A model generated the notes under the pieces. The model made no database searches and had not been told where the DNA came from. It worked only from the letters and a program-made list of their open reading frames with translations. A DNA stretch of 64,000 nucleotides from a virus, in IMG/VR virus record IMGVR_UViG_3300007512_000012, positions 46,938 through 110,937 of that record; one strand, 5' to 3'. Positions 1 through 64,000 of the stretch are shown here, piece by piece. The translations under genes and the position numbers were made by a program. The number at the start of each line of letters is the position of its first letter. Positions within the stretch are counted from its first letter, which is position 1.

Positions 1-50
1 CGGGAGGGCAACTGGTGGAACGTCCACCCTGAAGCCCTGGAGCCGACCAC

Positions 51-965
51 ATGAGCCGGATCACGGCATCGCAAGCCCTGGAGCTTCAGCACGAGCAGTT
101 CGCCTTCGCACAGAGCCACAAGGGCCTGCGCTACTGGACGAGCTTCTCGAAGATGGACAGCGAGGACGAGGCCCGGCCGTTCCAAGCGGTCGAGGTCGTC
201 ACCTTGAAGCTGGCCCCCACCTACCTCGTCGCCGAGGAGATGTACCAGCTCGCCCTGCACGCCGCCCGGTCCATGCCCGACGTGCCCCTCGCCGAAGGCG
301 ACCTCCCCAGCCCCTCTGGCTTCTGCCTGCTGGAGCAGCCCATCGTGGCCCCGGACGTACACGGCAAGCTGGTGTCGATGGCCGGGTTCACCTGGCACAT
401 CGCCATCCAGGGGGGCAAGAAGGGCGTCTTCTGGACCATCTACAGTGACACCCGTGACCCCCGCGACGACTACTACGACGCCGAGCTGATCGAAGGGATG
501 CCACGCCTCCTCCCGGTGGGCCGCAACATGGAGCTGTTCGGCGACCTCTCCCTCACCCTGGAAGAAGTCCAGGCCCGCCAAGGCGGGAGCGAGGAGACGA
601 TTGCCGAGGCCATCCTGCACATGCGGACCCTGCCCCTGTGCATCTTCACCCTGATGCAGCAGACCATCGTGGTGCAGACGCCGGAGAAGCCCCGGCGGCA
701 CGTCCGGCGGCGGCTCAAGCGCAAGGACTCCCCGCTGCACGAGAAGATGGTCAAGATCGTCCGGCTGCGGAGGGTTCGGCACCGGGAGACGCCGAAGGGC
801 GAGTCACAGCCCGTGGACTGGTCGCACCGCTGGGTCGTGAGCGGCCACTGGCGGCTTCAGCCGACCAACCAGGGGGTGAAGCGCATTTACATCATGCCCT
901 TCGTGAAAGGGCCGGAGGACAAGCCGTTGTTGATCAAGGAGACGGTCCACGTCCTCGACCGCTAG
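51..965 (+). CDS. Hypothetical phage protein (C-terminal HRWxVxGHWR...FVKGP motif family)
   Basis: GGAG upstream of ATG; protein-like composition; basic C-terminal motif DWSHRWVVSGHWRLQP...RIYIMPFVKGP typical of a widespread uncharacterised phage family. Confidence 0.75.
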   Translation: MSRITASQALELQHEQFAFAQSHKGLRYWTSFSKMDSEDEARPFQAVEVVTLKLAPTYLVAEEMYQLALHAARSMPDVPLAEGDLPSPSGFCLLEQPIVAPDVHGKLVSMAGFTWHIAIQGGKKGVFWTIYSDTRDPRDDYYDAELIEGMPRLLPVGRNMELFGDLSLTLEEVQARQGGSEETIAEAILHMRTLPLCIFTLMQQTIVVQTPEKPRRHVRRRLKRKDSPLHEKMVKIVRLRRVRHRETPKGESQPVDWSHRWVVSGHWRLQPTNQGVKRIYIMPFVKGPEDKPLLIKETVHVLDR

Positions 966-1678
966 TCGAGGGGGGACGGCCCCATCACCTCGTCCGAGTC
1001 CTGGTAGTGGTGCCCCTTGCCGTGCCCGTAGAGGTCGTCCACTTCCAGCAGTGGGTCACGGTGCAGGGGCTCACCATCCTCCTGCCGCCCACCGGCATCG
1101 ACGTACTGCGGGTCCAGCTTGCAGATGTCGGCGATGAAGTTGCAGTCCACCCGGTTGTGGATGAGGTGGGCCAGCCCGGCACCCCAGGCCGGGGTGAAGT
1201 AGACCTGGAACAGCCGGTCGCCCGGACGCACCAGCACCGGCTCCGTCGCCTCGATCTCCAGCGTCCAGCGGCCGTGGAAGCCGTTGTCGCCGACGCCCGC
1301 CGTCTTGTGGGCCTCGATGGACAGCCGACCGCAGGTGGACCTCCCGTCCAGGTGGGGGACGACCCCCCGGCAGTACGTCTCCTCCAGCGTCACGCCCAGG
1401 TAGAACTGGCCGGGCACGAGCACCCAACAGTCCCGGTAGCCGTCCTTGTCCACCTTCGGCACGTCGATGAGCGGCGGTGGATTCTTGGGGTCGAGAGCCA
1501 TCTGCAAGCCCTCGTACACCGGGTCGAACACCGGCACCCGCCCCTCCTTGGGGTGGTACATCTTGAGCGAGTCGCCGAGGCGGAGGTCGATGCTGTTCGG
1601 CCCGATGTTCACCGGGGCCGGGCTCACCTTGATGAGCCGGGCCCCGATGAGGGTCTTGATGGCAGGTCGGGTGAGCAC
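962..1678 (-). CDS. dcd: dCTP deaminase
   Basis: C-terminal part of ORF 962..4009 from GTG at 1678: PNSIDLRLG, GRSTCGRL, AGVGDNGFHGRWTLEI, GDRLFQVYF, C-terminal YQ; starts right after the stop of the vWA gene. Confidence 0.9.
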   Translation of the reverse strand: MLTRPAIKTLIGARLIKVSPAPVNIGPNSIDLRLGDSLKMYHPKEGRVPVFDPVYEGLQMALDPKNPPPLIDVPKVDKDGYRDCWVLVPGQFYLGVTLEETYCRGVVPHLDGRSTCGRLSIEAHKTAGVGDNGFHGRWTLEIEATEPVLVRPGDRLFQVYFTPAWGAGLAHLIHNRVDCNFIADICKLDPQYVDAGGRQEDGEPLHRDPLLEVDDLYGHGKGHHYQDSDEVMGPSPLD

Positions 1679-1680
1679 GC

Positions 1681-4149
1681 CTACGCCTGGAGCGCCTTGG
1701 CGGCTTCCAGGCCACGCTCCGTCGAGAAGTGCTCGGCCTTGGTGAACACGCCGAGGATCATCCCGGTGCCCGGCACCTTGTAGAAGGTGCCCTCCTTCTC
1801 GGCCTTCGCCAGCTTGACGGCCGGGAACGCCTCGACGAGCTGGTCGGCGGTCATGGCCGAGCCGAAGCCCTCGGGCATGAGGCCGGTGGCCCCGATGTAG
1901 AAGGCCAGCGGGGTCAGGTGCTCGGCGTACAGGGCGTCGATGGCCGCGTTGACCTGGCCCAGGGCCGCCTTGAACACGCCCAGCGCCTCGTCGGCGTCCA
2001 TGCCGCCCGCGAGCACGTCCATGAAGGCGTCCACGTCGGCGTGGGCGGCCTCCAGGGCGTCGCGCAGGGCCGCGTCGCTGCCGGTGCGCAGGAAGCCCTC
2101 GTAGATGGGGAAGGACAGCTCGTCCACCGCGTCGAGCTTCGTCCGGGCGGACAGGCTCTTGAGGGACCAGGCGTTGCCGTCCGCCCACCAGTCGGAGAGC
2201 TTCGGCTTCTTGACCTTCGTGCCGTCGCTGGCCGTCAGGTCGAAGCGCCGCTGGAGGTAGGCGTTGCCGCTCTTCAGCTTGCCGACGTTGGTGATGTCGG
2301 GCGTGCCGAGCTTCACCTTGTAGGACAGCTTGGTGTCCACCTCGCCCGTCGCGAGCGCCTGCGCCAGGTCGGCGTAGGGGGTCGTCGTCGGCGGGGTGAA
2401 GTACATGGCCGGGCTGATGTAGCAGGCCTTGAGGTCGGCGATCTGCTCGGCCGTCAGGGCCTCCGACGTGCCCGCCGTCAGGCCGGACAGGAGCTTCTGG
2501 AGGACGGTCAGCTTGGCGATGTCCTCGAACAGGTCCGGCACCATGTCGCCGAACTCCTGGTCGTAGTCCACCAGCGGCATGTCGCCCAGCGGGATGCTGA
2601 TCTCCTGGTTGGGGTCGAAGTCGCCCTGGACCAGCCCCATCGTCTTGAGCGCGGCGAAGCACCGCTTGTCGCTCGTGCGGAAGGGCAGCACCGCCACGTT
2701 GATCGCACCGTCGCCGACCAGCGTGTAGTTGCGGTAGCTCTTGAGGTCCAGCTTGATGCCCGCGACCTCCCCCACCGGGTTGCCGGTGGCCGTCTCCATG
2801 AGCTTGCCGTCCTCGACGAGCCGGATGTTGGCCGTGGCCGTGTCCCGGTTGATGTCGAAGCCGGACACCGCGACCGCCGTGTTGTCGCGGGGCGTCTGGA
2901 GCTTGTGGGTGGGCGGCTCGATGACGCCCTGGTCGTTGCGCTTGCCGGGCACGCGCTTCAGGCCCCGGCGGGTGTAGCCGTTGGCGAGCTTCGCGACGTT
3001 GACCCGGAGGCTGCCCCGGTAGGTGTTGAGCACCGACAGCAGGTCGAGCACGGCCGGGCCGGTATCCCCGAGGCCGTAGCCCGTGGTCAGGCTCTCGCCC
3101 TTGTCGCCGAGCAGGTAGGCCTCGATGTCGGTCGCCATCGACGCGACCTCGGAGGCGACGAGCGCACGGGCGTTGCGGTGGATGAGGCCGCCGATGCGGG
3201 TGCTGACCATCGCGAACTTCGCGGTGTTCAGGTTGCCCAGCGCGATCTGCGCCTTCGCGAAGGCGAGCAGGGCGGTCGGCTCGGTGAGGCCGTCGCAGAT
3301 GGGGCCGGAGGCCGCGTTGTAGGCCGCCTCGTCCACCTCCTTGTAGCGGTAGACGGTCGCGTCGTCGTCGCCGGAGAGGCCGCGCACGGTCAGGGGCTTG
3401 GTGCTGCCGAGCACCTTGCCGCCCTTCTTGCTGACGAAGGTCATGAAGTCGAAGCCGCCGATGCCCGCCTCGATGACCGGCGACATCTGCCCGGCCAGGA
3501 GGGTCTGCGTGTCGTGCAGGGCCTTGTAGACCTCGCGGGCGTTGCTGGCCTGCATCGACTTGCCGGACAGCCGGTTGGCGATGGCCGCCAGCAGGGCGAA
3601 GTCGCACCAGGAGCGGTAGCCGACCGTGTTGCAGAAGACGTTGGGGTGCCGCTCGATGGCCTCGACCGCCGCGACGATGCTCTGGGCCTCGCGGTAGGGC
3701 GACGGGTCGTTGGCGTAGCCGTCCGTGTGGAGGCTGATGCAGGTGACCTCGGCGTCGTCGATGAGCTTCTCGGCCTCGACGAGCGCCTGGCTCATGCCGG
3801 TGAGGCCGCGCACGCGGAGGTTGCGGATCTCGGCCAGGTGCGGGCTGCCGGGGGCCATCACCTCCTCGACCGTCACCTTCTCGAAGTGGACCCGGCAGTC
3901 GCCGTTGGACGAGTAGGTGAGCAGGCTGATCTTCATCGACGGGTCGTTGAACTCCTCCGCCGTGAAGACCTTCTCGATGACCGACTTCACCTGGTCGAGG
4001 TCGCCCCACATGGAGCCGCTCACGTCGAGGACGGCGATGTGGTGGCTCGGGGCCGTGGCCCCCGCACTCGGGTCGGGCGTCACGTCCTGGGACTCGACGG
4101 TGAAGAAGCGGACGGGCTTGCCGCCGTAGTTGTGCAGGGCGAACTTCAT
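1681..4149 (-). CDS. vWA (MIDAS) domain protein, 822 aa
   Basis: VLDVSGSM (DxSxS), GLT, SLHTDG, TVGY motifs in the N-terminal ~210 aa; AGGAGG RBS; long unknown C-terminal region. Confidence 0.85.
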   Translation of the reverse strand: MKFALHNYGGKPVRFFTVESQDVTPDPSAGATAPSHHIAVLDVSGSMWGDLDQVKSVIEKVFTAEEFNDPSMKISLLTYSSNGDCRVHFEKVTVEEVMAPGSPHLAEIRNLRVRGLTGMSQALVEAEKLIDDAEVTCISLHTDGYANDPSPYREAQSIVAAVEAIERHPNVFCNTVGYRSWCDFALLAAIANRLSGKSMQASNAREVYKALHDTQTLLAGQMSPVIEAGIGGFDFMTFVSKKGGKVLGSTKPLTVRGLSGDDDATVYRYKEVDEAAYNAASGPICDGLTEPTALLAFAKAQIALGNLNTAKFAMVSTRIGGLIHRNARALVASEVASMATDIEAYLLGDKGESLTTGYGLGDTGPAVLDLLSVLNTYRGSLRVNVAKLANGYTRRGLKRVPGKRNDQGVIEPPTHKLQTPRDNTAVAVSGFDINRDTATANIRLVEDGKLMETATGNPVGEVAGIKLDLKSYRNYTLVGDGAINVAVLPFRTSDKRCFAALKTMGLVQGDFDPNQEISIPLGDMPLVDYDQEFGDMVPDLFEDIAKLTVLQKLLSGLTAGTSEALTAEQIADLKACYISPAMYFTPPTTTPYADLAQALATGEVDTKLSYKVKLGTPDITNVGKLKSGNAYLQRRFDLTASDGTKVKKPKLSDWWADGNAWSLKSLSARTKLDAVDELSFPIYEGFLRTGSDAALRDALEAAHADVDAFMDVLAGGMDADEALGVFKAALGQVNAAIDALYAEHLTPLAFYIGATGLMPEGFGSAMTADQLVEAFPAVKLAKAEKEGTFYKVPGTGMILGVFTKAEHFSTERGLEAAKALQA

Positions 4150-4209
4150 CTCGGGGAACCTCCTTGTGGTGCTGCCGGGTCTACTCGCTGGGGGCCAGAG
4201 CCGGTCCCC

Positions 4210-4593
4210 TCATCGACGAGCGCGCTTCGCCCGCTTCGCGGCCATCATCTCGTCGTGGACCTGCTCGAACCGCTTGACGCCGATGAGGTGCAGGCCGATC
4301 TCCTCCGCGTAGTTCTGGAGCATGTAGGGGCTCCAGGTGCCGCCGGGGATGCGCAGCCGCCGCGAGTCGATGACCTTCAGGTCGCCCTTGCGGCCCTCGA
4401 AGAAGATCGGGCTGCGGAAGATGAAGATCACCTGGTCGCCGCCCTTCGACAGGAACAGGAACGCCTCACCCTCCTCCAGGTCGCCGGGGTAGTGCCCCTC
4501 CTTGCTGAACAGGACCAGGTTCGTCGCCTCGCTGCGACTGAAGGAACAGCGGACCACGGCCTTCAGCCGCAGGCGCGTCTTGCCTTTGCTCAT
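4210..4593 (-). CDS. Hypothetical protein (MSKGKTRL..., weak resemblance to IS66 TnpB/Orf2)
   Basis: ATG at 4593 overlaps the upstream stop (ATGA); globular composition. Confidence 0.7.
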   Translation of the reverse strand: MSKGKTRLRLKAVVRCSFSRSEATNLVLFSKEGHYPGDLEEGEAFLFLSKGGDQVIFIFRSPIFFEGRKGDLKVIDSRRLRIPGGTWSPYMLQNYAEEIGLHLIGVKRFEQVHDEMMAAKRAKRARR

Positions 4594-5216
4594 TCGATGC
4601 CTCCGATGTCGAACTCGTGGCGGGCGAGGACAGAGAGCTTCCCCTCCCGCGTCAGGTGCAGCTCCACGGCGTCGATGTCCTGCATCCACGCCTGGAGTGC
4701 CTTCATGTTCTTGAGGGTGCCGTTGGGGCCGTGCGGGGCATGGACCACCAGGTCGTTGCCCCCTTCCACTGGCTCCAGCAGGTCTTCGGGGTCCTCGTGC
4801 AGCATCTCCGGCGGGAGAGCCACCGCCTCGATGGCGTCCTCGGGGTCGAGGTTCTGGCCCTCGGCCTCCAGCTCGGCCTTGACGGCCAGCAGGACTTCGT
4901 TGCCCACGCTGCCGCCGAGCTGCTCCTTGCACGCCTTGTTCGCGGCGTACCCGGTGCCCCCGGCAGACATCACCTCACGGACGAGCGCCCGCTTCTTCGC
5001 GGCCAGCTCCCGGCGGGCCTCGCCTCGGGCCGCCTTCGCCTCCCGCTCGGCCTCCCGCTCGGCGGCCAGCTTCCGGGCCTTCGTCCCTTGCCGCCACTCA
5101 CCGAACTTCCGGGTGGCGACCCCGGAGCCGTACTCCTCGCGGAGAGTCGCGTTGATCTCCGCATTCGTCCGACCCTCATCGACCAGCTCGATTGCTCGCT
5201 GCCACTTCTCGTTCAA
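4590..5216 (-). CDS. Putative HTH DNA-binding protein
   Basis: AAGGAGG RBS before TTG at 5216; N-terminal RAIELVDEGRTNAEINATLREEYG helix-turn-helix-like segment. Confidence 0.6.
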   Translation of the reverse strand: MNEKWQRAIELVDEGRTNAEINATLREEYGSGVATRKFGEWRQGTKARKLAAEREAEREAKAARGEARRELAAKKRALVREVMSAGGTGYAANKACKEQLGGSVGNEVLLAVKAELEAEGQNLDPEDAIEAVALPPEMLHEDPEDLLEPVEGGNDLVVHAPHGPNGTLKNMKALQAWMQDIDAVELHLTREGKLSVLARHEFDIGGIE

Positions 5217-5257
5217 CGGACACCTCCTTGCCGCACCGTTTACCCGGTAGACGCAGA

Positions 5258-5288
5258 AGTGTATCCCCCGAAAATCGGGGGGTGTCAA
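5258..5288 (-). promoter_or_regulatory. Sigma70-like promoter TTGACA-N19-TACACT with a dyad in the spacer
   Basis: Minus strand ttgaca ccccccgattttcggggga tacact; inverted repeat cccccga/tcggggg inside the spacer. Confidence 0.45.
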
Positions 5289-5297
5289 ATCGAAGGG

Positions 5298-5627
5298 CTA
5301 GTCCTGGCTGATTTTCGGGTCCTCGAAGGCCCACTTCTCGAAGATGTCGTCCTGCCGGATCGTGGGTCGCTTGCCCGTCAGGAGCCAGCGCAGCAGGTGG
5401 TACTCGCAGGGGACGTAGCCCTGCTGGTCCTGCTCGGAGAACCGGCGGCGGGGGTCGTACTTGAAGACGTTGATCCGGTGGGAGAGCCGCAGACCCGTGC
5501 GTGTCCAGTACAGGGGCTTGGGGCGAGCTGCGCTGATACCGAACCGGATGCCGCAGCAGGTGGGGATGCCGTGCTTGTGGCCTTCCTCGGCCCACGACCA
5601 CACTTCTCGCAGAAAGCTCATTCCCAC
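5298..5627 (-). CDS. Hypothetical Cys/His protein (GIPxCC...GYVPCxxH)
   Basis: GIPTCCGIRF and GYVPCEYH motifs suggest a small metal-binding phage protein. Confidence 0.6.
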   Translation of the reverse strand: MGMSFLREVWSWAEEGHKHGIPTCCGIRFGISAARPKPLYWTRTGLRLSHRINVFKYDPRRRFSEQDQQGYVPCEYHLLRWLLTGKRPTIRQDDIFEKWAFEDPKISQD

Positions 5628-5682
5628 CTGTCCGGTTCGCTGGTCCTCCTGCGTCTACCCCCTGAACGCGATGGAGGACCCC

Positions 5683-5832
5683 ATGAACGACGAGGACGTG
5701 CAGCCGCCGTCAGACGACCTGCTGGAGCGGGCTGTGGACTGGTTGCAGGACAACCGCGAGAGGCTGCCGGACGAGCTGGCCGAAGCGTTGATCGACCTGT
5801 GGATCGACCACCAGCACCCGCCGGACCCCTAG
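5683..5832 (+). CDS. Small acidic hypothetical protein
   Basis: GGAGG RBS before ATG 5683; helical acidic 49-aa product; fills the gap between minus-strand genes. Confidence 0.5.
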   Translation: MNDEDVQPPSDDLLERAVDWLQDNRERLPDELAEALIDLWIDHQHPPDP

Positions 5833-6176
5833 ATGTTCCAGGCCAGGGGCTTCGTGTAGGGGTCGCACTGGACCGAGTAGAACTCGGGAGGCGGGCGCAC
5901 CACCGCGTCGGCCGTGGCGATGTTGATCTCGCCCCCGTCCACCGGGGAGCCGTCCGGCTCGACCAGGCGGAAGATGTGCCCCTTCTTGAGCTGACCCCAC
6001 TCGGCCTTCGCCCACCCGGACATAGTGAACACCTGCACCTTCCGCAGCTCCGGGTCCGCGAGCACGGTGCGGGGGATGTCGAGGGACAGGGGCGGGGTCG
6101 AAGCCAGGCCGGTCGCGGGGACGGCGGCGGCGACCAGAGTTGCTGCGCTGGTGAGGATGAAGTCGCGTCGGTTCAC
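5829..6176 (-). CDS. Protein with a twin-arginine (Tat) signal peptide
   Basis: AGGAGG RBS, GTG 6176, NRRDFILTSAATLVAAAVPATGLA matches the RRxFL consensus plus an h-region. Confidence 0.75.
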   Translation of the reverse strand: MNRRDFILTSAATLVAAAVPATGLASTPPLSLDIPRTVLADPELRKVQVFTMSGWAKAEWGQLKKGHIFRLVEPDGSPVDGGEINIATADAVVRPPPEFYSVQCDPYTKPLAWNI

Positions 6177-6204
6177 GGGCACCTCCTGTGAGCACCCTAC
6201 CCGG

Positions 6205-7098
6205 CTACAGGAAGTTCCGGGGCGAGAGGACGCCACGACCGACGCGGGGACCGAAGGCCGAGCGGATGCCGATGCCGTAGCGGGGCTGCTGGAGCCCCCG
6301 GATGAACTTCACGGTCCGCTGCTTCGCCTCGGTGGCCTTGTCGAACTGCCCCTCGGCGTTCGACTTGAGGCTCTCGTACTTCGACGACTTCTCGATGGAG
6401 AGGCTGACGCCGCCGATGGAGTAGTCGAACTCCTCGTGGACCCAGTTGATGGCGAGGGCCATGAGGGCGAACATCATCGCCCCGTAGTGGATGGCGGTCT
6501 GCCAGTCGTTGCTGCCGCTCATCAGGCAGTCCAGGTCGCTGATGCCCGTCCGGGGCGGGAACATATTCCACCAGTCCAGAGCGCGCTCCAGGTAGGTGAA
6601 CAGCTCCTCGTCGGTCCAGACGTAGCCGAAGACCCGGTTGTACTCGCCGATGTCGCACTCGTGCTCGGGCGGGCGGAAGTGGTAGTTCCGGTCCGGGTTG
6701 TTGTCCCGCAGCATGATCCGCAGCGTGTTGATGAGCTGCTGCTCGACATCGCTGTACGGGCTCGCCGCGATCTCCGTGTCGGTGATGACCGCGAACTCCT
6801 GAACCACCTGCATGAGCGGGGTGCCCACGGCCTCGCGGATCGTCCACCGGATGCGGTAGGTCCCGACCGTCGCGTTCGCCGGGACCATCAGGGCCGCGTA
6901 GAACTCGCCCACGGCCGGGTTCTCGGGCACCCGGTCGGCCAGGCCGATGAGCACCTCCAGCTCGGGCGGGCCGGGGTCCACGTAGAAGATCGAGTAGGTG
7001 ATCTCCGCCGGGTTGATGGGGGCCTGGCTGGAGTCCTTGATGAAGATGTCCAGGTCGCCCCGGCCAATCTCATCGCCTCGGTGGAATGCGACGGCCAT
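6205..7098 (-). CDS. Virion structural protein (Ig-like N-domain plus helical head-completion/neck-like domain)
   Basis: Beta-rich N-terminus, then helical domain with FDYSIGGVSLSIEKS; lies downstream of a late-promoter motif. Confidence 0.6.
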   Translation of the reverse strand: MAVAFHRGDEIGRGDLDIFIKDSSQAPINPAEITYSIFYVDPGPPELEVLIGLADRVPENPAVGEFYAALMVPANATVGTYRIRWTIREAVGTPLMQVVQEFAVITDTEIAASPYSDVEQQLINTLRIMLRDNNPDRNYHFRPPEHECDIGEYNRVFGYVWTDEELFTYLERALDWWNMFPPRTGISDLDCLMSGSNDWQTAIHYGAMMFALMALAINWVHEEFDYSIGGVSLSIEKSSKYESLKSNAEGQFDKATEAKQRTVKFIRGLQQPRYGIGIRSAFGPRVGRGVLSPRNFL

Positions 7099-7376
7099 CA
7101 GTTCACCTGCACGTCTTCGGGCCAGACGATGGTGAGGCCCTCGCTCGGGGCCTCGATGAGGTCCACGGAGAGCCGGTCCCGAATCGACTCCAGGGCATCT
7201 TCATGCACCCGGAGCCGACAGACCACCTCGGCCATCAGGCGTGCCGGGGAGTAGTGGATGAAGTCGAGGAAGTAGGAGCGCCCCGTGTCCGCCAGCACCC
7301 GGAAGGCGTTCACCTCCTCGGACACCTCGGGGGGATCGTCCACCACGACCGGACAGTTCACGCGATGGTCGGCCAA
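7098..7376 (-). CDS. Hypothetical protein, paralog of 18789..19064 (DUF3467-like)
   Basis: GGAGG before TTG 7376; shares RVxCxVVVD...NAFR...LxFxxYS...VVxR...IRD with 18789..19064. Confidence 0.7.
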   Translation of the reverse strand: MADHRVNCPVVVDDPPEVSEEVNAFRVLADTGRSYFLDFIHYSPARLMAEVVCRLRVHEDALESIRDRLSVDLIEAPSEGLTIVWPEDVQVN

Positions 7377-7424
7377 CGCTCTGCCTCCACTACCCAGATC
7401 CCATCGAAGCATCACCGGACCCCC

Positions 7425-7790
7425 TTACGGCACGAACTCGATGATGAGCCCCGTCGTGAAGGTCCCCGACCTGGTGGCGGCGATGAGGACGACCTCGTCG
7501 GCCTGCACGAGCAGGTTGCCTCCGCCGTCTTCCCCGTTCACCTCGTAGTACAGCATGTCGCCGTCCGTGAAGGTGTCGGGGATGGAGTAGACGTAGGTGA
7601 ACCGACCGACCTCGGCCGGGGTCACTGCGACCATCGCGGCGGCGTTCACGAGGACGTTCTTCGCCCCCGCCAGGCTGAAGGAGAAGATGGTGATCGTCGG
7701 GCCGACCGTGGGGTCGAACGGCGTGTTCGTCCCGTCCAAGAACCTGGCCTGGAAGGTGAAGTCGGTGTCGATGACCGCCTGCTTGCCCAC
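7425..7790 (-). CDS. Ig-like virion protein
   Basis: Beta-strand pattern similar to the N-domain of 6205..7098 (VGRFTY vs VGEFYA). Confidence 0.6.
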   Translation of the reverse strand: MGKQAVIDTDFTFQARFLDGTNTPFDPTVGPTITIFSFSLAGAKNVLVNAAAMVAVTPAEVGRFTYVYSIPDTFTDGDMLYYEVNGEDGGGNLLVQADEVVLIAATRSGTFTTGLIIEFVP

Positions 7791-7791
7791 G

Positions 7792-8037
7792 TCAGTCCTC
7801 CATGTGCGTCAGGGTCTTGAGGGCCTTGATCTCGTCAGCGTAGGTCATGGCCGCGACCTTCGCTCGACGGGTGAAGAACTGGTTCTTCAGGTCGCGGATG
7901 TTGTCGGGCTTGGTGAAGACGAACACCGTCCGGTCCCCATCCTTCTCCGTCCCCAGGAACTCCACGGCCGCCGTCTTGAGGAAGGCTGCGTAGTAGAGGT
8001 CGGCGGTCTTGTACTTGCCGTCGTTGGGCGTGCTCAT
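7792..8037 (-). CDS. DUF5659-like small protein
   Basis: TADLYYAAFL...VFVF...FF...V...Y...IKALK pattern of that phage family; AGGAG RBS. Confidence 0.65.
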   Translation of the reverse strand: MSTPNDGKYKTADLYYAAFLKTAAVEFLGTEKDGDRTVFVFTKPDNIRDLKNQFFTRRAKVAAMTYADEIKALKTLTHMED

Positions 8038-8086
8038 GTCGTGCTCCTGCATCGTCCATCCCCGATCGCGGGGAGGTAGTTCAGCT

Positions 8087-8107
8087 CTACCCACCGGAGG
8101 CTATAGG
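8087..8107 (-). promoter_or_regulatory. Putative phage late promoter (CCTAT-N12-GTAG)
   Basis: One of 8 intergenic copies with identical spacing. Confidence 0.7.
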
Positions 8108-8124
8108 CAGACGACCGCAGGACC

Positions 8125-8168
8125 AGAAACGCAACGACCCGCAGACCGGGCAGGCCTGCGGGTCGTCA
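8125..8168 (-). terminator. Intrinsic terminator-like hairpin
   Basis: acgacccgcag...ctgcgggtcgt stem followed by tgcgtttct on the minus strand, just after the 8201 stop. Confidence 0.65.
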
Positions 8169-8200
8169 CATGGAGGAGCGGGATGGCGACCCGCTGTCGA

Positions 8201-9169
8201 TCAGGCGAGGTTGTTGCCGAGGTGGTCGTAGGCCGCGATGGCCGGGGCGATGCCCGTGGCCGGGACGACGGTCTGATCCAGGTACGTCGCGCGGGGCCGC
8301 CAGGCCAGCACGTCGGCCGCCGCGTAGGCGTGGTTGTTGGTGTTCAGCAGCGTGATGCCCGGAGCCGCCGCGAGGCCCGAGATGACGCCCGAGGCCACCG
8401 ACAGGTTGAACGCCCCGGTCCGCACCAGGGTCGGCCGGGCCTGGTAGCCCGCGTCGTCCGCCGCGAGGAAGTCCCCGGAGGCGTAGAACTGGCCGTAGGT
8501 GGTCACGTCCGTCACGAGCTGCGCCGCGACGATGGCCTGCCGGGCCACGAGGCCGAGGAAGTCCGACGTGCCGCCCGTGTCGTCACCGACGATGGTCAGG
8601 AGCGGGACCCGGTAGATCTCGCCCGCCAGGATGCGCAGGATGTCCTCGACCGACCCGAAGGAGTCGGAGGTGGCCGCCGCCCCGTCCAGGTCGGTGTTCG
8701 CCACGACCGCCGACAGGATGACGTTGATCGCCGCCAGGGTGAGCGCGTTGCCCGCCGCAGCCGCCTGCATGATGTCGATGGCGAGCGCGTTGGCGTTGGC
8801 GAACGCGATCGGGTTGGTGCCCGCACCACCCGCACCACCGGGGTCGATGCGGTCCATGATGTAGGCCGCCAGGCCGAAGGCCGTCTGCTGGGTGGCCTGC
8901 ACGTTGTTGCCGCCTGCGGCGACGGACGTGCGGTCGTCGATGAAGTTGTGGGCGGCGGCCAAGGTGGTCTCCTTGGAGCCGCTCACGTAGGCCAGGCCGT
9001 TGACGACGGTCGCCCCCGGAACGCCGATCATCTCCGCGAGATAGACGTTCTGGTGCGTGCCGTCGTAGACGCCGTTCTTCTGGCCCGCGTTGGGGTGAAG
9101 ATCGTTGAGGTGAATCCCCACGCCGACGAGATCGTTCCGCCGAGGGATGATGAAGACGCGATTCGCCAT
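8201..9169 (-). CDS. Virion protein family A, paralog 3
   Basis: Shares DLxPN..Q, GLxAY..D, DLxG...SxGxV...LxxLAG and C-terminal YDxxG with 9193..10119 and 10135..11481. Confidence 0.75.
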   Translation of the reverse strand: MANRVFIIPRRNDLVGVGIHLNDLHPNAGQKNGVYDGTHQNVYLAEMIGVPGATVVNGLAYVSGSKETTLAAAHNFIDDRTSVAAGGNNVQATQQTAFGLAAYIMDRIDPGGAGGAGTNPIAFANANALAIDIMQAAAAGNALTLAAINVILSAVVANTDLDGAAATSDSFGSVEDILRILAGEIYRVPLLTIVGDDTGGTSDFLGLVARQAIVAAQLVTDVTTYGQFYASGDFLAADDAGYQARPTLVRTGAFNLSVASGVISGLAAAPGITLLNTNNHAYAAADVLAWRPRATYLDQTVVPATGIAPAIAAYDHLGNNLA

Positions 9170-9192
9170 TGTGAAGTTCCTCCGGGTTCAGC

Positions 9193-10119
9193 TCAGATGA
9201 CGTTGCCGAGCACGTCGTACACGACGACGGCCCGTGCGACACCCGTCGCGGGGACGTTGGCGGCAGCGATGGTCTGCGCCGGGGTAGCACCACCGCCGTA
9301 GGTGAACGCCGGGTTCAGGAACGTGAAGGTGGCGTCCTTCAGCTCGGCCAGCACCCCGTCCGTCGCGGACAGGTGCAGGTGGCCCGTGTCCACCACCTGG
9401 CGCACGTCGTTGAAGTTCGTGTCCTGAAGGCCCGTCTGCACGGCCGCCTGGCGGGGCTCGCCGGGGCGGATGTACGGGAAGGGCGACGTGGACGACCGGC
9501 CGCGCAGGGCACGAGCGGCCGTCTGCGTCGTGCGGACGCTGTCGGGCAGCTCGACGTTGGCGGCCGTGACGAACGCGCCCCGGACCACCGCGTCGAACAG
9601 ACCGGGGTTCGTCCGAACCTGCGACGCCGCCGGGAGACGCCACCGCTCACCCGCCAGGATGCGCAGGATCTCCTCGACCGTGCCGGTCGAGTTGCCGAGC
9701 GTGCCGTCGAGGTCGGAGCCCGCGACGCCCGCCGGGTTGTTGATGTGGACGTTGATCCGGGCCAGCGTCAGCGCGACACCGGCCGCCACGTCCGCCTCGA
9801 TGAGGCCGGAGATCGCCACCGCCTCGGCCGCCGTCAGCGACTCGTTGCCGCCCGTGTCCTCGACGTGGTCGAGGAGGTAGGCCGACAGGCCGTAGGTCAC
9901 GGCGGCGGTGTCGAGAGACGCACCACCGCCCGCACCGGCCACCGTCGCGACGGCGGCGTTCACGCCGTCGAGCAGGTAGTGCGTCGAGTAGTGCGTCTGC
10001 ACGTTGTCCTGCCCGTCGTAGGCGGGCGAGAACTGCGAGGCGTTCGGGCGAAGGTCGAGCACCTGGAGGAGGGAGTCGTCCAGGTCGTTCCGTGCGAGCA
10101 CGATGTAGGCGCGGGCCAT
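9193..10119 (-). CDS. Virion protein family A, paralog 2
   Basis: Same motif set; Ala/Gly/Thr-rich. Confidence 0.75.
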   Translation of the reverse strand: MARAYIVLARNDLDDSLLQVLDLRPNASQFSPAYDGQDNVQTHYSTHYLLDGVNAAVATVAGAGGGASLDTAAVTYGLSAYLLDHVEDTGGNESLTAAEAVAISGLIEADVAAGVALTLARINVHINNPAGVAGSDLDGTLGNSTGTVEEILRILAGERWRLPAASQVRTNPGLFDAVVRGAFVTAANVELPDSVRTTQTAARALRGRSSTSPFPYIRPGEPRQAAVQTGLQDTNFNDVRQVVDTGHLHLSATDGVLAELKDATFTFLNPAFTYGGGATPAQTIAAANVPATGVARAVVVYDVLGNVI

Positions 10120-10134
10120 CAGGGTCCTCCAGAG

Positions 10135-11481
10135 TCAGACGAGAAGCGTGCCGTCATCGTCGTAGACGGTGACGAGACGCTGGTTGAGCAGCGGTGCCTG
10201 CCGCTGGAGCGCGAGCGGGCTCAGGGCCGAGCGACGGTCCACGAAGGCCTGCACGTCGGGGTCGGGGAACAGGTTGACGCCCGCCGCGAACTGGGCGAGC
10301 TGCCCGGTGTTGATCGACGCCTGGAAGTGGGTCGAGTCCAGCGTGTCGCGAGCATCGCCGATCTCGTTGTTCACCACGTCGCCGCCGCCGCCCGCGTTGA
10401 AGATCGGCTTGTTGTTGCCGCCGCTGGTCTTCAGCCACTTCACGTCGGCGGTCGTGGCCCCCCACTCCCCGGAATCCATGTCGGTGTCCCAGGTGGTGTT
10501 GGGCGTGGTGAAGCTGCCGCGCAGCGTGTTCGACCAGATGTGGGCCTGGTCGGGGGCCGTGACGGCCGTGAACTTCAGCCCCGCCGCCGGGAGGCGGTAG
10601 GTGCGGCCCGCGAGCACCGAGAGGAACTCCAGCACCGTGCCGACCGAGCCGCTCGTGGCCGCCGCGCCCGTCAGGTCCGCCCCGGCGTTCGCCGTGAGCA
10701 GCGCGACGATGGCCGCCAGGTTCATGTTGGCCGTGCCCGCGTCCACCGCCGCCATGATGGCCGCCGTGGTCGCGGCGATGTTCGCCGCCGTCCAGGCCTC
10801 GTTGGTCCGGGCCAGCCGGTTCGGGACCGGCAGGGTGATCCGGGTGGCCGCACCGACGCCCGCCAGGGCGAGGGTCAGGTCACCCGTGTTGCCGAGCTGG
10901 TTGTTCTCACCGCCGCCCGTGTCGAACACCGCGTCGAGCTGGACGACACCGGCACCCGGAGCCGTGCCGAGGACGTAGATGTTGCCGTTGAGGCCGCGCA
11001 TCGTGACCTTGGCCGCCGCCGCGTTGATCACGTTGTTGACCAGCTCGACCGCCGTGAGGGCCGCCGTGCCCTGGATCTGGCAGATGAAGGGGTCGCCCAC
11101 GGTTCCGGCCGTGGTCGCGTCCGTCGCGCCCGCCGAGAACTCGATGTAGATCACGCCGTCGATGACGATGCGGTCGAGGGCGTTCGGGTTCACCGCGAGG
11201 GTGATGTTCGCCGTCGCCTGCTCCAGCGCCCCCGGCTCGACCTTGTCCACCAGGTAGGCCCCGAGGCCGTCGAAGTTCTGGAGGTTGGCGACCGCCGGAG
11301 CACCCGCCACGACCCCCGTCACCAGATGGACCGCCGGGGCGTCCAGCACCGGACGCCGCAGGTAGCGGTTCTGCCCGGCCGGGAAGGTCGGGTTGTTGTG
11401 CTGCGACACGTTCGGCCACAGGTCCGTGATCTGGAGGACGCCCTCGGGGACGTTTGCGTTTGCCAGGCAGATGAACGGCAT
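10135..11481 (-). CDS. Virion protein family A, paralog 1, with inserted beta-sandwich-like domain
   Basis: Same motif set plus an insertion starting ATANITLAVNP; first gene after a late-promoter motif. Confidence 0.75.
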   Translation of the reverse strand: MPFICLANANVPEGVLQITDLWPNVSQHNNPTFPAGQNRYLRRPVLDAPAVHLVTGVVAGAPAVANLQNFDGLGAYLVDKVEPGALEQATANITLAVNPNALDRIVIDGVIYIEFSAGATDATTAGTVGDPFICQIQGTAALTAVELVNNVINAAAAKVTMRGLNGNIYVLGTAPGAGVVQLDAVFDTGGGENNQLGNTGDLTLALAGVGAATRITLPVPNRLARTNEAWTAANIAATTAAIMAAVDAGTANMNLAAIVALLTANAGADLTGAAATSGSVGTVLEFLSVLAGRTYRLPAAGLKFTAVTAPDQAHIWSNTLRGSFTTPNTTWDTDMDSGEWGATTADVKWLKTSGGNNKPIFNAGGGGDVVNNEIGDARDTLDSTHFQASINTGQLAQFAAGVNLFPDPDVQAFVDRRSALSPLALQRQAPLLNQRLVTVYDDDGTLLV

Positions 11482-11533
11482 GATCGACTCTCCGTGTGGG
11501 CTCCAGAACCAGTCGCAGGCAGAGCACCCTCGC

Positions 11534-11554
11534 CTACTTCTCCCCGGCTATAGA
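11534..11554 (-). promoter_or_regulatory. Putative phage late promoter (TCTAT-N12-GTAG)
   Basis: Copy of the 8-copy motif. Confidence 0.65.
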
Positions 11555-11562
11555 GGAACTAT

Positions 11563-12345
11563 TCAACCTCGGCCCAGAACTCCGTGGATCGAGTACGGAC
11601 AGCCACCGGCCGCCGCTGTGGCAAGGACCACGCCCTTCGTGGACCCCGAGTAGATCTGCACCTCATCACCCGCAGCGACCGTCTGCATGATCTGGTTCGG
11701 GCCGAGGGCGACGAGAAGATCCTTCGCCCCGTCCAGGTTGCGGAGCGTGAACTCCACCATCGGGACGGGGAAGACCAGGTAGAGCGGGCGGGGTGCCGCC
11801 GTCGTCAGGTCTTCGTCGAAGGGGGGCACGGCACCCGCCGCAACACCGACCACCGCCGAGGGGGCGATCCCCTGGAGGGTGAAGGTCGGCTTCGGCAGGG
11901 CGTGCATCGCAGCGGGAGGAACGACGTAGATCGCCCCGAGCACCGGGAGCGGACCAGGAACGGTCAGCAGCCCGACGCCGTTGCGGTTCTCCTGCACGCG
12001 CAAGAACAACCACCCCTCGTCCGGCGGGAGCCCGCCAGCGGGGGCGACGTAGTCGTCCATGTCGAACATCGCGTGCGTGGTTCCGCGAAGGTTCTCATCC
12101 ACCCGGCCCAGGCCCCTGCGTCGCAGGGCGGGCGAGATGAACTTCGTGTCGCGGTTCACCGTGAACATCGCGTTCGCACCACCACCACCCACGCCGCTCG
12201 CCGCCGGGTTGCCGTAGGCGTCGTCGGGGGTCTGTGCGCCCCAGAACTGGTAGGCCACGACCGCCGGGTCATTGGGCAGGTACGTGTGGATCAGGTGTGG
12301 AGCCCGCTCCAGCAGCCCTGCGTAGTTGTGGAAGGGATTCGCCAT
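11563..12345 (-). CDS. Virion protein family B, paralog 2
   Basis: HxYAGLLER, YQFWGA, AYGxP, WxFLRxQENRNGxGLL, LQGxAPS shared with 12345..13556. Confidence 0.75.
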   Translation of the reverse strand: MANPFHNYAGLLERAPHLIHTYLPNDPAVVAYQFWGAQTPDDAYGNPAASGVGGGGANAMFTVNRDTKFISPALRRRGLGRVDENLRGTTHAMFDMDDYVAPAGGLPPDEGWLFLRVQENRNGVGLLTVPGPLPVLGAIYVVPPAAMHALPKPTFTLQGIAPSAVVGVAAGAVPPFDEDLTTAAPRPLYLVFPVPMVEFTLRNLDGAKDLLVALGPNQIMQTVAAGDEVQIYSGSTKGVVLATAAAGGCPYSIHGVLGRG

Positions 12346-13556
12346 CAGACCGACTCCCCGGCGACCACGCCGTGCAGCGAGAAGGCAGCTCCGGCCACTC
12401 CGTCAGGGCAGGCCAGGCACACGAACTTCGTGGTCCCGTCCATCAGCGTGAGGAAGTCACCGGCCGGGATGTTGCGCATCATCTGGTACGGACCGAAGGA
12501 GACGAGCAGGTTCACCGCCGACAGGTTGCGGACGGCCAGCTCCTTGAGCTGCTTCGGGAACACCAGGAACAGAGCCCTCGGCCCGGCCAGCGTCAGATCC
12601 TCGCTGAGGTCCGGCGGAGCGCCTGCGACACTCGCTGTGCTTGAAGGCGCGGTGCCCTGGAGCGAGAAGCTCGGCTCGCGGGTGCCGAAGAAGGCTGCCG
12701 GGGGGACGCAGTAGACCGGCCCGAGGACCGGGTCGTTCGCGTTGGCGACCGCCACCAGCGTCCCGGCTGCCACCGAGGCGGCGTCCAGGGCGATGCGCGG
12801 GGCGTCGGCCGTCGTGATCGTGAAGGCCGCCACGCTGCCGGGCACCAGGGCCGGGGTCCCGTCCTCCGGCTGGATGACCACCACCGCCGAGGGCGCACCG
12901 GGGTTCGTCGCGAAGGTGTGGTAGCCCGCCGGGGCTGCCAGGTCGAGCTGCGCACCGACATCGGCCGCGTCGTTCAAGGCCGCCGTCAGGTTCGCTGCCG
13001 CGTCGTTGTCGCCCGCACCGAGCCCGATGATGAACTCGTCGGCCGGGACACCCGTCCGACCCGCGATGTTGTTGGCCCCGGCCTGGAACTGGAAGATCAG
13101 GCCCTTGATGACCAGCTCGTCCCCGGCCCCCACGGCGGCCAGCGTGACCGTCGTCTCGGGGATGCCGAGGTTCTGGAGGAGGCCGATGCCGTTCCGGTTC
13201 TCCTGCGCCCGCAGGAACATCCAGCCGGTGTCGGGCTCCAGGGGAACGCCCGCACCGATGTAGTCCTCCACGTCGTACAGCAGGTGGGTCGTGCCCCGCC
13301 TGACCTCCTCGATGAGGCCGAGCCGCTTGCGGCGGAGGGTGGGCGAGCGGAAGCTCGCTCCCCGGTTGACCGTGAACAGGGCCGCCCGACCCGTGCCGCC
13401 CACACCGCTGTCCAGCGGGTCGCCGTAGGCGTTGTCCACCGTGTCGGCACCCCAGAACTGGTAGCCCACCACCTCCGCCTGGTCGCGCACGTAGGCGTGG
13501 ACGAGGTTCTTCGACCTCTCCAGCAGACCGGCGTAGGTGTGGAGGGGCGAACTCAT
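12345..13556 (-). CDS. Virion protein family B, paralog 1, with inserted domain
   Basis: As above plus a ~140-aa insertion. Confidence 0.75.
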   Translation of the reverse strand: MSSPLHTYAGLLERSKNLVHAYVRDQAEVVGYQFWGADTVDNAYGDPLDSGVGGTGRAALFTVNRGASFRSPTLRRKRLGLIEEVRRGTTHLLYDVEDYIGAGVPLEPDTGWMFLRAQENRNGIGLLQNLGIPETTVTLAAVGAGDELVIKGLIFQFQAGANNIAGRTGVPADEFIIGLGAGDNDAAANLTAALNDAADVGAQLDLAAPAGYHTFATNPGAPSAVVVIQPEDGTPALVPGSVAAFTITTADAPRIALDAASVAAGTLVAVANANDPVLGPVYCVPPAAFFGTREPSFSLQGTAPSSTASVAGAPPDLSEDLTLAGPRALFLVFPKQLKELAVRNLSAVNLLVSFGPYQMMRNIPAGDFLTLMDGTTKFVCLACPDGVAGAAFSLHGVVAGESV

Positions 13557-13954
13557 GCGCGCTTACCCCGGTTCTTCGCCGCGCGAGCACGCTTGTCGTA
13601 CTCGGTGGTGTCCTTGCCCTTCGAGGCGGCCAGCTTCCCGGCCTCGGTCCAGTTGTCCACCCGCTCGCCTTCGACGTTGGGGGCCAGGCCGAACTGCGGG
13701 CCGTCCATCTTGAGCTGGTGCTCGCGCTGTCCGACCCGAGCACGCCGCTCGGCCATCTGGCGCTTCACCTGGATGTTCTTGCCGGGCCACACGTCGCCCC
13801 GCAGGACTCCGCCGACGCCGGGGGCGATCTTCTTCTCGGCCGGGGCCTCGCAGTCCGGGCACACCTGCGGGGCGTTCCGGTTCGTGATGGACAGGGTTCG
13901 GAAGAAGGCGGTCCCGCACTCCTTGTCGCTGCACTCGTAGGCGTAGTCAGGCAT
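13553..13954 (-). CDS. FmdB-family zinc-ribbon protein
   Basis: MPxYxYxC...CG...F...CPxC; AGGAGG RBS. Confidence 0.85.
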   Translation of the reverse strand: MPDYAYECSDKECGTAFFRTLSITNRNAPQVCPDCEAPAEKKIAPGVGGVLRGDVWPGKNIQVKRQMAERRARVGQREHQLKMDGPQFGLAPNVEGERVDNWTEAGKLAASKGKDTTEYDKRARAAKNRGKRA

Positions 13955-16838
13955 CTCGTAGCACCTCCTGTGCTGCAAGATACCGAGCTGCCACGCGACG
14001 ACTGCTCTGCTCGAACTCGGGGTGCTCTGCGATCATCTCACCCAGACGCAGAGTATCGGCTAGATAGTGGAGATCGGGGCCGTCCCGGCCCTCGCTCCCC
14101 ATCCGCTTGCGGAACTTCGGGATGTCCCACCGCTTCGAGACGACGTGGTCGAACACCGCCAGGACGTGCTTGCAGGCCCGGTGCTGGCCGCTCGGGTCCT
14201 TCACCTTGGGCTTCGTCGCCAGGCCACGAGCCCGCCCGTAGAGGTAGTCGCCCTGCTTCGCGTGGAACTCCGGCCCCTGCCACTGCCAGAAGGGGCATGA
14301 GCAGCTCACCTTGACGTGGGCCTTCCGCATGTCGCGGACGTTGCCCTTGCGCAGCGCCTTGAGGCGGACCCGGTGTGCGCCCTTCGACCCCTGCACGTCG
14401 AACAGCCACACGGCGTTCTTCGAGTCCACGCGGGCGAGCCTGAGCTTGATGCCCCGGCTGCGGGCCACCAGGTCGGGGCCGCAGCCCTCGCGGATGTCGC
14501 GGATGAGGGCCGCCTGCCGCTGGATGTGCCCGGCCTCTTCACCAGGCAGGACCCGGCTGCCGGGCTCGCCCTTGACCTGGTCCTCGTGCGGGCCGAGCAG
14601 GCCGGGGTCGCCCGGCTTCTTCTTGCGGTCCCGCTTGCCCTTGCTCTTCGGCGTGCCCCGGTCGTACTTCGTGTCCGGGTCCATGTCCGGGGGCCGCTGC
14701 TCGCGGAAGAAGGTGGCGAGCACCTCGGAGGCGAGCTTGTTGACCGCCCCGTAGTAGAAGTCGTCGTCCTCGGGGTCGATGAGCTGGTCGTCGAGGGGCT
14801 CGTCTCCCCACCGCTTGTCGGTCGGGTGCATGAACTCCGACTCGATGGTGTAGAGGTTGACCAGGCTGTCGCCGATCTCCTCCGGGTCGCCATACGCCTC
14901 GATGCCGACCTCGGCGTCGATGAGGCCGAACATGGCGTCCTCGTCCTCCTCCGAGAGGAACCCGGCCACCACCAGGAACTCGCGCACGGGCATCGAGCGC
15001 AACATCCGGCTGCCAGGCTCCACCAGGTAGAAGTGGACCAGTCCGGTCATGCCGCTGATGTTGCGGACGTAGCCGAGCACCAGGTTGCCGTCTTCGGGTG
15101 CATCCGTCCGCACGAAGTCGCCCCCGAGGCCGATCTCCAGCACGAACGCGATGTCCGGGGCGGTGAGCACCTCACCGAGCCGCATCTTGAACCGCTCGGG
15201 GTGCTTGCGGCGAATCTGCTGCTGCTTCTTGAACTGCGGGTTCCGCTTGAGCCGCTTGTACCGCTTGCGCGACTGCTGCCGCGACTTCATCCGGTTGCGC
15301 TTGTAGCGCATCTTTGCCCGGATCTTGTCGATGCCTCGCTGCTTGCGACGCCGCTTGGTCGGCCGCCGCTTGAGCCGGAAGCCCGCGTAGGCCAGCCGGG
15401 TCAGCCAGGTGTCGAACAGGTCGTCGTCCTCGACGATGGGATCGTCCTCGCCGCCCTCGAACTCGAACACCTGGTCGAGGTAGGCGAACAGCTCGTCGGG
15501 GTCTTCGACGACGGCCTCGTCGAGGAACGTCCCGAGGCTCGCCGTGTCCCGGTCACCGTCGTCCCACTCGATGTGGACGGTGCCGAGCGGGCTCACCTCG
15601 ATGATCTCGCCCCACTCCTCCGTGGGGAAGTGCAGGAACGGGATCTCGACGGTGGCGTATGCCCTCTTCTTCGCCTTCTCCCGCTGCCGCTTGCTGCGCT
15701 CGGCGATGTTCCGGGCTCCGCCGCCAGGCCGCCGCTTGTGCCGCTGCGGCAGCTCCTCCCGCCACTCCTTGCGCTGGTTCCACATCCCGTGGTTGCGGAG
15801 CTGCCGCTGGCGGAGCTTCACCTTGCGGAGCTTCGGCCCCCGGTGCGTCCGATACCACTTGCGGTCGTACCGGGCGACCTGTGCCTTCTGCTCTCGCTCC
15901 CGCTGCTGGCCGGAGGGGTGGGGCGAGCGGTAGCGGGGCTTGTAGCTGATGGCCTCGCGGAACAACCACTCGTCGTCGAACTCGTCGAACTCGCCCTCGG
16001 CCGTCATGCCGGGCCGCCGGACAGGGCCTTCCGTCCGGGCCGGGGTCGTCGGGTGGGTCTTGCCGCCGTCGTACTGACCGCCAGGCACGCCCTTCGTCCG
16101 GGCCTTGTCCTTGTGGATCGAGCCGCCGGAGTCACTGCCGGACTCGCCAGGCACGTTGAAGGTCACGGGGCCTTCGACCGGCTTCTTGCGCGACCAGGGC
16201 GGGGAGGGCAGGCCACGGGTCGGGTACTTGCCCGTCCCCGAGGTGTCGCCCGTGTCGGACTTCGTGGGGGACGGGGTCTTCGTCCACGTCTGGACCCCGA
16301 ACTCCTTCTCCGGCTGGATGCCCGCATGTCGCGGGTGCAGGCCGCACATCTCCGGCCGGGGGTCCTTCATCCCCTTCCAGAACGTCGAGACGATACGGGC
16401 GACGCCCCGGTCGTTGACGAAGACCACCTGGAGGTCGCCGATGGTCTTGTCCACCCACTCGACGGGCTCGCCGTAGTTGGTGGCCCGCTGAAAGTCGTTC
16501 CACTGCCAGGACTTCTGCGACTTCCAGTCGTTGAGCTTCTTGCTGAAGTTCCGCAGGGCGACCCGCAGGTCACCGACCGTGATGCCCCGCTGGTCCATCC
16601 GGTACTGCGCGTGGGGCGTGATCTGCATCTGCTTGAAGATGCCGCCGCCCTTCTCGCGCTCCAGGTCGTAGACCTTGCGGGCCTCGGGGTTCGTGAGCTT
16701 GCGGCCGTGCTCGACCTTCTCGGCCAGGTCGTGCTTCAGCCGGGGGCTGCGCACCTCGTCCTCGATGCGCTCGACGACCTGGCAAGGGCCACCGGGCCAG
16801 CCGAGGCTCGGGCTGAGGTCTGCGGCACGCTCCCCCAT
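13947..16838 (-). CDS. Modular 963-aa late protein: DUF4258/RelE-like domain, two basic plus beta-barrel repeats, SWIM zinc finger
   Basis: ITPHAQYRMDQRGI...IVSTF; two Arg/Lys-rich tracts; VSCSCPFW...CKHVLAV; C-terminal RVAARY. Confidence 0.75.
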   Translation of the reverse strand: MGERAADLSPSLGWPGGPCQVVERIEDEVRSPRLKHDLAEKVEHGRKLTNPEARKVYDLEREKGGGIFKQMQITPHAQYRMDQRGITVGDLRVALRNFSKKLNDWKSQKSWQWNDFQRATNYGEPVEWVDKTIGDLQVVFVNDRGVARIVSTFWKGMKDPRPEMCGLHPRHAGIQPEKEFGVQTWTKTPSPTKSDTGDTSGTGKYPTRGLPSPPWSRKKPVEGPVTFNVPGESGSDSGGSIHKDKARTKGVPGGQYDGGKTHPTTPARTEGPVRRPGMTAEGEFDEFDDEWLFREAISYKPRYRSPHPSGQQREREQKAQVARYDRKWYRTHRGPKLRKVKLRQRQLRNHGMWNQRKEWREELPQRHKRRPGGGARNIAERSKRQREKAKKRAYATVEIPFLHFPTEEWGEIIEVSPLGTVHIEWDDGDRDTASLGTFLDEAVVEDPDELFAYLDQVFEFEGGEDDPIVEDDDLFDTWLTRLAYAGFRLKRRPTKRRRKQRGIDKIRAKMRYKRNRMKSRQQSRKRYKRLKRNPQFKKQQQIRRKHPERFKMRLGEVLTAPDIAFVLEIGLGGDFVRTDAPEDGNLVLGYVRNISGMTGLVHFYLVEPGSRMLRSMPVREFLVVAGFLSEEDEDAMFGLIDAEVGIEAYGDPEEIGDSLVNLYTIESEFMHPTDKRWGDEPLDDQLIDPEDDDFYYGAVNKLASEVLATFFREQRPPDMDPDTKYDRGTPKSKGKRDRKKKPGDPGLLGPHEDQVKGEPGSRVLPGEEAGHIQRQAALIRDIREGCGPDLVARSRGIKLRLARVDSKNAVWLFDVQGSKGAHRVRLKALRKGNVRDMRKAHVKVSCSCPFWQWQGPEFHAKQGDYLYGRARGLATKPKVKDPSGQHRACKHVLAVFDHVVSKRWDIPKFRKRMGSEGRDGPDLHYLADTLRLGEMIAEHPEFEQSSRRVAARYLAAQEVLRDA

Positions 16839-16840
16839 CG

Positions 16841-17248
16841 TCAGCTCCCCTTGAGCTGCGCCAGCAAGTAGCGGACGGCCACTCGGTCCATGACCAGGGC
16901 CTCGTGGGAGGCGTAGCGGTGCGCTCCGCCGCCGAAGGCGGGAAGGACCGCCTCGTCCACCTGGGTCTTGTCGTGAAGGGGCAGCCGGGCTTCGAGGAAC
17001 TTCTCGCCCATCTTCGTCAGGGCGAGCGACGTGCGGTCGAGGTCCAGCTCCAGCTTCTCCAGGCGACGGGGGGCCGCCTGGATGAGGTCGCCTGCCACCT
17101 GGTGCAGGTGGTCGGTGTGCTCAGACTGCTCGACGAGCTTCATCGCCCGGTTGACCAGGTGCTTGAGCCGGTGGGCCTCCACACGCGCAGCCACCACGCC
17201 CTCGGTGATGAGAGCCCAGGCTGCCTGGCTGCTCGCTGTCTTCGACAC
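16841..17248 (-). CDS. Helical hypothetical late protein
   Basis: GGAGGAG RBS; N-terminal KTA, C-terminal RVAVRY. Confidence 0.75.
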   Translation of the reverse strand: MSKTASSQAAWALITEGVVAARVEAHRLKHLVNRAMKLVEQSEHTDHLHQVAGDLIQAAPRRLEKLELDLDRTSLALTKMGEKFLEARLPLHDKTQVDEAVLPAFGGGAHRYASHEALVMDRVAVRYLLAQLKGS

Positions 17249-17278
17249 GGGGGCTCCTCCGGTAGGCCGGTTCGGCTT

Positions 17279-17299
17279 CTACCTTCCGCCCCTCATAGG
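17279..17299 (-). promoter_or_regulatory. Putative phage late promoter (CCTAT-N12-GTAG)
   Basis: Copy of the 8-copy motif. Confidence 0.7.
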
Positions 17300-17316
17300 A
17301 GGACTAGCGCCCTCGG

Positions 17317-18720
17317 TCAGGCGCGCTTCTCGGCCGCTGCCGCCTGCTTGGTCAGCTTGCTGCGGATCTGCGCGGCGACCTTCGGCGACTCCTTGTCGCA
17401 GATGGCCTCGATGGCCTCGGGCCAGTCGCCGTAGAAGTCCACGGCCTCCTCCACCCGCTTGTGCCAGTTGCGGCGGGTGGACCAGCCCTCGACGATCTCG
17501 GCGATCTCCTCGTCCTCGGTCTTCGCCGGGGGCGGGGCCGGTCGCGTGCGGCCCGCGACGGCGGCGTCCGGCAGCAGGGCGGCCAGGTCGTCTCCGGCCG
17601 TCGTGACCTCGACATCGCCCGTCGCCCCGCCCTCGCCGACGTGGTCGATGCCGACGTTGCCCTCGGCCGGGACCTGCGTGGAGCCCTGGCCCCGGACCGC
17701 CTGCGCCTGGTGGGTCTGCGTGTCGTCGGGGACGACCACCGCACCGGCCTCGCGGTTCTGCGGGGTCTTCGCGACCGCCCGACCGACCTGCACCGGCTGA
17801 CGCCGGGCGGCCTTCGTGACGTTCACGGCCTTGACCTCGCCCGCCTCGACGACGCCGTCGCCGACCGTGGCACCGGACGAGAACTTGTACTCCTTGCCCA
17901 CCGGGACGCCCCCGGCGTCGTCGGCGATGACCTGGTACTTGCCGCCCTTGCCCGCCCGGCGACCACCCTGGTCGGCCGTGTCGTGCCGCGTGCCGCCCAT
18001 CTCATCCCGCGTCTTCGCGGGGTCGGCCTCCTCCAGGGCGGCCTGCCTCGCTGCGATGCGGTCGCGGTTGATGCGCTCGGCTCGGGCCACCTCCGCCCGC
18101 TCGGACGGCGACGCGGCCGGGGCGTTGCCCGTGCCCGCCTGGTGGACCGGGGTGGCCTTCACGAACTGCTGCTCCTTCTCGGCGTCCTCCATGAAGATGT
18201 CCTCGACATCCGGGGACACCTCGGCAGCGTGCTCGGCTCCCGACGCGCTCATGTCCACGTCCAGGGCCTCGGTCGGCTCGGCGGCGGCGGCGGTGATGCC
18301 GAGGTCGGCCTTCCGCTGTGCCCGCTGCGCACGCAGCTCGGCCAGGCGGTTGCGGTCGCCCGAAGACGCGGCCTCGCGGATCTGCTTGGCCTCGCCCATC
18401 GTGCCGATGACCGCCTCCTCCTCGGCCGCCTCGCCCATCTCGAAGGTGTCCCCGCGCTCGCGGGCCTCCGGGGTCGCGTGGCTGACCTGCACCCCGGCGG
18501 GCTTCGCCTGGTAGGTGGTGGTCTGGTCTTCCGCGACGACGAACCAGTCGCCCAGGAGGCTCTGGAGCTGCGGGACCGCGTACTCGACGCCCGCGTAGCG
18601 CACGGTCTGGCCGTCGTAGTCGAACTCATCGGCCTCGGCGATGTCCATTTCGTACTTGCCGACGTGGATCTTGTTCGTCGCCCGGTACGTCTTGAACTGG
18701 CCTCGCTTGAACTTGCTCAT
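17317..18720 (-). CDS. Hypothetical protein, largely low-complexity
   Basis: GGAGG RBS; folded-looking termini and an Ala/Glu/Gly-rich centre. Confidence 0.75.
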   Translation of the reverse strand: MSKFKRGQFKTYRATNKIHVGKYEMDIAEADEFDYDGQTVRYAGVEYAVPQLQSLLGDWFVVAEDQTTTYQAKPAGVQVSHATPEARERGDTFEMGEAAEEEAVIGTMGEAKQIREAASSGDRNRLAELRAQRAQRKADLGITAAAAEPTEALDVDMSASGAEHAAEVSPDVEDIFMEDAEKEQQFVKATPVHQAGTGNAPAASPSERAEVARAERINRDRIAARQAALEEADPAKTRDEMGGTRHDTADQGGRRAGKGGKYQVIADDAGGVPVGKEYKFSSGATVGDGVVEAGEVKAVNVTKAARRQPVQVGRAVAKTPQNREAGAVVVPDDTQTHQAQAVRGQGSTQVPAEGNVGIDHVGEGGATGDVEVTTAGDDLAALLPDAAVAGRTRPAPPPAKTEDEEIAEIVEGWSTRRNWHKRVEEAVDFYGDWPEAIEAICDKESPKVAAQIRSKLTKQAAAAEKRA

Positions 18721-18788
18721 CTAGATCGTCCTCCGCCTGGAGTATGGCCCCATGAACGGGGTGGAACCTGTGAACCCTACCCGGCCAC

Positions 18789-19064
18789 TCACAGACCTTC
18801 CTCGCGAGCAGCAGAAACGCTACCCGCCTGGATGTCTGCTTCCAGCGCACCACTGATCTTGTCGCGGATGACGGGCAAGAAGACCTTGCGGACCGGGACC
18901 CTCGCAACGACCTTCGCCTGCCGCTCACTGGCCGAGTAGACCAGGAACTCCAGCAGGCACCGGCCATCCGCCGTGTCGTTGAACCGGAAGGCGTTGGCGA
19001 ACACACCGAAGGCCAGGCGGGGGTCCACAACCACCTCGCAGACGACCCGATCCTGTCTCGGCAT
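18789..19064 (-). CDS. Hypothetical protein, paralog of 7098..7376
   Basis: Colinear motif similarity (NAFR, LEFLVYS, VVARV, IRD). Confidence 0.7.
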   Translation of the reverse strand: MPRQDRVVCEVVVDPRLAFGVFANAFRFNDTADGRCLLEFLVYSASERQAKVVARVPVRKVFLPVIRDKISGALEADIQAGSVSAAREEGL

Positions 19065-19076
19065 GTCGGCTCCCGG

Positions 19077-19766
19077 CTACTGGGCCTCCTTCCACTCCGC
19101 CAGAGCCTCCGCCAGATCATCCGATCCGTCCGGGGGGCTGTCCGCGTCGAGCAGGAAGCCTTCAGCCTCCTGCACTACCCGCAGAAGTCGGTCCATCTTG
19201 CGGCTGGTCTCCTCGATGTGGTCGCCCGTCAGGCTCTCGTCCAGCCGCCGCAGGACATCGACGACATCGCGGGGCGCTCCGTCCGAAGGCATCTCGCGAA
19301 GAACCGCCAGCGTCTCGCGCGCAGCGACCAGGTGGTCCCTCGGGGCCAGCAGGAGCCCCAGCCGCCTGTTGATGCCGTCGAGGACTTTGCTGTGCTCCGC
19401 GATGAGGGCCGTCAGGTGCTCCCTCTGCTTCTGGTGCTCGGCCTCCAGCTCGTCCTTCGTCTTGCGGAACTCCAGCTCCATCTGGCGGGCACGCTCCTCC
19501 CGAGCGTTCGCCTGCTGCCAGAGCTGCTGCTTGATGTCGCCCGCGAGCGATGCCGTGGTGTCGAGGTTGTCGGCGAAATCGCCCAAGCTCGACAGGAGCT
19601 TCCCAAGCGCCCCTGCCCCGTCCTGAACGTCACGCGGCAGGGTGACGTTCCCGCTGTACTGCGCATTCGTCAGGGCTTCACCGAGATCCCGCATCATCGT
19701 GCCGAAGTCGCTCACGGGTTGCCCCTCCGATGTCTGATTGAACGCGGTCGTTCCGAGCATGGGCAT
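19077..19766 (-). CDS. Coiled-coil hypothetical protein
   Basis: Heptad-rich helical composition. Confidence 0.6.
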   Translation of the reverse strand: MPMLGTTAFNQTSEGQPVSDFGTMMRDLGEALTNAQYSGNVTLPRDVQDGAGALGKLLSSLGDFADNLDTTASLAGDIKQQLWQQANAREERARQMELEFRKTKDELEAEHQKQREHLTALIAEHSKVLDGINRRLGLLLAPRDHLVAARETLAVLREMPSDGAPRDVVDVLRRLDESLTGDHIEETSRKMDRLLRVVQEAEGFLLDADSPPDGSDDLAEALAEWKEAQ

Positions 19767-19833
19767 GGGCCATCTACTCCCTGCCCCGCCTCACGGAACC
19801 CCCTGGCCGGGTAGAACAAGGCAGGAGAACACC

Positions 19834-20436
19834 ATGACCAAGCCCCACGAACTCGTCGCCCTCATCGACATGGACGGCACCGTCGCCGACTTCGACGGAG
19901 CCATGCGACGGGACCTCGCCACCCTCACCAGCCCCGGCGAGCAGGTGATCGCCGCCGGACCGGACGACTCCGACGAGCCGCTCTGGCTGAAGGCCCGCAA
20001 GAAGCTCACCAAGACCCAGCCGGGCTGGTGGCGGAACCTGCCCGTGTACGGCATCGGGATGGCGGCCTACACCCACCTGCGCGTCGGGGATGTGCTCGCG
20101 GCACCACTCGACCTTCTCGGTCCACGCCTGCGTGCTGCGGTACGGCCCCTTGGTCAGGACCATCATCGTGAAGCCCGCGTCGCGCAGGTGACCATCACCG
20201 AGGACAAGGGCCTGGTCTACGGCAAGGTGCTGGTAGACGACTGGCCCGCCTACGGCATCCGCTGGTTGGAGTGGCGGCCTCGTGGCCTGCTGGTGGTCCC
20301 GGCCTGGCCCTGGAACACGCTCGACCAGTACCCCGAGCACCTACACCCGAACATCATCCGGCTCACCGGGGACTGGCCCACGGAGCTTCCCCTGCTGCTG
20401 GAGCGCATCGCGGCCATCAAGGAGAGCGCACGCTGA
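19834..20436 (+). CDS. HAD-family 5'(3')-deoxyribonucleotidase (NT5C-like) with an internally inverted segment
   Basis: IDMDGTVADF, WWRNLP, K...LVDD, PWN motifs; motif II and the WxEKxxW segment are encoded on the opposite strand at 20084..20180. Confidence 0.85.
   Translation: MTKPHELVALIDMDGTVADFDGAMRRDLATLTSPGEQVIAAGPDDSDEPLWLKARKKLTKTQPGWWRNLPVYGIGMAAYTHLRVGDVLAAPLDLLGPRLRAAVRPLGQDHHREARVAQVTITEDKGLVYGKVLVDDWPAYGIRWLEWRPRGLLVVPAWPWNTLDQYPEHLHPNIIRLTGDWPTELPLLLERIAAIKESAR
20074..20190. repeat. Perfect 10-bp inverted repeat bounding a 97-bp inverted segment
   Basis: cacctgcgcg (20074-20083) and cgcgcaggtg (20181-20190). Confidence 0.9.
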
Positions 20437-20448
20437 TCGGGGCGTCTT

Positions 20449-20490
20449 AAACGACGAAACCCACCGGCCTCCCGAAGGGGCTACGGTGGG
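20449..20490 (-). terminator. Terminator hairpin at the 3' end of the candidate ncRNA
   Basis: cccaccg tagcccc ttcg ggaggc cggtggg followed by tttcgtcgttt on the minus strand. Confidence 0.7.
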
Positions 20491-20921
20491 TCCGCAGATG
20501 ACTGTCACCGGCTGCGGCCTTGTGGGGCCGTTCCCGATGTTGTCCCCGTCCTCCCTTGGGAGGCCGACTTCCGCAACCGCTCTCGCGGGCTGCTTCCGCC
20601 AGACCGAGTCAGGTGAAGGTGATGGTCCCTTCTTCCTCGGCGTGGGTTTCGACCGGAGTTTCCTCCAGCCAGGTATTGGGCTTGAACCCCTCTACCCTGA
20701 CCCCTTGTTCAAGAGGGGTCCCATCGTTGAGGCCAGCGGCTAACTGACCCCCTACTCTGCCGCCTGCTCCCCTTGCCACGGGGTCGGCCTGCGGTAGAGG
20801 CCCCGCCGGGTTTCCCCTTTGGAGCGCGCCAGGATGGCTGTCCTGGCTTCCGGTTCGGGGTGACTGCGGTGCCTAGTCCCGTCTGCCTCGAACCGTGCCG
20901 CTCGGGTCTCCCCGTGCAGCG
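20449..20921 (-). ncRNA. Candidate large structured ncRNA (~470 nt), family unassigned
   Basis: No convincing ORF; dense hairpins capped by GAGA, GAAA, GCAA and UUCG loops on the minus strand; upstream promoter and a 3' terminator hairpin. Confidence 0.7.
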
Positions 20922-20927
20922 AGGGAG

Positions 20928-20956
20928 GTTCTAAACGACCTGGACTCGGGGGTCAA
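20928..20956 (-). promoter_or_regulatory. Sigma70-like promoter TTGACC-N17-TAGAAC with an upstream A-tract
   Basis: Exact 17-bp spacer; gaaaaaa tract ~15-20 bp upstream of -35. Confidence 0.65.
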
Positions 20957-20977
20957 GCGGTTCCCGAACTTTTTTCG

Positions 20978-21190
20978 TCAGCGACGAGTTCGGCGGGTGC
21001 GTGCCCGGAGGATTCGGTCAGCGTGTGCCTCGATGGCCCGGTTGATCCGGTTGTCGCTGAAGAAGGGGATCGGCTCTCCCCGGAGCATCCGGTGGGCCAG
21101 GGTCTTGATCTTCCCGAAGCGCATCATCCCGTCCAATCAGTTGTCGATGATGAGGGCGGCCAGCAGGTAGGTGATCGTGCGCGTCGTCAT
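20978..21190 (-). pseudogene. Small 70-codon ORF interrupted by an in-frame TGA (or a 49-aa ORF from ATG 21127)
   Basis: GGAG RBS; MTTRTITYLLAALIIDN*LDGMMRFGKIKTLAHRMLRGEPIPFFSDNRINRAIEAHADRILRARTRRTRR. Confidence 0.4.
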
Positions 21191-21454
21191 GCTCGGGTTC
21201 TCCAATCCGTTCTGCCCCTACTACTGGCCTGCTCCGGCGGCTGAGCCCCGAGATCGAAAAAAGTTCGAGGGCTCAGAAAAAGCCGCTGGTCGGTGGTGAT
21301 GGTGAAGGCAGGAAGCGAGGCCCCGACAGCCCTTCCCCTCCTGCCGCCACGACGAAGGAGGCCGGATGAAGTGACGACCGATGCGACAGAATCCATTCCG
21401 TCTGACGGCCCCCGGTAGTACCCCTGCCGGGGTGTCCGTCGTTGTGGGGAGCCG

Positions 21455-21494
21455 AAACGACAGCACCCCCGGAGGCCGAAGCCGCCGGGGGTGC
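21455..21494 (-). terminator. Terminator downstream of the major capsid gene
   Basis: gcacccccgg cggc ttcg gcct ccgggggtgc followed by tgtcgttt on the minus strand. Confidence 0.7.
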
Positions 21495-21552
21495 GTCGAG
21501 TGGTGTCCCGAAGGAGCGGCCGGGTCACCGACCGCTCCTCACCGGCCCGCTA

Positions 21553-22425
21553 CTAGCGGGTGACGGTCAGGCGGGCGAGGCCGCGCGGGTTGTAGGCCCC
21601 GAGGCCCAGGTTCTCGAAGATCGAGAAGCCGATCATCCGGCGCTTCGGGTCGTCGGCCGACAGGACCGTCAGCTCGGTGCGGACCGGGATGCGGCCGAAC
21701 ATCTCCGGCTCGCAGCACAGGTACACCGTGCCGTTGGGCACGAGGCGGCTGGTGACGACGTTGGCCCCGTAGATGACCCCCTGGAGGCCCGTCTTCAGGA
21801 GCGTCGCCTGCGACTCGATGTCGAGGATGTCGCGGCCGAACTTGCGGATGTCCGCGTAGTCCCGCGCGTTCATGTAGATGCGGGCGACCCGGAGGTCGTG
21901 CCGCTCGATGAGCGCGAAGGCGTCCGCCAGCACCGCGCCCGAGATCGGGGCGATGACGGGGATGTCGGCGTTGAGCTGACCCGGCAGGGAGTCGAAGCCC
22001 GCCGTGGCGACGGCGTCGAGGACGGCGAAGACGCGCTCGTCCTCGGCGGCCTGGATCTGCGCCCGGCCGAGGTCCTGGGACCGCTCGATCAGGTCGAAGC
22101 GGCGCTCCTTGATCTGGGTGAGCGGGATCTCCGGGTTCGACGCGATCTCGAAGAGCGGGAAGATCACCCGGCGCGGCTTGGTGACCGCGAGGATGTTCTG
22201 GCCCTCTTCGCCGACCACGTAGGCGGTGATGTCGGGGTCCTTGTCGTAGATGGGCAGCGCACCGTCGGGGAGCTGCTCGACCAGGAAGGTCTTGCGGCCC
22301 ACGGCGGCGTAGTCCCGCCGCGTGCGGAGGGGCTGCGTCATCGACGCGGCGAGCTTGGCGCGACCCTGCGGGGTCTTGATGTACTCGCCGATGATCTTCT
22401 GCTTGACGGCGTTGGTGGCGTTCAT
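21553..22425 (-). CDS. Major capsid protein (HK97 fold)
   Basis: Follows protease, scaffold and decoration genes; strong RBS and codon bias; GRAKLAASMTQPLR..DY..VGRK.FLVEQLPDGALPIY, IQAAED, GxIYGANVVTSRLVP, final NPRG. Confidence 0.88.
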   Translation of the reverse strand: MNATNAVKQKIIGEYIKTPQGRAKLAASMTQPLRTRRDYAAVGRKTFLVEQLPDGALPIYDKDPDITAYVVGEEGQNILAVTKPRRVIFPLFEIASNPEIPLTQIKERRFDLIERSQDLGRAQIQAAEDERVFAVLDAVATAGFDSLPGQLNADIPVIAPISGAVLADAFALIERHDLRVARIYMNARDYADIRKFGRDILDIESQATLLKTGLQGVIYGANVVTSRLVPNGTVYLCCEPEMFGRIPVRTELTVLSADDPKRRMIGFSIFENLGLGAYNPRGLARLTVTR

Positions 22426-22438
22426 GTCCTGGTCCTCC

Positions 22439-23128
22439 TCAGATGCGCTGGTCGTAGACCAGGTCGCCCTGGACGGCGTCGGGGACCATCTTCACGGTCC
22501 CGATGACGGTGGGAAGGGACATCGCGCCTCCGGCAGCGATGACGGGGGCGGCCAGCGCGGCGAAGTTCGCCAGCATGTCCACACCCTCCCACGTCTGCTC
22601 CGTCGAGACGGCGGCGTAGTCGGCGGCGATGATGTTGGTCAGGTAGCCGTTCCGCGAGGCGAAGAGGGCCTGGCCGACGTTGTAGGCGGTGAGCGCGTTG
22701 CCCAGGTTCAAGCCCGTCAGGACGGAGTCCTCGAACAGCGTGTTGCCGAACGTGCCCTGCCCCGAGACGTAGGGACCCTTGCCGGACGCGGTGCCGGGGG
22801 TGTTCTCGAAGGCGTTGCCGTTCGCGCTGTTGATGAAGACGCCGAGGATGCCGACGTTCGCGGTGCCGACCGCCGCCGGTCCGCCGATGAAGTTGGACCC
22901 GCCGCCCGCGTCACCGCGCGAGAAGCACACGGAGCCGGAGAGGACGCCCGTGAGGGTCTGGTCCACCTGGGCCGTGATGGTCGCCACGGCGACGACCTGG
23001 GGGGGGTTGGTCTGGGTGAACGAGTCGTCGGTCAGGACGCCGATGCTGTTCGCGATCCCGAGGTTCAGGATGCGCAGCGCGCTGCTCGACTCCGTCCATC
23101 CACCGCTTGCCTGTCCGAGCAGAGGCAT
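22439..23128 (-). CDS. Putative capsid decoration/cement protein
   Basis: Directly upstream of the MCP; Gly/Ala/beta-rich; SGKGPY, YNVGQALFAS..GYLT motifs. Confidence 0.65.
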   Translation of the reverse strand: MPLLGQASGGWTESSSALRILNLGIANSIGVLTDDSFTQTNPPQVVAVATITAQVDQTLTGVLSGSVCFSRGDAGGGSNFIGGPAAVGTANVGILGVFINSANGNAFENTPGTASGKGPYVSGQGTFGNTLFEDSVLTGLNLGNALTAYNVGQALFASRNGYLTNIIAADYAAVSTEQTWEGVDMLANFAALAAPVIAAGGAMSLPTVIGTVKMVPDAVQGDLVYDQRI

Positions 23129-23239
23129 GATGCCCTCCTACTCCCTGTTTCCAGGGCTGGGTTTCTGGATGACCCACCCGCCAGGCGGTTGAGCCTCGAA
23201 GTTCGGCCGAGACGCCACCGTGGCGACGCGACCTCTTGT

Positions 23240-23260
23240 CTATATGCAGCGGGGTATCGG
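23240..23260 (-). promoter_or_regulatory. Putative phage late promoter variant (CCGAT-N12-ATAG)
   Basis: Variant copy upstream of the decoration and MCP genes. Confidence 0.55.
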
Positions 23261-23351
23261 CTAAATAGTGGGGGTTCCTCGAAGAAACCCCCTTTGCCAC
23301 CCACCTCCCCCCGATTCACGGGAGGAGGTGGGGGAGGGGTTCAGCGACCGA

Positions 23352-24869
23352 TCAGGAGAAGCTGCCGCTCACGTCCGGGTCGGAGGCCCAGAGGTTCGAC
23401 AGCTCGGCGATCTCGTTGCCGCCGCTGGAGGCGACCTTCGGGACCTGGCCGACCGACTTGACGCCCTTGGACGCCTTGCGGGCCTGCGGCTGGAGGATGG
23501 CCGCGAGGCTGGCCTCCTTGTCGCTGCCCTCGTCGTCGCCCTCGTCCTCGTCCTCGGAGCCGAAGACCTCGTTGAAGGCGGCCTTGTCGGCGGCCGTCAG
23601 CTCGGTCCCGTCCGAGAGGCCCATCGGGTCGAAGCCGGTGGCGAAGAACTCGGCGTCGGAGGCCTCCTTGTCGGAGCCGCCCTCGTCCTCGTCGTCGTCG
23701 CCGCCCTCGTCGTCGGAGCCCTCGTCGTCACCGCCCTCGTCGTCGGAGCCCTCGTCCTCGTCGTCCTCGGACTTCTTGGCGGCCTCCTTGTCGGAGCCCT
23801 CCTCGTCGTCCTCGTCGTCGGAGGCGTTCTTCGAGGCCATCACGTCGCCGCAGGCGATCTCGCCGTCGTCCACCAGCTCGTCGTCCATGCCGTACTGCAT
23901 GGCCTGGAGCATCTCCAGCTCGTCGTCGTCGAACTCGGCGACGTGGCCGAAGGCGGTCTTGTCGGACGCCTCCTTGTCGGAGCCCTCGTCGTCGTCGGAC
24001 TCGTCCTCGGAGCCCTCCTTCTTCTTGGCCTCGCACATCTCCTGCATCTTGCCGTCGAGCTTCTCGCAGCCCGCGAGGACCTCGGCCCGAGCGATGATGC
24101 CGTCGTTGTCGGTGTCGAGGGACGCGAACATGGCGCGGGGGCCGGTCCAGTCCTCGGCCGTCACGAAGCCGTCGCCGTCCAGGTCGAAGGCGTCGAACAT
24201 CGCCATGACGGGGTTCGCGGCCTTGTCCGAGACGGCCGCCTCTTCCTTCTTCGCCTCCTGCTCGGACTTGCCGGAGGTGCCGAGGGTCTCGCCGCCGGGG
24301 TCGTTCTGGTCGGCGCTCTTGAGCGCCTTCAGCTCGGCCTCCATCGCGGCCAGGCGGGCCTCCATCGGGTCCAGGGCCGGGGCCTCGTCCTCGGGGAACA
24401 TCCCGAGCAGCTCCTCCTCCATCGAGAGGAAGTCGCCGCCGAGGCGCTCGACCGAGGCCTCCAGGGCGGTGTCGTCCATGCTCATGTAGCCGAACGCCTG
24501 GTTCTCGATGTCGTCCCACGACGCGGTCTTGCCGAGCGTGGCCCGCGCGAGCACGAGGCACTTGGCCGACTTGCGCCGGACGAGCTGCATCAGGTTGGCC
24601 TGGCGGCCGACCTGCCCGGTGTGGGCCGGGTGGTCCTGGTCCTCGACCCCGTAGCCGGGCGTCGCGGGCGGGCCGCTGTCCCCGTAGGGCGGCGGGTGAA
24701 CGTCCTCGGCGAACTCCGAGGGGCCGCCGATGTTGTAGTCGTCCTTGCCCGGATCGTCCTGGGTGTGGGCCGGGTGGTCCTGGTCCTCGACTCCGTAGCC
24801 GGGGGTTGCGGGGGGAGCAGCCGCCTCACGGTCGAGGGCCGCCCACGTCATGCGCTGACGAGTGCTCAT
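23352..24869 (-). CDS. Putative capsid scaffolding protein, very acidic, with an EF-hand pair
   Basis: Between protease and capsid genes; Asp/Glu-rich repeats, repeated GSDKEA; loops DLDGDGFVTAED and DTDNDGIIARAE. Confidence 0.72.
   Translation of the reverse strand: MSTRQRMTWAALDREAAAPPATPGYGVEDQDHPAHTQDDPGKDDYNIGGPSEFAEDVHPPPYGDSGPPATPGYGVEDQDHPAHTGQVGRQANLMQLVRRKSAKCLVLARATLGKTASWDDIENQAFGYMSMDDTALEASVERLGGDFLSMEEELLGMFPEDEAPALDPMEARLAAMEAELKALKSADQNDPGGETLGTSGKSEQEAKKEEAAVSDKAANPVMAMFDAFDLDGDGFVTAEDWTGPRAMFASLDTDNDGIIARAEVLAGCEKLDGKMQEMCEAKKKEGSEDESDDDEGSDKEASDKTAFGHVAEFDDDELEMLQAMQYGMDDELVDDGEIACGDVMASKNASDDEDDEEGSDKEAAKKSEDDEDEGSDDEGGDDEGSDDEGGDDDEDEGGSDKEASDAEFFATGFDPMGLSDGTELTAADKAAFNEVFGSEDEDEGDDEGSDKEASLAAILQPQARKASKGVKSVGQVPKVASSGGNEIAELSNLWASDPDVSGSFS
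24618..24815 (-). repeat. Two 54-bp direct repeats encoding PPATPGYGVEDQDHPAHT
   Basis: 24618-24671 and 24762-24815; identical peptide with synonymous differences. Confidence 0.9.
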
Positions 24870-26332
24870 CGCTTCGTCTCCTTGCCTGTGGCGACTGCCA
24901 GGGATGGGTTCCTGCTCCCGTTGCGATCCTGGCCTCGCCGCGAGATGAGCTTGCCGAGCTTGATCAAGGTCTGTGCCTCGGCGGTTGTGGGCTTGCGGCC
25001 GAGCGCCGCTCGACAAGCCCGGAGGAATTGACTCGACGAGCTGTACTCGCCGATGTCGCCGAGCTGCGCAGCAGCCCGGTACACAGGCACGGGGATCTCC
25101 ACCCCGTACTCCGCGTGCAGTAGGGCCACCTTGTCCATCAGGTCGGTGTCGCTCGAAGCGTGCCGACAGAGGAAAGCCACAGTGGCGTCGTACACCGCCG
25201 CCTGCTTGACCACGTTGTCGTTGGGAGCCGCCGAAGACTCCTCGGGACCGAGGGCCTCGTCGAGGTCCTTCTGGTCCATGTCCTTCTTGAGCTTCTTCTT
25301 GACCCGATCCCGCATGTGATCGGTCAGCTCACGTTCCATGTCGTCGAACGGGCCGCCCTCGTCCTTCTTCTCGGCCGGGGCGTCCACGTCGTCGTCTTCG
25401 TCGCCCCACCCGGCCATGAAGTGGTCGCCGCCGAAGGCGAGGGCAGCGGCCTTGCGGCGGGTGCCCTTCGTCCACTCCTCCGGGGGAGTCGCGAGGATGG
25501 CCGAGGCGGCCTTGCCGAGCTTGTCGCCCTGGTGGATGGCGAGCACGTTGCGGAGGACCGCGCCCGTGAAGGCGGGGGTGCCGACCCAGGACGCCTCGAT
25601 GAAGTGGACGCCGCCGGTCGGGTCGAGGCTCGGGTGACCGCACAGCTCCGCGACGCGGTGCTGACGCCCCTGCTCGTCGAAGAAGACGTTCCCCTTCTCG
25701 TACTTGATGTGGGGGCACATCTCCGTCTCGTCGGCGGCCCAGTGCCCGCACTTCGTGCAGATGGTGCCATCGACGGTGCAGCCCATCGACAGGGTGCCCA
25801 TCTTGCCGGACTCGATGGCCTCGACCAGGTCCGCGTGCTTGCGGTCCGTGGCGATGAGGATGTCCACGTAGACCGAGTCGCCGATGTCGCGAGCGACCGC
25901 GTCGATGACCCGGCCCTTCGACAGCTCCTCGACCTGGACGTGCTCGACGAAGTTCTGCGCCCCGATGAAGGTCCGGTAGCTCTTGAGCAGAACGTCCCGG
26001 TCCCAGGCGTCGAGGTTGTTGTTGATGAACTTGTCGCAGCCGAGCTTGACCCGGAACTTGCCGTACTTCCGGTTGATCCTGAAGCCGCCCTCGGAGTGCT
26101 TGCCGAGCTTCGTGTTCGGCGGCTCGAAGGTGTCCACCGACGCCACGATGGTCGCGTGGGTCAGCAGGTAGTCGCTCGGGTTGAAGGGCTTGCCGAAGAT
26201 CTCCGACGCGCGGTCGATGAGGTTCTCCGACACCTCCGCAGCGGCCTTGGCGGCCGTGCGAACCTTCGCCCAGCCCGCACGTCCGACGTGCGGGGTGACG
26301 ACCTCAGCCCTGGCGTACTTCAGGAAGGCCAT
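24866..26332 (-). CDS. Prohead (maturation) protease with Cys-rich insertion
   Basis: NNNLDAW, TFIGAQNFVEH (His), KGRVIDA, LSMGC (Ser), CTKCGH...CPH, FIEASWVGTPA; fits HK97/assemblin-type protease motifs. Confidence 0.82.
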   Translation of the reverse strand: MAFLKYARAEVVTPHVGRAGWAKVRTAAKAAAEVSENLIDRASEIFGKPFNPSDYLLTHATIVASVDTFEPPNTKLGKHSEGGFRINRKYGKFRVKLGCDKFINNNLDAWDRDVLLKSYRTFIGAQNFVEHVQVEELSKGRVIDAVARDIGDSVYVDILIATDRKHADLVEAIESGKMGTLSMGCTVDGTICTKCGHWAADETEMCPHIKYEKGNVFFDEQGRQHRVAELCGHPSLDPTGGVHFIEASWVGTPAFTGAVLRNVLAIHQGDKLGKAASAILATPPEEWTKGTRRKAAALAFGGDHFMAGWGDEDDDVDAPAEKKDEGGPFDDMERELTDHMRDRVKKKLKKDMDQKDLDEALGPEESSAAPNDNVVKQAAVYDATVAFLCRHASSDTDLMDKVALLHAEYGVEIPVPVYRAAAQLGDIGEYSSSSQFLRACRAALGRKPTTAEAQTLIKLGKLISRRGQDRNGSRNPSLAVATGKETKR

Positions 26333-27234
26333 CAGGCAGCCTCCACCGGGTTGCCGTCGAGGTCGCAGGCCAGGACTCGGTCGCTGCCGTCACCGTCGAA
26401 GCCGAAGCTCTTGCGGTACTCGGAGTCGTCCGGGTCCACCACGATCTCGAAGCTGTGCCCGACACCACCGATCTTGCCGATGTACGCGAGCATCCGGGCC
26501 ATCGACTCGGCCCCGTCGCCGTTGCCGCTGAACTTCACCGTGAGGGTGCGCTCGTCGGCTGCCGACTTCACCTGCTGGACCAGGTCGAACCCCTGGTCCA
26601 TCGTGCCGTCCCACTCCGCCTGCAAGTCGTTCTGCTGGCCGTCGTCGTTGGGCTCGTAGGCCGGGTCGCCGATGATCTGGTCCCGCTTGATGAGGAACAT
26701 GCAGTGCGGGCACCCGAGCAGGCGGTGGCTCTGGCCGTCCACCCGCTTGTAGTTCGCCGGGCGGAGGTGGATGGGGTTGCCCTCGTCGTCGGCCTTGCAC
26801 TTCGGGCAGGCGTACTTCCCGCCGTCCAGTTCGGCCTTCGTGCCCCGGTAGTGGCGGTCCTTGCTGGCCCAGTAGAGGGCCGACTTGATCCAGGCGTGGC
26901 TGATCCGGTCGATGGACAGGCGGGCAGCCGACTTCGCCACAGGCCCACCAGGCACGCTCACGGTCCCCGCCCCGCCGGGAACCGTGCTGTGCTCTGGATC
27001 GGGCGTCTTCGTGATGATGTCGGTCACCCTCTGCACGTCTTCGACCGGGTAGCGGCCGGAACCCCACGGGAAGTCGATGTCCACCTGGCCGATGCCAGGC
27101 CACACCGCAGTCACCGTCCCCGCCTGCGACTCGTCCGTCGCTCCACCCGCAAGCGGGTACGCCAGGTCACCAACAGCGAACTCGGAGGCCCGCTGCTGGT
27201 AATCGACGAAGACGGTGGCGTGGCGATTCCCCAC
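26332..27234 (-). CDS. Modular hypothetical head-region protein with a zinc ribbon
   Basis: CPKC...CPHC; segments separated by three KSA motifs. Confidence 0.7.
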   Translation of the reverse strand: MGNRHATVFVDYQQRASEFAVGDLAYPLAGGATDESQAGTVTAVWPGIGQVDIDFPWGSGRYPVEDVQRVTDIITKTPDPEHSTVPGGAGTVSVPGGPVAKSAARLSIDRISHAWIKSALYWASKDRHYRGTKAELDGGKYACPKCKADDEGNPIHLRPANYKRVDGQSHRLLGCPHCMFLIKRDQIIGDPAYEPNDDGQQNDLQAEWDGTMDQGFDLVQQVKSAADERTLTVKFSGNGDGAESMARMLAYIGKIGGVGHSFEIVVDPDDSEYRKSFGFDGDGSDRVLACDLDGNPVEAA

Positions 27235-27260
27235 GGTACGACCTCCTGGTCCGAGGCCGG

Positions 27261-27995
27261 TCAGGCCGCCTTCGCGATCCCCGCGACGATGTCGGCCATC
27301 TTGGCGAGCTTGTCGGCGGCGGCCGGGGGCACGTCGCCCGCGAGGTGCGGCATGACGTGCGCGGCGGCCCGCGTCAGCGTGGCGAGGCGCTCGGCGTCCT
27401 CGGAGCCCTCCAGCAGCCGGGTCTGGAACTGGAGCACGTCGAGTCCGGCGGCGGCCAGCCGCTCGCCGAGGGTCTTGACGGCCTCGTGATCGCTGGCGGC
27501 GCAGCGGGTCGCGGCACCGTTGATGTCCATGTAGAGCGCGGCGAGCTTCTTGCCGTTCTCCAGGGCCGCCTGCACGCCGGGCCGGGCCGTCTGCCGGTCG
27601 GAGCCGCCGGGCAGCTCGCCGCCCTCCTGCTTCTCGCGCAGCTCGCGGTTCTCCTGCTGGCTGAAGTGGCCGCCCATGTAGGACTCGTCGGCCTCCTGCT
27701 CCTTCGGGCCGGACTTCTCCTCGCCGATCTGCTCGGGGTCCTCGCCGATGTGCTTGCCCTCGTCGAACACGTCGTCACCCGTGAGGGCGGTCTTGCGCTC
27801 GGTGGCGAGCTTCTCGATGTCGATCTCGGCCCGCTTGGCGATGTGGTCCGACAGGAGGTCGCACTGGAAGCCGAACTTCTGCGCGATCTCCGGCTTGATG
27901 CCGAAGGACTCGGCGTTCTTCTGGATGAGATCCGCTGCCTTGTCGAGGATGTTCCCCGCGTCGAGCGCGGCCTGCTTGCTGAGCTTCTGGGCCAT
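27261..27995 (-). CDS. Hypothetical head-region protein
   Basis: GGAGG RBS; KQA and KTA motifs; follows a late-promoter motif. Confidence 0.75.
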   Translation of the reverse strand: MAQKLSKQAALDAGNILDKAADLIQKNAESFGIKPEIAQKFGFQCDLLSDHIAKRAEIDIEKLATERKTALTGDDVFDEGKHIGEDPEQIGEEKSGPKEQEADESYMGGHFSQQENRELREKQEGGELPGGSDRQTARPGVQAALENGKKLAALYMDINGAATRCAASDHEAVKTLGERLAAAGLDVLQFQTRLLEGSEDAERLATLTRAAAHVMPHLAGDVPPAAADKLAKMADIVAGIAKAA

Positions 27996-28057
27996 GTCGG
28001 TGTTTCCTCCGTGTCCGAAACGGGGTGGACAGCACAGGGCGCACGGTCGGCCCTTCG

Positions 28058-28078
28058 CTATAACCCTCCCCGTATAGG
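28058..28078 (-). promoter_or_regulatory. Putative phage late promoter (CCTAT-N12-ATAG)
   Basis: Copy of the 8-copy motif. Confidence 0.7.
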
Positions 28079-28109
28079 AGAAAGATTGAAAAAACTCCCT
28101 GGGTGGTTC

Positions 28110-31100
28110 TCAGGCCACCAGGTCTTGCTCGTCCTCCGAAAGAACCGCTTTTTCCATCGCCGTGAACTCATCAGGCGACATCTGCTCGATTCTTTTTCGC
28201 TCGGCGGGGTCCTTCACATTTTCGAGAAAGTCCCGCTTCCGCTCCTCGGGCGACCGCTCCGGTCGCACTGAAGGGTCGTCCAGCAGCGAGAGGTCTGCCC
28301 CACCGGCCACGGCCCGCAGCACTGCAACCGCCGTGTCCTGCGCGTCGGGCTCCACGTCCATGTCGTCGATGGCGTCGGCCGTCGCCTCGGCCTGTGCCCG
28401 GACCACAGCTTCCCGCGACCGCTTCATGCACTCGGCCTGCGTCTTGCCCTCCTCCAGGCACGCCTGGAGGGCCTCATCGACCGCCGAATCCACGGCCTCG
28501 CGGGTCTTGTCCTCCACCTCGTCCGCCGTCTGGTCGAACAGCTCGGGGAGGTTGGCGGGGTCCCGCTTCTTCCTGGTGATGGCCGCCGCGACGCCCTGCA
28601 CGGTGGTCATGTGCATCACGCCCATGTCGCGGATCATGGCCCGCAGGTACTCCTGCACCTCGGGAGCCATGTCCGGGTTGTCGGCGAGCGCCTTGACCAG
28701 CGGCTCCCACGAGGTGCCCTCGGAGATCGCCGCCAGGCCCTCGTCGTCGAGCTTGCCCATCGCGTCGCGGACAGCCGCCCGGCCCTCCGCCGCGTAGACC
28801 TTCGACGAGTCCTTCAGGAACAACACCTCGGCGTTGCCCTGCTTGACCATCTGCTTGAGCACCAGCTTGAGCTTGCTGTTGAGCGGCTCCCGCACCAGGC
28901 GGCCGTCCGGGTGCTTCGCGTCGAAGTCCTCGTCGTTGAGCACCGCCGCCGCGTGGATGCCGTCGATGATCGCGTTCAGCTCGTCGTGCTCGGGGCTGCC
29001 CTTCTCGAAGTCACCGAGCTTCGCCGCCGCGTCCTCGGCCACCTGCCTTCGCTGGTCCGGGCTCACCCGCCGGTAGAGCTTCATCGCCTGCATCGCCCGT
29101 TCGGTCCGGGCGTCATCGTCGAGCTGCTCGGAGGAGAGGGGCTGGCCGCCGACGTTGGTGGGGTCGAGCAGCAGGGCCTCCTGGGCCTTCGCCTGGACCA
29201 CGGCCTCGGCCAGCTCGTCGATGTCGTCCCCGTCCACGCCCTTGAAGGGGTCCTTCGCGATGTCCTTCATCGCCGACACCGTCACGCCGAAGTCGTCGAA
29301 CAGCTCGCGGAGCTGCTTCATCTCCGCCTTGTACGCCGCATGGAACTCGGCCGAGTCGGCCTTCTCCATGAGCAGCAGAGCCGTCTCCTCCGTGATGACC
29401 TTGTCCCCGTAGAGCTTCTCGGCCAGGTCGGTGATCTCGGCCGTGAACTTCTCCTTGTCGGCCTTCGCCTGCTCCTTCTTCTTGGCCTCGTCCTCCTTGG
29501 CCTTCTCGGCCACGGCTTCCTCGGCCTCCTCCGGGGAGTCGGCGTCGCCCTTCGCGTAGGCCTCGGCCTTCGCCTTCGAGTCCTTGTCCTTGCCGAAGTC
29601 GTTGCGCACCTGGCCCTTCGCGTTCATCGCGTTCCAGGTGCCGTCGTCGGACGGCCACACGTCGCCGGGCTTGCGCTTCTGGCTCGGCTCGCCCTCGGCC
29701 ATCAGCCAGCGGAGAGCGACGCGGTTGGCGGCCAGGGTCGCCCGCTTCTTGTAGTTGTTGCTCAGGTCCCGGTCGCCGTCCGCCCCGAAGCCCTCGATGT
29801 CCGGGTCGTCCTCCTTCATCCGGTTCCGGCGGAGATCGCGACGCGGGGGCTTCTTCGTGGGGTTGCGGCGGTTGAGGCGCTCGACCTCCTCCTCTTCCTT
29901 CTCGGCCTTCGACTTCGTGGCCCGCCGGGTCATCAGGGTGTGCCCCTGCTCCCGACCTGTCTCCACGAACCCTCGCTGCTTGAGCATCCGAACCGCGTGC
30001 GGGTTCACCGCATCGAGGCAGAACTGGATGTCGGGGAACGGCTCGACCAGGTCGTCGTACTGGCTGATGGCGATGTCCATCAGCTTCCCTCCGAGCCCCC
30101 TTCGCTGCCAGCCATCCGGGTCCACGACGATGTCGAAGGCGTAGCACTCCTGGTCACCCGAATCCGACGAGTCGAACAAGGCAGCCACGAGCTTGCCCCC
30201 GGCCTCGTACCCCGCCACGAAGTCCATGTGCGACAAGATGTTGATCCCGGCCTTCTGTGCCAGCTTCCACGGGTCGGAACCTCGCGGAGCCCGCCAGACC
30301 AGGCGGGGAGACGCCCCCTCGACGAACCACCTGGCGGCCAGGCGACGGGTGGCCTGCTTGTAGAGCTGCCGCTTGCCGATGAGCTGCCAGGACAGGCCGA
30401 TCTTCCCGTCCTCTGCGTTGCCGAGGTAGCCCGCCCCCTGAAGCTCGGTGACCACGTCGGGCATCACCGGGTAGCCCCGCCAGGTGAACGTGCCGTCGTC
30501 CGCCACCAGGATGTGCTCGGCACCCCCGGCGGCCCGGTCCATGTCGTTGATGAGCGCCCACTCGTAGGCGGTCAGGCTGGAGATCAGCCCCTCGAAGCCC
30601 ACCAGGCTGACCAGCGGGTCCGGGCTGGTGTAGCCCACCTCCTCCGGCCAGGCGTTGTAGATGGAGATGATGGCGACCTTGTCGGCCGCGAGGCGCATCG
30701 GGTGACGAAGACCGTAGACGCCGTGCGCCCGGTTCCGCCGCTTCTCCGACTGCATCGAGCCCTTCGCCATGCTGTACCACTGGCGGCCGGTCCGCCAGAC
30801 GTAGCCGATGAGCCCGCCGCCGAGGTCCTTCTCGGGGTCCTCGTTCACGCTGGTCATCTCGGACTCGCCCCACCCGAAGACCGCGACGATCTCGTCGGCT
30901 CGGCCGAGGATCTGCCGCAGGCCCCACGAGAGCCGCCCCTGCTTGTCGAGCTTCTCCTTGACCGTGCCGTCCCGCATGAAGGTGTCTTCGAGGCCCGGCA
31001 CGAGGTACTGGCTGCGGAGCGTGCTGGCCTCGTGCCCCACCTCCTTGGCCGCCTCATCGAGCGCCTGCTGGAACTCCTTCTTGAGCTTCTGCTCCCGCTC

Positions 31101-34100
31101 CTTCTTGTCGGTCGGGAGCTTGCCGCCCTTGCCCCGGATGGCCTTGAGCCGGGTCTGGACTTCGCGGTTGGCGTGCAGCCCCCGGATGTCCTTCGCGGTG
31201 ATGCCGTGGGGCTTCAGGTAGGCGTTCACGTCGCCTGCCTCGACGCCCTCGAACACGGGGTCGGTGCCGGACTTGCCCTTCAGGGCCTCGCGGAGCCCGC
31301 TGACCAGGCCGGAGTCGCTGGTGGTCTTCGTCTGGCTCACCCCGGACTTGCCGACGTACTTGATGGTCGCCTTGCCGCCGGAGAGGGTGACGTGCTTCGC
31401 CTGCCAGCCGGTGACCCCGAAGTGGCCGTCCTTCGCCGAACCGGGGTTGCCGACCCGCTCGTAGGTGTCGTTCATCAGGCCCACGGCCAGGGCGCACAGC
31501 CGGGTCTTCTCGTCCTTCGACTTGAGGTCCTTGCCGATCTGGCCGCGCAGCTTGTCGAGGTTCTGCCGGAGCTTCTCGACCTTCTTCGCCTTCTCGCGGT
31601 TGCGGTGCTGGACCTGGCCCTCGCTGTACTCGTAGACCGTGACCTGCTCGCCCTTCTGGTTCTTGACCTTCTTCTTCGTGCCCTTGGCCGCCGTCTTCAG
31701 GCCGCCGGGCAGGGTCGGTGCCCGGAGCACGGCGATGACGTTGCCGGAGGAGGGGAAGTCGCGCGCGAGGCTCTTCCACACCCGCCCGGCAGCGGTGCTG
31801 GTGCCGGAGCCGCCGGAGCACTCGTAGGGCATGAACAGGAAGGGGCCGACCTTCTTGAACCACTCGACCATGACGGCCAGGTACATCGCCTTGCCGATGC
31901 CGAGGCCCTGCTTGCTCTCGTCGGTGATGAACGCCTTGTAGACCTGGAGGGCTCGGGTGTTCGTCCGCTCCTCCCCGTCGCTCGCCACCCACCGAGGTCG
32001 GCTGGTGTCCTCGACCTGCGGGTACTTCGCCAGCAGCTTCAGGACATCCCGCCCACACGTCTCCCGCTCGGGGTAGCGCATCACGCTGGCGTGGAGCCCG
32101 CCGATGGGGGCTCGGCCGTAGTAGACGCCTGCGAGGATGGCGTCGCTGTCGGACTTGACCCGGTACTTGACCTTGTTGCCCTCGTGCTCCATCAGCGGGG
32201 TGTTCGGGCCGAACCGCTGCGCGTACCGGGAGGCCACCCGGTCCACGAGCATCCTGTGGATCTCGACCTCGCCCGCTTCACCGCGAGGCAGGGCCGGGCG
32301 GCCCTGGCCGTAGAGCGGCATCGTGCTGTCCACCGGAGACGGCTGCGTCTCGGCCAGCAGGTGCAACGGAACGATCGTCTCCTCCTCCCCGGACGCCTGC
32401 ACGGCGTCGGCGAACTGCCTGTTGAACAGCAGGGCGAGGGAGTCGATGGGGACGCTCTTCGTGATGTCGTCGGCACCGACTTCGAGGACGACGCGGTGCA
32501 TGGTCGCCTGGTTGTAGCGGTCGCACAGCCGCCGGATGGCCGCGTTGGCCTCCTTCGACTGCCCCACAGCGTCCACAGCCTCGTTGAGCGAGTCCTGCAC
32601 CATCTGCGCGAGGGCGTCCTCGGTCAGCTCGCCGCCCACCTTGCTGACGCCGAACCGGGCTTCGAGCTTCTTGTCGAGCAGCTTGGTGGCCTCGGCGACC
32701 ACCTTCTTCGCGAAGATGTAGCCGGGCGGGGGCGGGATCGCGACGTACATGGCGGCGTTGATGCCGCCCTTCATCACCTCGCGGATGAGCAGCCGAGCGA
32801 TGCGGGCACGCTCCTTCGGGTCTGGCACGTCGCCCTTGAGGAGCTTCGCCACCCCGGAGGCCACGTCCTTGCCCCGCTCGACCTTCCGCTTGATGACCTT
32901 CTTCGCGATAGCCGCTGCACCGCTGACGGCCGACCGCAGCTTCCCGCGCTTCGGCTTGTCATCCTCGGCCTCGGGCGCGTCGTCGGTGACGGTGTGGTTC
33001 TTCGGGTCAGCTCCAGGGTGCTCCCGCAGGTACTCCTTGCGGGCCTCGTCCGTGCCGAACTCACGAGCGGACTTCTCCGCCTTGTCGCGGGCGGCCTGGT
33101 CCTTGTCGTAACGGACCTTGAAGAGCTTGACCTCCTTCTTGGCCCCCTGCCCGCCCTGGTCCTTCTTCGGACGCTTGCGAACGATGACCGTGGGGTCGCC
33201 CTTCTCGTTCTCGCCGAAACCCTCGATGCGGCCGGGGCTGTTGAGGTACTTGCCCGTGAACAGCGGGTCGCCGATCTCCAGCTCGAACTTCTTCGCCGTG
33301 CGGGACAGCGGGTACGTCTCGGGCTTCGCCATCCCCCACACCGCCAGGCCCTCGACCGTCCACGAACCCGTGGGCACCTGGCCCTCGTACTTCGAGTCGA
33401 GCCCGTCCAGGTAGGCGAGGGTGATGTGCGGGTTGTAGATGAGGAGCGAGCGGTCCTTCAGGGCGAACCCGGCATCGGTCAGCCGAACCCGGATGCCGTC
33501 TCGAAGCTGGTCCATGTACCCGTCGAACCGCACCGGGCAGTACGCCACTCGGCGTTCCTTCTCCGGGTGCTCGAAGTAGTCGAGGGGCTGGATGGTGGCC
33601 CGCATCGGCCGGTACTGGCTGGCCTCGGCCTGCACGGCTGCCAGGAACTCGGCCTCTCGCCCGCGCACGTCCCCCACGTAGAGCAGCGTGCAGTGGGGCG
33701 GGCTGTCGTCCTCGTCGCCGAGGCTCGGGAACTTCGCGGCCAACTCCTCCGGCAGCGGGAGCATCAGCCCCACCTTCGCCCCGGAGCCCTTCACGGCCGC
33801 CGTGCGAGCTGCCTTCCAGCCCTGGCTCCGCCGCTCGTCGGTCGGCAGGCCGACCTCCTGGCCGGAGTCGAAGCCGATGTAGGCCCACCCGTCGCCCGCC
33901 TCGATGCTCGTCACCTGGTCGCCCTCATCGGGGAACCAGGTCGGGGCCATCGCCGCCGTGCGGCCACCCTGAAGGTCGAGCCTGACGCGCTGCGTCAGCC
34001 GCCGCTTGTCGGTCACGAGGGACGGACTGTCGAGCAGGTGACGGCGAGCCAGGTCGGTGACCTGGCTGATCTGGCCGCCCCGGAGCCCGAACTCCTTGAT

Positions 34101-36527
34101 GAGCGACCGCATGTCCAGCACCTTGCCGGGCTGCTTGAGGGCCGCGATGAACTGGTCGGTGGCGTCAAACGACAGGTCCACCGCGATCTCCCGCAGGCGG
34201 GCGACCTGGTAGCGGTCGAGGAACCCGAGCCGCTTCCCGCTCGGGAGCCCCATGTCCATCATCGCGAACAGGGCATCCGAGCGCGTCTCATCGGCCACGT
34301 TGAACAGGGCGTTCGCCATCGCCCCGTTGCTCTGCGCGATGTCCTTGATCTCGTCGAGCAGCCCGAGCCGCTGCATCTCCTCCAGAGCCTTCTTCGCAGT
34401 GGGCTCCCGCAGGAGATCGACGAGCATGGTGCTCAGGTGGCCCGGCTTGATGTTCTTGAGCTTGCCCTTGTGCCGCCGGATGGCCGCCTCGGTGTCGGGC
34501 GTCAGCTTGAAGCCGTACTTCACGATGAACTTGATGGCCCGGACCATGCGGGTCGCGTCGTCGGTGAAGGTCTTGTCCGGGCTGGACGGGCACTTCATCG
34601 AGCCCGCCGCCAGGTCGGCGAGCCCGCACCCGGTCAGGTCGATGATCTCGGCCTTGTCCGGGCCGTTCGCCAGGTCTTGCAGCCGCCACATCAGCGTGTT
34701 GTGGACCACCACCCCGTTCGCCACGAAAGCAGGCTCGACCCCCTCGCCCATCGAGATGTCGAATACGTCCTGCTGCCCCGCATCCTCAACCGACGTGACC
34801 TCGACGTACTGGTAACCGAGGTCGAACAACCGCTGGAGCTTGGCAAACTCGTCCGGGCTGATGGCCTTGAGGCTCGCCAGGAACCCGTCGAAACCCCCTC
34901 GGGCATGAGCATCGTGGAGAAGCCGCTGAACCTTCCGAACAGGCTCATGGACATCGGGGAGGGTTCTGAACCCATCCCCGTCCGTGGCGTAGACGGCCCG
35001 GCTGGTGTCCTGCTTCCGCCCGGCAAGGAACCCCCGAATGTACTCTGCGGGGATGCCGTAGCGGTTGCGGGCTTTGTTGTCCCGCCGGGTGTAATCGAAC
35101 CCCTTGGTGACCATCCACGGTTGGATTTTCTCCCACAGGAGAGCCGAATCCACAGCGTTGATGTAGACGAACCTGCCCTTCACCTTGCTCAAAATGCCGT
35201 GAGCACCGAGAAGCACCTGCAACTGCTGGCGAACATGGGGGGACGCCGAGCAGTAGGTGATACGCCCCGTCTCGGGCCGGATCGAGCCGTCACCCTCCAG
35301 ATAGGCCGCAAGAAACGCCCACTGACTTCGCTCGTCAGCTTGCAGGATGGACCACGGGACGATCTTGTGGTGGGAGGCTGACTTGCCGTCCTTGGACCCC
35401 CCGCAGTACAGGCCGAGGTCTTCCAGCCATCCGACCACGGCCTTGCTGTCGGCGTAGATGTCGTAGCCGTCTGCGCTGGCGACAAACTCCACCCCACGCA
35501 AGATGCGGACGGACCCCTTCTCGACCACCTTGTTGCGGGAGGGCTGGAACCCGAAGGTGGCGTGGAAGCACTCGACGTAGTGGGAGATGAGGGCTGGATC
35601 AGAGTTGCTGAACGACACCCGCTTGTGGGTGTTCGACCCCTCGGCCACGATGCACCCGATCAGGAACGCCAGTTCGGGCGTCATCCTCTCAGGCTTGCGG
35701 ACATCCTTGAGTCGCCCACGCTTGGGCTGTACCGGATCGGGCAGGTCGAGAGCAAGGGGCGTCCGCCTCGCCACCTGCCGCACGGGCACACAGAGCAGGT
35801 CACCTTCCTCAAGCTGGTCCGCCTGAACCCACTCGTGGTCGTGGCCCCGAAGGACCAGAACCGGATGGTGGGGCGTGCAGGAGAAAGAATGACCCCACTC
35901 AGTCGTCACCCGCAGGGTGGGGGCGTAGCCGCTGTACTGCCACCCCACAGCAGTCGAAGGGCCGTCCTGCCCCGCCACGGTCAACCGGATGTCCTGATGA
36001 TCCCCCCCGTCACGAGAGGCGATCTGGTCGATGCGGAGGATGCCCTTCTCAGTAGGGATTAGGGTGTCCCCGGCCATGCAGTTGAAGGTGAACTCGCGGC
36101 GACGGGCGTCGTCCTCGATGGTCGCCTTCTCGACGTGCGTGGGCTTGTACCCGCCGTCCGTGTAGGACTCGATGCGGGCGTTGGCGATCTCGATGTCCTC
36201 GCCCTGGAGGTTCTCCTCCCCGAGCATCCAGTCGCCCACGATGTGCAGCAGGGCGACGCCGTAGTCGTTGGTCTGGATGCGGGTCTTCGCGGGGATGGCC
36301 TTGGCGACCTCCTTGGCGAACCAGTCGGAGTCCTTGCCGCGCAGGGCCACCGAGTCGATGACCACGTCGATGTCCTTGATCGGGCGGCGGATGACGAAGT
36401 TGCGGACGGCCCCGCCCACGACGTAGACGTGCCTGCCGACCCCCAGGCGCTTCGCCAGGTCCGACAAGAACTTCATCAGCGCCAGGGACGCCGAGCTGCT
36501 CATCGCGATGTGGGTCGGCACTGCCAC
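28110..36527 (-). CDS. 2805-aa multi-enzyme polyprotein: CCA-type nucleotidyltransferase with intein, 2H phosphoesterase, GNAT, topoisomerase IB, GNAT and unknown domains
   Basis: VGGAVRN/KDIDV/RRREFTFN/DDATRMVRAIKF; HCTL and HITL; KQGLGIG; ERVGN/GKSG/KDIR/VGH/RSQY; QRRGLGG. Confidence 0.88.
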   Translation of the reverse strand: MAVPTHIAMSSSASLALMKFLSDLAKRLGVGRHVYVVGGAVRNFVIRRPIKDIDVVIDSVALRGKDSDWFAKEVAKAIPAKTRIQTNDYGVALLHIVGDWMLGEENLQGEDIEIANARIESYTDGGYKPTHVEKATIEDDARRREFTFNCMAGDTLIPTEKGILRIDQIASRDGGDHQDIRLTVAGQDGPSTAVGWQYSGYAPTLRVTTEWGHSFSCTPHHPVLVLRGHDHEWVQADQLEEGDLLCVPVRQVARRTPLALDLPDPVQPKRGRLKDVRKPERMTPELAFLIGCIVAEGSNTHKRVSFSNSDPALISHYVECFHATFGFQPSRNKVVEKGSVRILRGVEFVASADGYDIYADSKAVVGWLEDLGLYCGGSKDGKSASHHKIVPWSILQADERSQWAFLAAYLEGDGSIRPETGRITYCSASPHVRQQLQVLLGAHGILSKVKGRFVYINAVDSALLWEKIQPWMVTKGFDYTRRDNKARNRYGIPAEYIRGFLAGRKQDTSRAVYATDGDGFRTLPDVHEPVRKVQRLLHDAHARGGFDGFLASLKAISPDEFAKLQRLFDLGYQYVEVTSVEDAGQQDVFDISMGEGVEPAFVANGVVVHNTLMWRLQDLANGPDKAEIIDLTGCGLADLAAGSMKCPSSPDKTFTDDATRMVRAIKFIVKYGFKLTPDTEAAIRRHKGKLKNIKPGHLSTMLVDLLREPTAKKALEEMQRLGLLDEIKDIAQSNGAMANALFNVADETRSDALFAMMDMGLPSGKRLGFLDRYQVARLREIAVDLSFDATDQFIAALKQPGKVLDMRSLIKEFGLRGGQISQVTDLARRHLLDSPSLVTDKRRLTQRVRLDLQGGRTAAMAPTWFPDEGDQVTSIEAGDGWAYIGFDSGQEVGLPTDERRSQGWKAARTAAVKGSGAKVGLMLPLPEELAAKFPSLGDEDDSPPHCTLLYVGDVRGREAEFLAAVQAEASQYRPMRATIQPLDYFEHPEKERRVAYCPVRFDGYMDQLRDGIRVRLTDAGFALKDRSLLIYNPHITLAYLDGLDSKYEGQVPTGSWTVEGLAVWGMAKPETYPLSRTAKKFELEIGDPLFTGKYLNSPGRIEGFGENEKGDPTVIVRKRPKKDQGGQGAKKEVKLFKVRYDKDQAARDKAEKSAREFGTDEARKEYLREHPGADPKNHTVTDDAPEAEDDKPKRGKLRSAVSGAAAIAKKVIKRKVERGKDVASGVAKLLKGDVPDPKERARIARLLIREVMKGGINAAMYVAIPPPPGYIFAKKVVAEATKLLDKKLEARFGVSKVGGELTEDALAQMVQDSLNEAVDAVGQSKEANAAIRRLCDRYNQATMHRVVLEVGADDITKSVPIDSLALLFNRQFADAVQASGEEETIVPLHLLAETQPSPVDSTMPLYGQGRPALPRGEAGEVEIHRMLVDRVASRYAQRFGPNTPLMEHEGNKVKYRVKSDSDAILAGVYYGRAPIGGLHASVMRYPERETCGRDVLKLLAKYPQVEDTSRPRWVASDGEERTNTRALQVYKAFITDESKQGLGIGKAMYLAVMVEWFKKVGPFLFMPYECSGGSGTSTAAGRVWKSLARDFPSSGNVIAVLRAPTLPGGLKTAAKGTKKKVKNQKGEQVTVYEYSEGQVQHRNREKAKKVEKLRQNLDKLRGQIGKDLKSKDEKTRLCALAVGLMNDTYERVGNPGSAKDGHFGVTGWQAKHVTLSGGKATIKYVGKSGVSQTKTTSDSGLVSGLREALKGKSGTDPVFEGVEAGDVNAYLKPHGITAKDIRGLHANREVQTRLKAIRGKGGKLPTDKKEREQKLKKEFQQALDEAAKEVGHEASTLRSQYLVPGLEDTFMRDGTVKEKLDKQGRLSWGLRQILGRADEIVAVFGWGESEMTSVNEDPEKDLGGGLIGYVWRTGRQWYSMAKGSMQSEKRRNRAHGVYGLRHPMRLAADKVAIISIYNAWPEEVGYTSPDPLVSLVGFEGLISSLTAYEWALINDMDRAAGGAEHILVADDGTFTWRGYPVMPDVVTELQGAGYLGNAEDGKIGLSWQLIGKRQLYKQATRRLAARWFVEGASPRLVWRAPRGSDPWKLAQKAGINILSHMDFVAGYEAGGKLVAALFDSSDSGDQECYAFDIVVDPDGWQRRGLGGKLMDIAISQYDDLVEPFPDIQFCLDAVNPHAVRMLKQRGFVETGREQGHTLMTRRATKSKAEKEEEEVERLNRRNPTKKPPRRDLRRNRMKEDDPDIEGFGADGDRDLSNNYKKRATLAANRVALRWLMAEGEPSQKRKPGDVWPSDDGTWNAMNAKGQVRNDFGKDKDSKAKAEAYAKGDADSPEEAEEAVAEKAKEDEAKKKEQAKADKEKFTAEITDLAEKLYGDKVITEETALLLMEKADSAEFHAAYKAEMKQLRELFDDFGVTVSAMKDIAKDPFKGVDGDDIDELAEAVVQAKAQEALLLDPTNVGGQPLSSEQLDDDARTERAMQAMKLYRRVSPDQRRQVAEDAAAKLGDFEKGSPEHDELNAIIDGIHAAAVLNDEDFDAKHPDGRLVREPLNSKLKLVLKQMVKQGNAEVLFLKDSSKVYAAEGRAAVRDAMGKLDDEGLAAISEGTSWEPLVKALADNPDMAPEVQEYLRAMIRDMGVMHMTTVQGVAAAITRKKRDPANLPELFDQTADEVEDKTREAVDSAVDEALQACLEEGKTQAECMKRSREAVVRAQAEATADAIDDMDVEPDAQDTAVAVLRAVAGGADLSLLDDPSVRPERSPEERKRDFLENVKDPAERKRIEQMSPDEFTAMEKAVLSEDEQDLVA
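34698..36080 (-). mobile_element. Intein (461 aa) with LAGLIDADG homing endonuclease
   Basis: Starts CMAGDT, block B TPHHPV, LIGCIVAEGS and LAAYLEGDGS, ends FVANGVVVHN followed by Thr; more A/T at third codon positions than the flanks. Confidence 0.93.
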
Positions 36528-36545
36528 CAGTCGCTCCTACGTCTT

Positions 36546-36566
36546 CTGTCGAAGACGGTTCATAGG
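36546..36566 (-). promoter_or_regulatory. Putative phage late promoter variant (CCTAT-N12-ACAG)
   Basis: Copy directly upstream of the polyprotein; upstream gcggtcgtttg nearly identical to the 8087 copy. Confidence 0.6.
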
Positions 36567-36581
36567 CAAACGACCGCCCGC

Positions 36582-38297
36582 CTACCCGAACCGGCCGCCG
36601 CCCTCTTCCTGTGGCTTCTCGTACTTCAGCCCGAGGTACTCGGCGATCTTCTCGGCGAAGTCGCTGTTCTCCGCCAGGGCGTCGCCGACCCGCGAGTAGA
36701 GGCCACGGAACAGCTCGTTGAACGTCGCGTCCTGCACGGTGCCCACGTCCTGCATGAGCTTCTCGCGCACCGTCACCGGGTCGAGGTTCAGGTGTTCGAG
36801 GATCGTGTCGATGTCCAGCGAGCCCTTCTGGTAGAGGTTCATCAGGGCGTCGAACGTCTCGGTGTTGTCGCGGAACGACAGCCGGGTGAACGACAAGCGG
36901 GGGACGATGACCTGGAGGTTGCCGTCCTCGTCTTCCTCGACGAACCCCATGCGGGCGCACATCGGCCGGAAGAACTGCTCCTCCACCAACCCCTGCAACG
37001 TCTCCCGGTTGAGCATGAACCGCTGGTTGATGACCTCCAGGTTGATGCGGTCACCGGAGTAGCTGGACTCGCCGGAGAGCAGGCTCTCGGTGACCCCGAG
37101 GCCCGCGTACATCTGGCGGTCGGTGAAGTCGAAGACCCACGACCAGTCGGGGAGCCGCTGGTCCGCCCCCATCTCCTCCCACGTCACCTGGAAGTTGGTG
37201 ATGATGGAGAAGTCGGGGTCCTGAAGGGCCAGGTCCACCTGCTCGCGGAGGTCCTCGGTCTGCTCCGCGTTCATGTCCTCGGCGTAGATGAGCCGGTAGG
37301 GCGTCATGTGCCGCGAGGCGATGGACGTGAGGCTCTGGCGGACCTTGTCGCGGAAGACGAGCGTCCGCAGGCAGCGGAGCAGGATGCTCTTGCCACGGGG
37401 CTCATACTGCGACTTCTTGCGGGCCATCAGGTAGTAGAACGACCCCGCCTCCGGGTCCGTGTTCAGCGGGATGTTCTGCCCCTCGGCGATGGCCGCCACC
37501 ACGTCCTCGGGCATCGAGTTCACGACGCGGGCCGCGTGGGGGTCCCCGGAGGCTGCTCGGTTGATGACCGCCTTCGTCTTCGAGTCGGGGATCAGCTCGA
37601 TGAGCTTCTCGTCCGTGAAGGGGAAGCTCTCGACGTGGATCTGCTCGGGGGGCAGGCAGCGGATGGCCGTCCAGCCCTTGTAGTTCTTCTTGAGCCAGGC
37701 CGCCATGCGCTCGTTGGCGTCCTCGTGCCGGACCTTGCGCTCGACGATCTCACCGTCCTTGGTGATCTCGCGGACGATCTCGAACTCGATGTCCTCCGGC
37801 ATGTCCGGCGAGGTGTCCTCGCAGAAGATGTGGGCCTCGCCGAGCAGGTTCCACTCGTGGTTGATCTCCATCAGCCGGTGAAGGAGCCCCTGCCGCTTCG
37901 CCCAGTTCTCGCAGAAGCGAAGCGACGCAGAGGCGAGCTTCTCGTTGCGGGCCTTCGGCTTGCGGAGGCGGACCTTCGAGAGCGGCAGCTCGTCGAGCAG
38001 GTCGATGGCCTGGCCGACGAAGGGGTCGTGGTCGTAGAAGAAGCGGTAGAAGTTGCGCTTCTCGTCGTCGCTCTGCGGCAGTTCGAGGAAGTCGGTGGAC
38101 AGCTCGGGCGAGTAGAAGTTGCCGCCCGCCCCCATCATGGAGCCGCCCGCAGCACCGCCGTAGCCGCCGCCGACACCGCACGCGGCGGCCTTCATCGACG
38201 ACGTGACGATCTTCGTGGGCTTGCCCACCGTCACACCCTTCCGGTCTGCCACCTTGCGGACGACCGTCGTGTCGTCGGGGTCGTTCGACCTAGCCAT
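36582..38297 (-). CDS. Portal protein
   Basis: Downstream of terminase; RFFY..DPFVGQAIDL...P, EWNLLGEAH, RGKSILLRCL, GLGVTESLLSGE; size fits. Confidence 0.82.
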   Translation of the reverse strand: MARSNDPDDTTVVRKVADRKGVTVGKPTKIVTSSMKAAACGVGGGYGGAAGGSMMGAGGNFYSPELSTDFLELPQSDDEKRNFYRFFYDHDPFVGQAIDLLDELPLSKVRLRKPKARNEKLASASLRFCENWAKRQGLLHRLMEINHEWNLLGEAHIFCEDTSPDMPEDIEFEIVREITKDGEIVERKVRHEDANERMAAWLKKNYKGWTAIRCLPPEQIHVESFPFTDEKLIELIPDSKTKAVINRAASGDPHAARVVNSMPEDVVAAIAEGQNIPLNTDPEAGSFYYLMARKKSQYEPRGKSILLRCLRTLVFRDKVRQSLTSIASRHMTPYRLIYAEDMNAEQTEDLREQVDLALQDPDFSIITNFQVTWEEMGADQRLPDWSWVFDFTDRQMYAGLGVTESLLSGESSYSGDRINLEVINQRFMLNRETLQGLVEEQFFRPMCARMGFVEEDEDGNLQVIVPRLSFTRLSFRDNTETFDALMNLYQKGSLDIDTILEHLNLDPVTVREKLMQDVGTVQDATFNELFRGLYSRVGDALAENSDFAEKIAEYLGLKYEKPQEEGGGRFG

Positions 38298-38838
38298 CGC
38301 TCACCTCGCGTGCGAGCCGCAAGAAGATGGTCTGGACGTAGGCGTCGTTGTCCGCCTCACCCTGCTGGCGAGCCAGCTCGACCGCTCGCCGCCACAGTTC
38401 ACCTTCAGCCGACTGCTCTGGAGCTTCCGGCTCCACCTTCTGCTGCACAGGCTCCTCGTCTTCCAGGTTGACGGTGCGGCCCTCCAGAAAGCCGAGGACG
38501 GCCGCCAGCCGCTCCTGGTACTCCCGCCCCCGCCGCCTGGTCCGGGTGACGCCACCCGAACGCTCTCGGCCTTCGAGCCAGGAGCAGAGTGCGCGAGCCT
38601 CCTGCCTGATGTCCACGTCGCTCGCGTAGCCGTCCAGGTGTCCGATGGAGCGGAGGAGCCTCTCGGCTCGGGCCAGGCGGTCCTGCTTCTCCCTGAACAG
38701 CTCCGCGTCGGGGTTCCGCCGCCTGGCGGCCCTCCCGCACACGTCCAGCGCCGCCCGAACCGAGCCGACAGCCCGCTTCAGGTGCGTGTTCAGGTCCCGG
38801 TCGGCAGCCGTCCGGGCAGTGGCTCGCAGGCCGGGCAT
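38290..38838 (-). CDS. Hypothetical protein
   Basis: Fills the operon between terminase and portal; N-terminal RTAA. Confidence 0.6.
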   Translation of the reverse strand: MPGLRATARTAADRDLNTHLKRAVGSVRAALDVCGRAARRRNPDAELFREKQDRLARAERLLRSIGHLDGYASDVDIRQEARALCSWLEGRERSGGVTRTRRRGREYQERLAAVLGFLEGRTVNLEDEEPVQQKVEPEAPEQSAEGELWRRAVELARQQGEADNDAYVQTIFLRLAREVSDG

Positions 38839-39093
38839 CTAGCTCCACTTCTCCTTCTTCGTCAGGTAGCCGTGCTTGAGCGCCACCTTCATCACGGTCT
38901 TCAGGAGGTTGATGTCCTCCACCGAGCCGTTGAACACGCTCTTCCACGAGCCACCAGCTCTTGAGAATACCCGTGCAACGCGGTCGAACTCCTCCGGCCG
39001 GGGGCTGGCCTTCCCGCCGAGCGCGACCGTCACCAGCTTCATCATGAAGCGGTGGTCAGCCCGGAGCGGCCACGAGGGGTTGGGGTTGGGCAC
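38839..39093 (-). CDS. Small hypothetical protein
   Basis: Abuts its neighbours; helical basic product. Confidence 0.65.
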   Translation of the reverse strand: MPNPNPSWPLRADHRFMMKLVTVALGGKASPRPEEFDRVARVFSRAGGSWKSVFNGSVEDINLLKTVMKVALKHGYLTKKEKWS

Positions 39094-39096
39094 GAG

Positions 39097-41151
39097 TCAC
39101 CTCCCTCCCCGGCCGCGTGAGCGACCCCGGATCAGGGACCGCTGGCGGTCGGGGCTCGAACCACCGAGCCGAGAGCGGGCCATCGCCTTGCGCCGGGCCT
39201 TCGCCAGCTCGGTCGGCGACGCCTGGCCCTTGTGGCGGCCCTTCTTGCGCGAGGTGCCCGCGATGTACTTCCGCTTGCCCATGTGCTGGGTGGCCTCCCA
39301 CACCATGCGGACCAGGGCGTCGGAGTAGTCGTCGTACTTGTCGGGCTGGTTGGGGGCCTCGACCGTCACGATGTACTTGCTGTGCGTCTCCGCCTGAAGC
39401 TCCAGCAGCTCCTCGATGTAGTCGGCGTGGGCGTTCGGGTTCTCCGGGTTGGGCTGGTCGAACAGCACCAGCTTTTGCTCGAACATCAGGGTCTTGAAGT
39501 TGGCGAAGATCTGGCTGGTGAGCTGCTTCGTGAAGAAGACCGACTCGCACTGCGTCAGGCCGCGCTTGTGCAAGGCCGTCTCGAAGGGGATGCCCGCCCA
39601 CTGGTCGAACATGCCCTTCTCGATGTAGAAGCGGCGGCTCAGGGCGTACAGCCAGGCGGTGATGTCGTCGAAGGACAGCCGCTCCAGGTCTTCGTAGTCG
39701 CCCTCACCTGCCCGGATGCGCTCGATGTAGTCGAGGACGATCCGGTGCTCCTCGTCGATGTGGCCGATGGCGACCGCGCAGTAGTCGCCGTCCACCAGGC
39801 CCGCCGAGATGTCGATGCCCATGAAGTGCGGGGCACGCAGCGGGGCCTTCTGCGCGGGCCGGAGCATCGGGTCCACGCAACGCAGCAGCGGCCCCGGCTT
39901 CAGCCAGCCCTTCGTCCGGTCCGTGAACTCGGCCCCGAACTCCGTGAAGAAGCTGTCCGGGTCGGTGGCGTACTCCTCCGCGAGGAACGTCGCCTCGACC
40001 GTGGGGTTCACCTCCCACGTCGGGGCCTGGATGCAGAGCATGTTCCGCGACTCCAGGCCGCCGGAGTAGCCCTGCCTGAACTTGCGGAAGAAGAAGCCCT
40101 GCTTCCCGAGGGGGGACGAGATCGAGAGGATGCGCCCCTCGACCTTGCCGATGGCCCGCCGCCGGTTGCGGGGGTCCTTCGGCGAGAAGGCCGCCAGCGA
40201 CGGCTTGACGGCCCGGTAGATCGTGAGCGCGTCGCTCTGGCCCACGTCGTTGAAGTGAGCCAGCTCGTCGAGGATGATGACGATGTTGCCTGCACCGCGC
40301 AGGCCCTTCGCCACGCACGACTTGAAGCTGACCTTGATGGTCGCCTTGGCCGTGGGGTCGTCCACGTACCGGCCGAACCGGCTGATGTCCTCCGGCGACT
40401 GGAACTTCGCGTAGGACATCGTGTTGTTGGCGGTGTAGGGCTTGTAGAAGGCGCAGTTCGAGAAGTGGCCGCTGGCCTCGTTGTAGAGCAGACCCGCCTG
40501 GTCCTTGTCCGTCGCCACGCTGATGAGCTGGATGACGTTGGTCTTCGGGATGCCGTAGTACCGCTGCGGGTTGTCCTTGAGGATGAGCTTGTAGACCTCG
40601 TAGGCCATCACGCAGGCGCAGATGAAGGTCTTGCCGGAACGACGGCCGATGGAGAGCACCAGCTCGCGGCGCTCCCGGCCAGGCACCACCTCCTTGATGT
40701 TGCTGCGGCCCTCGGCGTACAGGAACCGGAGGTACTCGGCCTCCGTCATGTAGCGGGGGTTCTCCCGCCGCCAGTCGGTGATCTTGACCCGGAACTTGTA
40801 GAAGCCGGTCTCGTCCTCCATCGCGTCCGGGTAGTCGAGCGGCTCCTCCGGCTCGACTTCATCGGGCAGGAGATCGATCAGCTCGCCGGGCTCGTCCTCA
40901 TCCTCGTCGTCCGGCAGGAACGCGATCTCGTCGTAGTTCGGGTGGTCGGACGGGACCTTCTTCGTGAGGTCCAGGCCCCACGGGTTGTCGTCGAGGGGGA
41001 TGCCGTAGTGGGCCTTCAGGATGACCCGCTGCACGGGATACAAGGGGATGTTGAGTCCCCAGGACGACTCCACGAACTCGATGATGTTCGCTGGCTGCTG
41101 CCCTGTTCGCTCTTGCTTTCCCGCTGCGAGGGCGATGTCCGCCAAGCTCAT
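39097..41151 (-). CDS. terL: Terminase large subunit
   Basis: PVQ adenine motif, GRRSGKT Walker A, IILDE Walker B, ISSP, RNase H MGID...FDQW...DDYSDA. Confidence 0.93.
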   Translation of the reverse strand: MSLADIALAAGKQERTGQQPANIIEFVESSWGLNIPLYPVQRVILKAHYGIPLDDNPWGLDLTKKVPSDHPNYDEIAFLPDDEDEDEPGELIDLLPDEVEPEEPLDYPDAMEDETGFYKFRVKITDWRRENPRYMTEAEYLRFLYAEGRSNIKEVVPGRERRELVLSIGRRSGKTFICACVMAYEVYKLILKDNPQRYYGIPKTNVIQLISVATDKDQAGLLYNEASGHFSNCAFYKPYTANNTMSYAKFQSPEDISRFGRYVDDPTAKATIKVSFKSCVAKGLRGAGNIVIILDELAHFNDVGQSDALTIYRAVKPSLAAFSPKDPRNRRRAIGKVEGRILSISSPLGKQGFFFRKFRQGYSGGLESRNMLCIQAPTWEVNPTVEATFLAEEYATDPDSFFTEFGAEFTDRTKGWLKPGPLLRCVDPMLRPAQKAPLRAPHFMGIDISAGLVDGDYCAVAIGHIDEEHRIVLDYIERIRAGEGDYEDLERLSFDDITAWLYALSRRFYIEKGMFDQWAGIPFETALHKRGLTQCESVFFTKQLTSQIFANFKTLMFEQKLVLFDQPNPENPNAHADYIEELLELQAETHSKYIVTVEAPNQPDKYDDYSDALVRMVWEATQHMGKRKYIAGTSRKKGRHKGQASPTELAKARRKAMARSRLGGSSPDRQRSLIRGRSRGRGGR

Positions 41152-41164
41152 GGCGTGCCCCCTC

Positions 41165-41845
41165 CTAGACGGATCGCTTCATCCGGGTCTTCGCTTCGTT
41201 CTTCCAGTCCTCATCCACCATCGAGGAGAACTTCGCGAAGACCGTCTCCACCTGCTCAGGGCGCAGACGAGCGGCGTTCATGGACTCCCTGAAGGTGTCC
41301 ATGATCATCTTGAACAGGACCGCGAAGCCGGGCGACTCCAGGTCGATCGTGCGGCTGGTGAGCTGGTCCTTGCGCTTGAGCCACGTCTCGGCCGTGGCCC
41401 GGAGGGCCTGGACTCGCTTCGACGAGAGCCCCGAGGTGTCCTTGCCCTCGCGGGCAGCTTCCTCGCGCTCGAACTTCAGGCTGGCCTGCTCCTCGCCGAG
41501 ACCGACGATGATGGCCTGGAGCAGGTCGGTGGACTCGGGGTCGGCCCGCATCTGCGCGAGGATGTCGTCGGCGTCCATCGCCGACTGCTTGCGCTGAAGG
41601 ATGGCGGCGACGGTCGCGTTGGCGGGGCCGACGTTGGTGGCCGAGGGCTTGCCCGGCTTCCCCTTCATCACGATGGGGTCGCCGTTCTTCTTCGTCTGGA
41701 TCTGGTCGGTGTCGGCCAGGTCGGCGATGGCCTTGTACTTCGTCTCGCCCTTCGCCGTGAGGACGCGGACGCGAGTGGCGCTCGGCGGGATCTTCGCCAG
41801 AAGGTCCGCCCGCCGCTGCTTGTCGGTCTTGCTCTTGCGCGGCAT
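41165..41845 (-). CDS. Putative terminase small subunit
   Basis: Immediately upstream of terL; helical oligomerisation-like C-half; assignment is positional. Confidence 0.5.
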   Translation of the reverse strand: MPRKSKTDKQRRADLLAKIPPSATRVRVLTAKGETKYKAIADLADTDQIQTKKNGDPIVMKGKPGKPSATNVGPANATVAAILQRKQSAMDADDILAQMRADPESTDLLQAIIVGLGEEQASLKFEREEAAREGKDTSGLSSKRVQALRATAETWLKRKDQLTSRTIDLESPGFAVLFKMIMDTFRESMNAARLRPEQVETVFAKFSSMVDEDWKNEAKTRMKRSV

Positions 41846-41853
41846 GGGGACTC

Positions 41854-42399
41854 CTACGTGAACACAGGCTCATCGGGGTGGGGGTCGCCCCGATCCATGA
41901 AGCCCGCGTTGTTCAGGGCACCCAGGGTGAACGCGCTCGCGGCTCCCCACTCGACCACCTCGATGCGGTGGTCATCCCCGTGGCCGGAGTTCGTGGTGAC
42001 GGTCACGGTGTCCACACCGTCCGACGTGCCAGTGTACCCCGGCAGGGCGGTGATGGCCCCGGCCAGGTTGGCCGCCAGGGCGATGTCGTTGGCCCCCACG
42101 AGGAAGTCCACGCCTGGCCGCAGCTCGGCCTCGCCGACCCGGATGAGGTGGAAGCCAGGCGTGCAGTTGGCCTGGACGACCGTGATGTCGGCGGTGGCCT
42201 GGAGGACCGTGAGGCCGTCGTTGTCCATGCGCCCGACGAGCCCGGAGCCGTTGCCCCGCGTGATCCACTGGAACTCCTTGGACTCGCGGATCGGAAGCGG
42301 CTGCCCGATGGCCTTGATGTTGTGGCTCGGGTCGGTCCCACCCGGATGCACGGGGACGTGAACCTGGAAGGCCGGGCCGGTCCTGAACTTGTCCGCCAT
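41854..42399 (-). CDS. Virion protein with a sheath-insert-like beta-sandwich domain
   Basis: ATADITV...DFLVGANDIALAANLAGAI...TVTVT, like the insertions in 10135..11481 and 12345..13556. Confidence 0.6.
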   Translation of the reverse strand: MADKFRTGPAFQVHVPVHPGGTDPSHNIKAIGQPLPIRESKEFQWITRGNGSGLVGRMDNDGLTVLQATADITVVQANCTPGFHLIRVGEAELRPGVDFLVGANDIALAANLAGAITALPGYTGTSDGVDTVTVTTNSGHGDDHRIEVVEWGAASAFTLGALNNAGFMDRGDPHPDEPVFT

Positions 42400-42408
42400 C
42401 TCGACCTC

Positions 42409-44655
42409 CTACAGGTGCAGCCCGCCGAACAACACGTCGCCGATGTCCTCGGTGATGGCCGGTTCGTCCACCTCGACGCTCATGCTCCCGTCGAGGTTGA
42501 ACTCGCCGGGGTTGAACAGCGACGCGGTGATCTCGTGGTCGGGCGCGTTGGCGACCTGGATCATCTGCTGCTTGAAGGTCGCCGCGTCGGCGGGGAGCTG
42601 GTGCATCAGCTCCTTGCCGTACTTCGTGCAGACGCCGTTGGCGTTCGCCAGGGCGCAGCCCGAGCAGCGGCTCATCGCCTTCACGAAGGGCACCTGGTTG
42701 GCCCGGTGGGCCGCCGCCGCCTTCTCGCAGCCCTTCGTGCCGGTCTTCGAGGCGTAGGCCGCCGCGTCCACGTACAGGTGCCCGGCCAGGCCCTCGTGCT
42801 CCTCCCGCAGCATCGCGATGAGGCCCTCGCCTGCCGCCCGGAGGGGGCTGGCGAACCGGACGTGCATCAGGGCGGTCAGGTCGTCCCCGGTCAGCCCCTC
42901 CGACATCTTCTGCCGGACCCAGCGGGCCATCGAGCGGAACTCGGCGACCTTGATGCCGCTGGCTGCCGACGCCTGGCGCATGGCCTCCTCGTCGGCCGCG
43001 AGCTTCTTGGTCGCCACCCGCTGCTGGAGAGCTGCCGTGCGGACGGCCCCGCCGTACTCCTTCGCGGGCTTCGCGGCGGCCATCTTGACCTTGCGGGTGC
43101 CCGAGGCGTTGGCGTAGGCCGTGGCGACCTTGAGCACCATCTCGGGCGTCGCCTCGGCTGCCGCCGTGCGGGCCTCGTCCACGGTGATCTGGCCCGCCTG
43201 CGCCATCCTCGCGACGGTGGCGTGGGCCTTCTTCATCTGCGCGGCGGCCAGTTCGGCCTGCTTGAGCTGCGCCCAGGCCGCGTCACGGCCCGCCTGGCGG
43301 TGAGCCGTCACCTGCGTCCCGACGCCGCCGTACATGGCCTCTCGGGGCATCTGGTTGGCCCTGGCGAGCTTCTCGGCCGCCTTGCGGAGGTCGGCCGGGT
43401 TGGCGTCGGACTTCGCGATGCGCAGGGCGTCCTGCTTCGAGATGAGCCCGGCGTCGGCCGCCTTCTTCACGAGCTTCAGGGCCGCCGTGCGGGCCTTCGC
43501 CTGGTCGTCGCGGGCGATGACCTGCTGCACCTGGCGGGGAGCCTTCGCAGCGGCCTGCTTGGCCTCGGCGAGGGTCACCCGGTCGGCCGGGGGGGTGTGG
43601 ACCGGCTTCGTGGCGACCACCGGAGCGGCCTCCTTCGGGCCGGTCAGGAAGGCGAGCTGGAGGGTCTTCTTCGGGTCGTCTCCGACGCTGGCGACCTTGT
43701 AGCCCGCCGCCCGCAGGTGCGGGAGGTACTGGCGCAGGGCCTTCCGCCACGGGACCTCGCTGACCATCTGCATCGAGAGCTTCGAGGCGATGCGCGGGTT
43801 GTCGGTGATGACGTACCGGGCGGTGCGGGCGAGCTTCTTCAGCTCCTTCGCCCACTTGCCGTTGTGCAGGCCGGGGAAGGCGGAGGCCCGCACGAAGACC
43901 TTGCCCGCGACCCCGTGCTCCTCGGCGATGCGGGTCGTCGCCTGCTCGGCGGCCTGCTTCGGCAGGTGGGCGTGCAGGTAGCGGCTGATCTCGGTCATCG
44001 ACCGGCCGTAGTGCGACAGGCGCACGGCCTTCTTGATGTGCCAGGCAGCTTCAGCGGCGGACTTCTCGACGCCTGGCGTCGCCGGGACCCCGCTCTCGAT
44101 GGACTTCTCGTAGTCGGCGACGGCCTTGTCCCGGTTCGGGACCAGGGCCAGGCCATCGGTGCGCCGGTTGACGCCCCACGCCTCCTCCAGCTCCAGGGTG
44201 GACTTCAGCGGGGGCTTGTCGGGCCGAAGCTCCTTCGGCAGCCGCTCCGGGTCCTGCTCCTGAGTGGGGTCGAGCCAGGCCAGGTCCGCCATGCTCGCCG
44301 CCTGGCGGACGTTCTCGGCCATGTGCAGGGCACCCTCCTCCGGGGAGAGCATCTGCGAGAGGTCGAAATCGCCCTCGTCGTCCACGAAGGACAGGCCGAG
44401 CCCGTCGTCCGCGCTCTTGCTGTCGGACACGAGACCGTCCGGCAGGGCGGACATGCCGGTGGACTGCGCGGGGGTGATCGGGCCGGACATGCCGGACTGG
44501 TCGCCTCGGCTCCGGGTGCCCTCGCCGAGCGTCTGGTCGTGGTGGAAGCCGTCGAGCCCGTAGTTGGAGCCCTCGGTCCAGGTGAACTCGTCCGCCGGAA
44601 GGTCGGAGTCGGCCATGATGATGTCGGCCCAGGAGGCCAGCTTCTTGTTGCTCAT
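42409..44655 (-). CDS. Large Ala-rich putative internal head protein with a C-terminal Cys cluster
   Basis: Many [KR]xA motifs; duplicated EEH(E)GxAGxxxVxAxA; C...CSGC...CTKY. Confidence 0.72.
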   Translation of the reverse strand: MSNKKLASWADIIMADSDLPADEFTWTEGSNYGLDGFHHDQTLGEGTRSRGDQSGMSGPITPAQSTGMSALPDGLVSDSKSADDGLGLSFVDDEGDFDLSQMLSPEEGALHMAENVRQAASMADLAWLDPTQEQDPERLPKELRPDKPPLKSTLELEEAWGVNRRTDGLALVPNRDKAVADYEKSIESGVPATPGVEKSAAEAAWHIKKAVRLSHYGRSMTEISRYLHAHLPKQAAEQATTRIAEEHGVAGKVFVRASAFPGLHNGKWAKELKKLARTARYVITDNPRIASKLSMQMVSEVPWRKALRQYLPHLRAAGYKVASVGDDPKKTLQLAFLTGPKEAAPVVATKPVHTPPADRVTLAEAKQAAAKAPRQVQQVIARDDQAKARTAALKLVKKAADAGLISKQDALRIAKSDANPADLRKAAEKLARANQMPREAMYGGVGTQVTAHRQAGRDAAWAQLKQAELAAAQMKKAHATVARMAQAGQITVDEARTAAAEATPEMVLKVATAYANASGTRKVKMAAAKPAKEYGGAVRTAALQQRVATKKLAADEEAMRQASAASGIKVAEFRSMARWVRQKMSEGLTGDDLTALMHVRFASPLRAAGEGLIAMLREEHEGLAGHLYVDAAAYASKTGTKGCEKAAAAHRANQVPFVKAMSRCSGCALANANGVCTKYGKELMHQLPADAATFKQQMIQVANAPDHEITASLFNPGEFNLDGSMSVEVDEPAITEDIGDVLFGGLHL

Positions 44656-45239
44656 GGGGAGCCTCCGTCGTCCATCTCGGCTTCCTCGCCCTCGGCCCAC
44701 TCCTCCGGGTCCTCTCGGATCTCGTCCACGTCGTCCATGATCTGCTTGACCTCGCCGCGCTCACGCGGGTTGCCACCAGAGTCATCGACATCCGGGTGCC
44801 AGTGGACCGCCTGCATCTCGTCGTAGATGGTGTCGGTCACGGCCGAGAGGGCCTCGTCGCAGTTGGCGAGCTGCTTGCGGATGTCCTTGATGGGCATCAC
44901 GTAGCCCTTGCCGCCCAGGTTGCCGTCCGGGCTGATGCGCTGCGAGCGGATCTTCGTGAACGTGGATCGGGCCGTCTGGATGTGCCCGAGGGCCATCAGG
45001 GCGGAGCGGAGCACCTTCGCCAGCGGCTTGAGGTGCTTCGCGTTGAAGGCGTAGTCCGGGTCGATGCTGCGCTCGGACGCCTGCGGCGGGTTCCAGCCCC
45101 ACTCGTTGTGGTCGCCTCCCCGGTCCTTGATGAACCGGACCTCGCCCGCCGTCTTCGTCCGAGCCGTCCGCACGGACGCCCGCACGTACCGACGAGCCAG
45201 CCGGTCGATGGCTTCCTTCATCTGGCGGTTGTCGGACAC
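44652..45239 (-). CDS. Hypothetical late protein
   Basis: GGAGG RBS, GTG 45239; N-terminal RLARRY followed by RTARTKTA. Confidence 0.72.
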   Translation of the reverse strand: MSDNRQMKEAIDRLARRYVRASVRTARTKTAGEVRFIKDRGGDHNEWGWNPPQASERSIDPDYAFNAKHLKPLAKVLRSALMALGHIQTARSTFTKIRSQRISPDGNLGGKGYVMPIKDIRKQLANCDEALSAVTDTIYDEMQAVHWHPDVDDSGGNPRERGEVKQIMDDVDEIREDPEEWAEGEEAEMDDGGSP

Positions 45240-45259
45240 GAGCGGCTCACCTCCGGCTT

Positions 45260-45280
45260 CTACAGGACTCGGGATATAGG
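45260..45280 (-). promoter_or_regulatory. Putative phage late promoter (CCTAT-N12-GTAG)
   Basis: Copy of the 8-copy motif. Confidence 0.7.
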
Positions 45281-45295
45281 CTGGATACCAGCGGC

Positions 45296-45928
45296 CTACA
45301 CCTTCAGCGGGTTGCCGTCCTCCGAGAACAGGCGCTCGATGACGAACTCCCCGTCGCTCTCCTTGAAGGACCACAGATCCTTCGTCGCCTTGTGGACCAG
45401 GTCGTCCGACCCGTTCTTCGCCTGCTCGAACAGCGACGACAGGTCGCCGAACGAGACGAAGCTCATCCGCACCGCACCGGCCCGCTTCTTGTTCACCCCC
45501 GCCAGGCGGAGGTGCTCGGGGTGGACCGGCAGGAAGATGCCGTCGTCCCAGGCGACCATGACCATGCCGTCGTGCGCGGTCACGTCGCCGTTGGCCGAGC
45601 GGACGGTGACCACCGTGCCCTCGTCCGCCGGGACGGTGGCGTAGGCCAGCACCGAGCCGAGGTTGTGCTTGAAGGCCACCCGCGTCCCGGCCTCGACCGG
45701 GAGCTTCAGGGCGTTGGCCGCCCGCGAGGCGTCGGTCAGCTCGCGGAGAGCTGTCGTCGAGGCACCCTCGATGGTCCGGCCCTGGAGCACATGGTCGATG
45801 GCCCCGGTGTCGCCCCAGTGGATGTCGCCACCCACCTCGTCGCGGCCCGGCAAGAAGCTCGCGTGAGCCTCCTTGCGCACCTTGGTCGGGAGCTGCTCAT
45901 CGTCGGGGAGGAAGTCTGTCAAGTCCAC
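45296..45928 (-). CDS. Hypothetical protein with an SH3-like central domain
   Basis: GTRV...EGTVV...VMVAWDDG; C-terminal LVHKATKDLWS. Confidence 0.7.
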   Translation of the reverse strand: MDLTDFLPDDEQLPTKVRKEAHASFLPGRDEVGGDIHWGDTGAIDHVLQGRTIEGASTTALRELTDASRAANALKLPVEAGTRVAFKHNLGSVLAYATVPADEGTVVTVRSANGDVTAHDGMVMVAWDDGIFLPVHPEHLRLAGVNKKRAGAVRMSFVSFGDLSSLFEQAKNGSDDLVHKATKDLWSFKESDGEFVIERLFSEDGNPLKV

Positions 45929-45936
45929 GAGTCACC

Positions 45937-47208
45937 TCACACGTCGATGCGGATGGCCGTCCAGCCGACCGTCATGGTCTGGTTGGTGGCGAAGTTGATG
46001 CGGAAGCCCGTGACGGCCTTGAGCGTGATCCAGGGCGTCTCGTCGTTGGCGGGCTGCGATGGAACTTCGAGGAAGACCTGGAAGCTGGCGTCGCTCATCG
46101 GGATGTCGAAGGTCACGTCCGCCGTCGTCGCGGCAGCGAACGCGATGGTCCCCTGGAGCTTCGGCAGGTCGAGCACCGCTCCCGCGTTGGCGGCGGTGAT
46201 GGCCTTGACCAGGGTGTTCTCGGCCCCGACCGTGACCGTCTCCTGAACGTCGAGTTCCTCCACGGCGCAGTTGCGGAAGATCGCCGCCTGGTCGCCGGAG
46301 AGGACCGTCGCGGGCAGGGAGCAGCCCTCGAACAGCAGCGAGCCGTCGCCGTCCAGGTCCACCTGCACCGGGGTCGCCAGCAGCGTCGTCGCGGCGATGG
46401 GGCCGCAGTCGATGAACCTGTAGGCGTTGCCCGTGTTCACCGGCTCGTCGTTGGCGTCGTCGTACCGCAGGCTGATGGCCCCCAGGAGCCGGACGCCCTT
46501 CGCCTGGAACCAGGACACCTCTTCGAGCAGGAGCAGGCCGAGGTTGGTGCTCTCGGTCCACTGGCCGCCGACCACCTCGACGTTGTTGACCGCCGTGGCC
46601 CACAGCGTCCGGTTGCCCGCCGCCGCGTTGGGGTTCAGGTCGCAGTCGATGAGCGAGAGCATCGAGCTGCCGACCGTCGAGCCCGCCGCCCCCACGATAC
46701 GGACGCACGCCTTGTTGGTGTGCGCGTTCGTGATGGTGAAGCCCTGGATGATCGTCGAGAGCGGGATCGTGCCGAGCTGCGCGGAGATGATGACTGTGTG
46801 GTCGTTGCCGACCGCGTCGGGCGTGGCTTCGAGGGCCGAACGGATGGTGGGCTTGCCGATGCCGACCAGGCGCACACCGTCGCGGACGATGTTGACGGTC
46901 TCGTCGTACACGCCCGGCAGGACCAGGACGATGTACGGGTTCGCCGCACTCGCGGCTGCGGGCACTGCGTCCAGGGCGTCCTGAATCGCGGTCGCCCCGG
47001 TGTAGGCCGCACCTGCCCCGCTCGTGCCCACGATGAGCACGTTGGGGATGTTCCGCAGCCCGGCGAGCTGCGACAGGGTGAGCGGGGTCGTGACCACGGC
47101 GTCCTGAAACGCCAGGCCGTCCGTGGCCGCGTCGCGATTGATCCTCCGAGTCCCGGCTGCGCTGGGCTCGATGTCGATCTGGTCGATGAGGAAGGGATCT
47201 TGCGCCAT
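45937..47208 (-). CDS. Pectin-lyase-like beta-helix fibre/spike protein
   Basis: TAIQDALDA...IVLVLPGVYDE...VRLVG cap motif; C-terminal lectin-like domain. Confidence 0.72.
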   Translation of the reverse strand: MAQDPFLIDQIDIEPSAAGTRRINRDAATDGLAFQDAVVTTPLTLSQLAGLRNIPNVLIVGTSGAGAAYTGATAIQDALDAVPAAASAANPYIVLVLPGVYDETVNIVRDGVRLVGIGKPTIRSALEATPDAVGNDHTVIISAQLGTIPLSTIIQGFTITNAHTNKACVRIVGAAGSTVGSSMLSLIDCDLNPNAAAGNRTLWATAVNNVEVVGGQWTESTNLGLLLLEEVSWFQAKGVRLLGAISLRYDDANDEPVNTGNAYRFIDCGPIAATTLLATPVQVDLDGDGSLLFEGCSLPATVLSGDQAAIFRNCAVEELDVQETVTVGAENTLVKAITAANAGAVLDLPKLQGTIAFAAATTADVTFDIPMSDASFQVFLEVPSQPANDETPWITLKAVTGFRINFATNQTMTVGWTAIRIDV

Positions 47209-47216
47209 CGTCTACC

Positions 47217-47906
47217 TCACACGAACACGTCGTAGCCGACATCGGCATCCGCCCCGACTGCGGGGACGTGGCCGAGTTCGATGGTGAACCCCGTCTTGAG
47301 CTTGAGGGCCGTGGGGACGTGGGCGTCGAAGAACCCGCGAGGCTCCAGCAGGACGCGGTAGGCAGCCGTCGAGAGCGGTGTGGTGAAGACCACCGCCAGC
47401 GAGCCGCCGTCCGCGTTCGTGATGGTGACGACCCCGGAGAGGTCGCTCGTCTGACCCGTCTTGACCAGCACCGAGTAGCCGACCGTCTTCGGATCAGCGA
47501 GGGTCCCGTAGGTGGTCGCGGCCGTAGCCGTGAACCCGGTGGTGGTCTTCGCCGCCGCTTCGAGGACGGTGGCATCCGGGGTGGTGAACACGACGCGGTA
47601 GTTCGTGTTGTTCAGCACCCCGCCGGGGATGACGACCGCCTGCGTGGTCTGGCCGGTGAAGACGACGTTGCCGCTGTCCACCTCGGTCTCCTGCTGGAGC
47701 AGAGCCACCAGCTCGGTCGCCTCCTTCACGTCGTCCATCACAGCCTGGGGCATGGCTGTGAACGGATCGCAGATCCCGCCGGTCGGCGTGCGGAAGTTCC
47801 GCACGCTCACGACACCCTGGGCGTCCACCACCACGTCGAAGTAGTAGGTCTGCCCGCCCGAGCTGGACGAGTAGGTGTGGACGGACTGCTGGCGGGTCAA
47901 CGCCAT
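47217..47906 (-). CDS. Virion fibre-associated protein with two tandem lectin-like repeats
   Basis: Two copies of G...YRV...KxxTGFT...VGY, similar to the C-terminus of 45937..47208. Confidence 0.65.
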   Translation of the reverse strand: MALTRQQSVHTYSSSSGGQTYYFDVVVDAQGVVSVRNFRTPTGGICDPFTAMPQAVMDDVKEATELVALLQQETEVDSGNVVFTGQTTQAVVIPGGVLNNTNYRVVFTTPDATVLEAAAKTTTGFTATAATTYGTLADPKTVGYSVLVKTGQTSDLSGVVTITNADGGSLAVVFTTPLSTAAYRVLLEPRGFFDAHVPTALKLKTGFTIELGHVPAVGADADVGYDVFV

Positions 47907-47920
47907 CGCGGGCTACCTCC

Positions 47921-48397
47921 TCAGGCGCTCGCCCGCAGGGCTCGCAGCTCGGCCAGGCGCTCCGCCTGGTACTCCTCCAGCGAGCTGTACTTGCTGCGGT
48001 CCACGCCGTCCGGCCACCGCTGCTGGATGTACTTCTTGTTGTACTCGGACTTGTTCTTGGCGGAGCCGGTGTCGGGCTTCTTCTGGCCGCCGGGGCCGCC
48101 GTTCGTCGTGACGTAGCAGCGGTCCGCCTCGTTGCCCGTCTCGTAGAAGCACTTGCCCTTGCCCTTGTTGTCGCCGAGCCACTTGCCGGGGTCCTTGACG
48201 TTCTTGGCGTAGTCCGGGTTCGTCTTCGGGTTGTGCGGGTTGAACTGCCGCCCGGCGAACATCTCGTCCAGGTCCCCTGCGAGCATCTCGTCGCCGCAGG
48301 CGCAGGAGGCGTGCCGCCGCAGGAGGGGGACGATGAAGGGCCGCGTCTCGGGAACCTCCGAGGCGATGCGCTTGAGGGTCTGCTTGATCGTGCTCAT
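47921..48397 (-). CDS. Hypothetical late protein
   Basis: AAGGAG RBS; LKRIASE...PLLRRHA leader followed by a hydrophilic region. Confidence 0.7.
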   Translation of the reverse strand: MSTIKQTLKRIASEVPETRPFIVPLLRRHASCACGDEMLAGDLDEMFAGRQFNPHNPKTNPDYAKNVKDPGKWLGDNKGKGKCFYETGNEADRCYVTTNGGPGGQKKPDTGSAKNKSEYNKKYIQQRWPDGVDRSKYSSLEEYQAERLAELRALRASA

Positions 48398-48411
48398 GTG
48401 TGCTCGCTCCT

Positions 48412-48723
48412 TCACCAGATTCCGGTGGTCTCGAAGCCCCGCTTCTCGAACCACTCGCCGAGGGCCTTCAAACCGTCGTGATCTCGGGACCAGAGTTCCA
48501 GTCCGTCGAAGTCGGCCTTGATGCCGAGGTCGGCCACTCGGGGAACCCCCTTCATGGCGACCTTGCCATCACGGAACGAGTACAGGAGGTTCGCGATGTT
48601 GCGGATCTCCTTCGCGCCGTAGAGCACCCTGATCCGATATTCGGGGAAGGAGACGGCACGGAGCCACCGCTGGGCGACCCGCTTCGTCATCAACACCCGC
48701 TTGTCGGAACTGGCCTTGGTCAT
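48412..48723 (-). CDS. Hypothetical late protein
   Basis: AGGAGG RBS; N-terminal RVAQRW. Confidence 0.72.
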   Translation of the reverse strand: MTKASSDKRVLMTKRVAQRWLRAVSFPEYRIRVLYGAKEIRNIANLLYSFRDGKVAMKGVPRVADLGIKADFDGLELWSRDHDGLKALGEWFEKRGFETTGIW

Positions 48724-48744
48724 GGGCTGACGCCCTCCTATGCT

Positions 48745-48765
48745 CTACCTGACCGGCGGCATAGG
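48745..48765 (-). promoter_or_regulatory. Putative phage late promoter (CCTAT-N12-GTAG) at the start of the structural region
   Basis: Copy of the 8-copy motif. Confidence 0.7.
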
Positions 48766-48786
48766 CGAACTAACGCCGAGGCCCGG

Positions 48787-49389
48787 CTAGTCGATGACGT
48801 GCGTCCACCGGCCGTCCCAGGCCGGGCGCTTGACCTCGCGGAGGATGTTCAGGTTCGCGGCGATGGTGTCGAACATCGCGGCCAGGTCGGCCAGGTCGTC
48901 GTGGGTCTTCATCCGCTTGACCGCCCGGATGAAGCGGTGCCGCACGAGGCCCTGCGTGACGCCGAGGCGCTTGGCGACCTCGCTCTGGCAGGTCGTCTCC
49001 CACATGAGGACCATGATCTTCGCGTCGAGCGGGTCGGGGAGGAAGCCGGTCATGGCCTCCTCCAGCTCGGGCTTCGTGATGTCGGGGAGGCGGAGGAGGA
49101 ACTGGATGCGGTCGGTCGCGCGCTTGAGCCGGTAGCAGACCGTGGGCTGGCTGACGCCGAAGATGTTGGCGATGTCGGTCTGGTTCAGGTGCCGGAAGTA
49201 GTACAGGTCCACGAAGTCCGCTTCGCGCGGCGGGAGCTGGTCGAGCAACGCCCGGACCCGCTCGATCTTCGCCAGGGACTCCTCGTCGGGCTCGGTGAAG
49301 ACCGACGCCATGTGCGACATCGAGTCCTCGTTCGAGAAGCGGGTCTCGATGTCATTGGGGTCGATCATCTGATGCCCGGACCAGGCCAT
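48787..49389 (-). CDS. Sigma70 region-4-like protein with two tandem HTH domains
   Basis: LDQLPPRE...LYY...QTDIANIFGVSQPTVCYRLKRA and QSEVAKRLGVTQGLVRHRFIRA. Confidence 0.8.
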   Translation of the reverse strand: MAWSGHQMIDPNDIETRFSNEDSMSHMASVFTEPDEESLAKIERVRALLDQLPPREADFVDLYYFRHLNQTDIANIFGVSQPTVCYRLKRATDRIQFLLRLPDITKPELEEAMTGFLPDPLDAKIMVLMWETTCQSEVAKRLGVTQGLVRHRFIRAVKRMKTHDDLADLAAMFDTIAANLNILREVKRPAWDGRWTHVID

Positions 49390-49466
49390 GCTACTCCACG
49401 AGGTCAAAAGCTCAGATCCAGAAGCACCAGCAGACCCTTACTATACCAAAACCCCCCGTTGGTCTA

Positions 49467-50009
49467 TCAATCCCCCACTTGTTCCTCGATGAAGATGCGG
49501 GGAACGGTGGCTACAACCTCCAGGGATCGCAGCCGGATTCGGATGAAGGCGTTGTCCTCGTCCAGGCCGCACACCCGCCCTTCGAGTCCACGGTAGGCCC
49601 CCTGGGTGATGTTCACCATCGCGTGCAGCGGGACCTCGGCCGTGACCATCCTGCGCAGCTCGTCGCGCATGGCCTCGACCTGGAAGTTCGGGACCACGGA
49701 GAGGCACCGCATCCGGTGTGGACCCGTCCGGCTGCTCATCACCTGGTTGATGTAGGGCTCCCGCTCCAGGGCGTAGTACGCCACGTCGTCGAGCCCGGAG
49801 GCCACGAAGGCGTAGCCCTCGACCAGGTGGATCGGGACGACTCGGTTGTTCTTGCGGAACAGGGCGACGGGGACGAAGACCTCGTGGTCCTCGTCCACCT
49901 GGAGATCCCGGCGGATGTGCGCGGCGAGGGTGCCCTCTACCGCGTAGACCTCCCCGCTGCGAGCCAGTTCGAGCGTGACCCACGTCCTCTCGTCACGGCG
50001 ATCTCCCAT
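49467..50009 (-). CDS. NusG-family transcription elongation/antitermination factor
   Basis: NGN-like VFVP...LVEGYAFV and KOW VNITQGAYRGLEGRV. Confidence 0.82.
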   Translation of the reverse strand: MGDRRDERTWVTLELARSGEVYAVEGTLAAHIRRDLQVDEDHEVFVPVALFRKNNRVVPIHLVEGYAFVASGLDDVAYYALEREPYINQVMSSRTGPHRMRCLSVVPNFQVEAMRDELRRMVTAEVPLHAMVNITQGAYRGLEGRVCGLDEDNAFIRIRLRSLEVVATVPRIFIEEQVGD

Positions 50010-51408
50010 CACCGGACTCCAGGTCGGTGAGGGTTCGGCCGAGAAGCCGGGCGAACTCGTTGGGCTTGAGGGCGGATGATTCGGGACTCCCGGTCGTTTC
50101 CTTGGCGGTACGCTCACGCTTCACCGCTGCGGGTCCACGCATCGCAGACACCCACAGATGATCCTGCTCGGGGATCGTACCGTCCTGGGCCGTCCCCTCC
50201 CGCACCGTAGGTGAAACCGCCATCGACCCGGAAGACTCAGCCGCCTTCGGCATCTTCGGCGGCGGGGCCGCCGCCTGTGTAGGGGGGACCGGGGGCGCGG
50301 CACCTCCGACCGCCTGGACCTGGAGAACCGCCTGCGGCTGGCTCACCGAGCCGCCGACGTGGTGCAGGTGGCCGATGTCCATGAGCAGCATCGAGGGGGT
50401 CGGGCGGCCAGGCCGCGAGGCGAACCGGCTCGCGTACCCGAGCAGGGCAGCCCCCTTGGAGGCCCCCAGGGCCGCCAGGCGCTCCTTGCCCCAGTAGCCG
50501 GGCACCTTCTCCCCGAGGGAGGCCCGGAAGGCCAGCATGGCCGCCTCAGACAGCTTCCGGTAGCAGGAGACGGGGGAGGCCCGCGTCATGATCTTCTTCG
50601 CGGCCTCGAAGGCGGCGGGGAGGTCGGAGCCGATGGCCTCCAGCAGGTCGATGTAGGCGGCGTTCAGGTCGAGGTGCAGGTAGGCGGCGACGTTGTCCTT
50701 CGTCACCCCGCCGAGCATGGAGACGCCCTCGATGGCCTTGAGCGCGTCGCGGATGTGGCACTCGGTGATCTCCGCGACGAGGGTGAGCATGTCCGGCTCG
50801 AACTCGATCTCCTCCTGCTCGCAGACGAACTGGAGCCGGGTGGCGATCACGTCGGGCGGCTGCGGCTGGACCACGAAGGCGGGGGCGCACCGGGACAGGA
50901 CCGTCGCCCGCATCTTCTCGGGCTCGGTCGTACAGAAGATGCAGGTGAGCTGCTTGTCCTCGCTGCCGGGCAGGTTGTCTTCCAGCGGCTTCAGCAGGGC
51001 GTCCAGGGCGTCCTTCGAGAGCTGGTGGGACTCGTCGAACAGGTAGATCCGCCGCTTGCCGCTGATGGTGGCGTACTGGATCTCGTCGGTGATCGCAGTC
51101 ACGTCCGCCTTGCCGGAGTTGGTCGCGGCATCGACCTCGGTGAAGTCCGCCGACGAGTCGTCGGCCAGCAGGCCGAGGCAGGACTGGCACTCGTTGCAGG
51201 GGTTCCCCTCTCGCGGCTCCTCGCACAGCAGCGCACGAGCGAGGATGCGGCCGAGGGTGGTCTTGCCGGAGCCGTGGCCGCCGCAGAACAGGTAGCTCTG
51301 CCGGAAGCCCCGGCCCTGTGCGACGTACTGCCGCAAGATGGCGATGTTGGCGTCCTGCCCGAGCACGTCGTCGTAGTTCTTCGGGCGGTACTTGATGTCC
51401 AGGCTCAC
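49993..51408 (-). CDS. dnaX: DNA polymerase III gamma/tau-like clamp loader
   Basis: KYRP...DVLGQ, GGHGSGKTT, PCNECQSC, EVDAA, DESHQL, LLKPLE, TVLSRC. Confidence 0.93.
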   Translation of the reverse strand: MSLDIKYRPKNYDDVLGQDANIAILRQYVAQGRGFRQSYLFCGGHGSGKTTLGRILARALLCEEPREGNPCNECQSCLGLLADDSSADFTEVDAATNSGKADVTAITDEIQYATISGKRRIYLFDESHQLSKDALDALLKPLEDNLPGSEDKQLTCIFCTTEPEKMRATVLSRCAPAFVVQPQPPDVIATRLQFVCEQEEIEFEPDMLTLVAEITECHIRDALKAIEGVSMLGGVTKDNVAAYLHLDLNAAYIDLLEAIGSDLPAAFEAAKKIMTRASPVSCYRKLSEAAMLAFRASLGEKVPGYWGKERLAALGASKGAALLGYASRFASRPGRPTPSMLLMDIGHLHHVGGSVSQPQAVLQVQAVGGAAPPVPPTQAAAPPPKMPKAAESSGSMAVSPTVREGTAQDGTIPEQDHLWVSAMRGPAAVKRERTAKETTGSPESSALKPNEFARLLGRTLTDLESGDGRSP

Positions 51409-51429
51409 GGCTGTCCTCCTGTGCCCCGT

Positions 51430-51804
51430 CTACCCCGTGAAGGGGTCGGCAGAGCCCTCCTTCCACACGCCGATGTACGCCTGGAACTGTCCGTGCTCGG
51501 TGATCCCGAGCAGCACCGGCCCGTACTGCTCGGTCAGGTCGATGAGCTTCTGCTTGAGCTGCTCCCGCGACAGAGCCGGTTCGTCGTCTCGCCCGAAGCC
51601 GCTGGTGTCCACGAACAACGTGGTGATGCGGTAGAGCCGCTGGTCGAAGTCGGTCTTCGCGTCCCCGACGAACGGCACCTGTGCATCTTCAGGCGGCCAC
51701 GCGAAGTCGGACCCCGCCGCCACTCGGAGCAGCGGGGTCCGATCGCGTCGAGTCGCCTGTGCGGCCTCGGCATTCATCTGGATGATGGTGTCGAGGTCCC
51801 ACAT
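51430..51804 (-). CDS. Hypothetical protein
   Basis: LFVDTSGFG..DEPAL, GITEHGQFQAYI phage-family-like motifs. Confidence 0.7.
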   Translation of the reverse strand: MWDLDTIIQMNAEAAQATRRDRTPLLRVAAGSDFAWPPEDAQVPFVGDAKTDFDQRLYRITTLFVDTSGFGRDDEPALSREQLKQKLIDLTEQYGPVLLGITEHGQFQAYIGVWKEGSADPFTG

Positions 51805-51807
51805 AGG

Positions 51808-52278
51808 TCAGGGCGACGACTCGCCGAACAGCTCCTCGATCAGGTTGGGCTCGGGCGTGGAGCCGCTCGTCCGCCAGAAGCCGTAGTTCTCGACCTCCTC
51901 GCGGAAGAAGCTCACGTCCGGCAGGCGGACCGAGCACTTCGTCTTGCCGGACTCGGGGTTCTCCTCCACCCGGCAGGCGCAGAGATGGTGGAACAGCAGG
52001 GCCTCCTGCTCCGAGGCCCCCATCGCCTGCCACTGGTCGGCGGCGAGGGTGATGACGAACTTCCAGTCCTTCTCGCCGTCCACGACGCCGAGAAGGGCGT
52101 TGGCCTTGCTCGTCTTCCCGGCGATGACCTGCTCCCCGTTCACCGTCCCCTTCTCCTTGAAGACGATGAGGATCTCGTCGTCCACGAGGGCGAGATCGGA
52201 GAGGTTCGCGTTGTTGGCGATCAGGGTCTCCATCAGCTTGTAGACCTCGCCGCCAGCCTTCCAGGGTCCATCGGACAT
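51808..52278 (-). CDS. Phage metallopeptidase-like protein with degenerate HExxH
   Basis: FVITL...W......QEALLFHHLCAC...PDVSFF.E.V..YG.W. Confidence 0.65.
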   Translation of the reverse strand: MSDGPWKAGGEVYKLMETLIANNANLSDLALVDDEILIVFKEKGTVNGEQVIAGKTSKANALLGVVDGEKDWKFVITLAADQWQAMGASEQEALLFHHLCACRVEENPESGKTKCSVRLPDVSFFREEVENYGFWRTSGSTPEPNLIEELFGESSP

Positions 52279-52290
52279 CTCGTGCTCCTT

Positions 52291-53013
52291 CTACTGGAAG
52301 GCCCGCCGCACTCCTGCGACGCCTCCCTGGTTCCAGATTTCGCCGGGGTCCTTGCCCCGGTAGCGAATGCTCACCGCTTTCACATCTACCCGCTCAAGGC
52401 GCTTCAGGGCTCCCCACCGCTCCTTGCCGTTGTCGTCGATGAACCCGTGGGTGCCATGCTGCCCCGCCTCGTCGTTGTCGTACACCATCCGCACCCACCC
52501 TCGGCAGAAGCGGCGGAGGAACTCGACGTGCTTGTCGGTGAGCTTCGCCCGCAGGCTGGCGAGCACCACGTCGCTCTCGGGGATGACCCACTCCATCGCG
52601 AAGAGGTCGAAGAACCCCTCGACGATCCACACGTCCGCCCCGTCCCAGATGCGCTGCATCGTCTCCGGGGTCAGGCCGAGCCAGAGAGGGTGCCACCCGG
52701 CCTCGGGCAGCAGGTAGCGGGTGACCTTCTTCTCGGGGAGGCGGCGGCCCTCGAACCCGAGGATGCGGCCTCGGGCACTGAACAGCGGCCAGACGGCCCA
52801 GCCTTCCAGGTGCTCGCCGACGCCCTTGCCGCCGTACTCCAGGGACGAGTACCGCTCGCGGAACGTCGGGTCGGGGGAGGGCTCCGACAACACCTGCCAG
52901 GTCTTGATCCCGTGCCGGGCGATGGACTCCTCCGAGGCTCCCCGGCCGAGGAAGTACCCCTCGTGGGCTTCAGCCAGCGGGAGGTTCGGCAGGTGGTTCG
53001 TCAGCCAGGTCAT
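52291..53013 (-). CDS. DnaG-type primase core (TOPRIM), no zinc-binding domain
   Basis: GFEGR, IVEGFFD, YDNDEAG, GKDP. Confidence 0.85.
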   Translation of the reverse strand: MTWLTNHLPNLPLAEAHEGYFLGRGASEESIARHGIKTWQVLSEPSPDPTFRERYSSLEYGGKGVGEHLEGWAVWPLFSARGRILGFEGRRLPEKKVTRYLLPEAGWHPLWLGLTPETMQRIWDGADVWIVEGFFDLFAMEWVIPESDVVLASLRAKLTDKHVEFLRRFCRGWVRMVYDNDEAGQHGTHGFIDDNGKERWGALKRLERVDVKAVSIRYRGKDPGEIWNQGGVAGVRRAFQ

Positions 53014-53659
53014 CGGGGGCGGGTCCTCGGGCGATGGCGATGCCGCGTGCGGCGTTGTGGACCACCCCCGCGTACTGCTTCGTCGTCACCTGCACCACCA
53101 GCCCGACGAAGGAACGGTCCTTCGGCACCACGATGATCGTGTCGTCCGGCACCCACGAAGAAGGCCGGAACGGGAGGCCAGTGCTTTCGATGAGCGGGCG
53201 AAGCTCAGGCGGCATCAGGTCCACTGGCTCTACCCGCTGGCCGTCCTCCTCGACCCCCTCCCCTTCATCGGTGGGGTCGAGCAGTGCCACCTCGGTCGCC
53301 TGGTGGGCTCGGGGGGTCAGCAGCTCCAACGGCCCCAGCTCGTAGAACTCGACGTGCGCGATGGCCTCCCGCAGCCCCTCGATGGTCAGCGGGTGGGAGT
53401 TGCCCCACTGCTGCTGCCGACCCATCGCCTCCACGGCCTCGACGATCTCGGCGAAGAACGCCCCCACCGTCATGTTCCGCACGGCGGCCTTCACGACGGG
53501 TCCGGGGTGGGCCTCGTTGATCCACATGACCGAGGACGAGGACGACACCAGGTACGGGGCCGTCTCCTCTGCGACGGTGAACTCCAGCATCAGCGGGACG
53601 GTGCCCCGCCGCTTCATGGCCTGCGAGGCGAGTCGCTGGAACAACAGCAGGTGGCTCAT
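52970..53659 (-). CDS. Hypothetical protein
   Basis: Coupled to its neighbours; C-terminus faintly like the MCP C-terminus. Confidence 0.65.
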   Translation of the reverse strand: MSHLLLFQRLASQAMKRRGTVPLMLEFTVAEETAPYLVSSSSSVMWINEAHPGPVVKAAVRNMTVGAFFAEIVEAVEAMGRQQQWGNSHPLTIEGLREAIAHVEFYELGPLELLTPRAHQATEVALLDPTDEGEGVEEDGQRVEPVDLMPPELRPLIESTGLPFRPSSWVPDDTIIVVPKDRSFVGLVVQVTTKQYAGVVHNAARGIAIARGPAPDDLADEPPAEPPAG

Positions 53660-54147
53660 CAGCCCCCTCCCAACTTCTTGCGGAGCGACGGCCACCAACC
53701 TGACGGCTCGGAGTCCTCGTCGTCCTCAGCTTCTTCGAGGGCAGCCTCGACATCGGCCTCGCTGGGCATCTCGTCGGGGTCGTCGAGCACCCACATCAAG
53801 GCGGCCACGTCGGGGAAGCTCGCTGCGATGAGGCCCCTGTTGCCGGACTGCACGATGGCGTGGAACTCCGACTTCACCTGGGCCTTGGTCTTGAGCGGCT
53901 CCCACAGGGGGCACTCGCGGGCCATGTCGTCGCAGCCGGGGAGCCGGGAGTCGCAGGGGACCATGCGGGACTGACCGGAGGCGTTGAGGACCCCGCAGAG
54001 GTTGACGCACACGCCGTCCGCCAGCTCCCACTCCCGGTTGTGGCAGCAGGTGTCCGGGCGCTGCTTGAACAGCGCACGCAGCCGCTTCTGGAGGTGCCGG
54101 TAGGTCACCTGCTTGAGCTGATGTCGGATCTGGCTCTGTGACCGCAT
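53659..54147 (-). CDS. Cys-rich hypothetical protein
   Basis: PDTCCHN...CVNLC...PCD...CP. Confidence 0.7.
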   Translation of the reverse strand: MRSQSQIRHQLKQVTYRHLQKRLRALFKQRPDTCCHNREWELADGVCVNLCGVLNASGQSRMVPCDSRLPGCDDMARECPLWEPLKTKAQVKSEFHAIVQSGNRGLIAASFPDVAALMWVLDDPDEMPSEADVEAALEEAEDDEDSEPSGWWPSLRKKLGGG

Positions 54148-54176
54148 GGCCTTCCTATCCTCTGTGGCCCGTCACC

Positions 54177-54797
54177 CTACCCGCCGTCCTCGTCGAAGAG
54201 CCCGTCGATGGCGTCGAGTTCGTCCTGCACCGCCTCGACGGGGATGCCGGAGAAGGCCGCAGCCACCGTGTCCAGGTTCAGCACCGCCTCGATCTTGCCG
54301 AGGGTGTCGCTGTCGGCCTGGTCCACCAGCTTCTTGATCTTCGTCCGGCGGACGGCCAGGTCCGAGACGATGGGGTCCGGGCGGTTCTGGAACACCTTGT
54401 CGAGGATGCGCTGGGTGAGCGACGACCTGTCGAGCTGATACCACCAGATGCCGCCGTCGCCCCGCTCCTTCGTGTACCGGAGCGGCCCCCACACGTCACC
54501 CTGGAGTTCGCGCAGACGGCGGGTGCCCTCCTGGCCCCCACCACCCTCGGCGGGCGAGCGGTTGATCTGGACGTTGCTGTACTTCTTGCCGTCCAGGGTC
54601 AGCAGGAGCACCCGCTGACGGCTGTTGGAGAGCCGGTCGAAGTCGGTGGGGTGGCTGTAGGTCGAGCCGACGTTCAAGCCGAGGGGAGGGGGCGTCTGAG
54701 CCGTCACCTGCGAGGCGAGGGGCTTCTCCGGCGGCTTGGGGTCGTCGTCCTCGAACAGGAAGGCCAGATCGTCGTCATCGTCCCACAGCCCGCTCAT
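54177..54797 (-). CDS. Hypothetical protein with a possible winged-helix domain
   Basis: VLLLTLDGK...RRLREL...WWYQL. Confidence 0.6.
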   Translation of the reverse strand: MSGLWDDDDDLAFLFEDDDPKPPEKPLASQVTAQTPPPLGLNVGSTYSHPTDFDRLSNSRQRVLLLTLDGKKYSNVQINRSPAEGGGGQEGTRRLRELQGDVWGPLRYTKERGDGGIWWYQLDRSSLTQRILDKVFQNRPDPIVSDLAVRRTKIKKLVDQADSDTLGKIEAVLNLDTVAAAFSGIPVEAVQDELDAIDGLFDEDGG

Positions 54798-55432
54798 CGC
54801 ATCCTCTCGAACCGCGCCCCTGTCTTCGTCCGCACGATGCGGTAGGCCCGGTTCGAGGCATCCACCAGGGCCGGATTGTGGGTGACCAGCAGGATGTCGA
54901 TGTCCAGCCGCTCGCAGATGAGCTGGAGGAACTCGCCCATGTTCTGGACGTAGTTGCCGTCGAACGCGGGCAGGCTCTCGTCGAGCAGGAGCAGGGGCCG
55001 CAGCCCTCGCCGCTTCATCACGATGATGCGCAGGAGCACCGACATGACGGTGGCGACGGCTCCCCCGAAGGCGTCGTTGGGGACGCCCCGGATGATGGTG
55101 CCGTCCTGGCGTTCCTGCACCGTCACCAGGTCCACGCTGACCTTGCCCCGGAGGATGTTCACCTCGGACTCGACGGAGAGCTTCTGGTCGTGGAACACGG
55201 CCTGAAGGCCCTCGGTCATCAGCTTCTCGACGACCTCGACCCCGGCGGTGACCTCCTTGTCGATGAGGGTGCGCAGGATGCCCTGCACCAGAGCAAGAAG
55301 CTCTGCCTCGTCCTCCAAGTCCTTGATGGCCTTGCGGGTGTCGGCGACCCGCTGAACAGCGGCATCACGGGCACCAGCGAGCCGGTCCGCCTGCGAGCGC
55401 AGGCGGGTCACGTCGGGGAGAGGCTGAAGCAA
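54794..55432 (-). CDS. SbcC/Rad50 ABC-ATPase C-terminal half
   Basis: Coiled coil, FGGA signature variant, LLLLDE Walker B, VTHN H-loop; no Walker A. Confidence 0.85.
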   Translation of the reverse strand: MLQPLPDVTRLRSQADRLAGARDAAVQRVADTRKAIKDLEDEAELLALVQGILRTLIDKEVTAGVEVVEKLMTEGLQAVFHDQKLSVESEVNILRGKVSVDLVTVQERQDGTIIRGVPNDAFGGAVATVMSVLLRIIVMKRRGLRPLLLLDESLPAFDGNYVQNMGEFLQLICERLDIDILLVTHNPALVDASNRAYRIVRTKTGARFERMR

Positions 55433-55442
55433 GAGCCCTCCG

Positions 55443-56594
55443 TCAGCGCAGCCAGGCGAGGATGGTCAGGTAGTCCACCTCGTCGTGCGACGACTTGAAC
55501 TGGACGTAGCCCCGGTCGCCCCGGACGTTGAGGCCGAACTCGATCTCGTCGCCCTTCCACGAGCCCAGCACCTTCGACAGGCAGAAGTGGTCGAGCGCGA
55601 AGCCGGTGTCCGGCATGTCGTCGGCCCCGTCCGCCACCGACATCGAGACGCACTCGACGGGGAGCTTGGTCGCCTTCCCGGCCGTGGTCATCATCGACAG
55701 GACGACGGTGTTGTCCTCCTCGCCCTCGACGAACCGCAGCCGGTTGTCCTCCCACGAGGCCCCGGACACGAGGAAGCCGATGGCCTGCTCCACGTCCGCC
55801 TTGTTGAGCGTCCAGGTGCGCTGGTCCGGCTCGCCCATCTTGGCCTTGAGGCCGGGGAACGGCTTCTGGAACCGGCTCTCGCCGAAGACCGCCCCGTCGC
55901 CCCGGCGGAGGATGAGCATCCGCTCGTGCTCCAGCACCTCGACATCGGTGCCGTCGAAGGTGCCGAGGAACGCGAGGACGCCGTTCACGTCCTTCGTGTG
56001 GACCCGCATCTTCGACTCGTCGAGGCCCTCGACCTTGACGAGCGCGACGGACTTCTTGTCCGACGAGAACAGGATGCCCTTCTGCACCTCGCAGAGGCAC
56101 ATATCGGGCTTCTTCGCCTCGTCCGTGGACGCGAACAGCCGGGAGTAGCTCAGGGCCGACGCCAGCCGCTCGGCCGCCACGGTGGCGGTGAGCTTCGACT
56201 CCTCCAGCGTCTTCGACCAGGTGAACCGCTTGTCCGGCTGGAGGGTCTGGAAGAGCTGCTTGCCCTTCGGGGCCTTCGCGACCACCTCGCCCTCGTCCTC
56301 GTCGAAGCTGAAGGTCAGGGCCGCCTCGGTGACGTGGGAGAGCCACTGCTTGAGCCGCTTGCCCTCGATGGTGAACGTGCCCTTCTGACCGGGGTCCGCC
56401 ACCTTGCCCTTGATGGGGCAGGAGGAGAACACGCGGCCGGAGCAGGTGACCACCTCGACGCCATAGCCGTCCTTCTTCGTCCCCGTCCGCCGGAACACGT
56501 AGTGGGAGGTGATGTCCGTCCCGCTGCTGGACAGGCTCGGGGTCACGACCTGAAGGGCTGCTTCGAGGTCTTGCTTCGCCACCTGGAATCTCAT
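55443..56594 (-). CDS. dnaN: DNA sliding clamp (beta subunit-like)
   Basis: MRFQVAKQDLEAALQVV, 383 aa three-domain pattern, near dnaX. Confidence 0.78.
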   Translation of the reverse strand: MRFQVAKQDLEAALQVVTPSLSSSGTDITSHYVFRRTGTKKDGYGVEVVTCSGRVFSSCPIKGKVADPGQKGTFTIEGKRLKQWLSHVTEAALTFSFDEDEGEVVAKAPKGKQLFQTLQPDKRFTWSKTLEESKLTATVAAERLASALSYSRLFASTDEAKKPDMCLCEVQKGILFSSDKKSVALVKVEGLDESKMRVHTKDVNGVLAFLGTFDGTDVEVLEHERMLILRRGDGAVFGESRFQKPFPGLKAKMGEPDQRTWTLNKADVEQAIGFLVSGASWEDNRLRFVEGEEDNTVVLSMMTTAGKATKLPVECVSMSVADGADDMPDTGFALDHFCLSKVLGSWKGDEIEFGLNVRGDRGYVQFKSSHDEVDYLTILAWLR

Positions 56595-56604
56595 CGACGC
56601 ACTC

Positions 56605-56868
56605 CTACACGAACGGGGCGAGCTTGCCCTCGGCTGCTGTGATGTCCTTCTCGAACGCGGTCACGGCCTTGTCGTACCGCTTCTCCAACTGCGCGATGGC
56701 AGCATCGAGCTTGTCCGGGGGGACGCCCCGTTCGACGCACTCGGCCTCGACCGCTACCACGTCTTCCTGTGCCGCCGAGAGGCGACCCTGGAGACGCTGC
56801 ACCCTCTGGTTGGCCTCGTCTCGACGCTTGATGGCGGCCTGGAGCCGCTTGTGGTTGTGGTCGCTCAT
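56605..56868 (-). CDS. Small coiled-coil protein
   Basis: ATG 56868; two heptad helices around GVPPDKL. Confidence 0.7.
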   Translation of the reverse strand: MSDHNHKRLQAAIKRRDEANQRVQRLQGRLSAAQEDVVAVEAECVERGVPPDKLDAAIAQLEKRYDKAVTAFEKDITAAEGKLAPFV

Positions 56869-56875
56869 GGGCCTT

Positions 56876-57925
56876 CTACTCGTCGCTGGTGACGATGGAC
56901 CCCCCCGGACCCATGCCGAACTGGACGAAGCCGACCTGGCCGTCGAAGAAGGCCTCGCTGGACTTCTTGTTCCGGCGGTTCGCCTTCTTCTGCGCGATGC
57001 GCTCGGGGCAGACCGTCTCGAAGTCGCAGAAGCGGCACTGGCTCGGCACGGGGTTGGCCGGGAACTTCTCGCGCTGCATCCCCCGCAGAGCGTCCCGAGC
57101 CCGCGTCGCGATGCCCTTGAGGTCGTCGCGGTCGAACTCGATCCACTCGACCCCCTGCTCAATCTCGTTGGCCCCCGTGGGCATCCCGTCCTCCCCGATC
57201 TCGGGGATGGTCTCGCCGTCCACGTCGAGCTTCTCGGCCCCGTAGGGGTAGCGGAAGTAGATGAAGCCCAGCCGGTCGGGCATCCGGCGGTAGGACAGGT
57301 AGAAGCAGAGGGCGTACCAGCGGAGCTGGTCGGGGTCGGTGTACGTGATGAGCTTCTGGGGCTGGCCCTTGCGCTTCGGCCCCTTGTACCGGCGGCTGTT
57401 CTTGCCGTCGAGGATGCTGATCTCGTCCTTGCCGTCCACCGACCGGCGGATGATGAGGTCGGCCCGGCCGCCGATGGGCGTCCACTTGTTGACGTAGCAG
57501 GTGAGGTCCACCTCGGAGCGGGCGTAGGGGCCGAGCAGCCGGTGGTGCCGCATCGTCTTCAGGTAGCCCCGGATGCCCGCCTCGATGGTGTCCCACATCT
57601 CGTCACGAGGAGGAGCGAGCCGCCAGTCGATGTGCTTGCTGATGCACAGGCGGCTGAAGTCCTTGCGGGCCTTCTCCAGCAGGCGGTCCACCAGCCCGTG
57701 CTTGTGCTTCCACTCCTCGTCGTTGTAGAGCCACTCCCAGAAGTTCGCGAGCACGATGCCCATCACGGCGTGGTGCTCGGACCGCTTCACGGGCCTCTTC
57801 TTCGGCCGACCCGGTCCCTGACCGAGATCGATGGTGGGCCACCCTCGACCCCACAAGAACCCCTGCGGGCAGTTCTCGTAGGAGGTCATGCTCGACCAGT
57901 ACAGCGTGAATCGTCGCGTGCTCAT
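56876..57925 (-). CDS. PD-(D/E)xK nuclease, Cas4/RecB/AddB-like, with Fe-S cysteines
   Basis: SSMTSYENCP, GRADL, ILDGK, QLRWYA, CRFCDFETVC. Confidence 0.88.
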   Translation of the reverse strand: MSTRRFTLYWSSMTSYENCPQGFLWGRGWPTIDLGQGPGRPKKRPVKRSEHHAVMGIVLANFWEWLYNDEEWKHKHGLVDRLLEKARKDFSRLCISKHIDWRLAPPRDEMWDTIEAGIRGYLKTMRHHRLLGPYARSEVDLTCYVNKWTPIGGRADLIIRRSVDGKDEISILDGKNSRRYKGPKRKGQPQKLITYTDPDQLRWYALCFYLSYRRMPDRLGFIYFRYPYGAEKLDVDGETIPEIGEDGMPTGANEIEQGVEWIEFDRDDLKGIATRARDALRGMQREKFPANPVPSQCRFCDFETVCPERIAQKKANRRNKKSSEAFFDGQVGFVQFGMGPGGSIVTSDE

Positions 57926-57967
57926 CAACACCCCAGCGTCTCTCGTTCGTCTACCCGCTTGGGGCGA

Positions 57968-58744
57968 TCACGAACCCCGCCCGGCCTCCATCGCCTTGAA
58001 CTCGTCGAAGGTGGTGAACATCATCGCCATGTCCCCGTCCGAGGGCACCTGGACTGGGTACTCGCCGATCTCCGAGAAGACATCGAACCCGTCCGTGGCG
58101 ATGTGGCCGAACTGCGTCTTCTGATGGAACTCGCAGAGCAGCTCGACCCCGTTGTCCGTCCGGGGGACCCCGATGATGGGCGTGAGTACCACAGTCACCA
58201 GGGTCACGCCCGACCGTAGCTCGGGGTCGAGCAGCATGAACTTGCGGTCGCTGAACGCCTGGAACTTCGCGTGAAGCTCCTGCGCGCACCGCATGAACTC
58301 GGCCTGGCGGTTCTCCGCAGCGTCGAAGCCGGAGTGGAACAGGTACGAGGGGTTGCGGGGCATCGCCTGGCCGGGGAGATCGCCGGGCACCTGGTCCTTG
58401 ACCAGGCTGCTGACGATGACGCCCTCCTGCCGCCTGTAGCGGATGGCCTCGTCGTCGCCCCCGTCGCCGCGCTTCTGGCGGGCGTCGGCCTCGGCGAACA
58501 CCTGGCCTGCGTCCATCCCGTCATCGCTGCCCTGGACATCCACGTCACCGTGGCCTGCCCAGCCCATCGCCTTGCGCACGCTCTTCTTGAGCGTGTCCTT
58601 GACGACCAGGTGGCGGAGATCCTCGTCGATCTCCAGCCCCTCCATCATCTGCTGGCGGAGGCGACGCAGCTTCTCGGGGTCAACGTGCTCGACCAGAGCT
58701 TTGCGCTGGACGACGACATGGCGGTAGACGGGCCGGGCTTCCAT
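57968..58744 (-). CDS. Hypothetical protein
   Basis: AAGGAG RBS; protein-like composition. Confidence 0.7.
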   Translation of the reverse strand: MEARPVYRHVVVQRKALVEHVDPEKLRRLRQQMMEGLEIDEDLRHLVVKDTLKKSVRKAMGWAGHGDVDVQGSDDGMDAGQVFAEADARQKRGDGGDDEAIRYRRQEGVIVSSLVKDQVPGDLPGQAMPRNPSYLFHSGFDAAENRQAEFMRCAQELHAKFQAFSDRKFMLLDPELRSGVTLVTVVLTPIIGVPRTDNGVELLCEFHQKTQFGHIATDGFDVFSEIGEYPVQVPSDGDMAMMFTTFDEFKAMEAGRGS

Positions 58745-58788
58745 CGGGGCTCCTTTGCACGGAGCACCCTACCCACAAGCCCACCAGG

Positions 58789-59139
58789 TCAGTGCAGGAC
58801 GGGCTCGTCCTCGTCCTTCTTGCCGAAGATGCGGTCCCAGTTGGCCGCGAACTGCTCGTGCGACACCGACATCGGCTTCCGGCCGCCGCTGCCCTGGGGG
58901 GCCGGAGCCTCGTACAACGTCTCGCAGTCGAACGCGGGGCTGTCTTCGCGGGGCTTCATGTGGATGAGGTCGGCACCGGGCGGGAGAGGCACCCCGTCCT
59001 TCGCGGGCATCAGGACGCCGAGGGACGCCTCCTTCGGACCGGAGTCGTCGCCGCGAATGCGCAGCAGGTGGGGCCGTCCCTGGTCGTCGGGGGCGAGTGG
59101 GATGGCGATCTCGCGAGTTGTCTTGCTGTCATCGCTCAT
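58789..59139 (-). CDS. Hypothetical protein
   Basis: GGAGG RBS; C-terminal FAANWDRIFGKK motif common in small phage proteins. Confidence 0.7.
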   Translation of the reverse strand: MSDDSKTTREIAIPLAPDDQGRPHLLRIRGDDSGPKEASLGVLMPAKDGVPLPPGADLIHMKPREDSPAFDCETLYEAPAPQGSGGRKPMSVSHEQFAANWDRIFGKKDEDEPVLH

Positions 59140-59156
59140 GGGGCACCTCCCCCAGA

Positions 59157-59339
59157 CTACTCGGTCCCGCCTGCTCCTGAGCCCCTTTCCGCGTGGTAGG
59201 CCTTGCAGTTGCCGCAGTAGCGGTGGTCCACATCGTTACGGTTGTACGACTTCATGTCGCACCGCAAGCAGGTGATGGTGAACCCGCCAAGGGCCTTCTC
59301 GTCCGGTTCGATGACGTAGCCCTCGGTGATCTCGTCCAT
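59157..59339 (-). CDS. Small zinc-finger protein
   Basis: ITCLRC..KSYN.ND...RYCGNC..YH. Confidence 0.7.
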   Translation of the reverse strand: MDEITEGYVIEPDEKALGGFTITCLRCDMKSYNRNDVDHRYCGNCKAYHAERGSGAGGTE

Positions 59340-60337
59340 CAGGAGACACCCTCGGCTTCGAGGTAGAGCAGCGTCCGCTCACGCACCGGCTCGGGCATGT
59401 CCATCCCGCGCACCTCGTCGAGCAGGGGCGGGCGGGTCTTCTGCTCGAAGGTCGCCTTCACCGACTCGACGAAGGCGTCCACGGTCATCTCCCTGGCCTC
59501 CTGCCGGGTCCGGCCTTCCAGGTCGAACACCTCGTCGGCGGGCTGCACGTCCAGGGCACGCCGCTCGACGGTGAACCCCTTCTTGTCGAAGCGGAGGATC
59601 GCCACCTCGGGGACGCGGGCCACGTCGTCCTGCGACAACGCTCCTCGGGTCAGGCTCCCGATGTTGACGATGGCCTTGCGGCCCTTCTCGTAGACGCCCT
59701 GGTTCTTGTGCCAGTGGCCGAAGCACCACACGTCGGGGTCCAGGTTGAGGATGTCGGCGTAGCGCACGATGTCCTCGGAGCCGAACATCTCCCCGCCCGC
59801 CTGGCTGGCGAGCAGGTGGGCAGCCACCACCAGATGACGTTCCTTGCCCTTCGTGATGGTCGTCAGCCGGTTCATGTCGTAGCTCTTGCCGTGGTACGGC
59901 ACGCCGACGACCCGGACGCTGTTGACCCGGACGCTGGGCTCCCCATCCGGGTGCTCGAACTCCTCGAAGGTGTGGCCCTCATCCTCGTCGAGCAGCCGGA
60001 ACACGCCCGTCTCGAACAGGACGCCGAGCGGGGCCTCGTTGATGTAGTCCCCGTCGCCGTACTTCACGTCGTGGTTGCCGTTGCGCACGGCGTACACCGG
60101 GCAGGGGTACTCGGAGTGGACCGCCGCGACCCGCTGGATCAGCTCGTGGGACGTGCGGCTGGGCGTCTTGATGTGGAAGAAGTCTCCACCATCGAGGACG
60201 GCCGCAGCCCCCACCTCCCGAGCGATCTCGCCGACCTGGCGGAGCTTCCCGAGCACCGTCTCGGCCCAGTCATCGGTCCGAGACTGCGGCGACTTCACCG
60301 CCAGATGCACGTCCGTTCGCCAGACCAGCGTGATCAT
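59339..60337 (-). CDS. SbcD/Mre11-like metallophosphoesterase nuclease
   Basis: TDVH, GGDFFH, GNHD, AAH, GHWH, NIGSL.R. Confidence 0.9.
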   Translation of the reverse strand: MITLVWRTDVHLAVKSPQSRTDDWAETVLGKLRQVGEIAREVGAAAVLDGGDFFHIKTPSRTSHELIQRVAAVHSEYPCPVYAVRNGNHDVKYGDGDYINEAPLGVLFETGVFRLLDEDEGHTFEEFEHPDGEPSVRVNSVRVVGVPYHGKSYDMNRLTTITKGKERHLVVAAHLLASQAGGEMFGSEDIVRYADILNLDPDVWCFGHWHKNQGVYEKGRKAIVNIGSLTRGALSQDDVARVPEVAILRFDKKGFTVERRALDVQPADEVFDLEGRTRQEAREMTVDAFVESVKATFEQKTRPPLLDEVRGMDMPEPVRERTLLYLEAEGVS

Positions 60338-60340
60338 CGG

Positions 60341-60961
60341 CTACCCCTTCGCGGCCAGCGTGGTGTGCCGCTCGTAGCTCCGGCGGATGGACCGGATGAA
60401 CCCGCCCACCTTGGTCGCGTAGGTCGTCGAGCCGTTGTACTCGCGCAGCACCCGGCACATGGTCGGGGTCCGCCTCTGGCCCCACTTGCAGGCGTCCTTG
60501 CCCGTGTGCAGGCCCCAGTGGCGGCGGTGCTTCTTGAGCACCCGCGAGCGGGCGAGCCGGATGGCCCGGACCCCGGCTCTCTCCGGGTTGATGCAGCCGC
60601 CCTTGCCGTCGTCCAGGTCGCCGTAGGGCTTGCAGTGGTAGCCGGGGATGACCTGCATCCGGCCGACCTCCCCGTCCCCGCCCTTGCCGACGTTCTGGCG
60701 GAAGTTCGACTCGTTGTAGGCGATGGCGATGGACGCGAAGGTCACGTCCTCCCCGTGCGGGGCGGCCAGGGTCGCGATCTCGACGCACGAGGCGAGGCGT
60801 CGCTGGATCTTCGGGTGGCTGAAGTCGCCCTTCTCGGCGTACTTGCCCTCCACGTAGCGCATGTCCTTGAGGACCATCGAGGCAGCCTCGCAGGCCTCCT
60901 GCGGGTCCACAGCCTCGGGTGCGACGACGACCAGGGCGGCGAGCAGAATGGCGGACATCAT
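60341..60961 (-). CDS. SLT-type lytic transglycosylase with signal peptide
   Basis: Hydrophobic N-terminus; IAYNESNF, GEVGRMQV, YNG. Confidence 0.8.
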   Translation of the reverse strand: MMSAILLAALVVVAPEAVDPQEACEAASMVLKDMRYVEGKYAEKGDFSHPKIQRRLASCVEIATLAAPHGEDVTFASIAIAYNESNFRQNVGKGGDGEVGRMQVIPGYHCKPYGDLDDGKGGCINPERAGVRAIRLARSRVLKKHRRHWGLHTGKDACKWGQRRTPTMCRVLREYNGSTTYATKVGGFIRSIRRSYERHTTLAAKG

Positions 60962-62055
60962 GGCGTAGCTCCTTCTGCGGCTTCCTGCCGCATCTCCGTT
61001 CCACAGGTGGGGCACTGACCGATTTCCGCCAGAGCCGCACTCGCAGCGGTCGTGGCTTCTACCAGTTGTGCCTGCCCCTGATCCAAATCAGTCTGCCGAG
61101 CCACCACCGCGTTCTCCGCCTGCCTGAGCCTGTCGCGGAGCCCTTCGAGCACCTGAAGGGCTGCCAGCACGCGCTCGGGGCGGCTTTCGTCCACCTCCAC
61201 CAGCACGTCGTCGATGCCCGCGTACTTGTCCACCTCGGACCGAGCCGCGACCAGCCGGTCACGAAGCCCACGAAGGTCATCCAGCTCGTCCTGAAGCTCC
61301 AGCACCGATGAGGCGTCGGGAACCTCGATGTCGGCCACCGGCTCCAGCTTCTCGACCTCGGCACGGGCATCGACGAGCTTGTCGTTCAGGTGGACCAGCC
61401 GCTCCACCGCCCGGCGGACCGTCTCGACCTTCGTCCGCTTGGTCGCCAGGGCCTCCACAGCGACCAGGGCGTCGTCGAGGCCGTCGAACGCCTGCGCCTC
61501 GGCCTCGTGCTCCACCAGGTCGCTCGCCCGCACCTTGAGGGCAGCGGCGGCCTGGCGGCGGTCGCTCTCGGATGCACGGAGAGCCCGGTTGAGCTGGCCC
61601 ACCCGCTCCACGTCGGCGACGGCCTCGGCAACCGCCGACCCCGGCCGGTCGAGCAAGAACACCTGGCCGGTGAACTGCGGGGCGACGGTGGGCCACACGT
61701 CCTGGCCGCCCGCCTGGATGGGGACGACCCCGAACGCGGCCACCTCGTCGGGGACGGCCGAGCCAGGGTGGATCGGGTCGCCGTCGTTGATGACGTAGGT
61801 GGGCCGGTCGCGCTTGCCGGTCCCCTTCTCCCAGCGGACCTTGCCGTCCTCGCCGAAGTCCACCTCGACGGAGCACCGCTTCTCGCCGTGGCGGATGAAG
61901 GCGGTGCCCCCGGTGTTCTGGAAGACGCCTCGAACAGCCCGCTGGAGCGCAGTCTTGCCCGAGTTGTTCGTCCCGTGGACCGCCGTGAAGCGGGCCACTT
62001 CGACTTCAGCCTCTCGGATCGACTGGAAGTTCTGGACTCGGATCGTGACGGGCAT
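60958..62055 (-). CDS. SbcC/Rad50 N-terminal half ending at the zinc hook
   Basis: VQNFQS, GTNNSGKT Walker A, Q-loop, coiled coil, CPTCG at the C-terminus. Confidence 0.87.
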   Translation of the reverse strand: MPVTIRVQNFQSIREAEVEVARFTAVHGTNNSGKTALQRAVRGVFQNTGGTAFIRHGEKRCSVEVDFGEDGKVRWEKGTGKRDRPTYVINDGDPIHPGSAVPDEVAAFGVVPIQAGGQDVWPTVAPQFTGQVFLLDRPGSAVAEAVADVERVGQLNRALRASESDRRQAAAALKVRASDLVEHEAEAQAFDGLDDALVAVEALATKRTKVETVRRAVERLVHLNDKLVDARAEVEKLEPVADIEVPDASSVLELQDELDDLRGLRDRLVAARSEVDKYAGIDDVLVEVDESRPERVLAALQVLEGLRDRLRQAENAVVARQTDLDQGQAQLVEATTAASAALAEIGQCPTCGTEMRQEAAEGATP

Positions 62056-62072
62056 GGGTCACCCTACCCCCG

Positions 62073-63287
62073 TCAGTCGGTTACGAAGCCCAGGGCCTCA
62101 TCCACGTCGTCCTCGTCGTCCTGCACGGCCTTGACGGAGTTCTTGCCCCCGGCCCGGATGGCCGTGACCACCTTCTCGGCCAGCTCGTCGTAGGCCCCCG
62201 CCGTCGAGAGGATGTCCTCCTTGAAGTTCAGGGCACCCTGCGAGCGGACGGACGTGCCGTTGCCCATCTCGAAGGCGTACCAGGCCCCGCCCTTCACCAC
62301 GATGCCGTGGGCCACGCCGACCGCGATCAGGTCGCGGACGTTGTCGATGCCCTCGCCGAAGGTGATGTGGTACTCGGCCTCCCGCTGCTGGCTGTTGGAC
62401 ACCTTCGACTTCTTGATGGTGGCCTTGATGAGGGCCGACGTGGCCCGCTCGATCTGCTTGTGGGTCAGGGCGTCGTAGTCCTTCGACTTGAGGCTCTTCA
62501 CCCGGCGGAAGCTCACGCGGATGTTGCTGTAGAACTTCCACGCCTCGCCGCCCTGGTGGGTGCTGCCGTCACCGCCGTAGCCGCCCGTGTTGATCTTCTT
62601 GCGAAGCTGGGACAGGCCCATGATGTGGCTGCCGGACTCGGCGATGTCCCCGGCGAGCTGCGGCAGGACCAGGGACCACTTCGCGGCCACCAGCCCGACC
62701 CGGCCCATCTCGCCCTTGTCTTCGAGGGCCTGCTTGCGGATGGCCTTCGGCACCCCGGCACCCACGCTGTCGAGGATGATGAGGTCCACCCCGGCCCGAG
62801 CGCAGGCGAACAGGACGGAGAGCCCGGCCTCCAGCGTGTTCGGCTGGACCAGGTAGAAGCGGTCGGGGTCCTCCACCGGGCACCCGAGCGCGGAGGCGTA
62901 GTCGAGGCTGATGGCGTGCTCCCAGTCGATGAAGCACACCAGCCCACCGTTCGCACAGACAGCCGCAGCGGCCTCCAGGGCGACGGTGGTCTTGCCGCTC
63001 GACTCGTGGCCGAAGATGTTGCTGATCATCCCCTTCGGCCAGCCGGGGCACGGGGGGACGCCCTGCTTGTTGAGGGCTCCGCCGATGAGGTAGTCGAGCA
63101 CGACCGACCCGGAGGTGATGTGCGGGCGGCTCTCCGTGAGCTGGTTGCTGTCCACCGTGACGGTGGGGTCGTCGTCCTTGAGCACCTTCTTGACGACGGT
63201 GCGAACGGACGCCAGCGCGGAGGCCGAAGGCTTCGCCGACTTCTTCCGGGTCGCCTTCTTCCGGGTCGTGGTCTTCTTCTCAGCCAT
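62073..63287 (-). CDS. recA: RecA recombinase
   Basis: SGSVVLD, GHESSGKTT, FIDWEHA, ILDSV, SQLR.KI, GGEAWKFYS. Confidence 0.95.
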   Translation of the reverse strand: MAEKKTTTRKKATRKKSAKPSASALASVRTVVKKVLKDDDPTVTVDSNQLTESRPHITSGSVVLDYLIGGALNKQGVPPCPGWPKGMISNIFGHESSGKTTVALEAAAAVCANGGLVCFIDWEHAISLDYASALGCPVEDPDRFYLVQPNTLEAGLSVLFACARAGVDLIILDSVGAGVPKAIRKQALEDKGEMGRVGLVAAKWSLVLPQLAGDIAESGSHIMGLSQLRKKINTGGYGGDGSTHQGGEAWKFYSNIRVSFRRVKSLKSKDYDALTHKQIERATSALIKATIKKSKVSNSQQREAEYHITFGEGIDNVRDLIAVGVAHGIVVKGGAWYAFEMGNGTSVRSQGALNFKEDILSTAGAYDELAEKVVTAIRAGGKNSVKAVQDDEDDVDEALGFVTD

Positions 63288-63948
63288 CGTCGTCCTCGTC
63301 TCCTGCCCACCGGAAGAACCGCTCGTCCTCGCGGTAGAGGATGCCCTTCTTCTCGGTCTGGCCTGCACGCTTGCCGCGCTTGTAGGTGTGGATCTTCCTG
63401 AACTGCTTCCGCTCGGTTGGAGTCAGGTCTTGCTCACCGACTACCCCGTCCAGGTGCAACCAGAACCGGGCCGCCGAACGCGCAACCCAGTAGGCGTCTG
63501 CCTCGTTGTGGTTCCACCGGCCGACTCCTCCGGTCGCCTCCCGAGCCGCCTCCACCATGTCCGGCTTGCCCATGACCCAGAGCTTCCCGCCCGGCGACGG
63601 CCGGTCGAGGAAGGTGCGGGCGTGGGCCTTCACCTGCGGGGGCGCGAAGAACACGAGGTCCACCTTCGCCGCCCGCAGAGCCTCGCAGGTGTAGAGGAAC
63701 AACCCGTACATCCCTTCGGACCACAGGTCGTTGAAGATCGGGTATTCGCAGCCGACGCGCGTGACCCCGAGCCGCTCCACGAGGGCGGCTACGTTCGACC
63801 GCATCTCGATGTAGCGGTCGATGAACAACATCTTGGCGGAGGTCTGGAACCGCCCCCTCTCGGGGCACAGATCACGGCCCTCCGCCTCGGTGTCGTGAAC
63901 CGCCCACCCGAAGTTGGTGAGGGACGGGTCCAGCCCGAGCACGCGCAT
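63280..63948 (-). CDS. ruvC: RuvC-like Holliday junction resolvase
   Basis: MRVLGLDPSLTNFGW, GCE, PPQVK, NEADA. Confidence 0.87.
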   Translation of the reverse strand: MRVLGLDPSLTNFGWAVHDTEAEGRDLCPERGRFQTSAKMLFIDRYIEMRSNVAALVERLGVTRVGCEYPIFNDLWSEGMYGLFLYTCEALRAAKVDLVFFAPPQVKAHARTFLDRPSPGGKLWVMGKPDMVEAAREATGGVGRWNHNEADAYWVARSAARFWLHLDGVVGEQDLTPTERKQFRKIHTYKRGKRAGQTEKKGILYREDERFFRWAGDEDDDG

Positions 63949-64000
63949 GGGGATCTCCTCGACGCCTCGGGGGGCGGACCATCAGGCCCGCCCCCCGAGT

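Follow-up and report, generated by a model that had tools for sequence, protein, structure and literature searches.

Encapsulin cargo-loading peptides are short and terminal, usually C-terminal and sometimes N-terminal, with a flexible linker and a Gly/Ser/Leu-rich consensus; they sit on unrelated enzymes or fused cargo and dock on the lumenal side of a shell that has the HK97 fold. The BMC encapsulation peptides of PduP, PduD, and EutC, which bind the shell proteins of BMCs, show little sequence conservation. In tailed phages, the C-terminal helix of the P22 scaffolding protein and the C-terminal tail of the HK97 protease bind the inner capsid and suffice to bring foreign cargo into procapsids. 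Phage T4 places a capsid-targeting sequence (CTS) on its internal proteins IPI-III, and Alt, a tested case of a packaged ADP-ribosyltransferase, is processed by the prohead protease gp21 (PMC3012670, PMC9026906). Polyvalent proteins with effector-type enzymes are likewise predicted to be packaged in capsids by Iyer et al. 2017 (PMC5512222), and particle proteomics of phage G, a distant relative of the virus analyzed here, detected many nucleic-acid enzymes (bioRxiv 10.1101/2024.12.16.628780). A limited literature search found no published description of the peptide reported below.

A recurrent peptide in the record

The window is a stretch of 64,000 nt, positions 46,938-110,937 of IMG/VR record IMGVR_UViG_3300007512_000012. 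The record, a partial genome of 110,937 bases, covers mainly the structural block of an uncultured phage-G-like huge phage with a 68% GC genome. A six-frame scan for R-[VL]-A-x-R-[YW] reproduced all seven sites of the original prediction and found exactly these, all on the minus strand and all in true coding frames, whose GC1/GC2/GC3 pattern is that of genuine genes. When scored with a 17-column profile made from clade instances, the seven sites reached 7.5 to 16.4 bits, while the next best position in the record reached 0.7 bits; the profile scores are bimodal across the record. The tag sites, with the two weaker variants RLCDRY and RISHAW that had also been named and that we located, are as follows:

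13980-13997, minus strand: RVAARY, 15.1 bits, in the 963-aa protein, 10 residues ahead of its stop
16868-16885, minus strand: RVAVRY, 11.9 bits, in the 135-aa protein, 8 residues ahead of its stop
29706-29723, minus strand: RVALRW, 10.5 bits, residue 2269 of the 2805-aa polyprotein, end of the GNAT homology block
30327-30344, minus strand: RLAARW, 7.5 bits, polyprotein residue 2062, between the topoisomerase IB and GNAT blocks
32223-32240, minus strand: RVASRY, 10.1 bits, polyprotein residue 1430, in the poorly conserved stretch 1160-1600
45186-45203, minus strand: RLARRY, 11.0 bits, residues 7-12 of the 189-aa protein if its start is ATG 45221
48664-48681, minus strand: RVAQRW, 16.4 bits, residues 15-20 of the 103-aa protein
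32514-32531, minus strand: weak variant RLCDRY, polyprotein residue 1333, a candidate absent among the profile matches listed
26890-26907, minus strand: degenerate tag RISHAW, residue 110 of the 300-aa zinc-ribbon protein

Arg, Ala, Val, and Leu are plentiful at 68% GC and the pattern was defined post hoc, as would suit a chance, compositional, or DNA-level effect of such a genome. However, 2,000 within-protein shuffles of the 111-kb record gave a mean of 0.12 sites and a maximum of 3, compared to the 7 observed, and the 110,937-base record holds 7 coding-frame matches but only 2 in the five noncoding frames. Synonymous codons of the tag vary among sites and among genomes, with the identical peptide encoded by different codons at 45% GC, indicating conservation at the peptide rather than the DNA level. 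Loci surrounding the portal gene in the clade carry 80 tag sites on the coding strand and 3 on the opposite strand, and in three genomes 21 of 37 sites lie at the extreme N- or C-terminus (12 and 9, respectively; 16 are internal) versus 5.3 expected (p ~2e-9). Shuffles, noncoding frames, codons, strand bias, and terminal bias together rule out an artifact, to which we leave virtually no probability. The tag is real, under peptide-level selection, position-independent, and located at termini or linkers.

Its consensus is R-[VLI]-A-x-R-[YW]-[LMV], with a small residue at position -2 and often a Pro about 12 residues downstream; conservation is restricted to positions -3 to +8, with little information beyond. 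Although the search pattern itself dictates Arg0, Ala2, and Arg4, near-invariance independent of the pattern is seen in the family alignments A1 and A2, in which the Ala is invariant. The AF2 model of the 135-aa protein has a helix at residues 115-134 holding the tag (pLDDT ~70) behind a disordered linker at 105-117 (pLDDT <50), and that of the 103-aa protein holds it in an N-terminal helix (residues 7-24). Both models agree with the earlier proposal of an amphipathic helix at a terminus or linker. The tag is predicted to form a three-turn amphipathic helix with Ala(-2), Val1, Ala2, Tyr/Trp5, and Leu6 on one face, and Arg0 and Arg4 would flank this Ala/Val/aromatic/Leu face. Being terminal, short, basic, and amphipathic, with an aromatic residue, such a helix could instead target membranes like the terminal helices of MinD or FtsA. 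Membrane-targeting helices, including those of MinD and FtsA, keep amphipathicity rather than sequence, whereas the tag sequence is near-invariant in the family alignments, and the hydrophobic face of the tag is small, with two alanines; we regard membrane targeting as very improbable. The near-invariance, including the invariant Ala of A1 and A2, points to a tight protein pocket.

Carrier proteins and surrounding head genes

Five to six proteins of the partial record bear the tag, all encoded on the minus strand:

13947-16838, minus strand: 963-aa carrier, function not assigned, weak SWIM zinc-finger match
16841-17248, minus strand: 135-aa carrier, helical hairpin (AF2 model, alignment A1)
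28110-36527, minus strand: 2805-aa carrier, polyvalent protein, directly downstream of the portal gene
44652-45221, minus strand: 189-aa carrier with conserved core KTAGEVRF...EEWAEGEE, inferred start at ATG 45221
48412-48723, minus strand: 103-aa carrier, alpha/beta protein (AF2 model, orthologue alignment)
26332-27234, minus strand: 300-aa zinc-ribbon protein, probable sixth carrier, between the polyprotein and protease genes

The original claim that tags occupy termini or linkers was borne out, as two are C-terminal, two are N-terminal, and three lie between or at the edge of polyprotein homology blocks. Orthologues of the 963-aa protein range from 450 to 1230 aa and retain the C-terminal tag. 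Those of the 135-aa protein, for which a BFVD fold search gave no significant match, combine a variable Gly-rich, polar linker with a conserved C-terminal tag (alignment A1). For the 189-aa carrier, the ATG 45221 start leaves a 74-nt gap to the upstream gene, and in its orthologues the tag may be N-terminal, C-terminal, or present at both ends; orthologues of the 103-aa carrier retain A-x-[RQ]-W. In the 300-aa protein, which is fused to the polyprotein end in some relatives, RISHAW aligns with RIADRW (L006) or RVAxA[YF]VKKALYWA at the same place in orthologues.

A gap of 55 nt separates the portal gene from the start of the 2805-aa gene downstream, and this placement is seen clade-wide. Its product has a CCA-type nucleotidyltransferase (residues 33-155 and 672-727) interrupted by a LAGLIDADG intein (164-610), a 2H phosphoesterase (940-1064), and a topoisomerase IB (1640-1836), with all three enzyme domains above the Pfam cut-off, and a GNAT domain (2111-2194) below it. 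Judged by homology, its three tags occupy weakly conserved sequence that separates homology blocks, or sit at the edge of one. Homology-block ends cluster at residues 2241-2280, and RVALRW at residue 2269 has an orthologous '...LSxNYK-RVAxRW' site in L005, L006, and L069. RLAARW has an orthologous site in L004 and L064, and the domain following RVASRY is found in relative G003 in tag-carrying proteins, one of them small with an N-terminal tag.

The carriers lie among the following head genes and promoter-like motifs:

36582-38297, minus strand: portal protein (phrog_16240, E 3.6e-30)
24866-26332, minus strand: head maturation protease, domain at residues 102-321 (phrog_18299, phrog_2774), homologous to phage G gp19
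21553-22425, minus strand: major capsid protein (MCP), phage G gp27-like (phrog_2522; PDB 6WKK_A, E 2.8e-62)
23352-25016, minus strand: protein encoded at a scaffold-like position, very acidic (25% D+E), containing GSDKEAS repeats and a pair of EF-hands
17279-17299, minus strand: CCTAT-N12-RYAG promoter-like motif, 51 nt upstream of the 135-aa/963-aa carrier pair
36546-36566, minus strand: CCTAT-N12-RYAG promoter-like motif, 39 nt upstream of the polyprotein gene
45260-45280, minus strand: CCTAT-N12-RYAG promoter-like motif, 59 nt upstream of ATG 45221 of the 189-aa carrier
48745-48765, minus strand: CCTAT-N12-RYAG promoter-like motif, 42 nt upstream of the 103-aa carrier

Of the seven CCTAT-N12-RYAG motifs in the record, four immediately precede carrier units and a further one opens the protease-containing operon. 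The carriers of the record are head-region genes with a promoter-like motif common to the head-morphogenesis operon. An actin-like protein is also encoded in the record, upstream of the window. The MCP is 83-89% identical in five relatives and also matches major-head PHROGs; it is a candidate receptor for the tag. A profile scan of the record found no tag in the MCP, portal, protease, or scaffold-like proteins, and the EF-hand pair of the acidic protein is missing in several tag-bearing relatives.

Alternatively, the tag might serve primarily as a signal that the head maturation protease, or some other phage peptidase, recognizes or cuts, marking sites of polyprotein splitting and terminus trimming, with addressing secondary or absent. 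R-V-A itself matches [KR]-x-A, and K-[TM]-A-[SGR] occurs on both sides of the conserved core in the 189-aa family. The earlier observation that tags often lie near [KR]xA held in part: at distances of up to 20 residues from a tag, [KR][TM]A[SGRTA] is enriched roughly 5-fold, with only 20 occurrences around 90 tags. The acidic scaffold-like protein contains [KR]xA[ST] 7 times versus 0.7 expected, but this excess arises from its repeated GSDKEAS unit, and the polyprotein is not enriched (5 versus 4.0). Outside positions -3 to +8, no residue, Glu included, is fixed at a set distance from the tag. With tags found either at residues 1-12 or 3-10 residues short of the C-terminus, a cut would remove almost nothing and has no obvious processing purpose. 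Likewise, the MCP, portal, and protease lack the tag, and the alignment to the phage G MCP chain in PDB 6WKK begins at its residue 5. The [KR]-x-A cut-site idea is weakly supported by these sequences, and we consider both the cleavage signal and this division of polyproteins and termini unlikely.

Distribution in the clade and candidate function

The tag recurs in dozens of relatives whose portal proteins are 52-85% identical, including genomes of 42-48% GC that use other codons. In the sampled clade DNA, 107 open reading frames hold 120 sites that score 7 bits or more. With the tag masked, the carriers still form 28 clusters, as expected from the original description of them as mutually unrelated, and represent at least 25 unrelated families. 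These include topoisomerase IB, CCA-type nucleotidyltransferase, 2H/CPD, HAD RNA-repair (HAD_SAK_1), GNAT, C39 peptidase, and, on a tagged protein of a relative, ART-PolyVal, a Pfam family named for polyvalent proteins. By these domain matches, the tag marks polyvalent-type enzymes.

Tag-bearing polyproteins follow the portal gene directly throughout the clade. Enzymes that are polyprotein modules in the record are stand-alone tagged proteins in G001 and G003, and G001 has the 2H and nucleotidyltransferase domains in reverse order relative to the polyprotein of the record. The masked clusters, the N-/C-end swaps in 189-aa orthologues, and this exchange of modules for stand-alone proteins argue that the tag is portable; on these comparisons it is best described as a clade-wide, portable short linear motif of about 10 residues.

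Altogether, capsid loading via the tag is the best reading of these data, and we hold it to be somewhat probable. While the head assembles, the tag would bring unrelated enzymes, together with a small number of conserved head-region proteins, to a single shared partner, presumably a head-assembly component such as the capsid inner wall or a core/scaffold protein. Tagged cargo would then be shut into the procapsid, to be delivered later along with the DNA, and the head protease may trim the tag afterwards. The portal-adjacent 2805-aa protein would be a string of tag-plus-enzyme modules. The cargo types resemble the polyvalent-protein effectors that are predicted to be packaged in capsids. If this is true, the tag is an address label for packing unrelated enzymes into a huge-phage capsid.

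Several observations stand against capsid loading. The two complete relatives have about 19 and 8 tagged proteins, and in one of them, G001, the structural block accounts for about half of the carriers; the others are encoded at 61-84, 154, 180, and 242-269 kb, where the CCTAT-N12-RYAG motif does not track them. The tag is absent from the cultured distant relatives phage G and Tunturi_5 and was not found near the portal in sub-lineages of 32-39% GC. The MCP, portal, protease, and scaffold-like proteins are themselves untagged. The dispersed G001 carriers would also fit docking on a noncapsid hub, i.e., a phage compartment or factory, a cytoskeletal filament, for which the actin-like protein is a possible candidate, or a host machine. 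Carriers are nucleic-acid enzymes that could work together in an RNA-repair or DNA-topology complex. The earlier observation noted no motif in replication genes; the G001 carriers that were run against Pfam gave no polymerase, helicase, or primase family match, and two of them are topoisomerase IB. Against a noncapsid hub, it is the polyprotein beside the portal and the proteins of the head region that stand out as the densest and best-conserved carriers, the carriers and head operon of the record have the promoter-like motif in common, and the ART-PolyVal carrier fits the packaged T4 Alt paradigm (PMC5512222). Such a hub is therefore, in our estimate, rather unlikely, and capsid loading remains the preferred reading.

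Comparison with known targeting systems

The tag resembles the P22 scaffold helix and HK97 protease tail in being a basic terminal helix or tail; those belong to single assembly-machinery proteins, whereas the tag is on five to six proteins here and about 19 and 8 in relatives. Like BMC encapsulation peptides, it is a 10-20-residue amphipathic helix, by prediction, at either terminus with a flexible linker and portable between enzymes, but the BMC peptides are poorly conserved, unlike the tag, and BMC genes are absent from the record.

The originally proposed analogy to the T4 CTS fits loosely. In both cases, a short peptide is common to unrelated proteins; that of T4 directs prohead entry, a role proposed here for the tag. 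Cargo includes an ADP-ribosyltransferase (injected in T4), and carriers are encoded both inside and outside the head module. The analogy fails in position and processing: the CTS is N-terminal only, whereas the tag can stand at either terminus or separate two domains (N-terminal, 12 sites; C-terminal, 9; internal, 16), and the CTS ends in a gp21-type [LI]-x-E site, whereas no Glu-type site or Glu at a fixed distance follows the tag. Tag sequence and head lineage (phage G-like MCP and protease) also differ.

Encapsulin cargo peptides offer another parallel, a short terminal peptide behind a flexible linker on unrelated enzymes, as seen here in the terminal bias, the A1 linker, and its AF2 pLDDT below 50. 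The MCP provides an HK97-fold shell (similar to phage G gp27, PDB 6WKK_A, E 2.8e-62, and to major-head PHROGs). The tag, R-V-A-x-R-[YW]-L, departs from the Gly/Ser/Leu-rich consensus, and the shell on which it would dock is the DNA-filled head of a tailed phage, equipped with portal and protease.

As described in PMC5512222, polyvalent proteins are multi-enzyme polypeptides encoded beside portal/terminase genes with hypervariable domain content, and packaging is predicted there too; a text search of that paper returned no mention of linkers. The 2805-aa protein combines several unrelated enzyme domains (nucleotidyltransferase with intein, 2H, topoisomerase IB, and, below cut-off, GNAT) at the packaging genes, 55 nt downstream of the portal gene, and ART-PolyVal lies on a tagged protein of a relative. 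Here, in contrast, stand-alone proteins bear the tag as well as the polyprotein, and fusion and tagging therefore look interchangeable.

Source phage, tag sites and an upstream motif

The window (46938-110937) belongs to a 110,937-base IMG/VR record with a CheckV completeness of ~25%; its GC content is 66-70%, and its minus strand holds nearly all genes, with the GC3 signature of real genes. Its landmarks are the following.

21553-22425, major capsid protein (MCP)
24866-26332, head maturation protease
36582-38297, portal
39097-41151, large terminase

The MCP matched phage G gp27 (PDB 6WKK_A) with an E value of 2.8e-62 and was 83-89% identical to the MCPs of five relatives with record lengths of 289-619 kb. 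The record is syntenic with the complete relative G001 (435.8 kb) at 370-435.8 kb plus 0-50 kb, the structural block of that genome. Altogether, the gp27 match, the relatives' MCP identity and the G001 synteny identify the source as a phage-G-like huge phage of an uncultured clade. A megablast search with the portal-terminase region as query found no match among phage records, nor did a phmmer search of PDB with the head maturation protease.

The original prediction described a peptide, R-[VL]-A-x-R-[YW], shared by unrelated late proteins and read as a candidate capsid-targeting signal. All seven of its sites were confirmed in coding frames of the minus strand, in the proteins listed here (carriers) together with one weak variant.

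13947-16838 (-), 963-aa protein, C-terminal tag (13980-13997)
16841-17248 (-), 135-aa protein, C-terminal tag (16868-16885)
26332-27234 (-), 300-aa zinc-ribbon protein, weak variant RISHAW (26890-26907)
28110-36527 (-), 2805-aa polyprotein, tags at residues 1430 (32223-32240), 2062 (30327-30344) and 2269 (29706-29723)
44652-45221 (-), 189-aa protein, tag at residues 7-12, numbered from the ATG at 45221 (45186-45203)
48412-48723 (-), 103-aa protein, tag at residues 15-20 (48664-48681)

Within-protein shuffling of the whole record (2000 shuffles) yielded an average of 0.12 sites and never more than 3, versus the seven real ones, and the five non-coding frames held two pattern matches over 111 kb. 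When the record was scanned with a 17-column profile made from clade instances, the seven sites scored 7.5-16.4 bits and the next best match 0.7 bits; because of this gap, the tag counts as a discrete feature and not as a compositional tail. Since tag codons vary from site to site and from genome to genome, selection acts on the peptide, and a DNA-level repeat was rejected as its source. The 300-aa protein is probably a sixth, degenerate carrier, as its orthologues have RIADRW or RVAxA[YF] at the position of RISHAW.

A promoter-like motif, CCTAT-N12-RYAG, occurs seven times in the record, with six copies located 13-83 nt upstream of gene starts as follows.

8087-8107 (-), CCTAT-N12-RYAG
17279-17299 (-), CCTAT-N12-RYAG
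28058-28078 (-), CCTAT-N12-RYAG
36546-36566 (-), CCTAT-N12-RYAG
45260-45280 (-), CCTAT-N12-RYAG
48745-48765 (-), CCTAT-N12-RYAG

Four of the seven copies precede carrier genes by 39-59 nt, an association with a chance of about 1e-5 by our rough hypergeometric estimate for this record, and one stands at the head of an operon running into the protease gene. The motif was rejected as a carrier marker in G001, where only 2 of 15 sites are upstream of carriers; the association is thus limited to the window's record.

Several features adjoin the 963-aa gene. Downstream of it, at 8201-11481 (-) and 11563-13556 (-), are runs of neighbouring paralogues with common C-terminal endings, three in ...V(T/V)VYD(D/V)(D/L)G(T/N)..L and two in ...GGCP(Y/F)S(I/L)HGV, which are found again in the related loci L123-L137; these paralogues are possible fibres of the head or neck. 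The gene of a 141-aa zinc-ribbon protein (CSDKEC...CPDCE; 13553-13978, -) shares 32 nt with the end of the 963-aa gene. All relatives keep this protein downstream of the 963-aa gene, and its C-terminal part ...W(S/T)EA.KLA.SKGKDT..Y is conserved.

Position, predicted structure and mobility of the tag

In the record and the two complete relatives, G001 and G003, 21 of 37 tag sites are terminal (at most 20 residues from the start or 10 from the stop), versus 5.3 expected if sites were uniformly distributed (p about 2e-9). Internal tags of the polyprotein fall where conservation is poor, in the stretches that separate homology blocks, or else at the end of a block; such ends are concentrated at 2241-2280, a span that surrounds the tag at 2269-2274. 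Among orthologues of the 135-aa and 963-aa proteins the tag is kept 3-11 residues before the stop while the linker preceding it and the protein length (450-1230 aa) vary, and some of these orthologues have two tandem tags. AlphaFold2 predicted for the 135-aa protein a helical hairpin, a disordered linker (105-117, pLDDT <50) and a C-terminal helix (115-134) with the tag, and for the 103-aa protein an N-terminal helix (7-24) containing the tag, followed by an alpha/beta domain. Numbered from its first Arg (Arg0), a helical wheel, as we read it, would place Ala(-2), Val1, Ala2, Tyr/Trp5 and Leu6 on one face, flanked by Arg0 and Arg4, with the variable positions 3 and 7 facing away. Foldseek of the 135-aa model against BFVD returned no match at E <=0.001.

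The tag moves between protein ends and between proteins. The 189-aa family (conserved core KTAGEVRF...EEWAE) is present in nearly every related locus: the protein of the window's phage has an N-terminal tag only, the orthologue in locus L002 has a canonical C-terminal tag and a degenerate N-terminal copy, that of G001 has an N-terminal KVAARH and a C-terminal RVAHRY, and many others are tagged on both ends. Topoisomerase IB, 2H/CPD and HAD phosphatase are each stand-alone tagged proteins in G001, whose polyprotein has the nucleotidyltransferase and 2H domains in the opposite order to the window's. In G003, the CCA-type nucleotidyltransferase is part of a separate 948-aa protein, distant from the portal, with the tag immediately after the domain; the polyprotein segment following tag 1430 is found again there in tag-bearing proteins, one of them small and starting M-K-x-Y-x-R-V-A-x-R-Y. 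These rearrangements of tag and enzyme among the window's phage, G001, G003 and other orthologues mean that domain plus tag is the evolutionary unit.

The wider distribution was examined in 79 loci from a portal search (portals 52-85% identical). Most loci with a GC content of at least 42% contain the exact pattern, almost always on the gene strand, and profile matches of at least 7 bits near the portal numbered 80 on the coding strand against 3 on the opposite one. In all sampled DNA, 107 ORFs hold 120 tag sites and form 28 sequence clusters once the tag is masked; information is confined to positions -3 to +8, [SVA]-[ASP]-x-R-[VLI]-A-x-R-[YW]-[LVM], with Pro common near +12. G001 (62% GC) encodes ~19 proteins with 22 sites of at least 6 bits, every one on the coding strand, and G003 (45% GC) has 8 tag sites. 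Lower-GC relatives have variant tags such as K[VI]ASRY[LM] and RVAxR[HF]L, and sub-lineages with 32-39% GC have no tag near the portal. As for cultured distant relatives, Tunturi_5 showed no excess of the back-translated tag pattern (8+8 vs 9+7 for the control), and no tag was detected in the phage G head region, to which the homology of the record is limited to MCP, protease and portal. Phage G gp34, gp35 and gp46 (26743-27099, 27109-27432 and 32804-33106) share [LW]KENDRYLAK near their C-termini, only a few residues short of the stop, possibly by simple paralogy; any kinship to the R-Y-L of the tag is conjectural.

Carriers, head assembly and the cut-site question

Pfam domains of carriers
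Topoisomerase IB: 11 of 35 sampled carriers
PolyA_pol / CCA-type nucleotidyltransferase: 11 of 35 sampled carriers
2H phosphoesterases and tRNA-ligase CPD: several carriers
HAD_SAK_1: G001 carrier
GNAT: carriers of the window's record and relatives
C39-like peptidase: G001 carrier
InPase, PAP2: carriers in relatives
ART-PolyVal, with an N-terminal tag ahead: G003 carrier

For the packaging of an ADP-ribosyltransferase, T4 Alt is the tested precedent. The polyprotein gene directly follows the portal in the window and across the clade; tblastn of the polyprotein matched mainly inteins, and also the metagenomic record LR745208.1, in which topoisomerase IB adjoins the portal. The carrier enzymes are of the effector type described by Iyer et al. 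(PMC5512222) for polyvalent proteins, with predicted packaging in the capsid.

A LAGLIDADG intein (34698-36038, -; polyprotein residues 164-610) interrupts the CCA-type nucleotidyltransferase head domain. It is missing from about half of the polyproteins in relatives, as BLAST coverage drops there from ~37 to ~18 hits, and the domain is uninterrupted in G001. The conserved C-terminal zinc-ribbon domain of the 300-aa protein (...KKALYWA...), which has its own gene in the window, is instead the C-terminal part of a polyprotein of 1000-1350 aa in several relatives (L037, L039, L057, L059 and G003 53586-57101), and this conserved domain may serve for head incorporation or anchoring. In the ESM Atlas, scores for the 300-aa protein were <0.9.

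From the anatomy of the tag we infer a partner, packaging and, conceivably, trimming: the best reading, somewhat more probable than not, is that the tag is an address that docks its carrier onto a head-assembly component, by which the carrier would be enclosed within the procapsid. A profile scan of the record found no tag in the MCP, portal, protease or scaffold-like proteins. Only about half of the carriers in G001 have their genes within the structural block, which weakens the case for loading but does not refute it, since T4 cargo genes are likewise scattered. Phage G particle proteomics (bioRxiv 10.1101/2024.12.16.628780) reports many nucleic-acid enzymes in particles, making enzyme-rich virions plausible in this lineage, with the limits that phage G lacks the tag and that contamination of the preparation is possible.

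Between the protease and the decoration/MCP genes lies a very acidic 554-aa protein (23352-25016, -; 25% Asp+Glu), possibly a scaffold or core protein that binds calcium, as it contains GSDKEAS repeats and two canonical EF-hands in a pair, DLDGDGFVTAED and DTDNDGIIARAE. By analogy with calmodulin, which binds basic amphipathic helices, the EF-hand pair was considered as a reader of the tag. It is conserved in G001, G003, L006, L016, L009, L036 and L066; it was rejected as a universal tag receptor because it is absent in the tag-bearing relatives L020-23, L025, L014 and L029.

The original prediction also placed the tag often next to [KR]xA sites. Local enrichment held up, as [KR][TM]A[SGRTA] is enriched ~5-fold at distances of up to 20 residues from a tag (20 occurrences, 90 tags), a figure of few counts confounded by local composition, for which reasons [KR]xA was not accepted as a proven cut site. 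It is improbable that the tag is purely a processing signal. Besides this enrichment, such a role would fit K-[TM]-A-[SGR] on both sides of the 189-aa family core and the seven [KR]xA[ST] occurrences in the acidic protein (0.7 expected); the latter, however, stem from the repeated GSDKEAS unit, [KR]xA[ST] is not enriched in the polyprotein, and a cut at tags near termini would remove little. Possibly the tag addresses cargo and is then cut.

Implications and comparison with known systems

Limited, non-exhaustive keyword searching found no published description of the tag in huge phages. If the tag is a loading signal, the injected proteome could be read from sequence alone, comprising 5-6 proteins for the partial record and ~19 and ~8 for the two complete relatives. 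The pre-packaged kit would include topoisomerase IB, tRNA/RNA-repair enzymes, acetyltransferases and ADP-ribosyltransferases, its RNA-repair and DNA-topology functions acting as an immediate-early counter-defence. Fusion to the portal-linked polyprotein and free-standing tagging would then be interchangeable loading routes, the evolutionary assembly and disassembly of polyvalent proteins would be explained as that of tag-plus-enzyme modules, and a 10-residue handle at either protein end could load foreign proteins into large HK97-fold capsids. Even with a reader other than the capsid, a strictly conserved docking peptide in >25 unrelated families would point to an unknown hub in this very large clade of phages.

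The T4 capsid targeting sequence (CTS) embodies the same concept as the tag of this clade, but the tag lacks two of its defining traits, the exclusively N-terminal location and the [LI]-x-E site. In anatomy the tag is nearer to encapsulin and microcompartment targeting peptides, since it can occupy either terminus and combines an amphipathic helix and a flexible linker with a shell of the HK97 fold. We tentatively propose, at somewhat less than even confidence, that the tag of these 290-620-kb phages is a general peptide, independent of position, for loading cargo into the DNA-filled capsid of a tailed phage, encapsulin-like and unlike the N-terminal, protease-coupled CTS of T4.

Follow-up and report, generated by a model that had tools for sequence, protein, structure and literature searches.

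The locus examined here raises the question of why a phage gene whose flanks agree with a well-conserved nucleotidase family carries a middle section that fits no member of it, and whether this section marks a reversible switch, a dead allele or an error of assembly. We analysed a window of 64,000 nt, bases 46938-110937 of a 110,937-bp IMG/VR virus record (GC 67.7%) that by the CheckV estimate makes up ~25% of its genome, put at ~440 kb. The six runs in which the phage sequence occurs (X1-X6, from two studies) were marine or seawater metagenomes, and the genes around the locus belong to the late structural set of a very large phage and lie on the minus strand. From its ORF, homologs and alignments, the gene (19834..20436, plus strand, 200 codons and a stop) was assigned to the NT5C-type 5'(3')-deoxyribonucleotidases of the HAD superfamily. 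The N-terminus MTKPHELV, read from the ATG at 19834, agreed with homolog starts, and an AGGAG located 6 nt 5' of this ATG (19823..19827, plus strand) reads as a probable Shine-Dalgarno-like element.

The misfitting section was delimited by a perfect 10-bp inverted repeat. Its left arm, CACCTGCGCG (20074..20083), covers codons H-L-R and one further base, and its right arm, CGCGCAGGTG (20181..20190), covers one base and codons A-Q-V; the two are exact reverse complements and can be extended to 16 nt at 88%. Together with the arms, the block at 20074-20190 measures 117 nt and corresponds exactly to codons 81-119, hence it is codon-aligned. It was found open both as written (VGDVLAAPLDLLGPRLRAAVRPLGQDHHREARV) and when reverse-complemented (DAGFTMMVLTKGPYRSTQAWTEKVEWCREHIPD), in agreement with the first-pass annotation, according to which length and frame are kept with no stop either way. 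Homology to the family switched strand at the left arm and normal homology resumed at TITEDK just after the right arm, which places the two breakpoints exactly at the repeats. The true coding sense of the 97-nt spacer (20084..20180), DAGFTMMVLTKGPYRSTQAWTEKVEWCREHIPD, therefore lies on the minus strand, where it holds VLTKGP (HAD motif II) and the WTEKVEW helix.

Comparison with the family directly identified the block as an exact reverse complement, with no base gained or lost. Database searches with the gene flanks returned 384 matching proteins, nearly all of those listed carrying PF06941, and the homologs read HLR-DAGFTLMVLTKGP..STQAWTEKVxWCRxHxPDA-xVTITEDK across the region, which is the reverse-complement reading of the window nearly letter for letter. 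In tblastn comparisons the flipped gene outscored the as-written gene by 50-70 bits at all 31 of 31 related loci; at the closest relative, L007, the flipped version reached 335 bits and 79% identity versus 261 bits and 67% as written. Counting a column as conserved when at least 12 of 13 homologs agreed gave 76 such columns, and the as-written protein departed from 14 of them, 12 inside the block. Flipping returned all 12, including HAD motif II, leaving departures at I59T and I154V only, and the protein had the same length as its homologs with a gapless alignment at the block. The proposal that an inversion between 20074-20083 and 20181-20190 recodes the nucleotidase core, and that flipping restores motif II (VLT) and a WxEKxxW segment, was thus borne out by the related loci, the alignment and the 12 conserved columns.

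Base composition gave the same answer. GC at the three codon positions of the block was 1.00/0.5/0.55 (GC1/GC2/GC3) versus a genome mean of 0.65/0.46/0.93, which is the signature of codon-aligned antisense DNA (log-likelihood gain 28.6). A codon-position GC scan of the record found this signature inside a real gene at the block only and detected no other inverted block in real genes. We attributed the remaining stretches flagged by the scan to spurious antisense ORFs, or to misplaced starts, over real genes on the minus strand, as at 52721-53974(+). We also dismissed as a gene the 188-aa minus-strand ORF at 19774-20340, because at 68% GC an antisense frame is usually open and likeness to anything known was confined to its 39 central residues.

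Neither the repeat nor the double openness of the block is in itself significant; the significant fact is that homology switches strand exactly at the repeats. The record contained 54 pairs of perfect 10-bp inverted repeats with a spacer of 20-150 nt, versus ~40 in random sequence, and a repeat of this size and spacing is therefore commonplace here. Since TTA, CTA and TCA codons together account for only 0.13% of codons in this genome, inverting a 39-codon block in frame leaves it open in 95-96% of cases. The statement that both orientations are open, which headed the first-pass annotation, is accordingly true, yet carries no weight, as it is expected ~95% of the time at this GC. In its present form the left junction (20074-20092) also pairs, at 84% over 19 nt, with a site 126 nt upstream in the same gene (19929-19947); this further, imperfect inverted repeat is probably a by-product of the inversion.

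Chimeras classically form at short inverted repeats, and the sequence comes from a metagenome assembly; we therefore considered whether the phage gene is truly canonical and the block was created by assembly or amplification, through an inverted chimera of the MDA type or an erroneous join at the repeat. An in-place inversion of this kind requires two exact junctions, and the same block was obtained from independent data. Logan, an independent assembler, produced from run X1, possibly the source sample, a contig of 13,983 nt at depth 12.3 that spans the whole region with 0 differences and no break. From run X5, a 321-nt contig covers 19885-20205 with 0 differences and crosses the left junction, its two flanks there measuring 199 nt and 122 nt. 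X5 belongs to a different study from X1; as the two studies share their year and resemble each other in habitat, they may be parts of one campaign. Run X4 had no contig over 19812-20178.

The block was also recovered at the protein level. The 90% protein cluster of the gene had five members from JGI, ENA and Logan contigs, namely P0121, which is the window allele, P0001 (T2P) and P0123 (T59I), on contigs of 111,540, 1,020 and 55,226 nt, and the truncated P0122 and P0124. The inverted block was identical in every member reaching it, P0122 starting just past it, and the inversion has therefore been inherited across at least three haplotypes and several samples. With another assembler, a second study and three distinct protein haplotypes all reproducing the block, we rejected the artefact that the first-pass annotation had listed as an option and regard it as highly improbable. 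The two truncated proteins have starts close to the repeats: P0122 (82 aa, ENA contig of 4,582 nt) begins at a GTG inside the right arm and P0124 (125 aa, ENA contig of 6,248 nt) begins at Met76, just 5' of the left arm. Either contig ends or differences upstream at the inversion may account for these starts.

Two main readings of a real inversion were then weighed. In one, a recent, heritable, one-off in-frame inversion between short repeats has turned the gene into a hidden pseudogene; in the other, the gene is a reversible ON/OFF switch, an intragenic inverton captured in its OFF state, inverted by an invertase from the phage or host encoded elsewhere or by recurrent recombinase-independent spacer inversion. 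The switch would account for perfect arms lying exactly at the breakpoints, for a flipped reading that is fully intact and for the presence of both orientations in the environment; recoding intragenic invertons do occur in bacteria (10.1101/2023.03.11.532203), and spacer inversions can revert (PMC8604942). The intactness of the flipped block, of which a single re-inversion would restore an intact enzyme, sits less easily with a one-off event, although it is predicted by recency and by a switch alike, and the perfect arms do persist as a substrate for re-inversion.

Relatives of the phage pointed to the one-off event. The four closest (L007, L008, L009 and L022) share the upstream genes, and L008 also the downstream non-coding region, which makes their loci orthologous; all four carry the canonical orientation, as do all other related loci. 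The inverted state was thus confined to three near-identical haplotypes, all of which share the broken orientation, with outgroups in the ancestral orientation. The first-pass annotation had suggested checking whether homologs conserve the repeat, and they do not: the longest inverted match at the homologous positions measured 6 bp for L007 and ranged over 3-7 bp among 12 further relatives. This makes the repeat a coincidence of the HLR and AQV codons, specific to the lineage.

A search for a dedicated recombination system extended the earlier remark that no invertase is visible in the window. Six-frame searches of the 110,937-bp record, ~25% of the genome, found no resolvase/invertase (PF00239), tyrosine recombinase (PF00589) or large serine recombinase (PF07508) domain, whereas control genomes responded; a recombinase may be encoded elsewhere in the genome. 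The 10-mer had two more copies in the record, both unpaired, and no paired site recurred; together with the lack of further inverted blocks and the chance expectation for two open frames, this speaks against a switch. In protein database searches with the as-written query, no relative of canonical orientation exceeded 68% identity. Among shorter proteins no near-identical canonical-orientation fragments were found, and a search of the 41-aa minus-strand translation against proteins of 22-72 aa found nothing.

The sole canonical-orientation sequence found close to this phage was a 193-nt contig of run X3 at depth 2.6, in which the reverse complement of 20075-20190 is followed by 20190-20252; flanks of the as-written type occur alongside it in the same run. 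It was ~95-97% identical, with ~5 differences and a 14-nt tail differing at 8 positions, three of these changes being synonymous at third positions (TAC>TAT, GGC>GGG, ATC>ATT). These differences and the unlike tail indicated that it derives from a co-occurring diverged relative or strain rather than from the same genotype flipped. Its tail after YGI reads CAC GAG (H E) where the nucleotidase family has invariant R143 W144, which points to strong divergence of the copy or else to a contig tip of low depth.

The start of the X3 contig coincides with the outermost base of the repeat, and a de Bruijn graph would be expected to break there if both junction types were present in that sample. Taken with the starts of P0122 and P0124, this is a hint that assemblies break at the repeats as if both junction types co-occur; against it, the X1 contig runs through the region unbroken. 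The comparison was made on contigs, which drop rare variants, and an opposite orientation may exist as a minority within one strain. With an unconserved repeat, no recombinase in the record and no genotype seen in both orientations among the contigs, the phase-variable ON/OFF switch put forward in the first-pass annotation drew no positive support, and we consider a reversible switch unlikely. Its functional extension, in which this giant marine phage would reversibly toggle a nucleotide-pool enzyme and its population would keep active and inactive states, seems a shade more doubtful still. The one-off inactivating inversion, also among the options listed there, fits all of these data, from the unconserved repeat and the canonical relatives to haplotypes that are all inverted alike, and we regard a recent one-off inversion that produced a hidden pseudogene as the probable explanation, presumably with no appreciable rate of flipping back.

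We next turn to what the inversion would do to the protein. The canonical homolog P0003 aligned to human cytosolic deoxyribonucleotidase 4L57 at DMDG, VLTKGP/ICTSP (motif II), EKVEW/EKYRW, TEDK/TRDK and VDD/IDD. In the window protein, HAD motif I (DxDxT) was present at residues 12-16 as DMDGT, which nearly all aligned homologs share and which aligns with DMDGV in 4L57, and the motif III lysine and motif IV acidic pair were intact 3' of the block (TITEDK and LVDD, aligned to LTRDK and LIDD). In contrast, motif II, VLTKGP, with the Thr/Ser that ends strand 2, was absent as written, residues 87-96 reading VLAAPLDLLG; T93, K94 and P96 were lost and were regained only in the reverse complement. Judging from these alignments, the inversion would remove the motif II strand with its threonine and the following helix of the HAD core, while motifs I, III and IV remain.

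Profile and structure predictions agreed with this loss. The as-written protein had no PF06941 match at E<=1 in Pfam and fell below the Pfam threshold, whereas the 39-aa flipped block alone gave a weak match to PF06941 positions 81-111; a six-frame PF06941 search of the record found nothing at E<=0.1, and thus no second NT5C copy in the record. In AlphaFold models built from the same 14-sequence alignment, pLDDT was 40-53 at residues 91-130 of the as-written protein and 78-95 at residues 81-120 of P0003, both models being poor at about residues 121-134. Because 33 residues, including the motif II threonine strand and the helix, are turned into nonsense, the gene product is most likely inactive, and the gene, otherwise intact apart from the inverted block, would be a hidden pseudogene.

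One could instead propose that the recoded 33 residues form a working protein of altered function that selection has kept, for which the intact ORF and the spread of the allele to several samples might be cited. Yet no family matches the recoded block, which stands in place of a buried core strand bearing a catalytic-motif residue and is modelled at the low pLDDT given above; its open frame is expected by chance, and an invariant isoleucine has since been lost. We therefore hold such neofunctionalisation to be very improbable. The isoleucine concerned is that of codon 59 (20008-20010), where the window allele has Thr (KLIK > KLTK) and where Ile occurs in 13 of 13 aligned homologs and in the inverted allele P0123, which is identical in all other respects. 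As Ile59 is kept in an inverted allele, the inversion predates the T59 substitution; a substitution at such an invariant position would fit a constraint that relaxed once the inversion had occurred, T59 being one data point.

The following course of events would account for the locus. The gene would be the local ortholog of an NT5C-type deoxyribonucleotidase carried at this place by giant phages of the group, and in a recent ancestor the 97 nt enclosed by a chance pair of 10-bp inverted repeats would have inverted in place without gain or loss of a base. No stop would have arisen because the block is codon-aligned and the genome is nearly free of TTA, CTA and TCA, and the ORF would therefore still look whole around its 33 nonsense residues as the allele spread to several haplotypes and samples. 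The route was likely recombinase-independent, by template switching during replication ("spacer inversion") or by short-homology recombination. Inversions at short repeats were reportedly described in 1992 by Schofield, Agbunag and Miller (Genetics 132:295).

The nearest precedent is an E. coli antitoxin gene in which a fixed 24-bp intragenic inversion between 8-bp repeats scrambled the product (Goldberg et al. 2014, PMC4272514). Like the phage block, it is an in-place inversion between short perfect repeats in coding sequence that keeps length and scrambles residues, and it is homogeneous and heritable without a site-specific recombinase, as also seems to apply to the phage allele, judged by its contigs. 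The phage inversion differs in occurring in an uncultured giant phage and in size, at 97 nt (117 nt with arms) versus 24.

Template-switch spacer inversions at inverted repeats in coding DNA, with spacers of 2-5 nt and one or two residues changed (Abraham and Hazkani-Covo 2021, PMC8604942), provide a second comparison. As in this Ripley-type quasi-palindrome mutagenesis, the perfect ~10 bp arms are unchanged, the spacer is an exact reverse complement and the event is reversible in principle, such inversions being revertible by a second template switch. In contrast to these cases, the phage spacer measures 97 nt and 33 residues are changed. This length, far beyond the documented template-switch spacers of 2-5 nt (PMC8604942) and 24 nt (PMC4272514), is a point against a simple one-off template switch; it makes double-strand-break or short-homology recombination equally plausible, so that either template switching or short-homology recombination could have been the route.

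The recoding intragenic invertons of gut bacteria, for example the 57 bp in BT0375 (Chanin et al., bioRxiv 10.1101/2023.03.11.532203 / PMC10028968), resemble the phage block in layout only, with inverted repeats within one gene and in-frame recoding. In those invertons both orientations coexist in clonal populations and inversion is presumed to be driven by an invertase, whereas the phage record yielded no invertase, the repeats are unconserved and, among sequences close to this phage, canonical orientation was met only in the diverged X3 contig. Measured against the NT5C family itself (PF06941; human cdN 4L57 and 2I7D, mdN 4MUM, and jumbo-phage homologs), the gene aligned over its full length when flanks were combined with the flipped block, while the protein as written lacked motif II and the helix that follows it. 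NT5C homologs among deposited phages came from genomes of 344-595 kb, one example being the 'putative 5'3'-deoxyribonucleotidase' of Cronobacter phage GAP32.

As a biological event the inversion is small, an accessory nucleotide-metabolism gene of an uncultured giant phage having apparently been knocked out by an ordinary rearrangement, although its 97-nt spacer is much longer than those of the spacer inversions documented so far. Its wider bearing lies in annotation. Where GC is high, an ORF still looks intact ~95% of the time after an in-frame inversion, and gene callers and databases consequently list dead genes as whole proteins; public protein collections carry the scrambled protein described here as a five-member cluster of 200 aa. 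A GC-by-codon-position signature combined with a strand switch of homology at short repeats offers a cheap way of detecting such hidden inversions. Should both orientations be found in the same haplotype, the locus would represent an intragenic switch in a phage metabolic gene and be considerably more interesting.

Several features of the neighbourhood were observed in passing. A blastn comparison of the locus with deposited phages gave no match, and neighbouring genes were mostly blank in Pfam and PHROGs. Identifiable among them were the major head protein (21553-22425, minus strand; phrog_2522, E=4e-48) and, in the late structural region, a 2805-aa multi-domain protein (28110-36527, minus strand). 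In the head-gene region, a 554-aa protein (23352-25016, minus strand) carries a single EF-hand calcium-binding loop of canonical type (residues 271-290; PF00036, E=7e-9) and matched no other family. The nucleotidase gene is the sole convincing plus-strand gene within the minus-strand late structural run at 8201-36527, where a crude gene call also listed a doubtful 91-aa plus-strand ORF at 20895-21170. Rfam and tRNA scans around the nucleotidase gene found nothing, and no Rfam family matched the gene-free stretch downstream of it (20437-21000). The divergent arrangement of the nucleotidase and its upstream gene is also kept in L007, L008, L009 and L022, and the gene-free stretch shares 72% identity over 342 nt with L008:2745-3071.

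What the first reader, a model, noticed from the sequence alone, without database searches (positions are those of the whole stretch)
20449..20956. Stand-alone ~470-nt highly structured RNA downstream of the capsid gene
Seen: in an otherwise densely coding genome this stretch has no credible ORF. It has a TTGACC-N17-TAGAAC promoter (20928-20956) and a terminal UUCG hairpin with U-rich tail (20449-20490). Between them is a run of stems whose loops read as stable tetraloops on the minus strand: GGG-GAGA-CCC 20904-20913, GGG-GAAA-CCC 20808-20817, a GCAA-containing loop near 20769-20783, GGAG-GAAA-CUCC 20655-20666 and CCGC-GAGA-GCGG 20577-20588. Further stems lie at 20828-20847 and 20699-20720. 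The apical CUUGAAC of the latter (20707-20713) is complementary to GUUCAAG (20681-20687), a possible pseudoknot or switch. Known: phages carry large ncRNAs of unclear function (GOLLD, ROOL). I cannot assign this one to a family. Inference: possibly a new class of large phage ncRNA or ribozyme.
Basis: partly seen in the sequence, partly recalled or inferred. Interest (0 to 1): 0.85.

Follow-up and report, generated by a model that had tools for sequence, protein, structure and literature searches.

The report
New folded RNA gene, giant phage
A gene-free 0.5 kb stretch behind the head-protein gene of an uncultured giant phage is a self-contained gene for a heavily folded, roughly 470-base non-coding RNA of an uncatalogued family; its job is unknown.

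Summary
Window 20449-20956 (minus strand) is a promoter-to-terminator unit with no coding signal. Every frame has stops, substitutions show no 3-base periodicity, and no frame has the high GC3 of real genes.

The RNA folds far better than shuffles (z about -5). It matches no Rfam family, tRNA or tmRNA.

Only three other distinct homologues turned up in IMG/VR and JGI metagenomes. All lie in phages whose head protein is 99% identical to this one. They are only 65-80% identical in the RNA.

Each folds into the same roughly 16 hairpins. In the two domains that I realigned with covariance models, 23 of 72 base pairs show compensatory double changes. No shuffle out of 500 reached that number.

They are lost in a fourth lineage.

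The -35/-10 boxes and the terminator are conserved. Close relatives lack the RNA, so it is an accessory cassette.

My verdict is a real, new, narrowly distributed family of large structured phage RNA. Expression could not be tested.

The parts
20970..20975 (-). A-tract just upstream of the -35 box (UP-element-like)
   Evidence: An A-rich run is kept upstream of the -35 box in all four homologues (A6). Its function is inferred.
20928..20956 (-). Promoter: -35 TTGACC, 17-nt spacer, -10 TAGAAC
   Evidence: The coordinates were verified. TTGAC is invariant, the -10 box is TAGAAC, TACAAC or TACTTT in the four homologues, and the spacer varies. The pattern is unique in the window. It fits the Caulobacter RpoD consensus TTGaCgS / GCtANAWC (PMC8144410).
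20449..20920 (-). Predicted mature RNA, about 470 nt (the 5' end is inferred from the -10 box and the start of P1; the 3' end from the terminator tail)
   Evidence: The ends were not mapped experimentally.
20897..20920 (-). P1 hairpin with GAGA tetraloop
   Evidence: Two pairs carry compensatory changes among three sequences.
20851..20895 (-). P2 domain (outer stem plus a variable inner hairpin)
   Evidence: The outer stem is 7 bp here, 5-6 bp in L004/L096 and 4 bp in L090. The strand sequences are different but complementary in each.
20828..20847 (-). P3 hairpin with a conserved 6-nt loop
   Evidence: Six of 7 pairs carry compensatory changes.
20800..20825 (-). P4 hairpin: 3x3 internal loop and invariant GAAA tetraloop
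   Evidence: Two of 5 outer pairs are compensatory, and the inner stem and loop are invariant.
20755..20799 (-). P5 domain (long stem with the apical hairpin holding the GCAA-containing loop)
   Evidence: Three compensatory pairs in the outer stem. The apical stem has different complementary sequences in each homologue.
20729..20751 (-). P6 hairpin
   Evidence: Three compensatory pairs, and an invariant G-U pair that would be A-C on the other strand.
20641..20726 (-). Four-way junction: P7 closes hairpins P8 (20700-20719), P9 (20671-20697) and P10 (20651-20670). It is flanked by the invariant 15-mer at 20718-20732.
   Evidence: Model R1 and alignment A5. P8 has 3 and P9 has 3 compensatory pairs. 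P7 is invariant, so it says nothing either way.
20681..20713 (-). Complementary loops of P8 (CUUGAAC, 20707-20713) and P9 (GUUCAAG, 20681-20687): a kissing-loop pair
   Evidence: There are 7 Watson-Crick pairs here and 6 of different sequence (UCUGUC/GACAGA) in L004. L096 has 4 pairs plus 1 after a mismatch, and L090 has none. Pairing a loop with the partner loop of another lineage gives at most 2 contiguous pairs.
20604..20640 (-). P11: outer stem plus the most conserved element, a 5-bp stem with an 8-nt loop (20615-20632)
   Evidence: The outer stem has 2 compensatory pairs, and the inner hairpin is invariant apart from one loop base.
20564..20602 (-). P13/P12 domain with GAGA tetraloop
   Evidence: Each homologue folds to the same stem, internal loop, stem and GAGA arrangement with different stem sequences.
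20550..20563 (-). P14 hairpin
   Evidence: L004 carries a 15-nt insertion here that extends the hairpin with its own GAAA mini-stem.
20506..20539 (-). P15: two stacked stems with a 3x3 internal loop
   Evidence: The architecture is the same in three homologues although both stems differ in sequence.
20449..20494 (-). Terminator: long GC stem with UUCG loop and a U-rich tail
   Evidence: It is conserved in all full-length homologues. The same module also follows a protein gene in L009, which lacks the RNA. It abuts the stop codon of the convergent gene 19738-20436 (+).

Best explanation
The stretch is an independent gene for a compactly folded, trans-acting non-coding RNA of about 470 nt. It belongs to a family not in Rfam. 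It is carried as an accessory promoter-gene-terminator cassette in the mosaic slot between the head gene and the next structural genes of a small subclade of Bacillus-phage-G-like giant phages.

Shown:
- The stretch is non-coding.
- The promoter boxes and the terminator are conserved.
- The sense strand is the folded one.
- About 16 helices are kept by compensatory change.
- Conserved GNRA tetraloops cap several helices.
- The loops of the adjacent hairpins P8 and P9 pair with each other, and this pairing covaries.

Inferred:
- Host RNA polymerase with its housekeeping sigma factor transcribes the gene.
- The RNA works as a folded particle that binds a host or phage protein, or associates with itself. 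It would not act as an antisense regulator or a cis element.
- The invariant P11 hairpin and the junction sequences are the likely contact surfaces.
- Because close relatives lack it, its role is auxiliary (host takeover or counter-defence), not part of virion assembly.
For: Non-coding.

Fold: z is -4.9 and -4.5 and -6.2 in the homologues. Each homologue folds segment by segment into the same hairpins.

Covariation: RNAalifold finds 42 of 125 pairs with double changes. In the core, 95.3% of cells are paired and 11 of 43 pairs are compensatory; 0 of 500 shuffles reach this and slid controls give at most 2. In the P3-P5 domain, 87.9% are paired and 12 of 29 pairs are compensatory; again 0 of 500 shuffles, and slid controls give at most 5.

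Strand: many conserved G-U pairs, GNRA loops only on the minus strand, and a weaker antisense z in two of three sequences.

Transcription unit: the -35 and -10 boxes are conserved with a variable spacer in four sequences, the pattern is unique in the window, and it fits an alphaproteobacterial RpoD consensus. The terminator is conserved. Terminator-like hairpins and small ORFs separate the unit from the capsid gene. In G001/G002 the RNA with its promoter lies 4.7 kb from the capsid gene.

Accessory status: the RNA is absent from L009 (98% capsid identity) and from 16 of the 17 other records of the clade searched with R1, among them three of 92-100% estimated completeness. It is single-copy in its own record.

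No known family.
Against:
- Only four distinct sequences are known, one of them partial, and two of them (L004 and L096) are 80% identical. Covariation therefore rests on about three lineages, and R-scape-type statistics are not possible.
- The two tested alignments were fitted to the model structure, which favours pairing.
- The consensus scanner calls neither the promoter nor the terminator. The -10 box lacks the usual final T.
- The loop-loop pairing is absent in L090.
- P7 and the inner P11 stem never vary, so they are unproven.
- For L090 the antisense strand folds as well as the sense strand.
- Nothing bears directly on function.
Confidence: 0.8

Rival explanations
1. It is a cis-acting end of the late (capsid) transcript: a structured 3' UTR or boundary element that stabilises or terminates the head-gene message. 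It is not a gene of its own.
For: It lies downstream of the capsid gene on the same strand. The terminator module is shared with L009, where it ends a protein gene. Earlier notes of this scan describe structured RNAs behind capsid genes of other soil phages.
Against: It has its own conserved -35 and -10 boxes and an A-tract. Terminator-like hairpins and two small ORFs lie between it and the capsid gene. In G001/G002 it sits 4.7 kb away behind unrelated genes and keeps its promoter. A multi-domain fold of about 16 helices with conserved tetraloops and a kissing loop is far more than an mRNA end needs.
Confidence: 0.08
2. It is a strongly diverged member of a known RNA class (RNase P RNA, tmRNA, group I intron, ROOL, GOLLD, OLE, manA, pRNA) that the models fail to recognise.
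For: Its size and its many GNRA tetraloops resemble large catalytic or ornate RNAs. Homing-endonuclease genes, often intron-borne, occupy the same slot in relatives.
Against: Three divergent homologues share no family hit even at E up to 10. ARAGORN finds no tRNA or tmRNA. It has its own promoter and terminator and no flanking exons. The hairpin-chain plus four-way-junction architecture is not that of these classes, as far as I recall them.
Confidence: 0.04
3. It acts as DNA (for example a packaging, replication or recombination site), or it is a decaying remnant with chance structure.
For: GC-rich DNA folds well in any case. The plus strand also scores below shuffles. The slot is a recombination hot spot.
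Against: Conserved G-U pairs and GNRA loops are strand-specific. Compensatory changes preserve RNA helices. Invariant 15-22 nt blocks sit inside sequences that are 65-70% identical overall. The promoter and terminator are conserved.
Confidence: 0.05
4. It encodes one or more small proteins, for example the 56-aa ORF 20609-20779 that ends in the most conserved block.
For: Open frames of 56-153 aa exist. The most conserved block reads as a plausible peptide end.
Against: Frameshifting indels break every frame between homologues. Substitutions show no third-position bias. GC3 is 0.62-0.70.
Confidence: 0.03

Closest known systems
ROOL and GOLLD RNAs (large ornate RNAs of phages and prophages; shown by cryo-EM to form RNA-only cages, bioRxiv 10.1101/2024.12.08.627333)
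   Same: It is phage-borne, stand-alone, several hundred nucleotides long and multi-domain. It has conserved tetraloops and a covarying loop-loop pairing, and its function is unknown.
   Different: There is no sequence or model similarity. It is not near tRNA genes; the window has none. The host phage is high-GC. The family has four known sequences, against hundreds or thousands for these classes. Multimerisation is untested.
phi29 pRNA (packaging RNA)
   Same: It is a phage RNA with its own promoter in which two loops of one molecule are mutually complementary and covary between relatives. In pRNA such loops pair between molecules to build a ring (established knowledge).
   Different: pRNA is 120-174 nt, occurs in small phi29-like phages, and is essential for packaging in all of them. 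This RNA is about 470 nt and is missing from close relatives. It has no Rfam pRNA match.
manA RNA (Rfam RF01745), found as stand-alone genes in giant phages and reported to form a 60-mer cage (bioRxiv 10.64898/2026.07.01.735769)
   Same: It is a free-standing folded RNA gene of giant phages. Earlier notes of this scan place such genes downstream of capsid genes.
   Different: There is no manA match in the window or the homologues. This RNA is twice the size and has a different architecture.
Phage 'morons' (promoter-gene-terminator cassettes inserted between late genes; established knowledge from lambdoid phages)
   Same: It is a self-contained cassette with a host-type promoter and a terminator. 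It sits in a mosaic slot between structural genes and is present in some close relatives and absent in others.
   Different: The cargo is a structured RNA rather than a protein gene, and the phage is a giant, probably virulent one.

Membership tests
Any Rfam 15 family (including ROOL, GOLLD, OLE, HEARO, raiA, manA, pRNA, RNase P, tmRNA, group I/II introns, self-cleaving ribozymes) | Covariance-model score at or above the family's gathering threshold | tested here: not met
   There are no matches in the whole window at gathering score. At E up to 10 only unrelated micro-hits of 10-17 bits appear, and they differ between the three homologues.
tRNA / tmRNA | Cloverleaf or tRNA-like domain with a tag reading frame, as detected by ARAGORN | tested here: not met
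   ARAGORN finds no genes in 64 kb.
phi29-type pRNA | Two mutually complementary loops that covary among relatives | tested here: met
   7 bp in the window, 6 bp of different sequence in L004, weakened in L096 and absent in L090.
phi29-type pRNA | Present in all members of the phage group (essential packaging component), 120-174 nt | tested here: not met
   The RNA is about 470 nt. It is absent from L009 and from 16 of the 17 other records of the clade searched, including near-complete genomes.
Large ornate phage RNAs as a kind (not a homologous family) | Stand-alone, over 400 nt, many helices supported by covariation, no coding capacity | tested here: met
Large ornate phage RNAs as a kind | RNA-only multimeric assembly | not testable with these tools
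   This needs native gels, SEC, mass photometry or cryo-EM.
Intrinsic terminator / sigma-70-type promoter | Match to the simple consensus scan | tested here: not met
   One search finds no promoter-like site and does not list the 20449-20494 hairpin. Both elements are supported by conservation instead and by the fit to the Caulobacter RpoD consensus.

The most novel reading that the evidence does not exclude
The RNA assembles with itself. The fully complementary loops of the adjacent short hairpins P8 and P9 are joined at their bases by only two nucleotides. That would build a dimer, ring or cage, and a further architecture of phage RNA-only assemblies beside ROOL, GOLLD and manA, here in a Bacillus-phage-G-like giant phage.
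Probability: 0.15. Interest if true: 0.8.

Novelty: new variant of a known kind. Interest (0 to 1): 0.55.

Why it matters
Large structured RNAs with no protein partner are rare, and most of their functions are unsolved. ROOL, GOLLD and manA were recently shown to build RNA-only cages, which has made every new ornate phage RNA a candidate for structural work. This one adds a compact, GC-rich example of about 470 nt with a defined promoter and terminator, several conserved tetraloops and a covarying loop-loop contact. It is easy to transcribe in vitro and to test for folding and self-assembly.

It also shows that the mosaic slot behind the head gene of giant soil-type phages can carry RNA cargo as well as homing endonucleases and small enzymes. 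Its weight is limited by the very small family and the absence of expression or functional data.

Tried and rejected
Searches that found no known family or no further homologue:
- Rfam at gathering and E-value thresholds on three homologues gave nothing consistent. ARAGORN found nothing.
- blastn against 50,697 phage records gave no match.
- Exact-pattern scans of IMG/VR, JGI metagenomes and GTDB genomes returned only the same contigs, one new partial homologue (L096), and chance matches inside coding DNA. I read the chance matches and discarded them (L082, L083, L086, L106-L110).
- Model R1 on 80 capsid-flank loci and on 17 other large records of the clade found no new homologue; the one strong hit was G017, the record of the already-known L005 copy.
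- Fetching loci through a neighbouring protein failed at first because the listed 164-aa ORF 18626-19120 is a wrong-frame artefact. The 467-aa neighbour gave only the known contigs.

Structural ideas rejected or left open:
- The long-range helix that RNAalifold drew between the first bases and 20550-20563 is rejected. Its 5' strand lies between the -10 box and the probable start, and the 3' strand forms the local hairpin P14, which is extended by an insertion in L004.
- An alternative pairing of the invariant P11 loop with the 5' strand of P7 could not be separated from P7, because both are invariant.
- I found no partner for the L090 loops that is conserved elsewhere.
- A third covariance model for the 3' domain was not built, because the MAFFT alignment A9 is out of register. 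That domain rests on the independent folds.

Possible partners rejected:
- The Arg-rich 52-aa ORF upstream is not conserved with the RNA, so it is not proposed as a partner.

Full report
**Context.** The window is part of a 110,937-bp IMG/VR virus record that CheckV estimates to be 25% complete. GC content is about 68%. The gene at 21553-22425 (-) is a major head protein (phrog_2522, E 4e-48). Its nearest relatives in GenBank phages are a 485-kb uncultured phage (84%), Tunturiibacter phage Tunturi_5 (49%) and Bacillus phage G (39%). The host phage is therefore a phage-G-like giant phage. The head protein is 85-99% identical in 481 IMG/VR contigs. Neighbouring genes are far more divergent: the 467-aa neighbour is 60-63% identical.

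**Observation.**
- The stretch does not code for protein. Stops occur in all frames of all homologues, and 1-2 nt indels are scattered along the alignment.
- Mismatches against the homologues fall evenly on the three codon positions (p 0.58-0.78). In the capsid gene they fall on the third position (p 1e-28).
- ORFs inside the stretch have GC3 of 0.62-0.70, against 0.79-0.98 in real genes.
- The minus strand folds at -243.7 kcal/mol, with z = -4.9. The plus strand gives z = -2.5.

**Homologues.** Rfam gives nothing and ARAGORN finds no gene. Among 80 loci fetched through the head protein, only L004/L005 carry a similar sequence directly (about 70% identity). A profile search then found the RNA in L003/L006, 4.7 kb downstream of the head gene. 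It was recovered in full from records G001/G002. A two-block exact pattern scanned over IMG/VR, JGI metagenomes and GTDB genomes added one partial sequence, L096, which is 80% identical to L004. It otherwise returned only known contigs or chance hits in coding DNA, which I read and discarded.

The family known so far has four distinct sequences, all in phages whose head protein is 99% identical to the window's. A covariance model of the core (R1) finds no further homologue in the other capsid-flank loci or in the 17 other large records of the clade. Those records include genomes of 619, 536 and 290 kb with 92-100% estimated completeness. It finds one copy in the window's own record. L009 (98% head-protein identity) has a LAGLIDADG-HTH-methylase ORF in the slot, followed by the same terminator module. 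The RNA is therefore accessory cargo in a mosaic slot.

**Transcription unit.**
- In all four sequences TTGAC is invariant. The -10 box reads TAGAAC, TACAAC or TACTTT at constant spacing. The spacer varies, and an A-rich run precedes the -35 box.
- The pattern is unique in the 64-kb window.
- It fits the Caulobacter RpoD consensus TTGaCgS / GCtANAWC (PMC8144410). This weakly hints at an alphaproteobacterial host. That is inference.
- P1 starts 8 nt after the -10 box.
- The 3' end is a long GC stem with a UUCG loop and a conserved U-rich tail (20449-20494).
- The simple consensus scanner calls neither element, which is a caveat.
- Between the capsid stop and the promoter lie a further folded non-coding stretch with terminator-like hairpins and two small ORFs. 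The RNA is therefore not simply the tail of the capsid message.

**Structure.** RNAalifold on four sequences predicts 125 pairs, 42 of them with compensatory double changes. The two full-length homologues fold with z = -4.5 and -6.2. When each sequence is folded alone, segment by segment, all adopt the same series of hairpins although the stem sequences differ. The series, in window coordinates, is:
- P1, with a GAGA loop
- P2
- P3
- P4, with a GAAA loop
- P5
- P6
- a four-way junction in which P7 closes P8, P9 and P10
- P11
- P13/P12, with a GAGA loop
- P14
- P15
- the terminator

Two domains were realigned with covariance models and counted:
- Core (20601-20752): 95.3% of cells paired and 11 of 43 pairs compensatory. 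No shuffle out of 500 reached this, and slid controls gave at most 2.
- P3-P5 (20753-20850): 87.9% paired and 12 of 29 pairs compensatory. Again 0 of 500 shuffles, and slid controls gave at most 5.

These alignments are fitted to the model, and the sample amounts to about three lineages, so the numbers are supportive rather than conclusive. Conserved G-U pairs and the GNRA loops identify the minus strand as the functional one. P7 and the apical P11 hairpin never vary. P11 (20615-20632) and the 15-mer at 20718-20732 are the most conserved elements and are candidate contact sites.

**Loop-loop pairing.** The P8 loop and the P9 loop are complementary over 7 bp in the window and over 6 bp of different sequence in L004. 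L096 has 4 bp, a mismatch and 1 more. L090 has none. Loops taken from different lineages do not match each other. The stems of P8 and P9 themselves covary, so the loop pairing must coexist with them. It is a kissing complex rather than an alternative helix. Whether it forms within one molecule or between molecules cannot be decided here. The two hairpins are short and joined by two nucleotides, and the whole P9 loop is paired. By general RNA geometry (inference) this makes an intermolecular, pRNA-like pairing a serious possibility.

**Function.** Nothing tests function directly.
- The cassette structure, the patchy distribution among near-identical phages and the host-type promoter argue for an auxiliary trans-acting RNA, not an essential virion or packaging component.
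- The elaborate fold argues against a simple antisense or terminator role.
- In L004 and G002 the RNA is followed by a convergent NUDIX gene (54% identical between the two). The window instead has a different convergent enzyme gene, 19738-20436 (+), with no Pfam hit.
- A link to these neighbours is possible but unsupported.

**Comparison with what is known, and novelty.** The RNA belongs to the kind represented by ROOL, GOLLD and manA: large stand-alone phage RNAs, some now known to form RNA-only cages (10.1101/2024.12.08.627333; 10.64898/2026.07.01.735769). It shares the covarying complementary loops of phi29 pRNA. It fails the membership test of every catalogued family. Literature searches found no description of it. 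Earlier notes of this scan report other uncatalogued structured RNAs behind capsid genes of soil and peat phages. A look-up by sequence found no look-alike of this one outside its own genome. The capsid-downstream regions of 75 clade members share no common element.

**Limits.** The family is tiny. The ends are unmapped. The 3' domain is supported only by independent folds.

Noticed in passing
window 21240-21552 (-): Directly after the capsid stop lies a second non-coding, strongly folded stretch (z -4.07) with GC-rich terminator-like hairpins. The listed 113-aa ORF 21187-21528 has GC1/2/3 of 0.63/0.68/0.66, so it is probably not a gene.
   Followed up: partly
window 20978-21190 (-): Two small ORFs share one frame and are split by an in-frame TGA: a 17-aa hydrophobic peptide, then about 48 aa ending in an Arg-rich tail. 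GC3 is above 0.9 across both. This could be stop-codon read-through or two mini-genes.
   Followed up: no
L009 5990-7999 (+); L094 5314-7617 (+): Relatives carry a LAGLIDADG homing endonuclease-HTH-DNA methylase fusion ORF immediately after the capsid gene. The slot is a hot spot for mobile genes.
   Followed up: partly
L004 7276-7722 (-); L094 10552-10977 (-): A NUDIX hydrolase gene lies convergent to the RNA and shares its terminator region in two lineages (54% identical). The window has a different convergent 232-aa gene at 19738-20436 (+) and no NUDIX homologue.
   Followed up: partly
window 20946-20977 (+): A plus-strand terminator-like hairpin followed by six T overlaps the RNA promoter. 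It could stop antisense read-through coming from the convergent gene.
   Followed up: no
window 21553-22425 (-) and loci L002-L081: The head protein is 85-99% identical in 481 IMG/VR contigs, while flanking genes of the same phages are about 60% identical and the downstream DNA is unalignable. The capsid gene is either unusually constrained or is being homogenised, perhaps by the adjacent homing endonucleases.
   Followed up: no
window 18626-19120 (-): This listed 164-aa ORF is a wrong-frame artefact. The conserved genes here are 18789-19064 (-) and 17317-18720 (-).
   Followed up: partly
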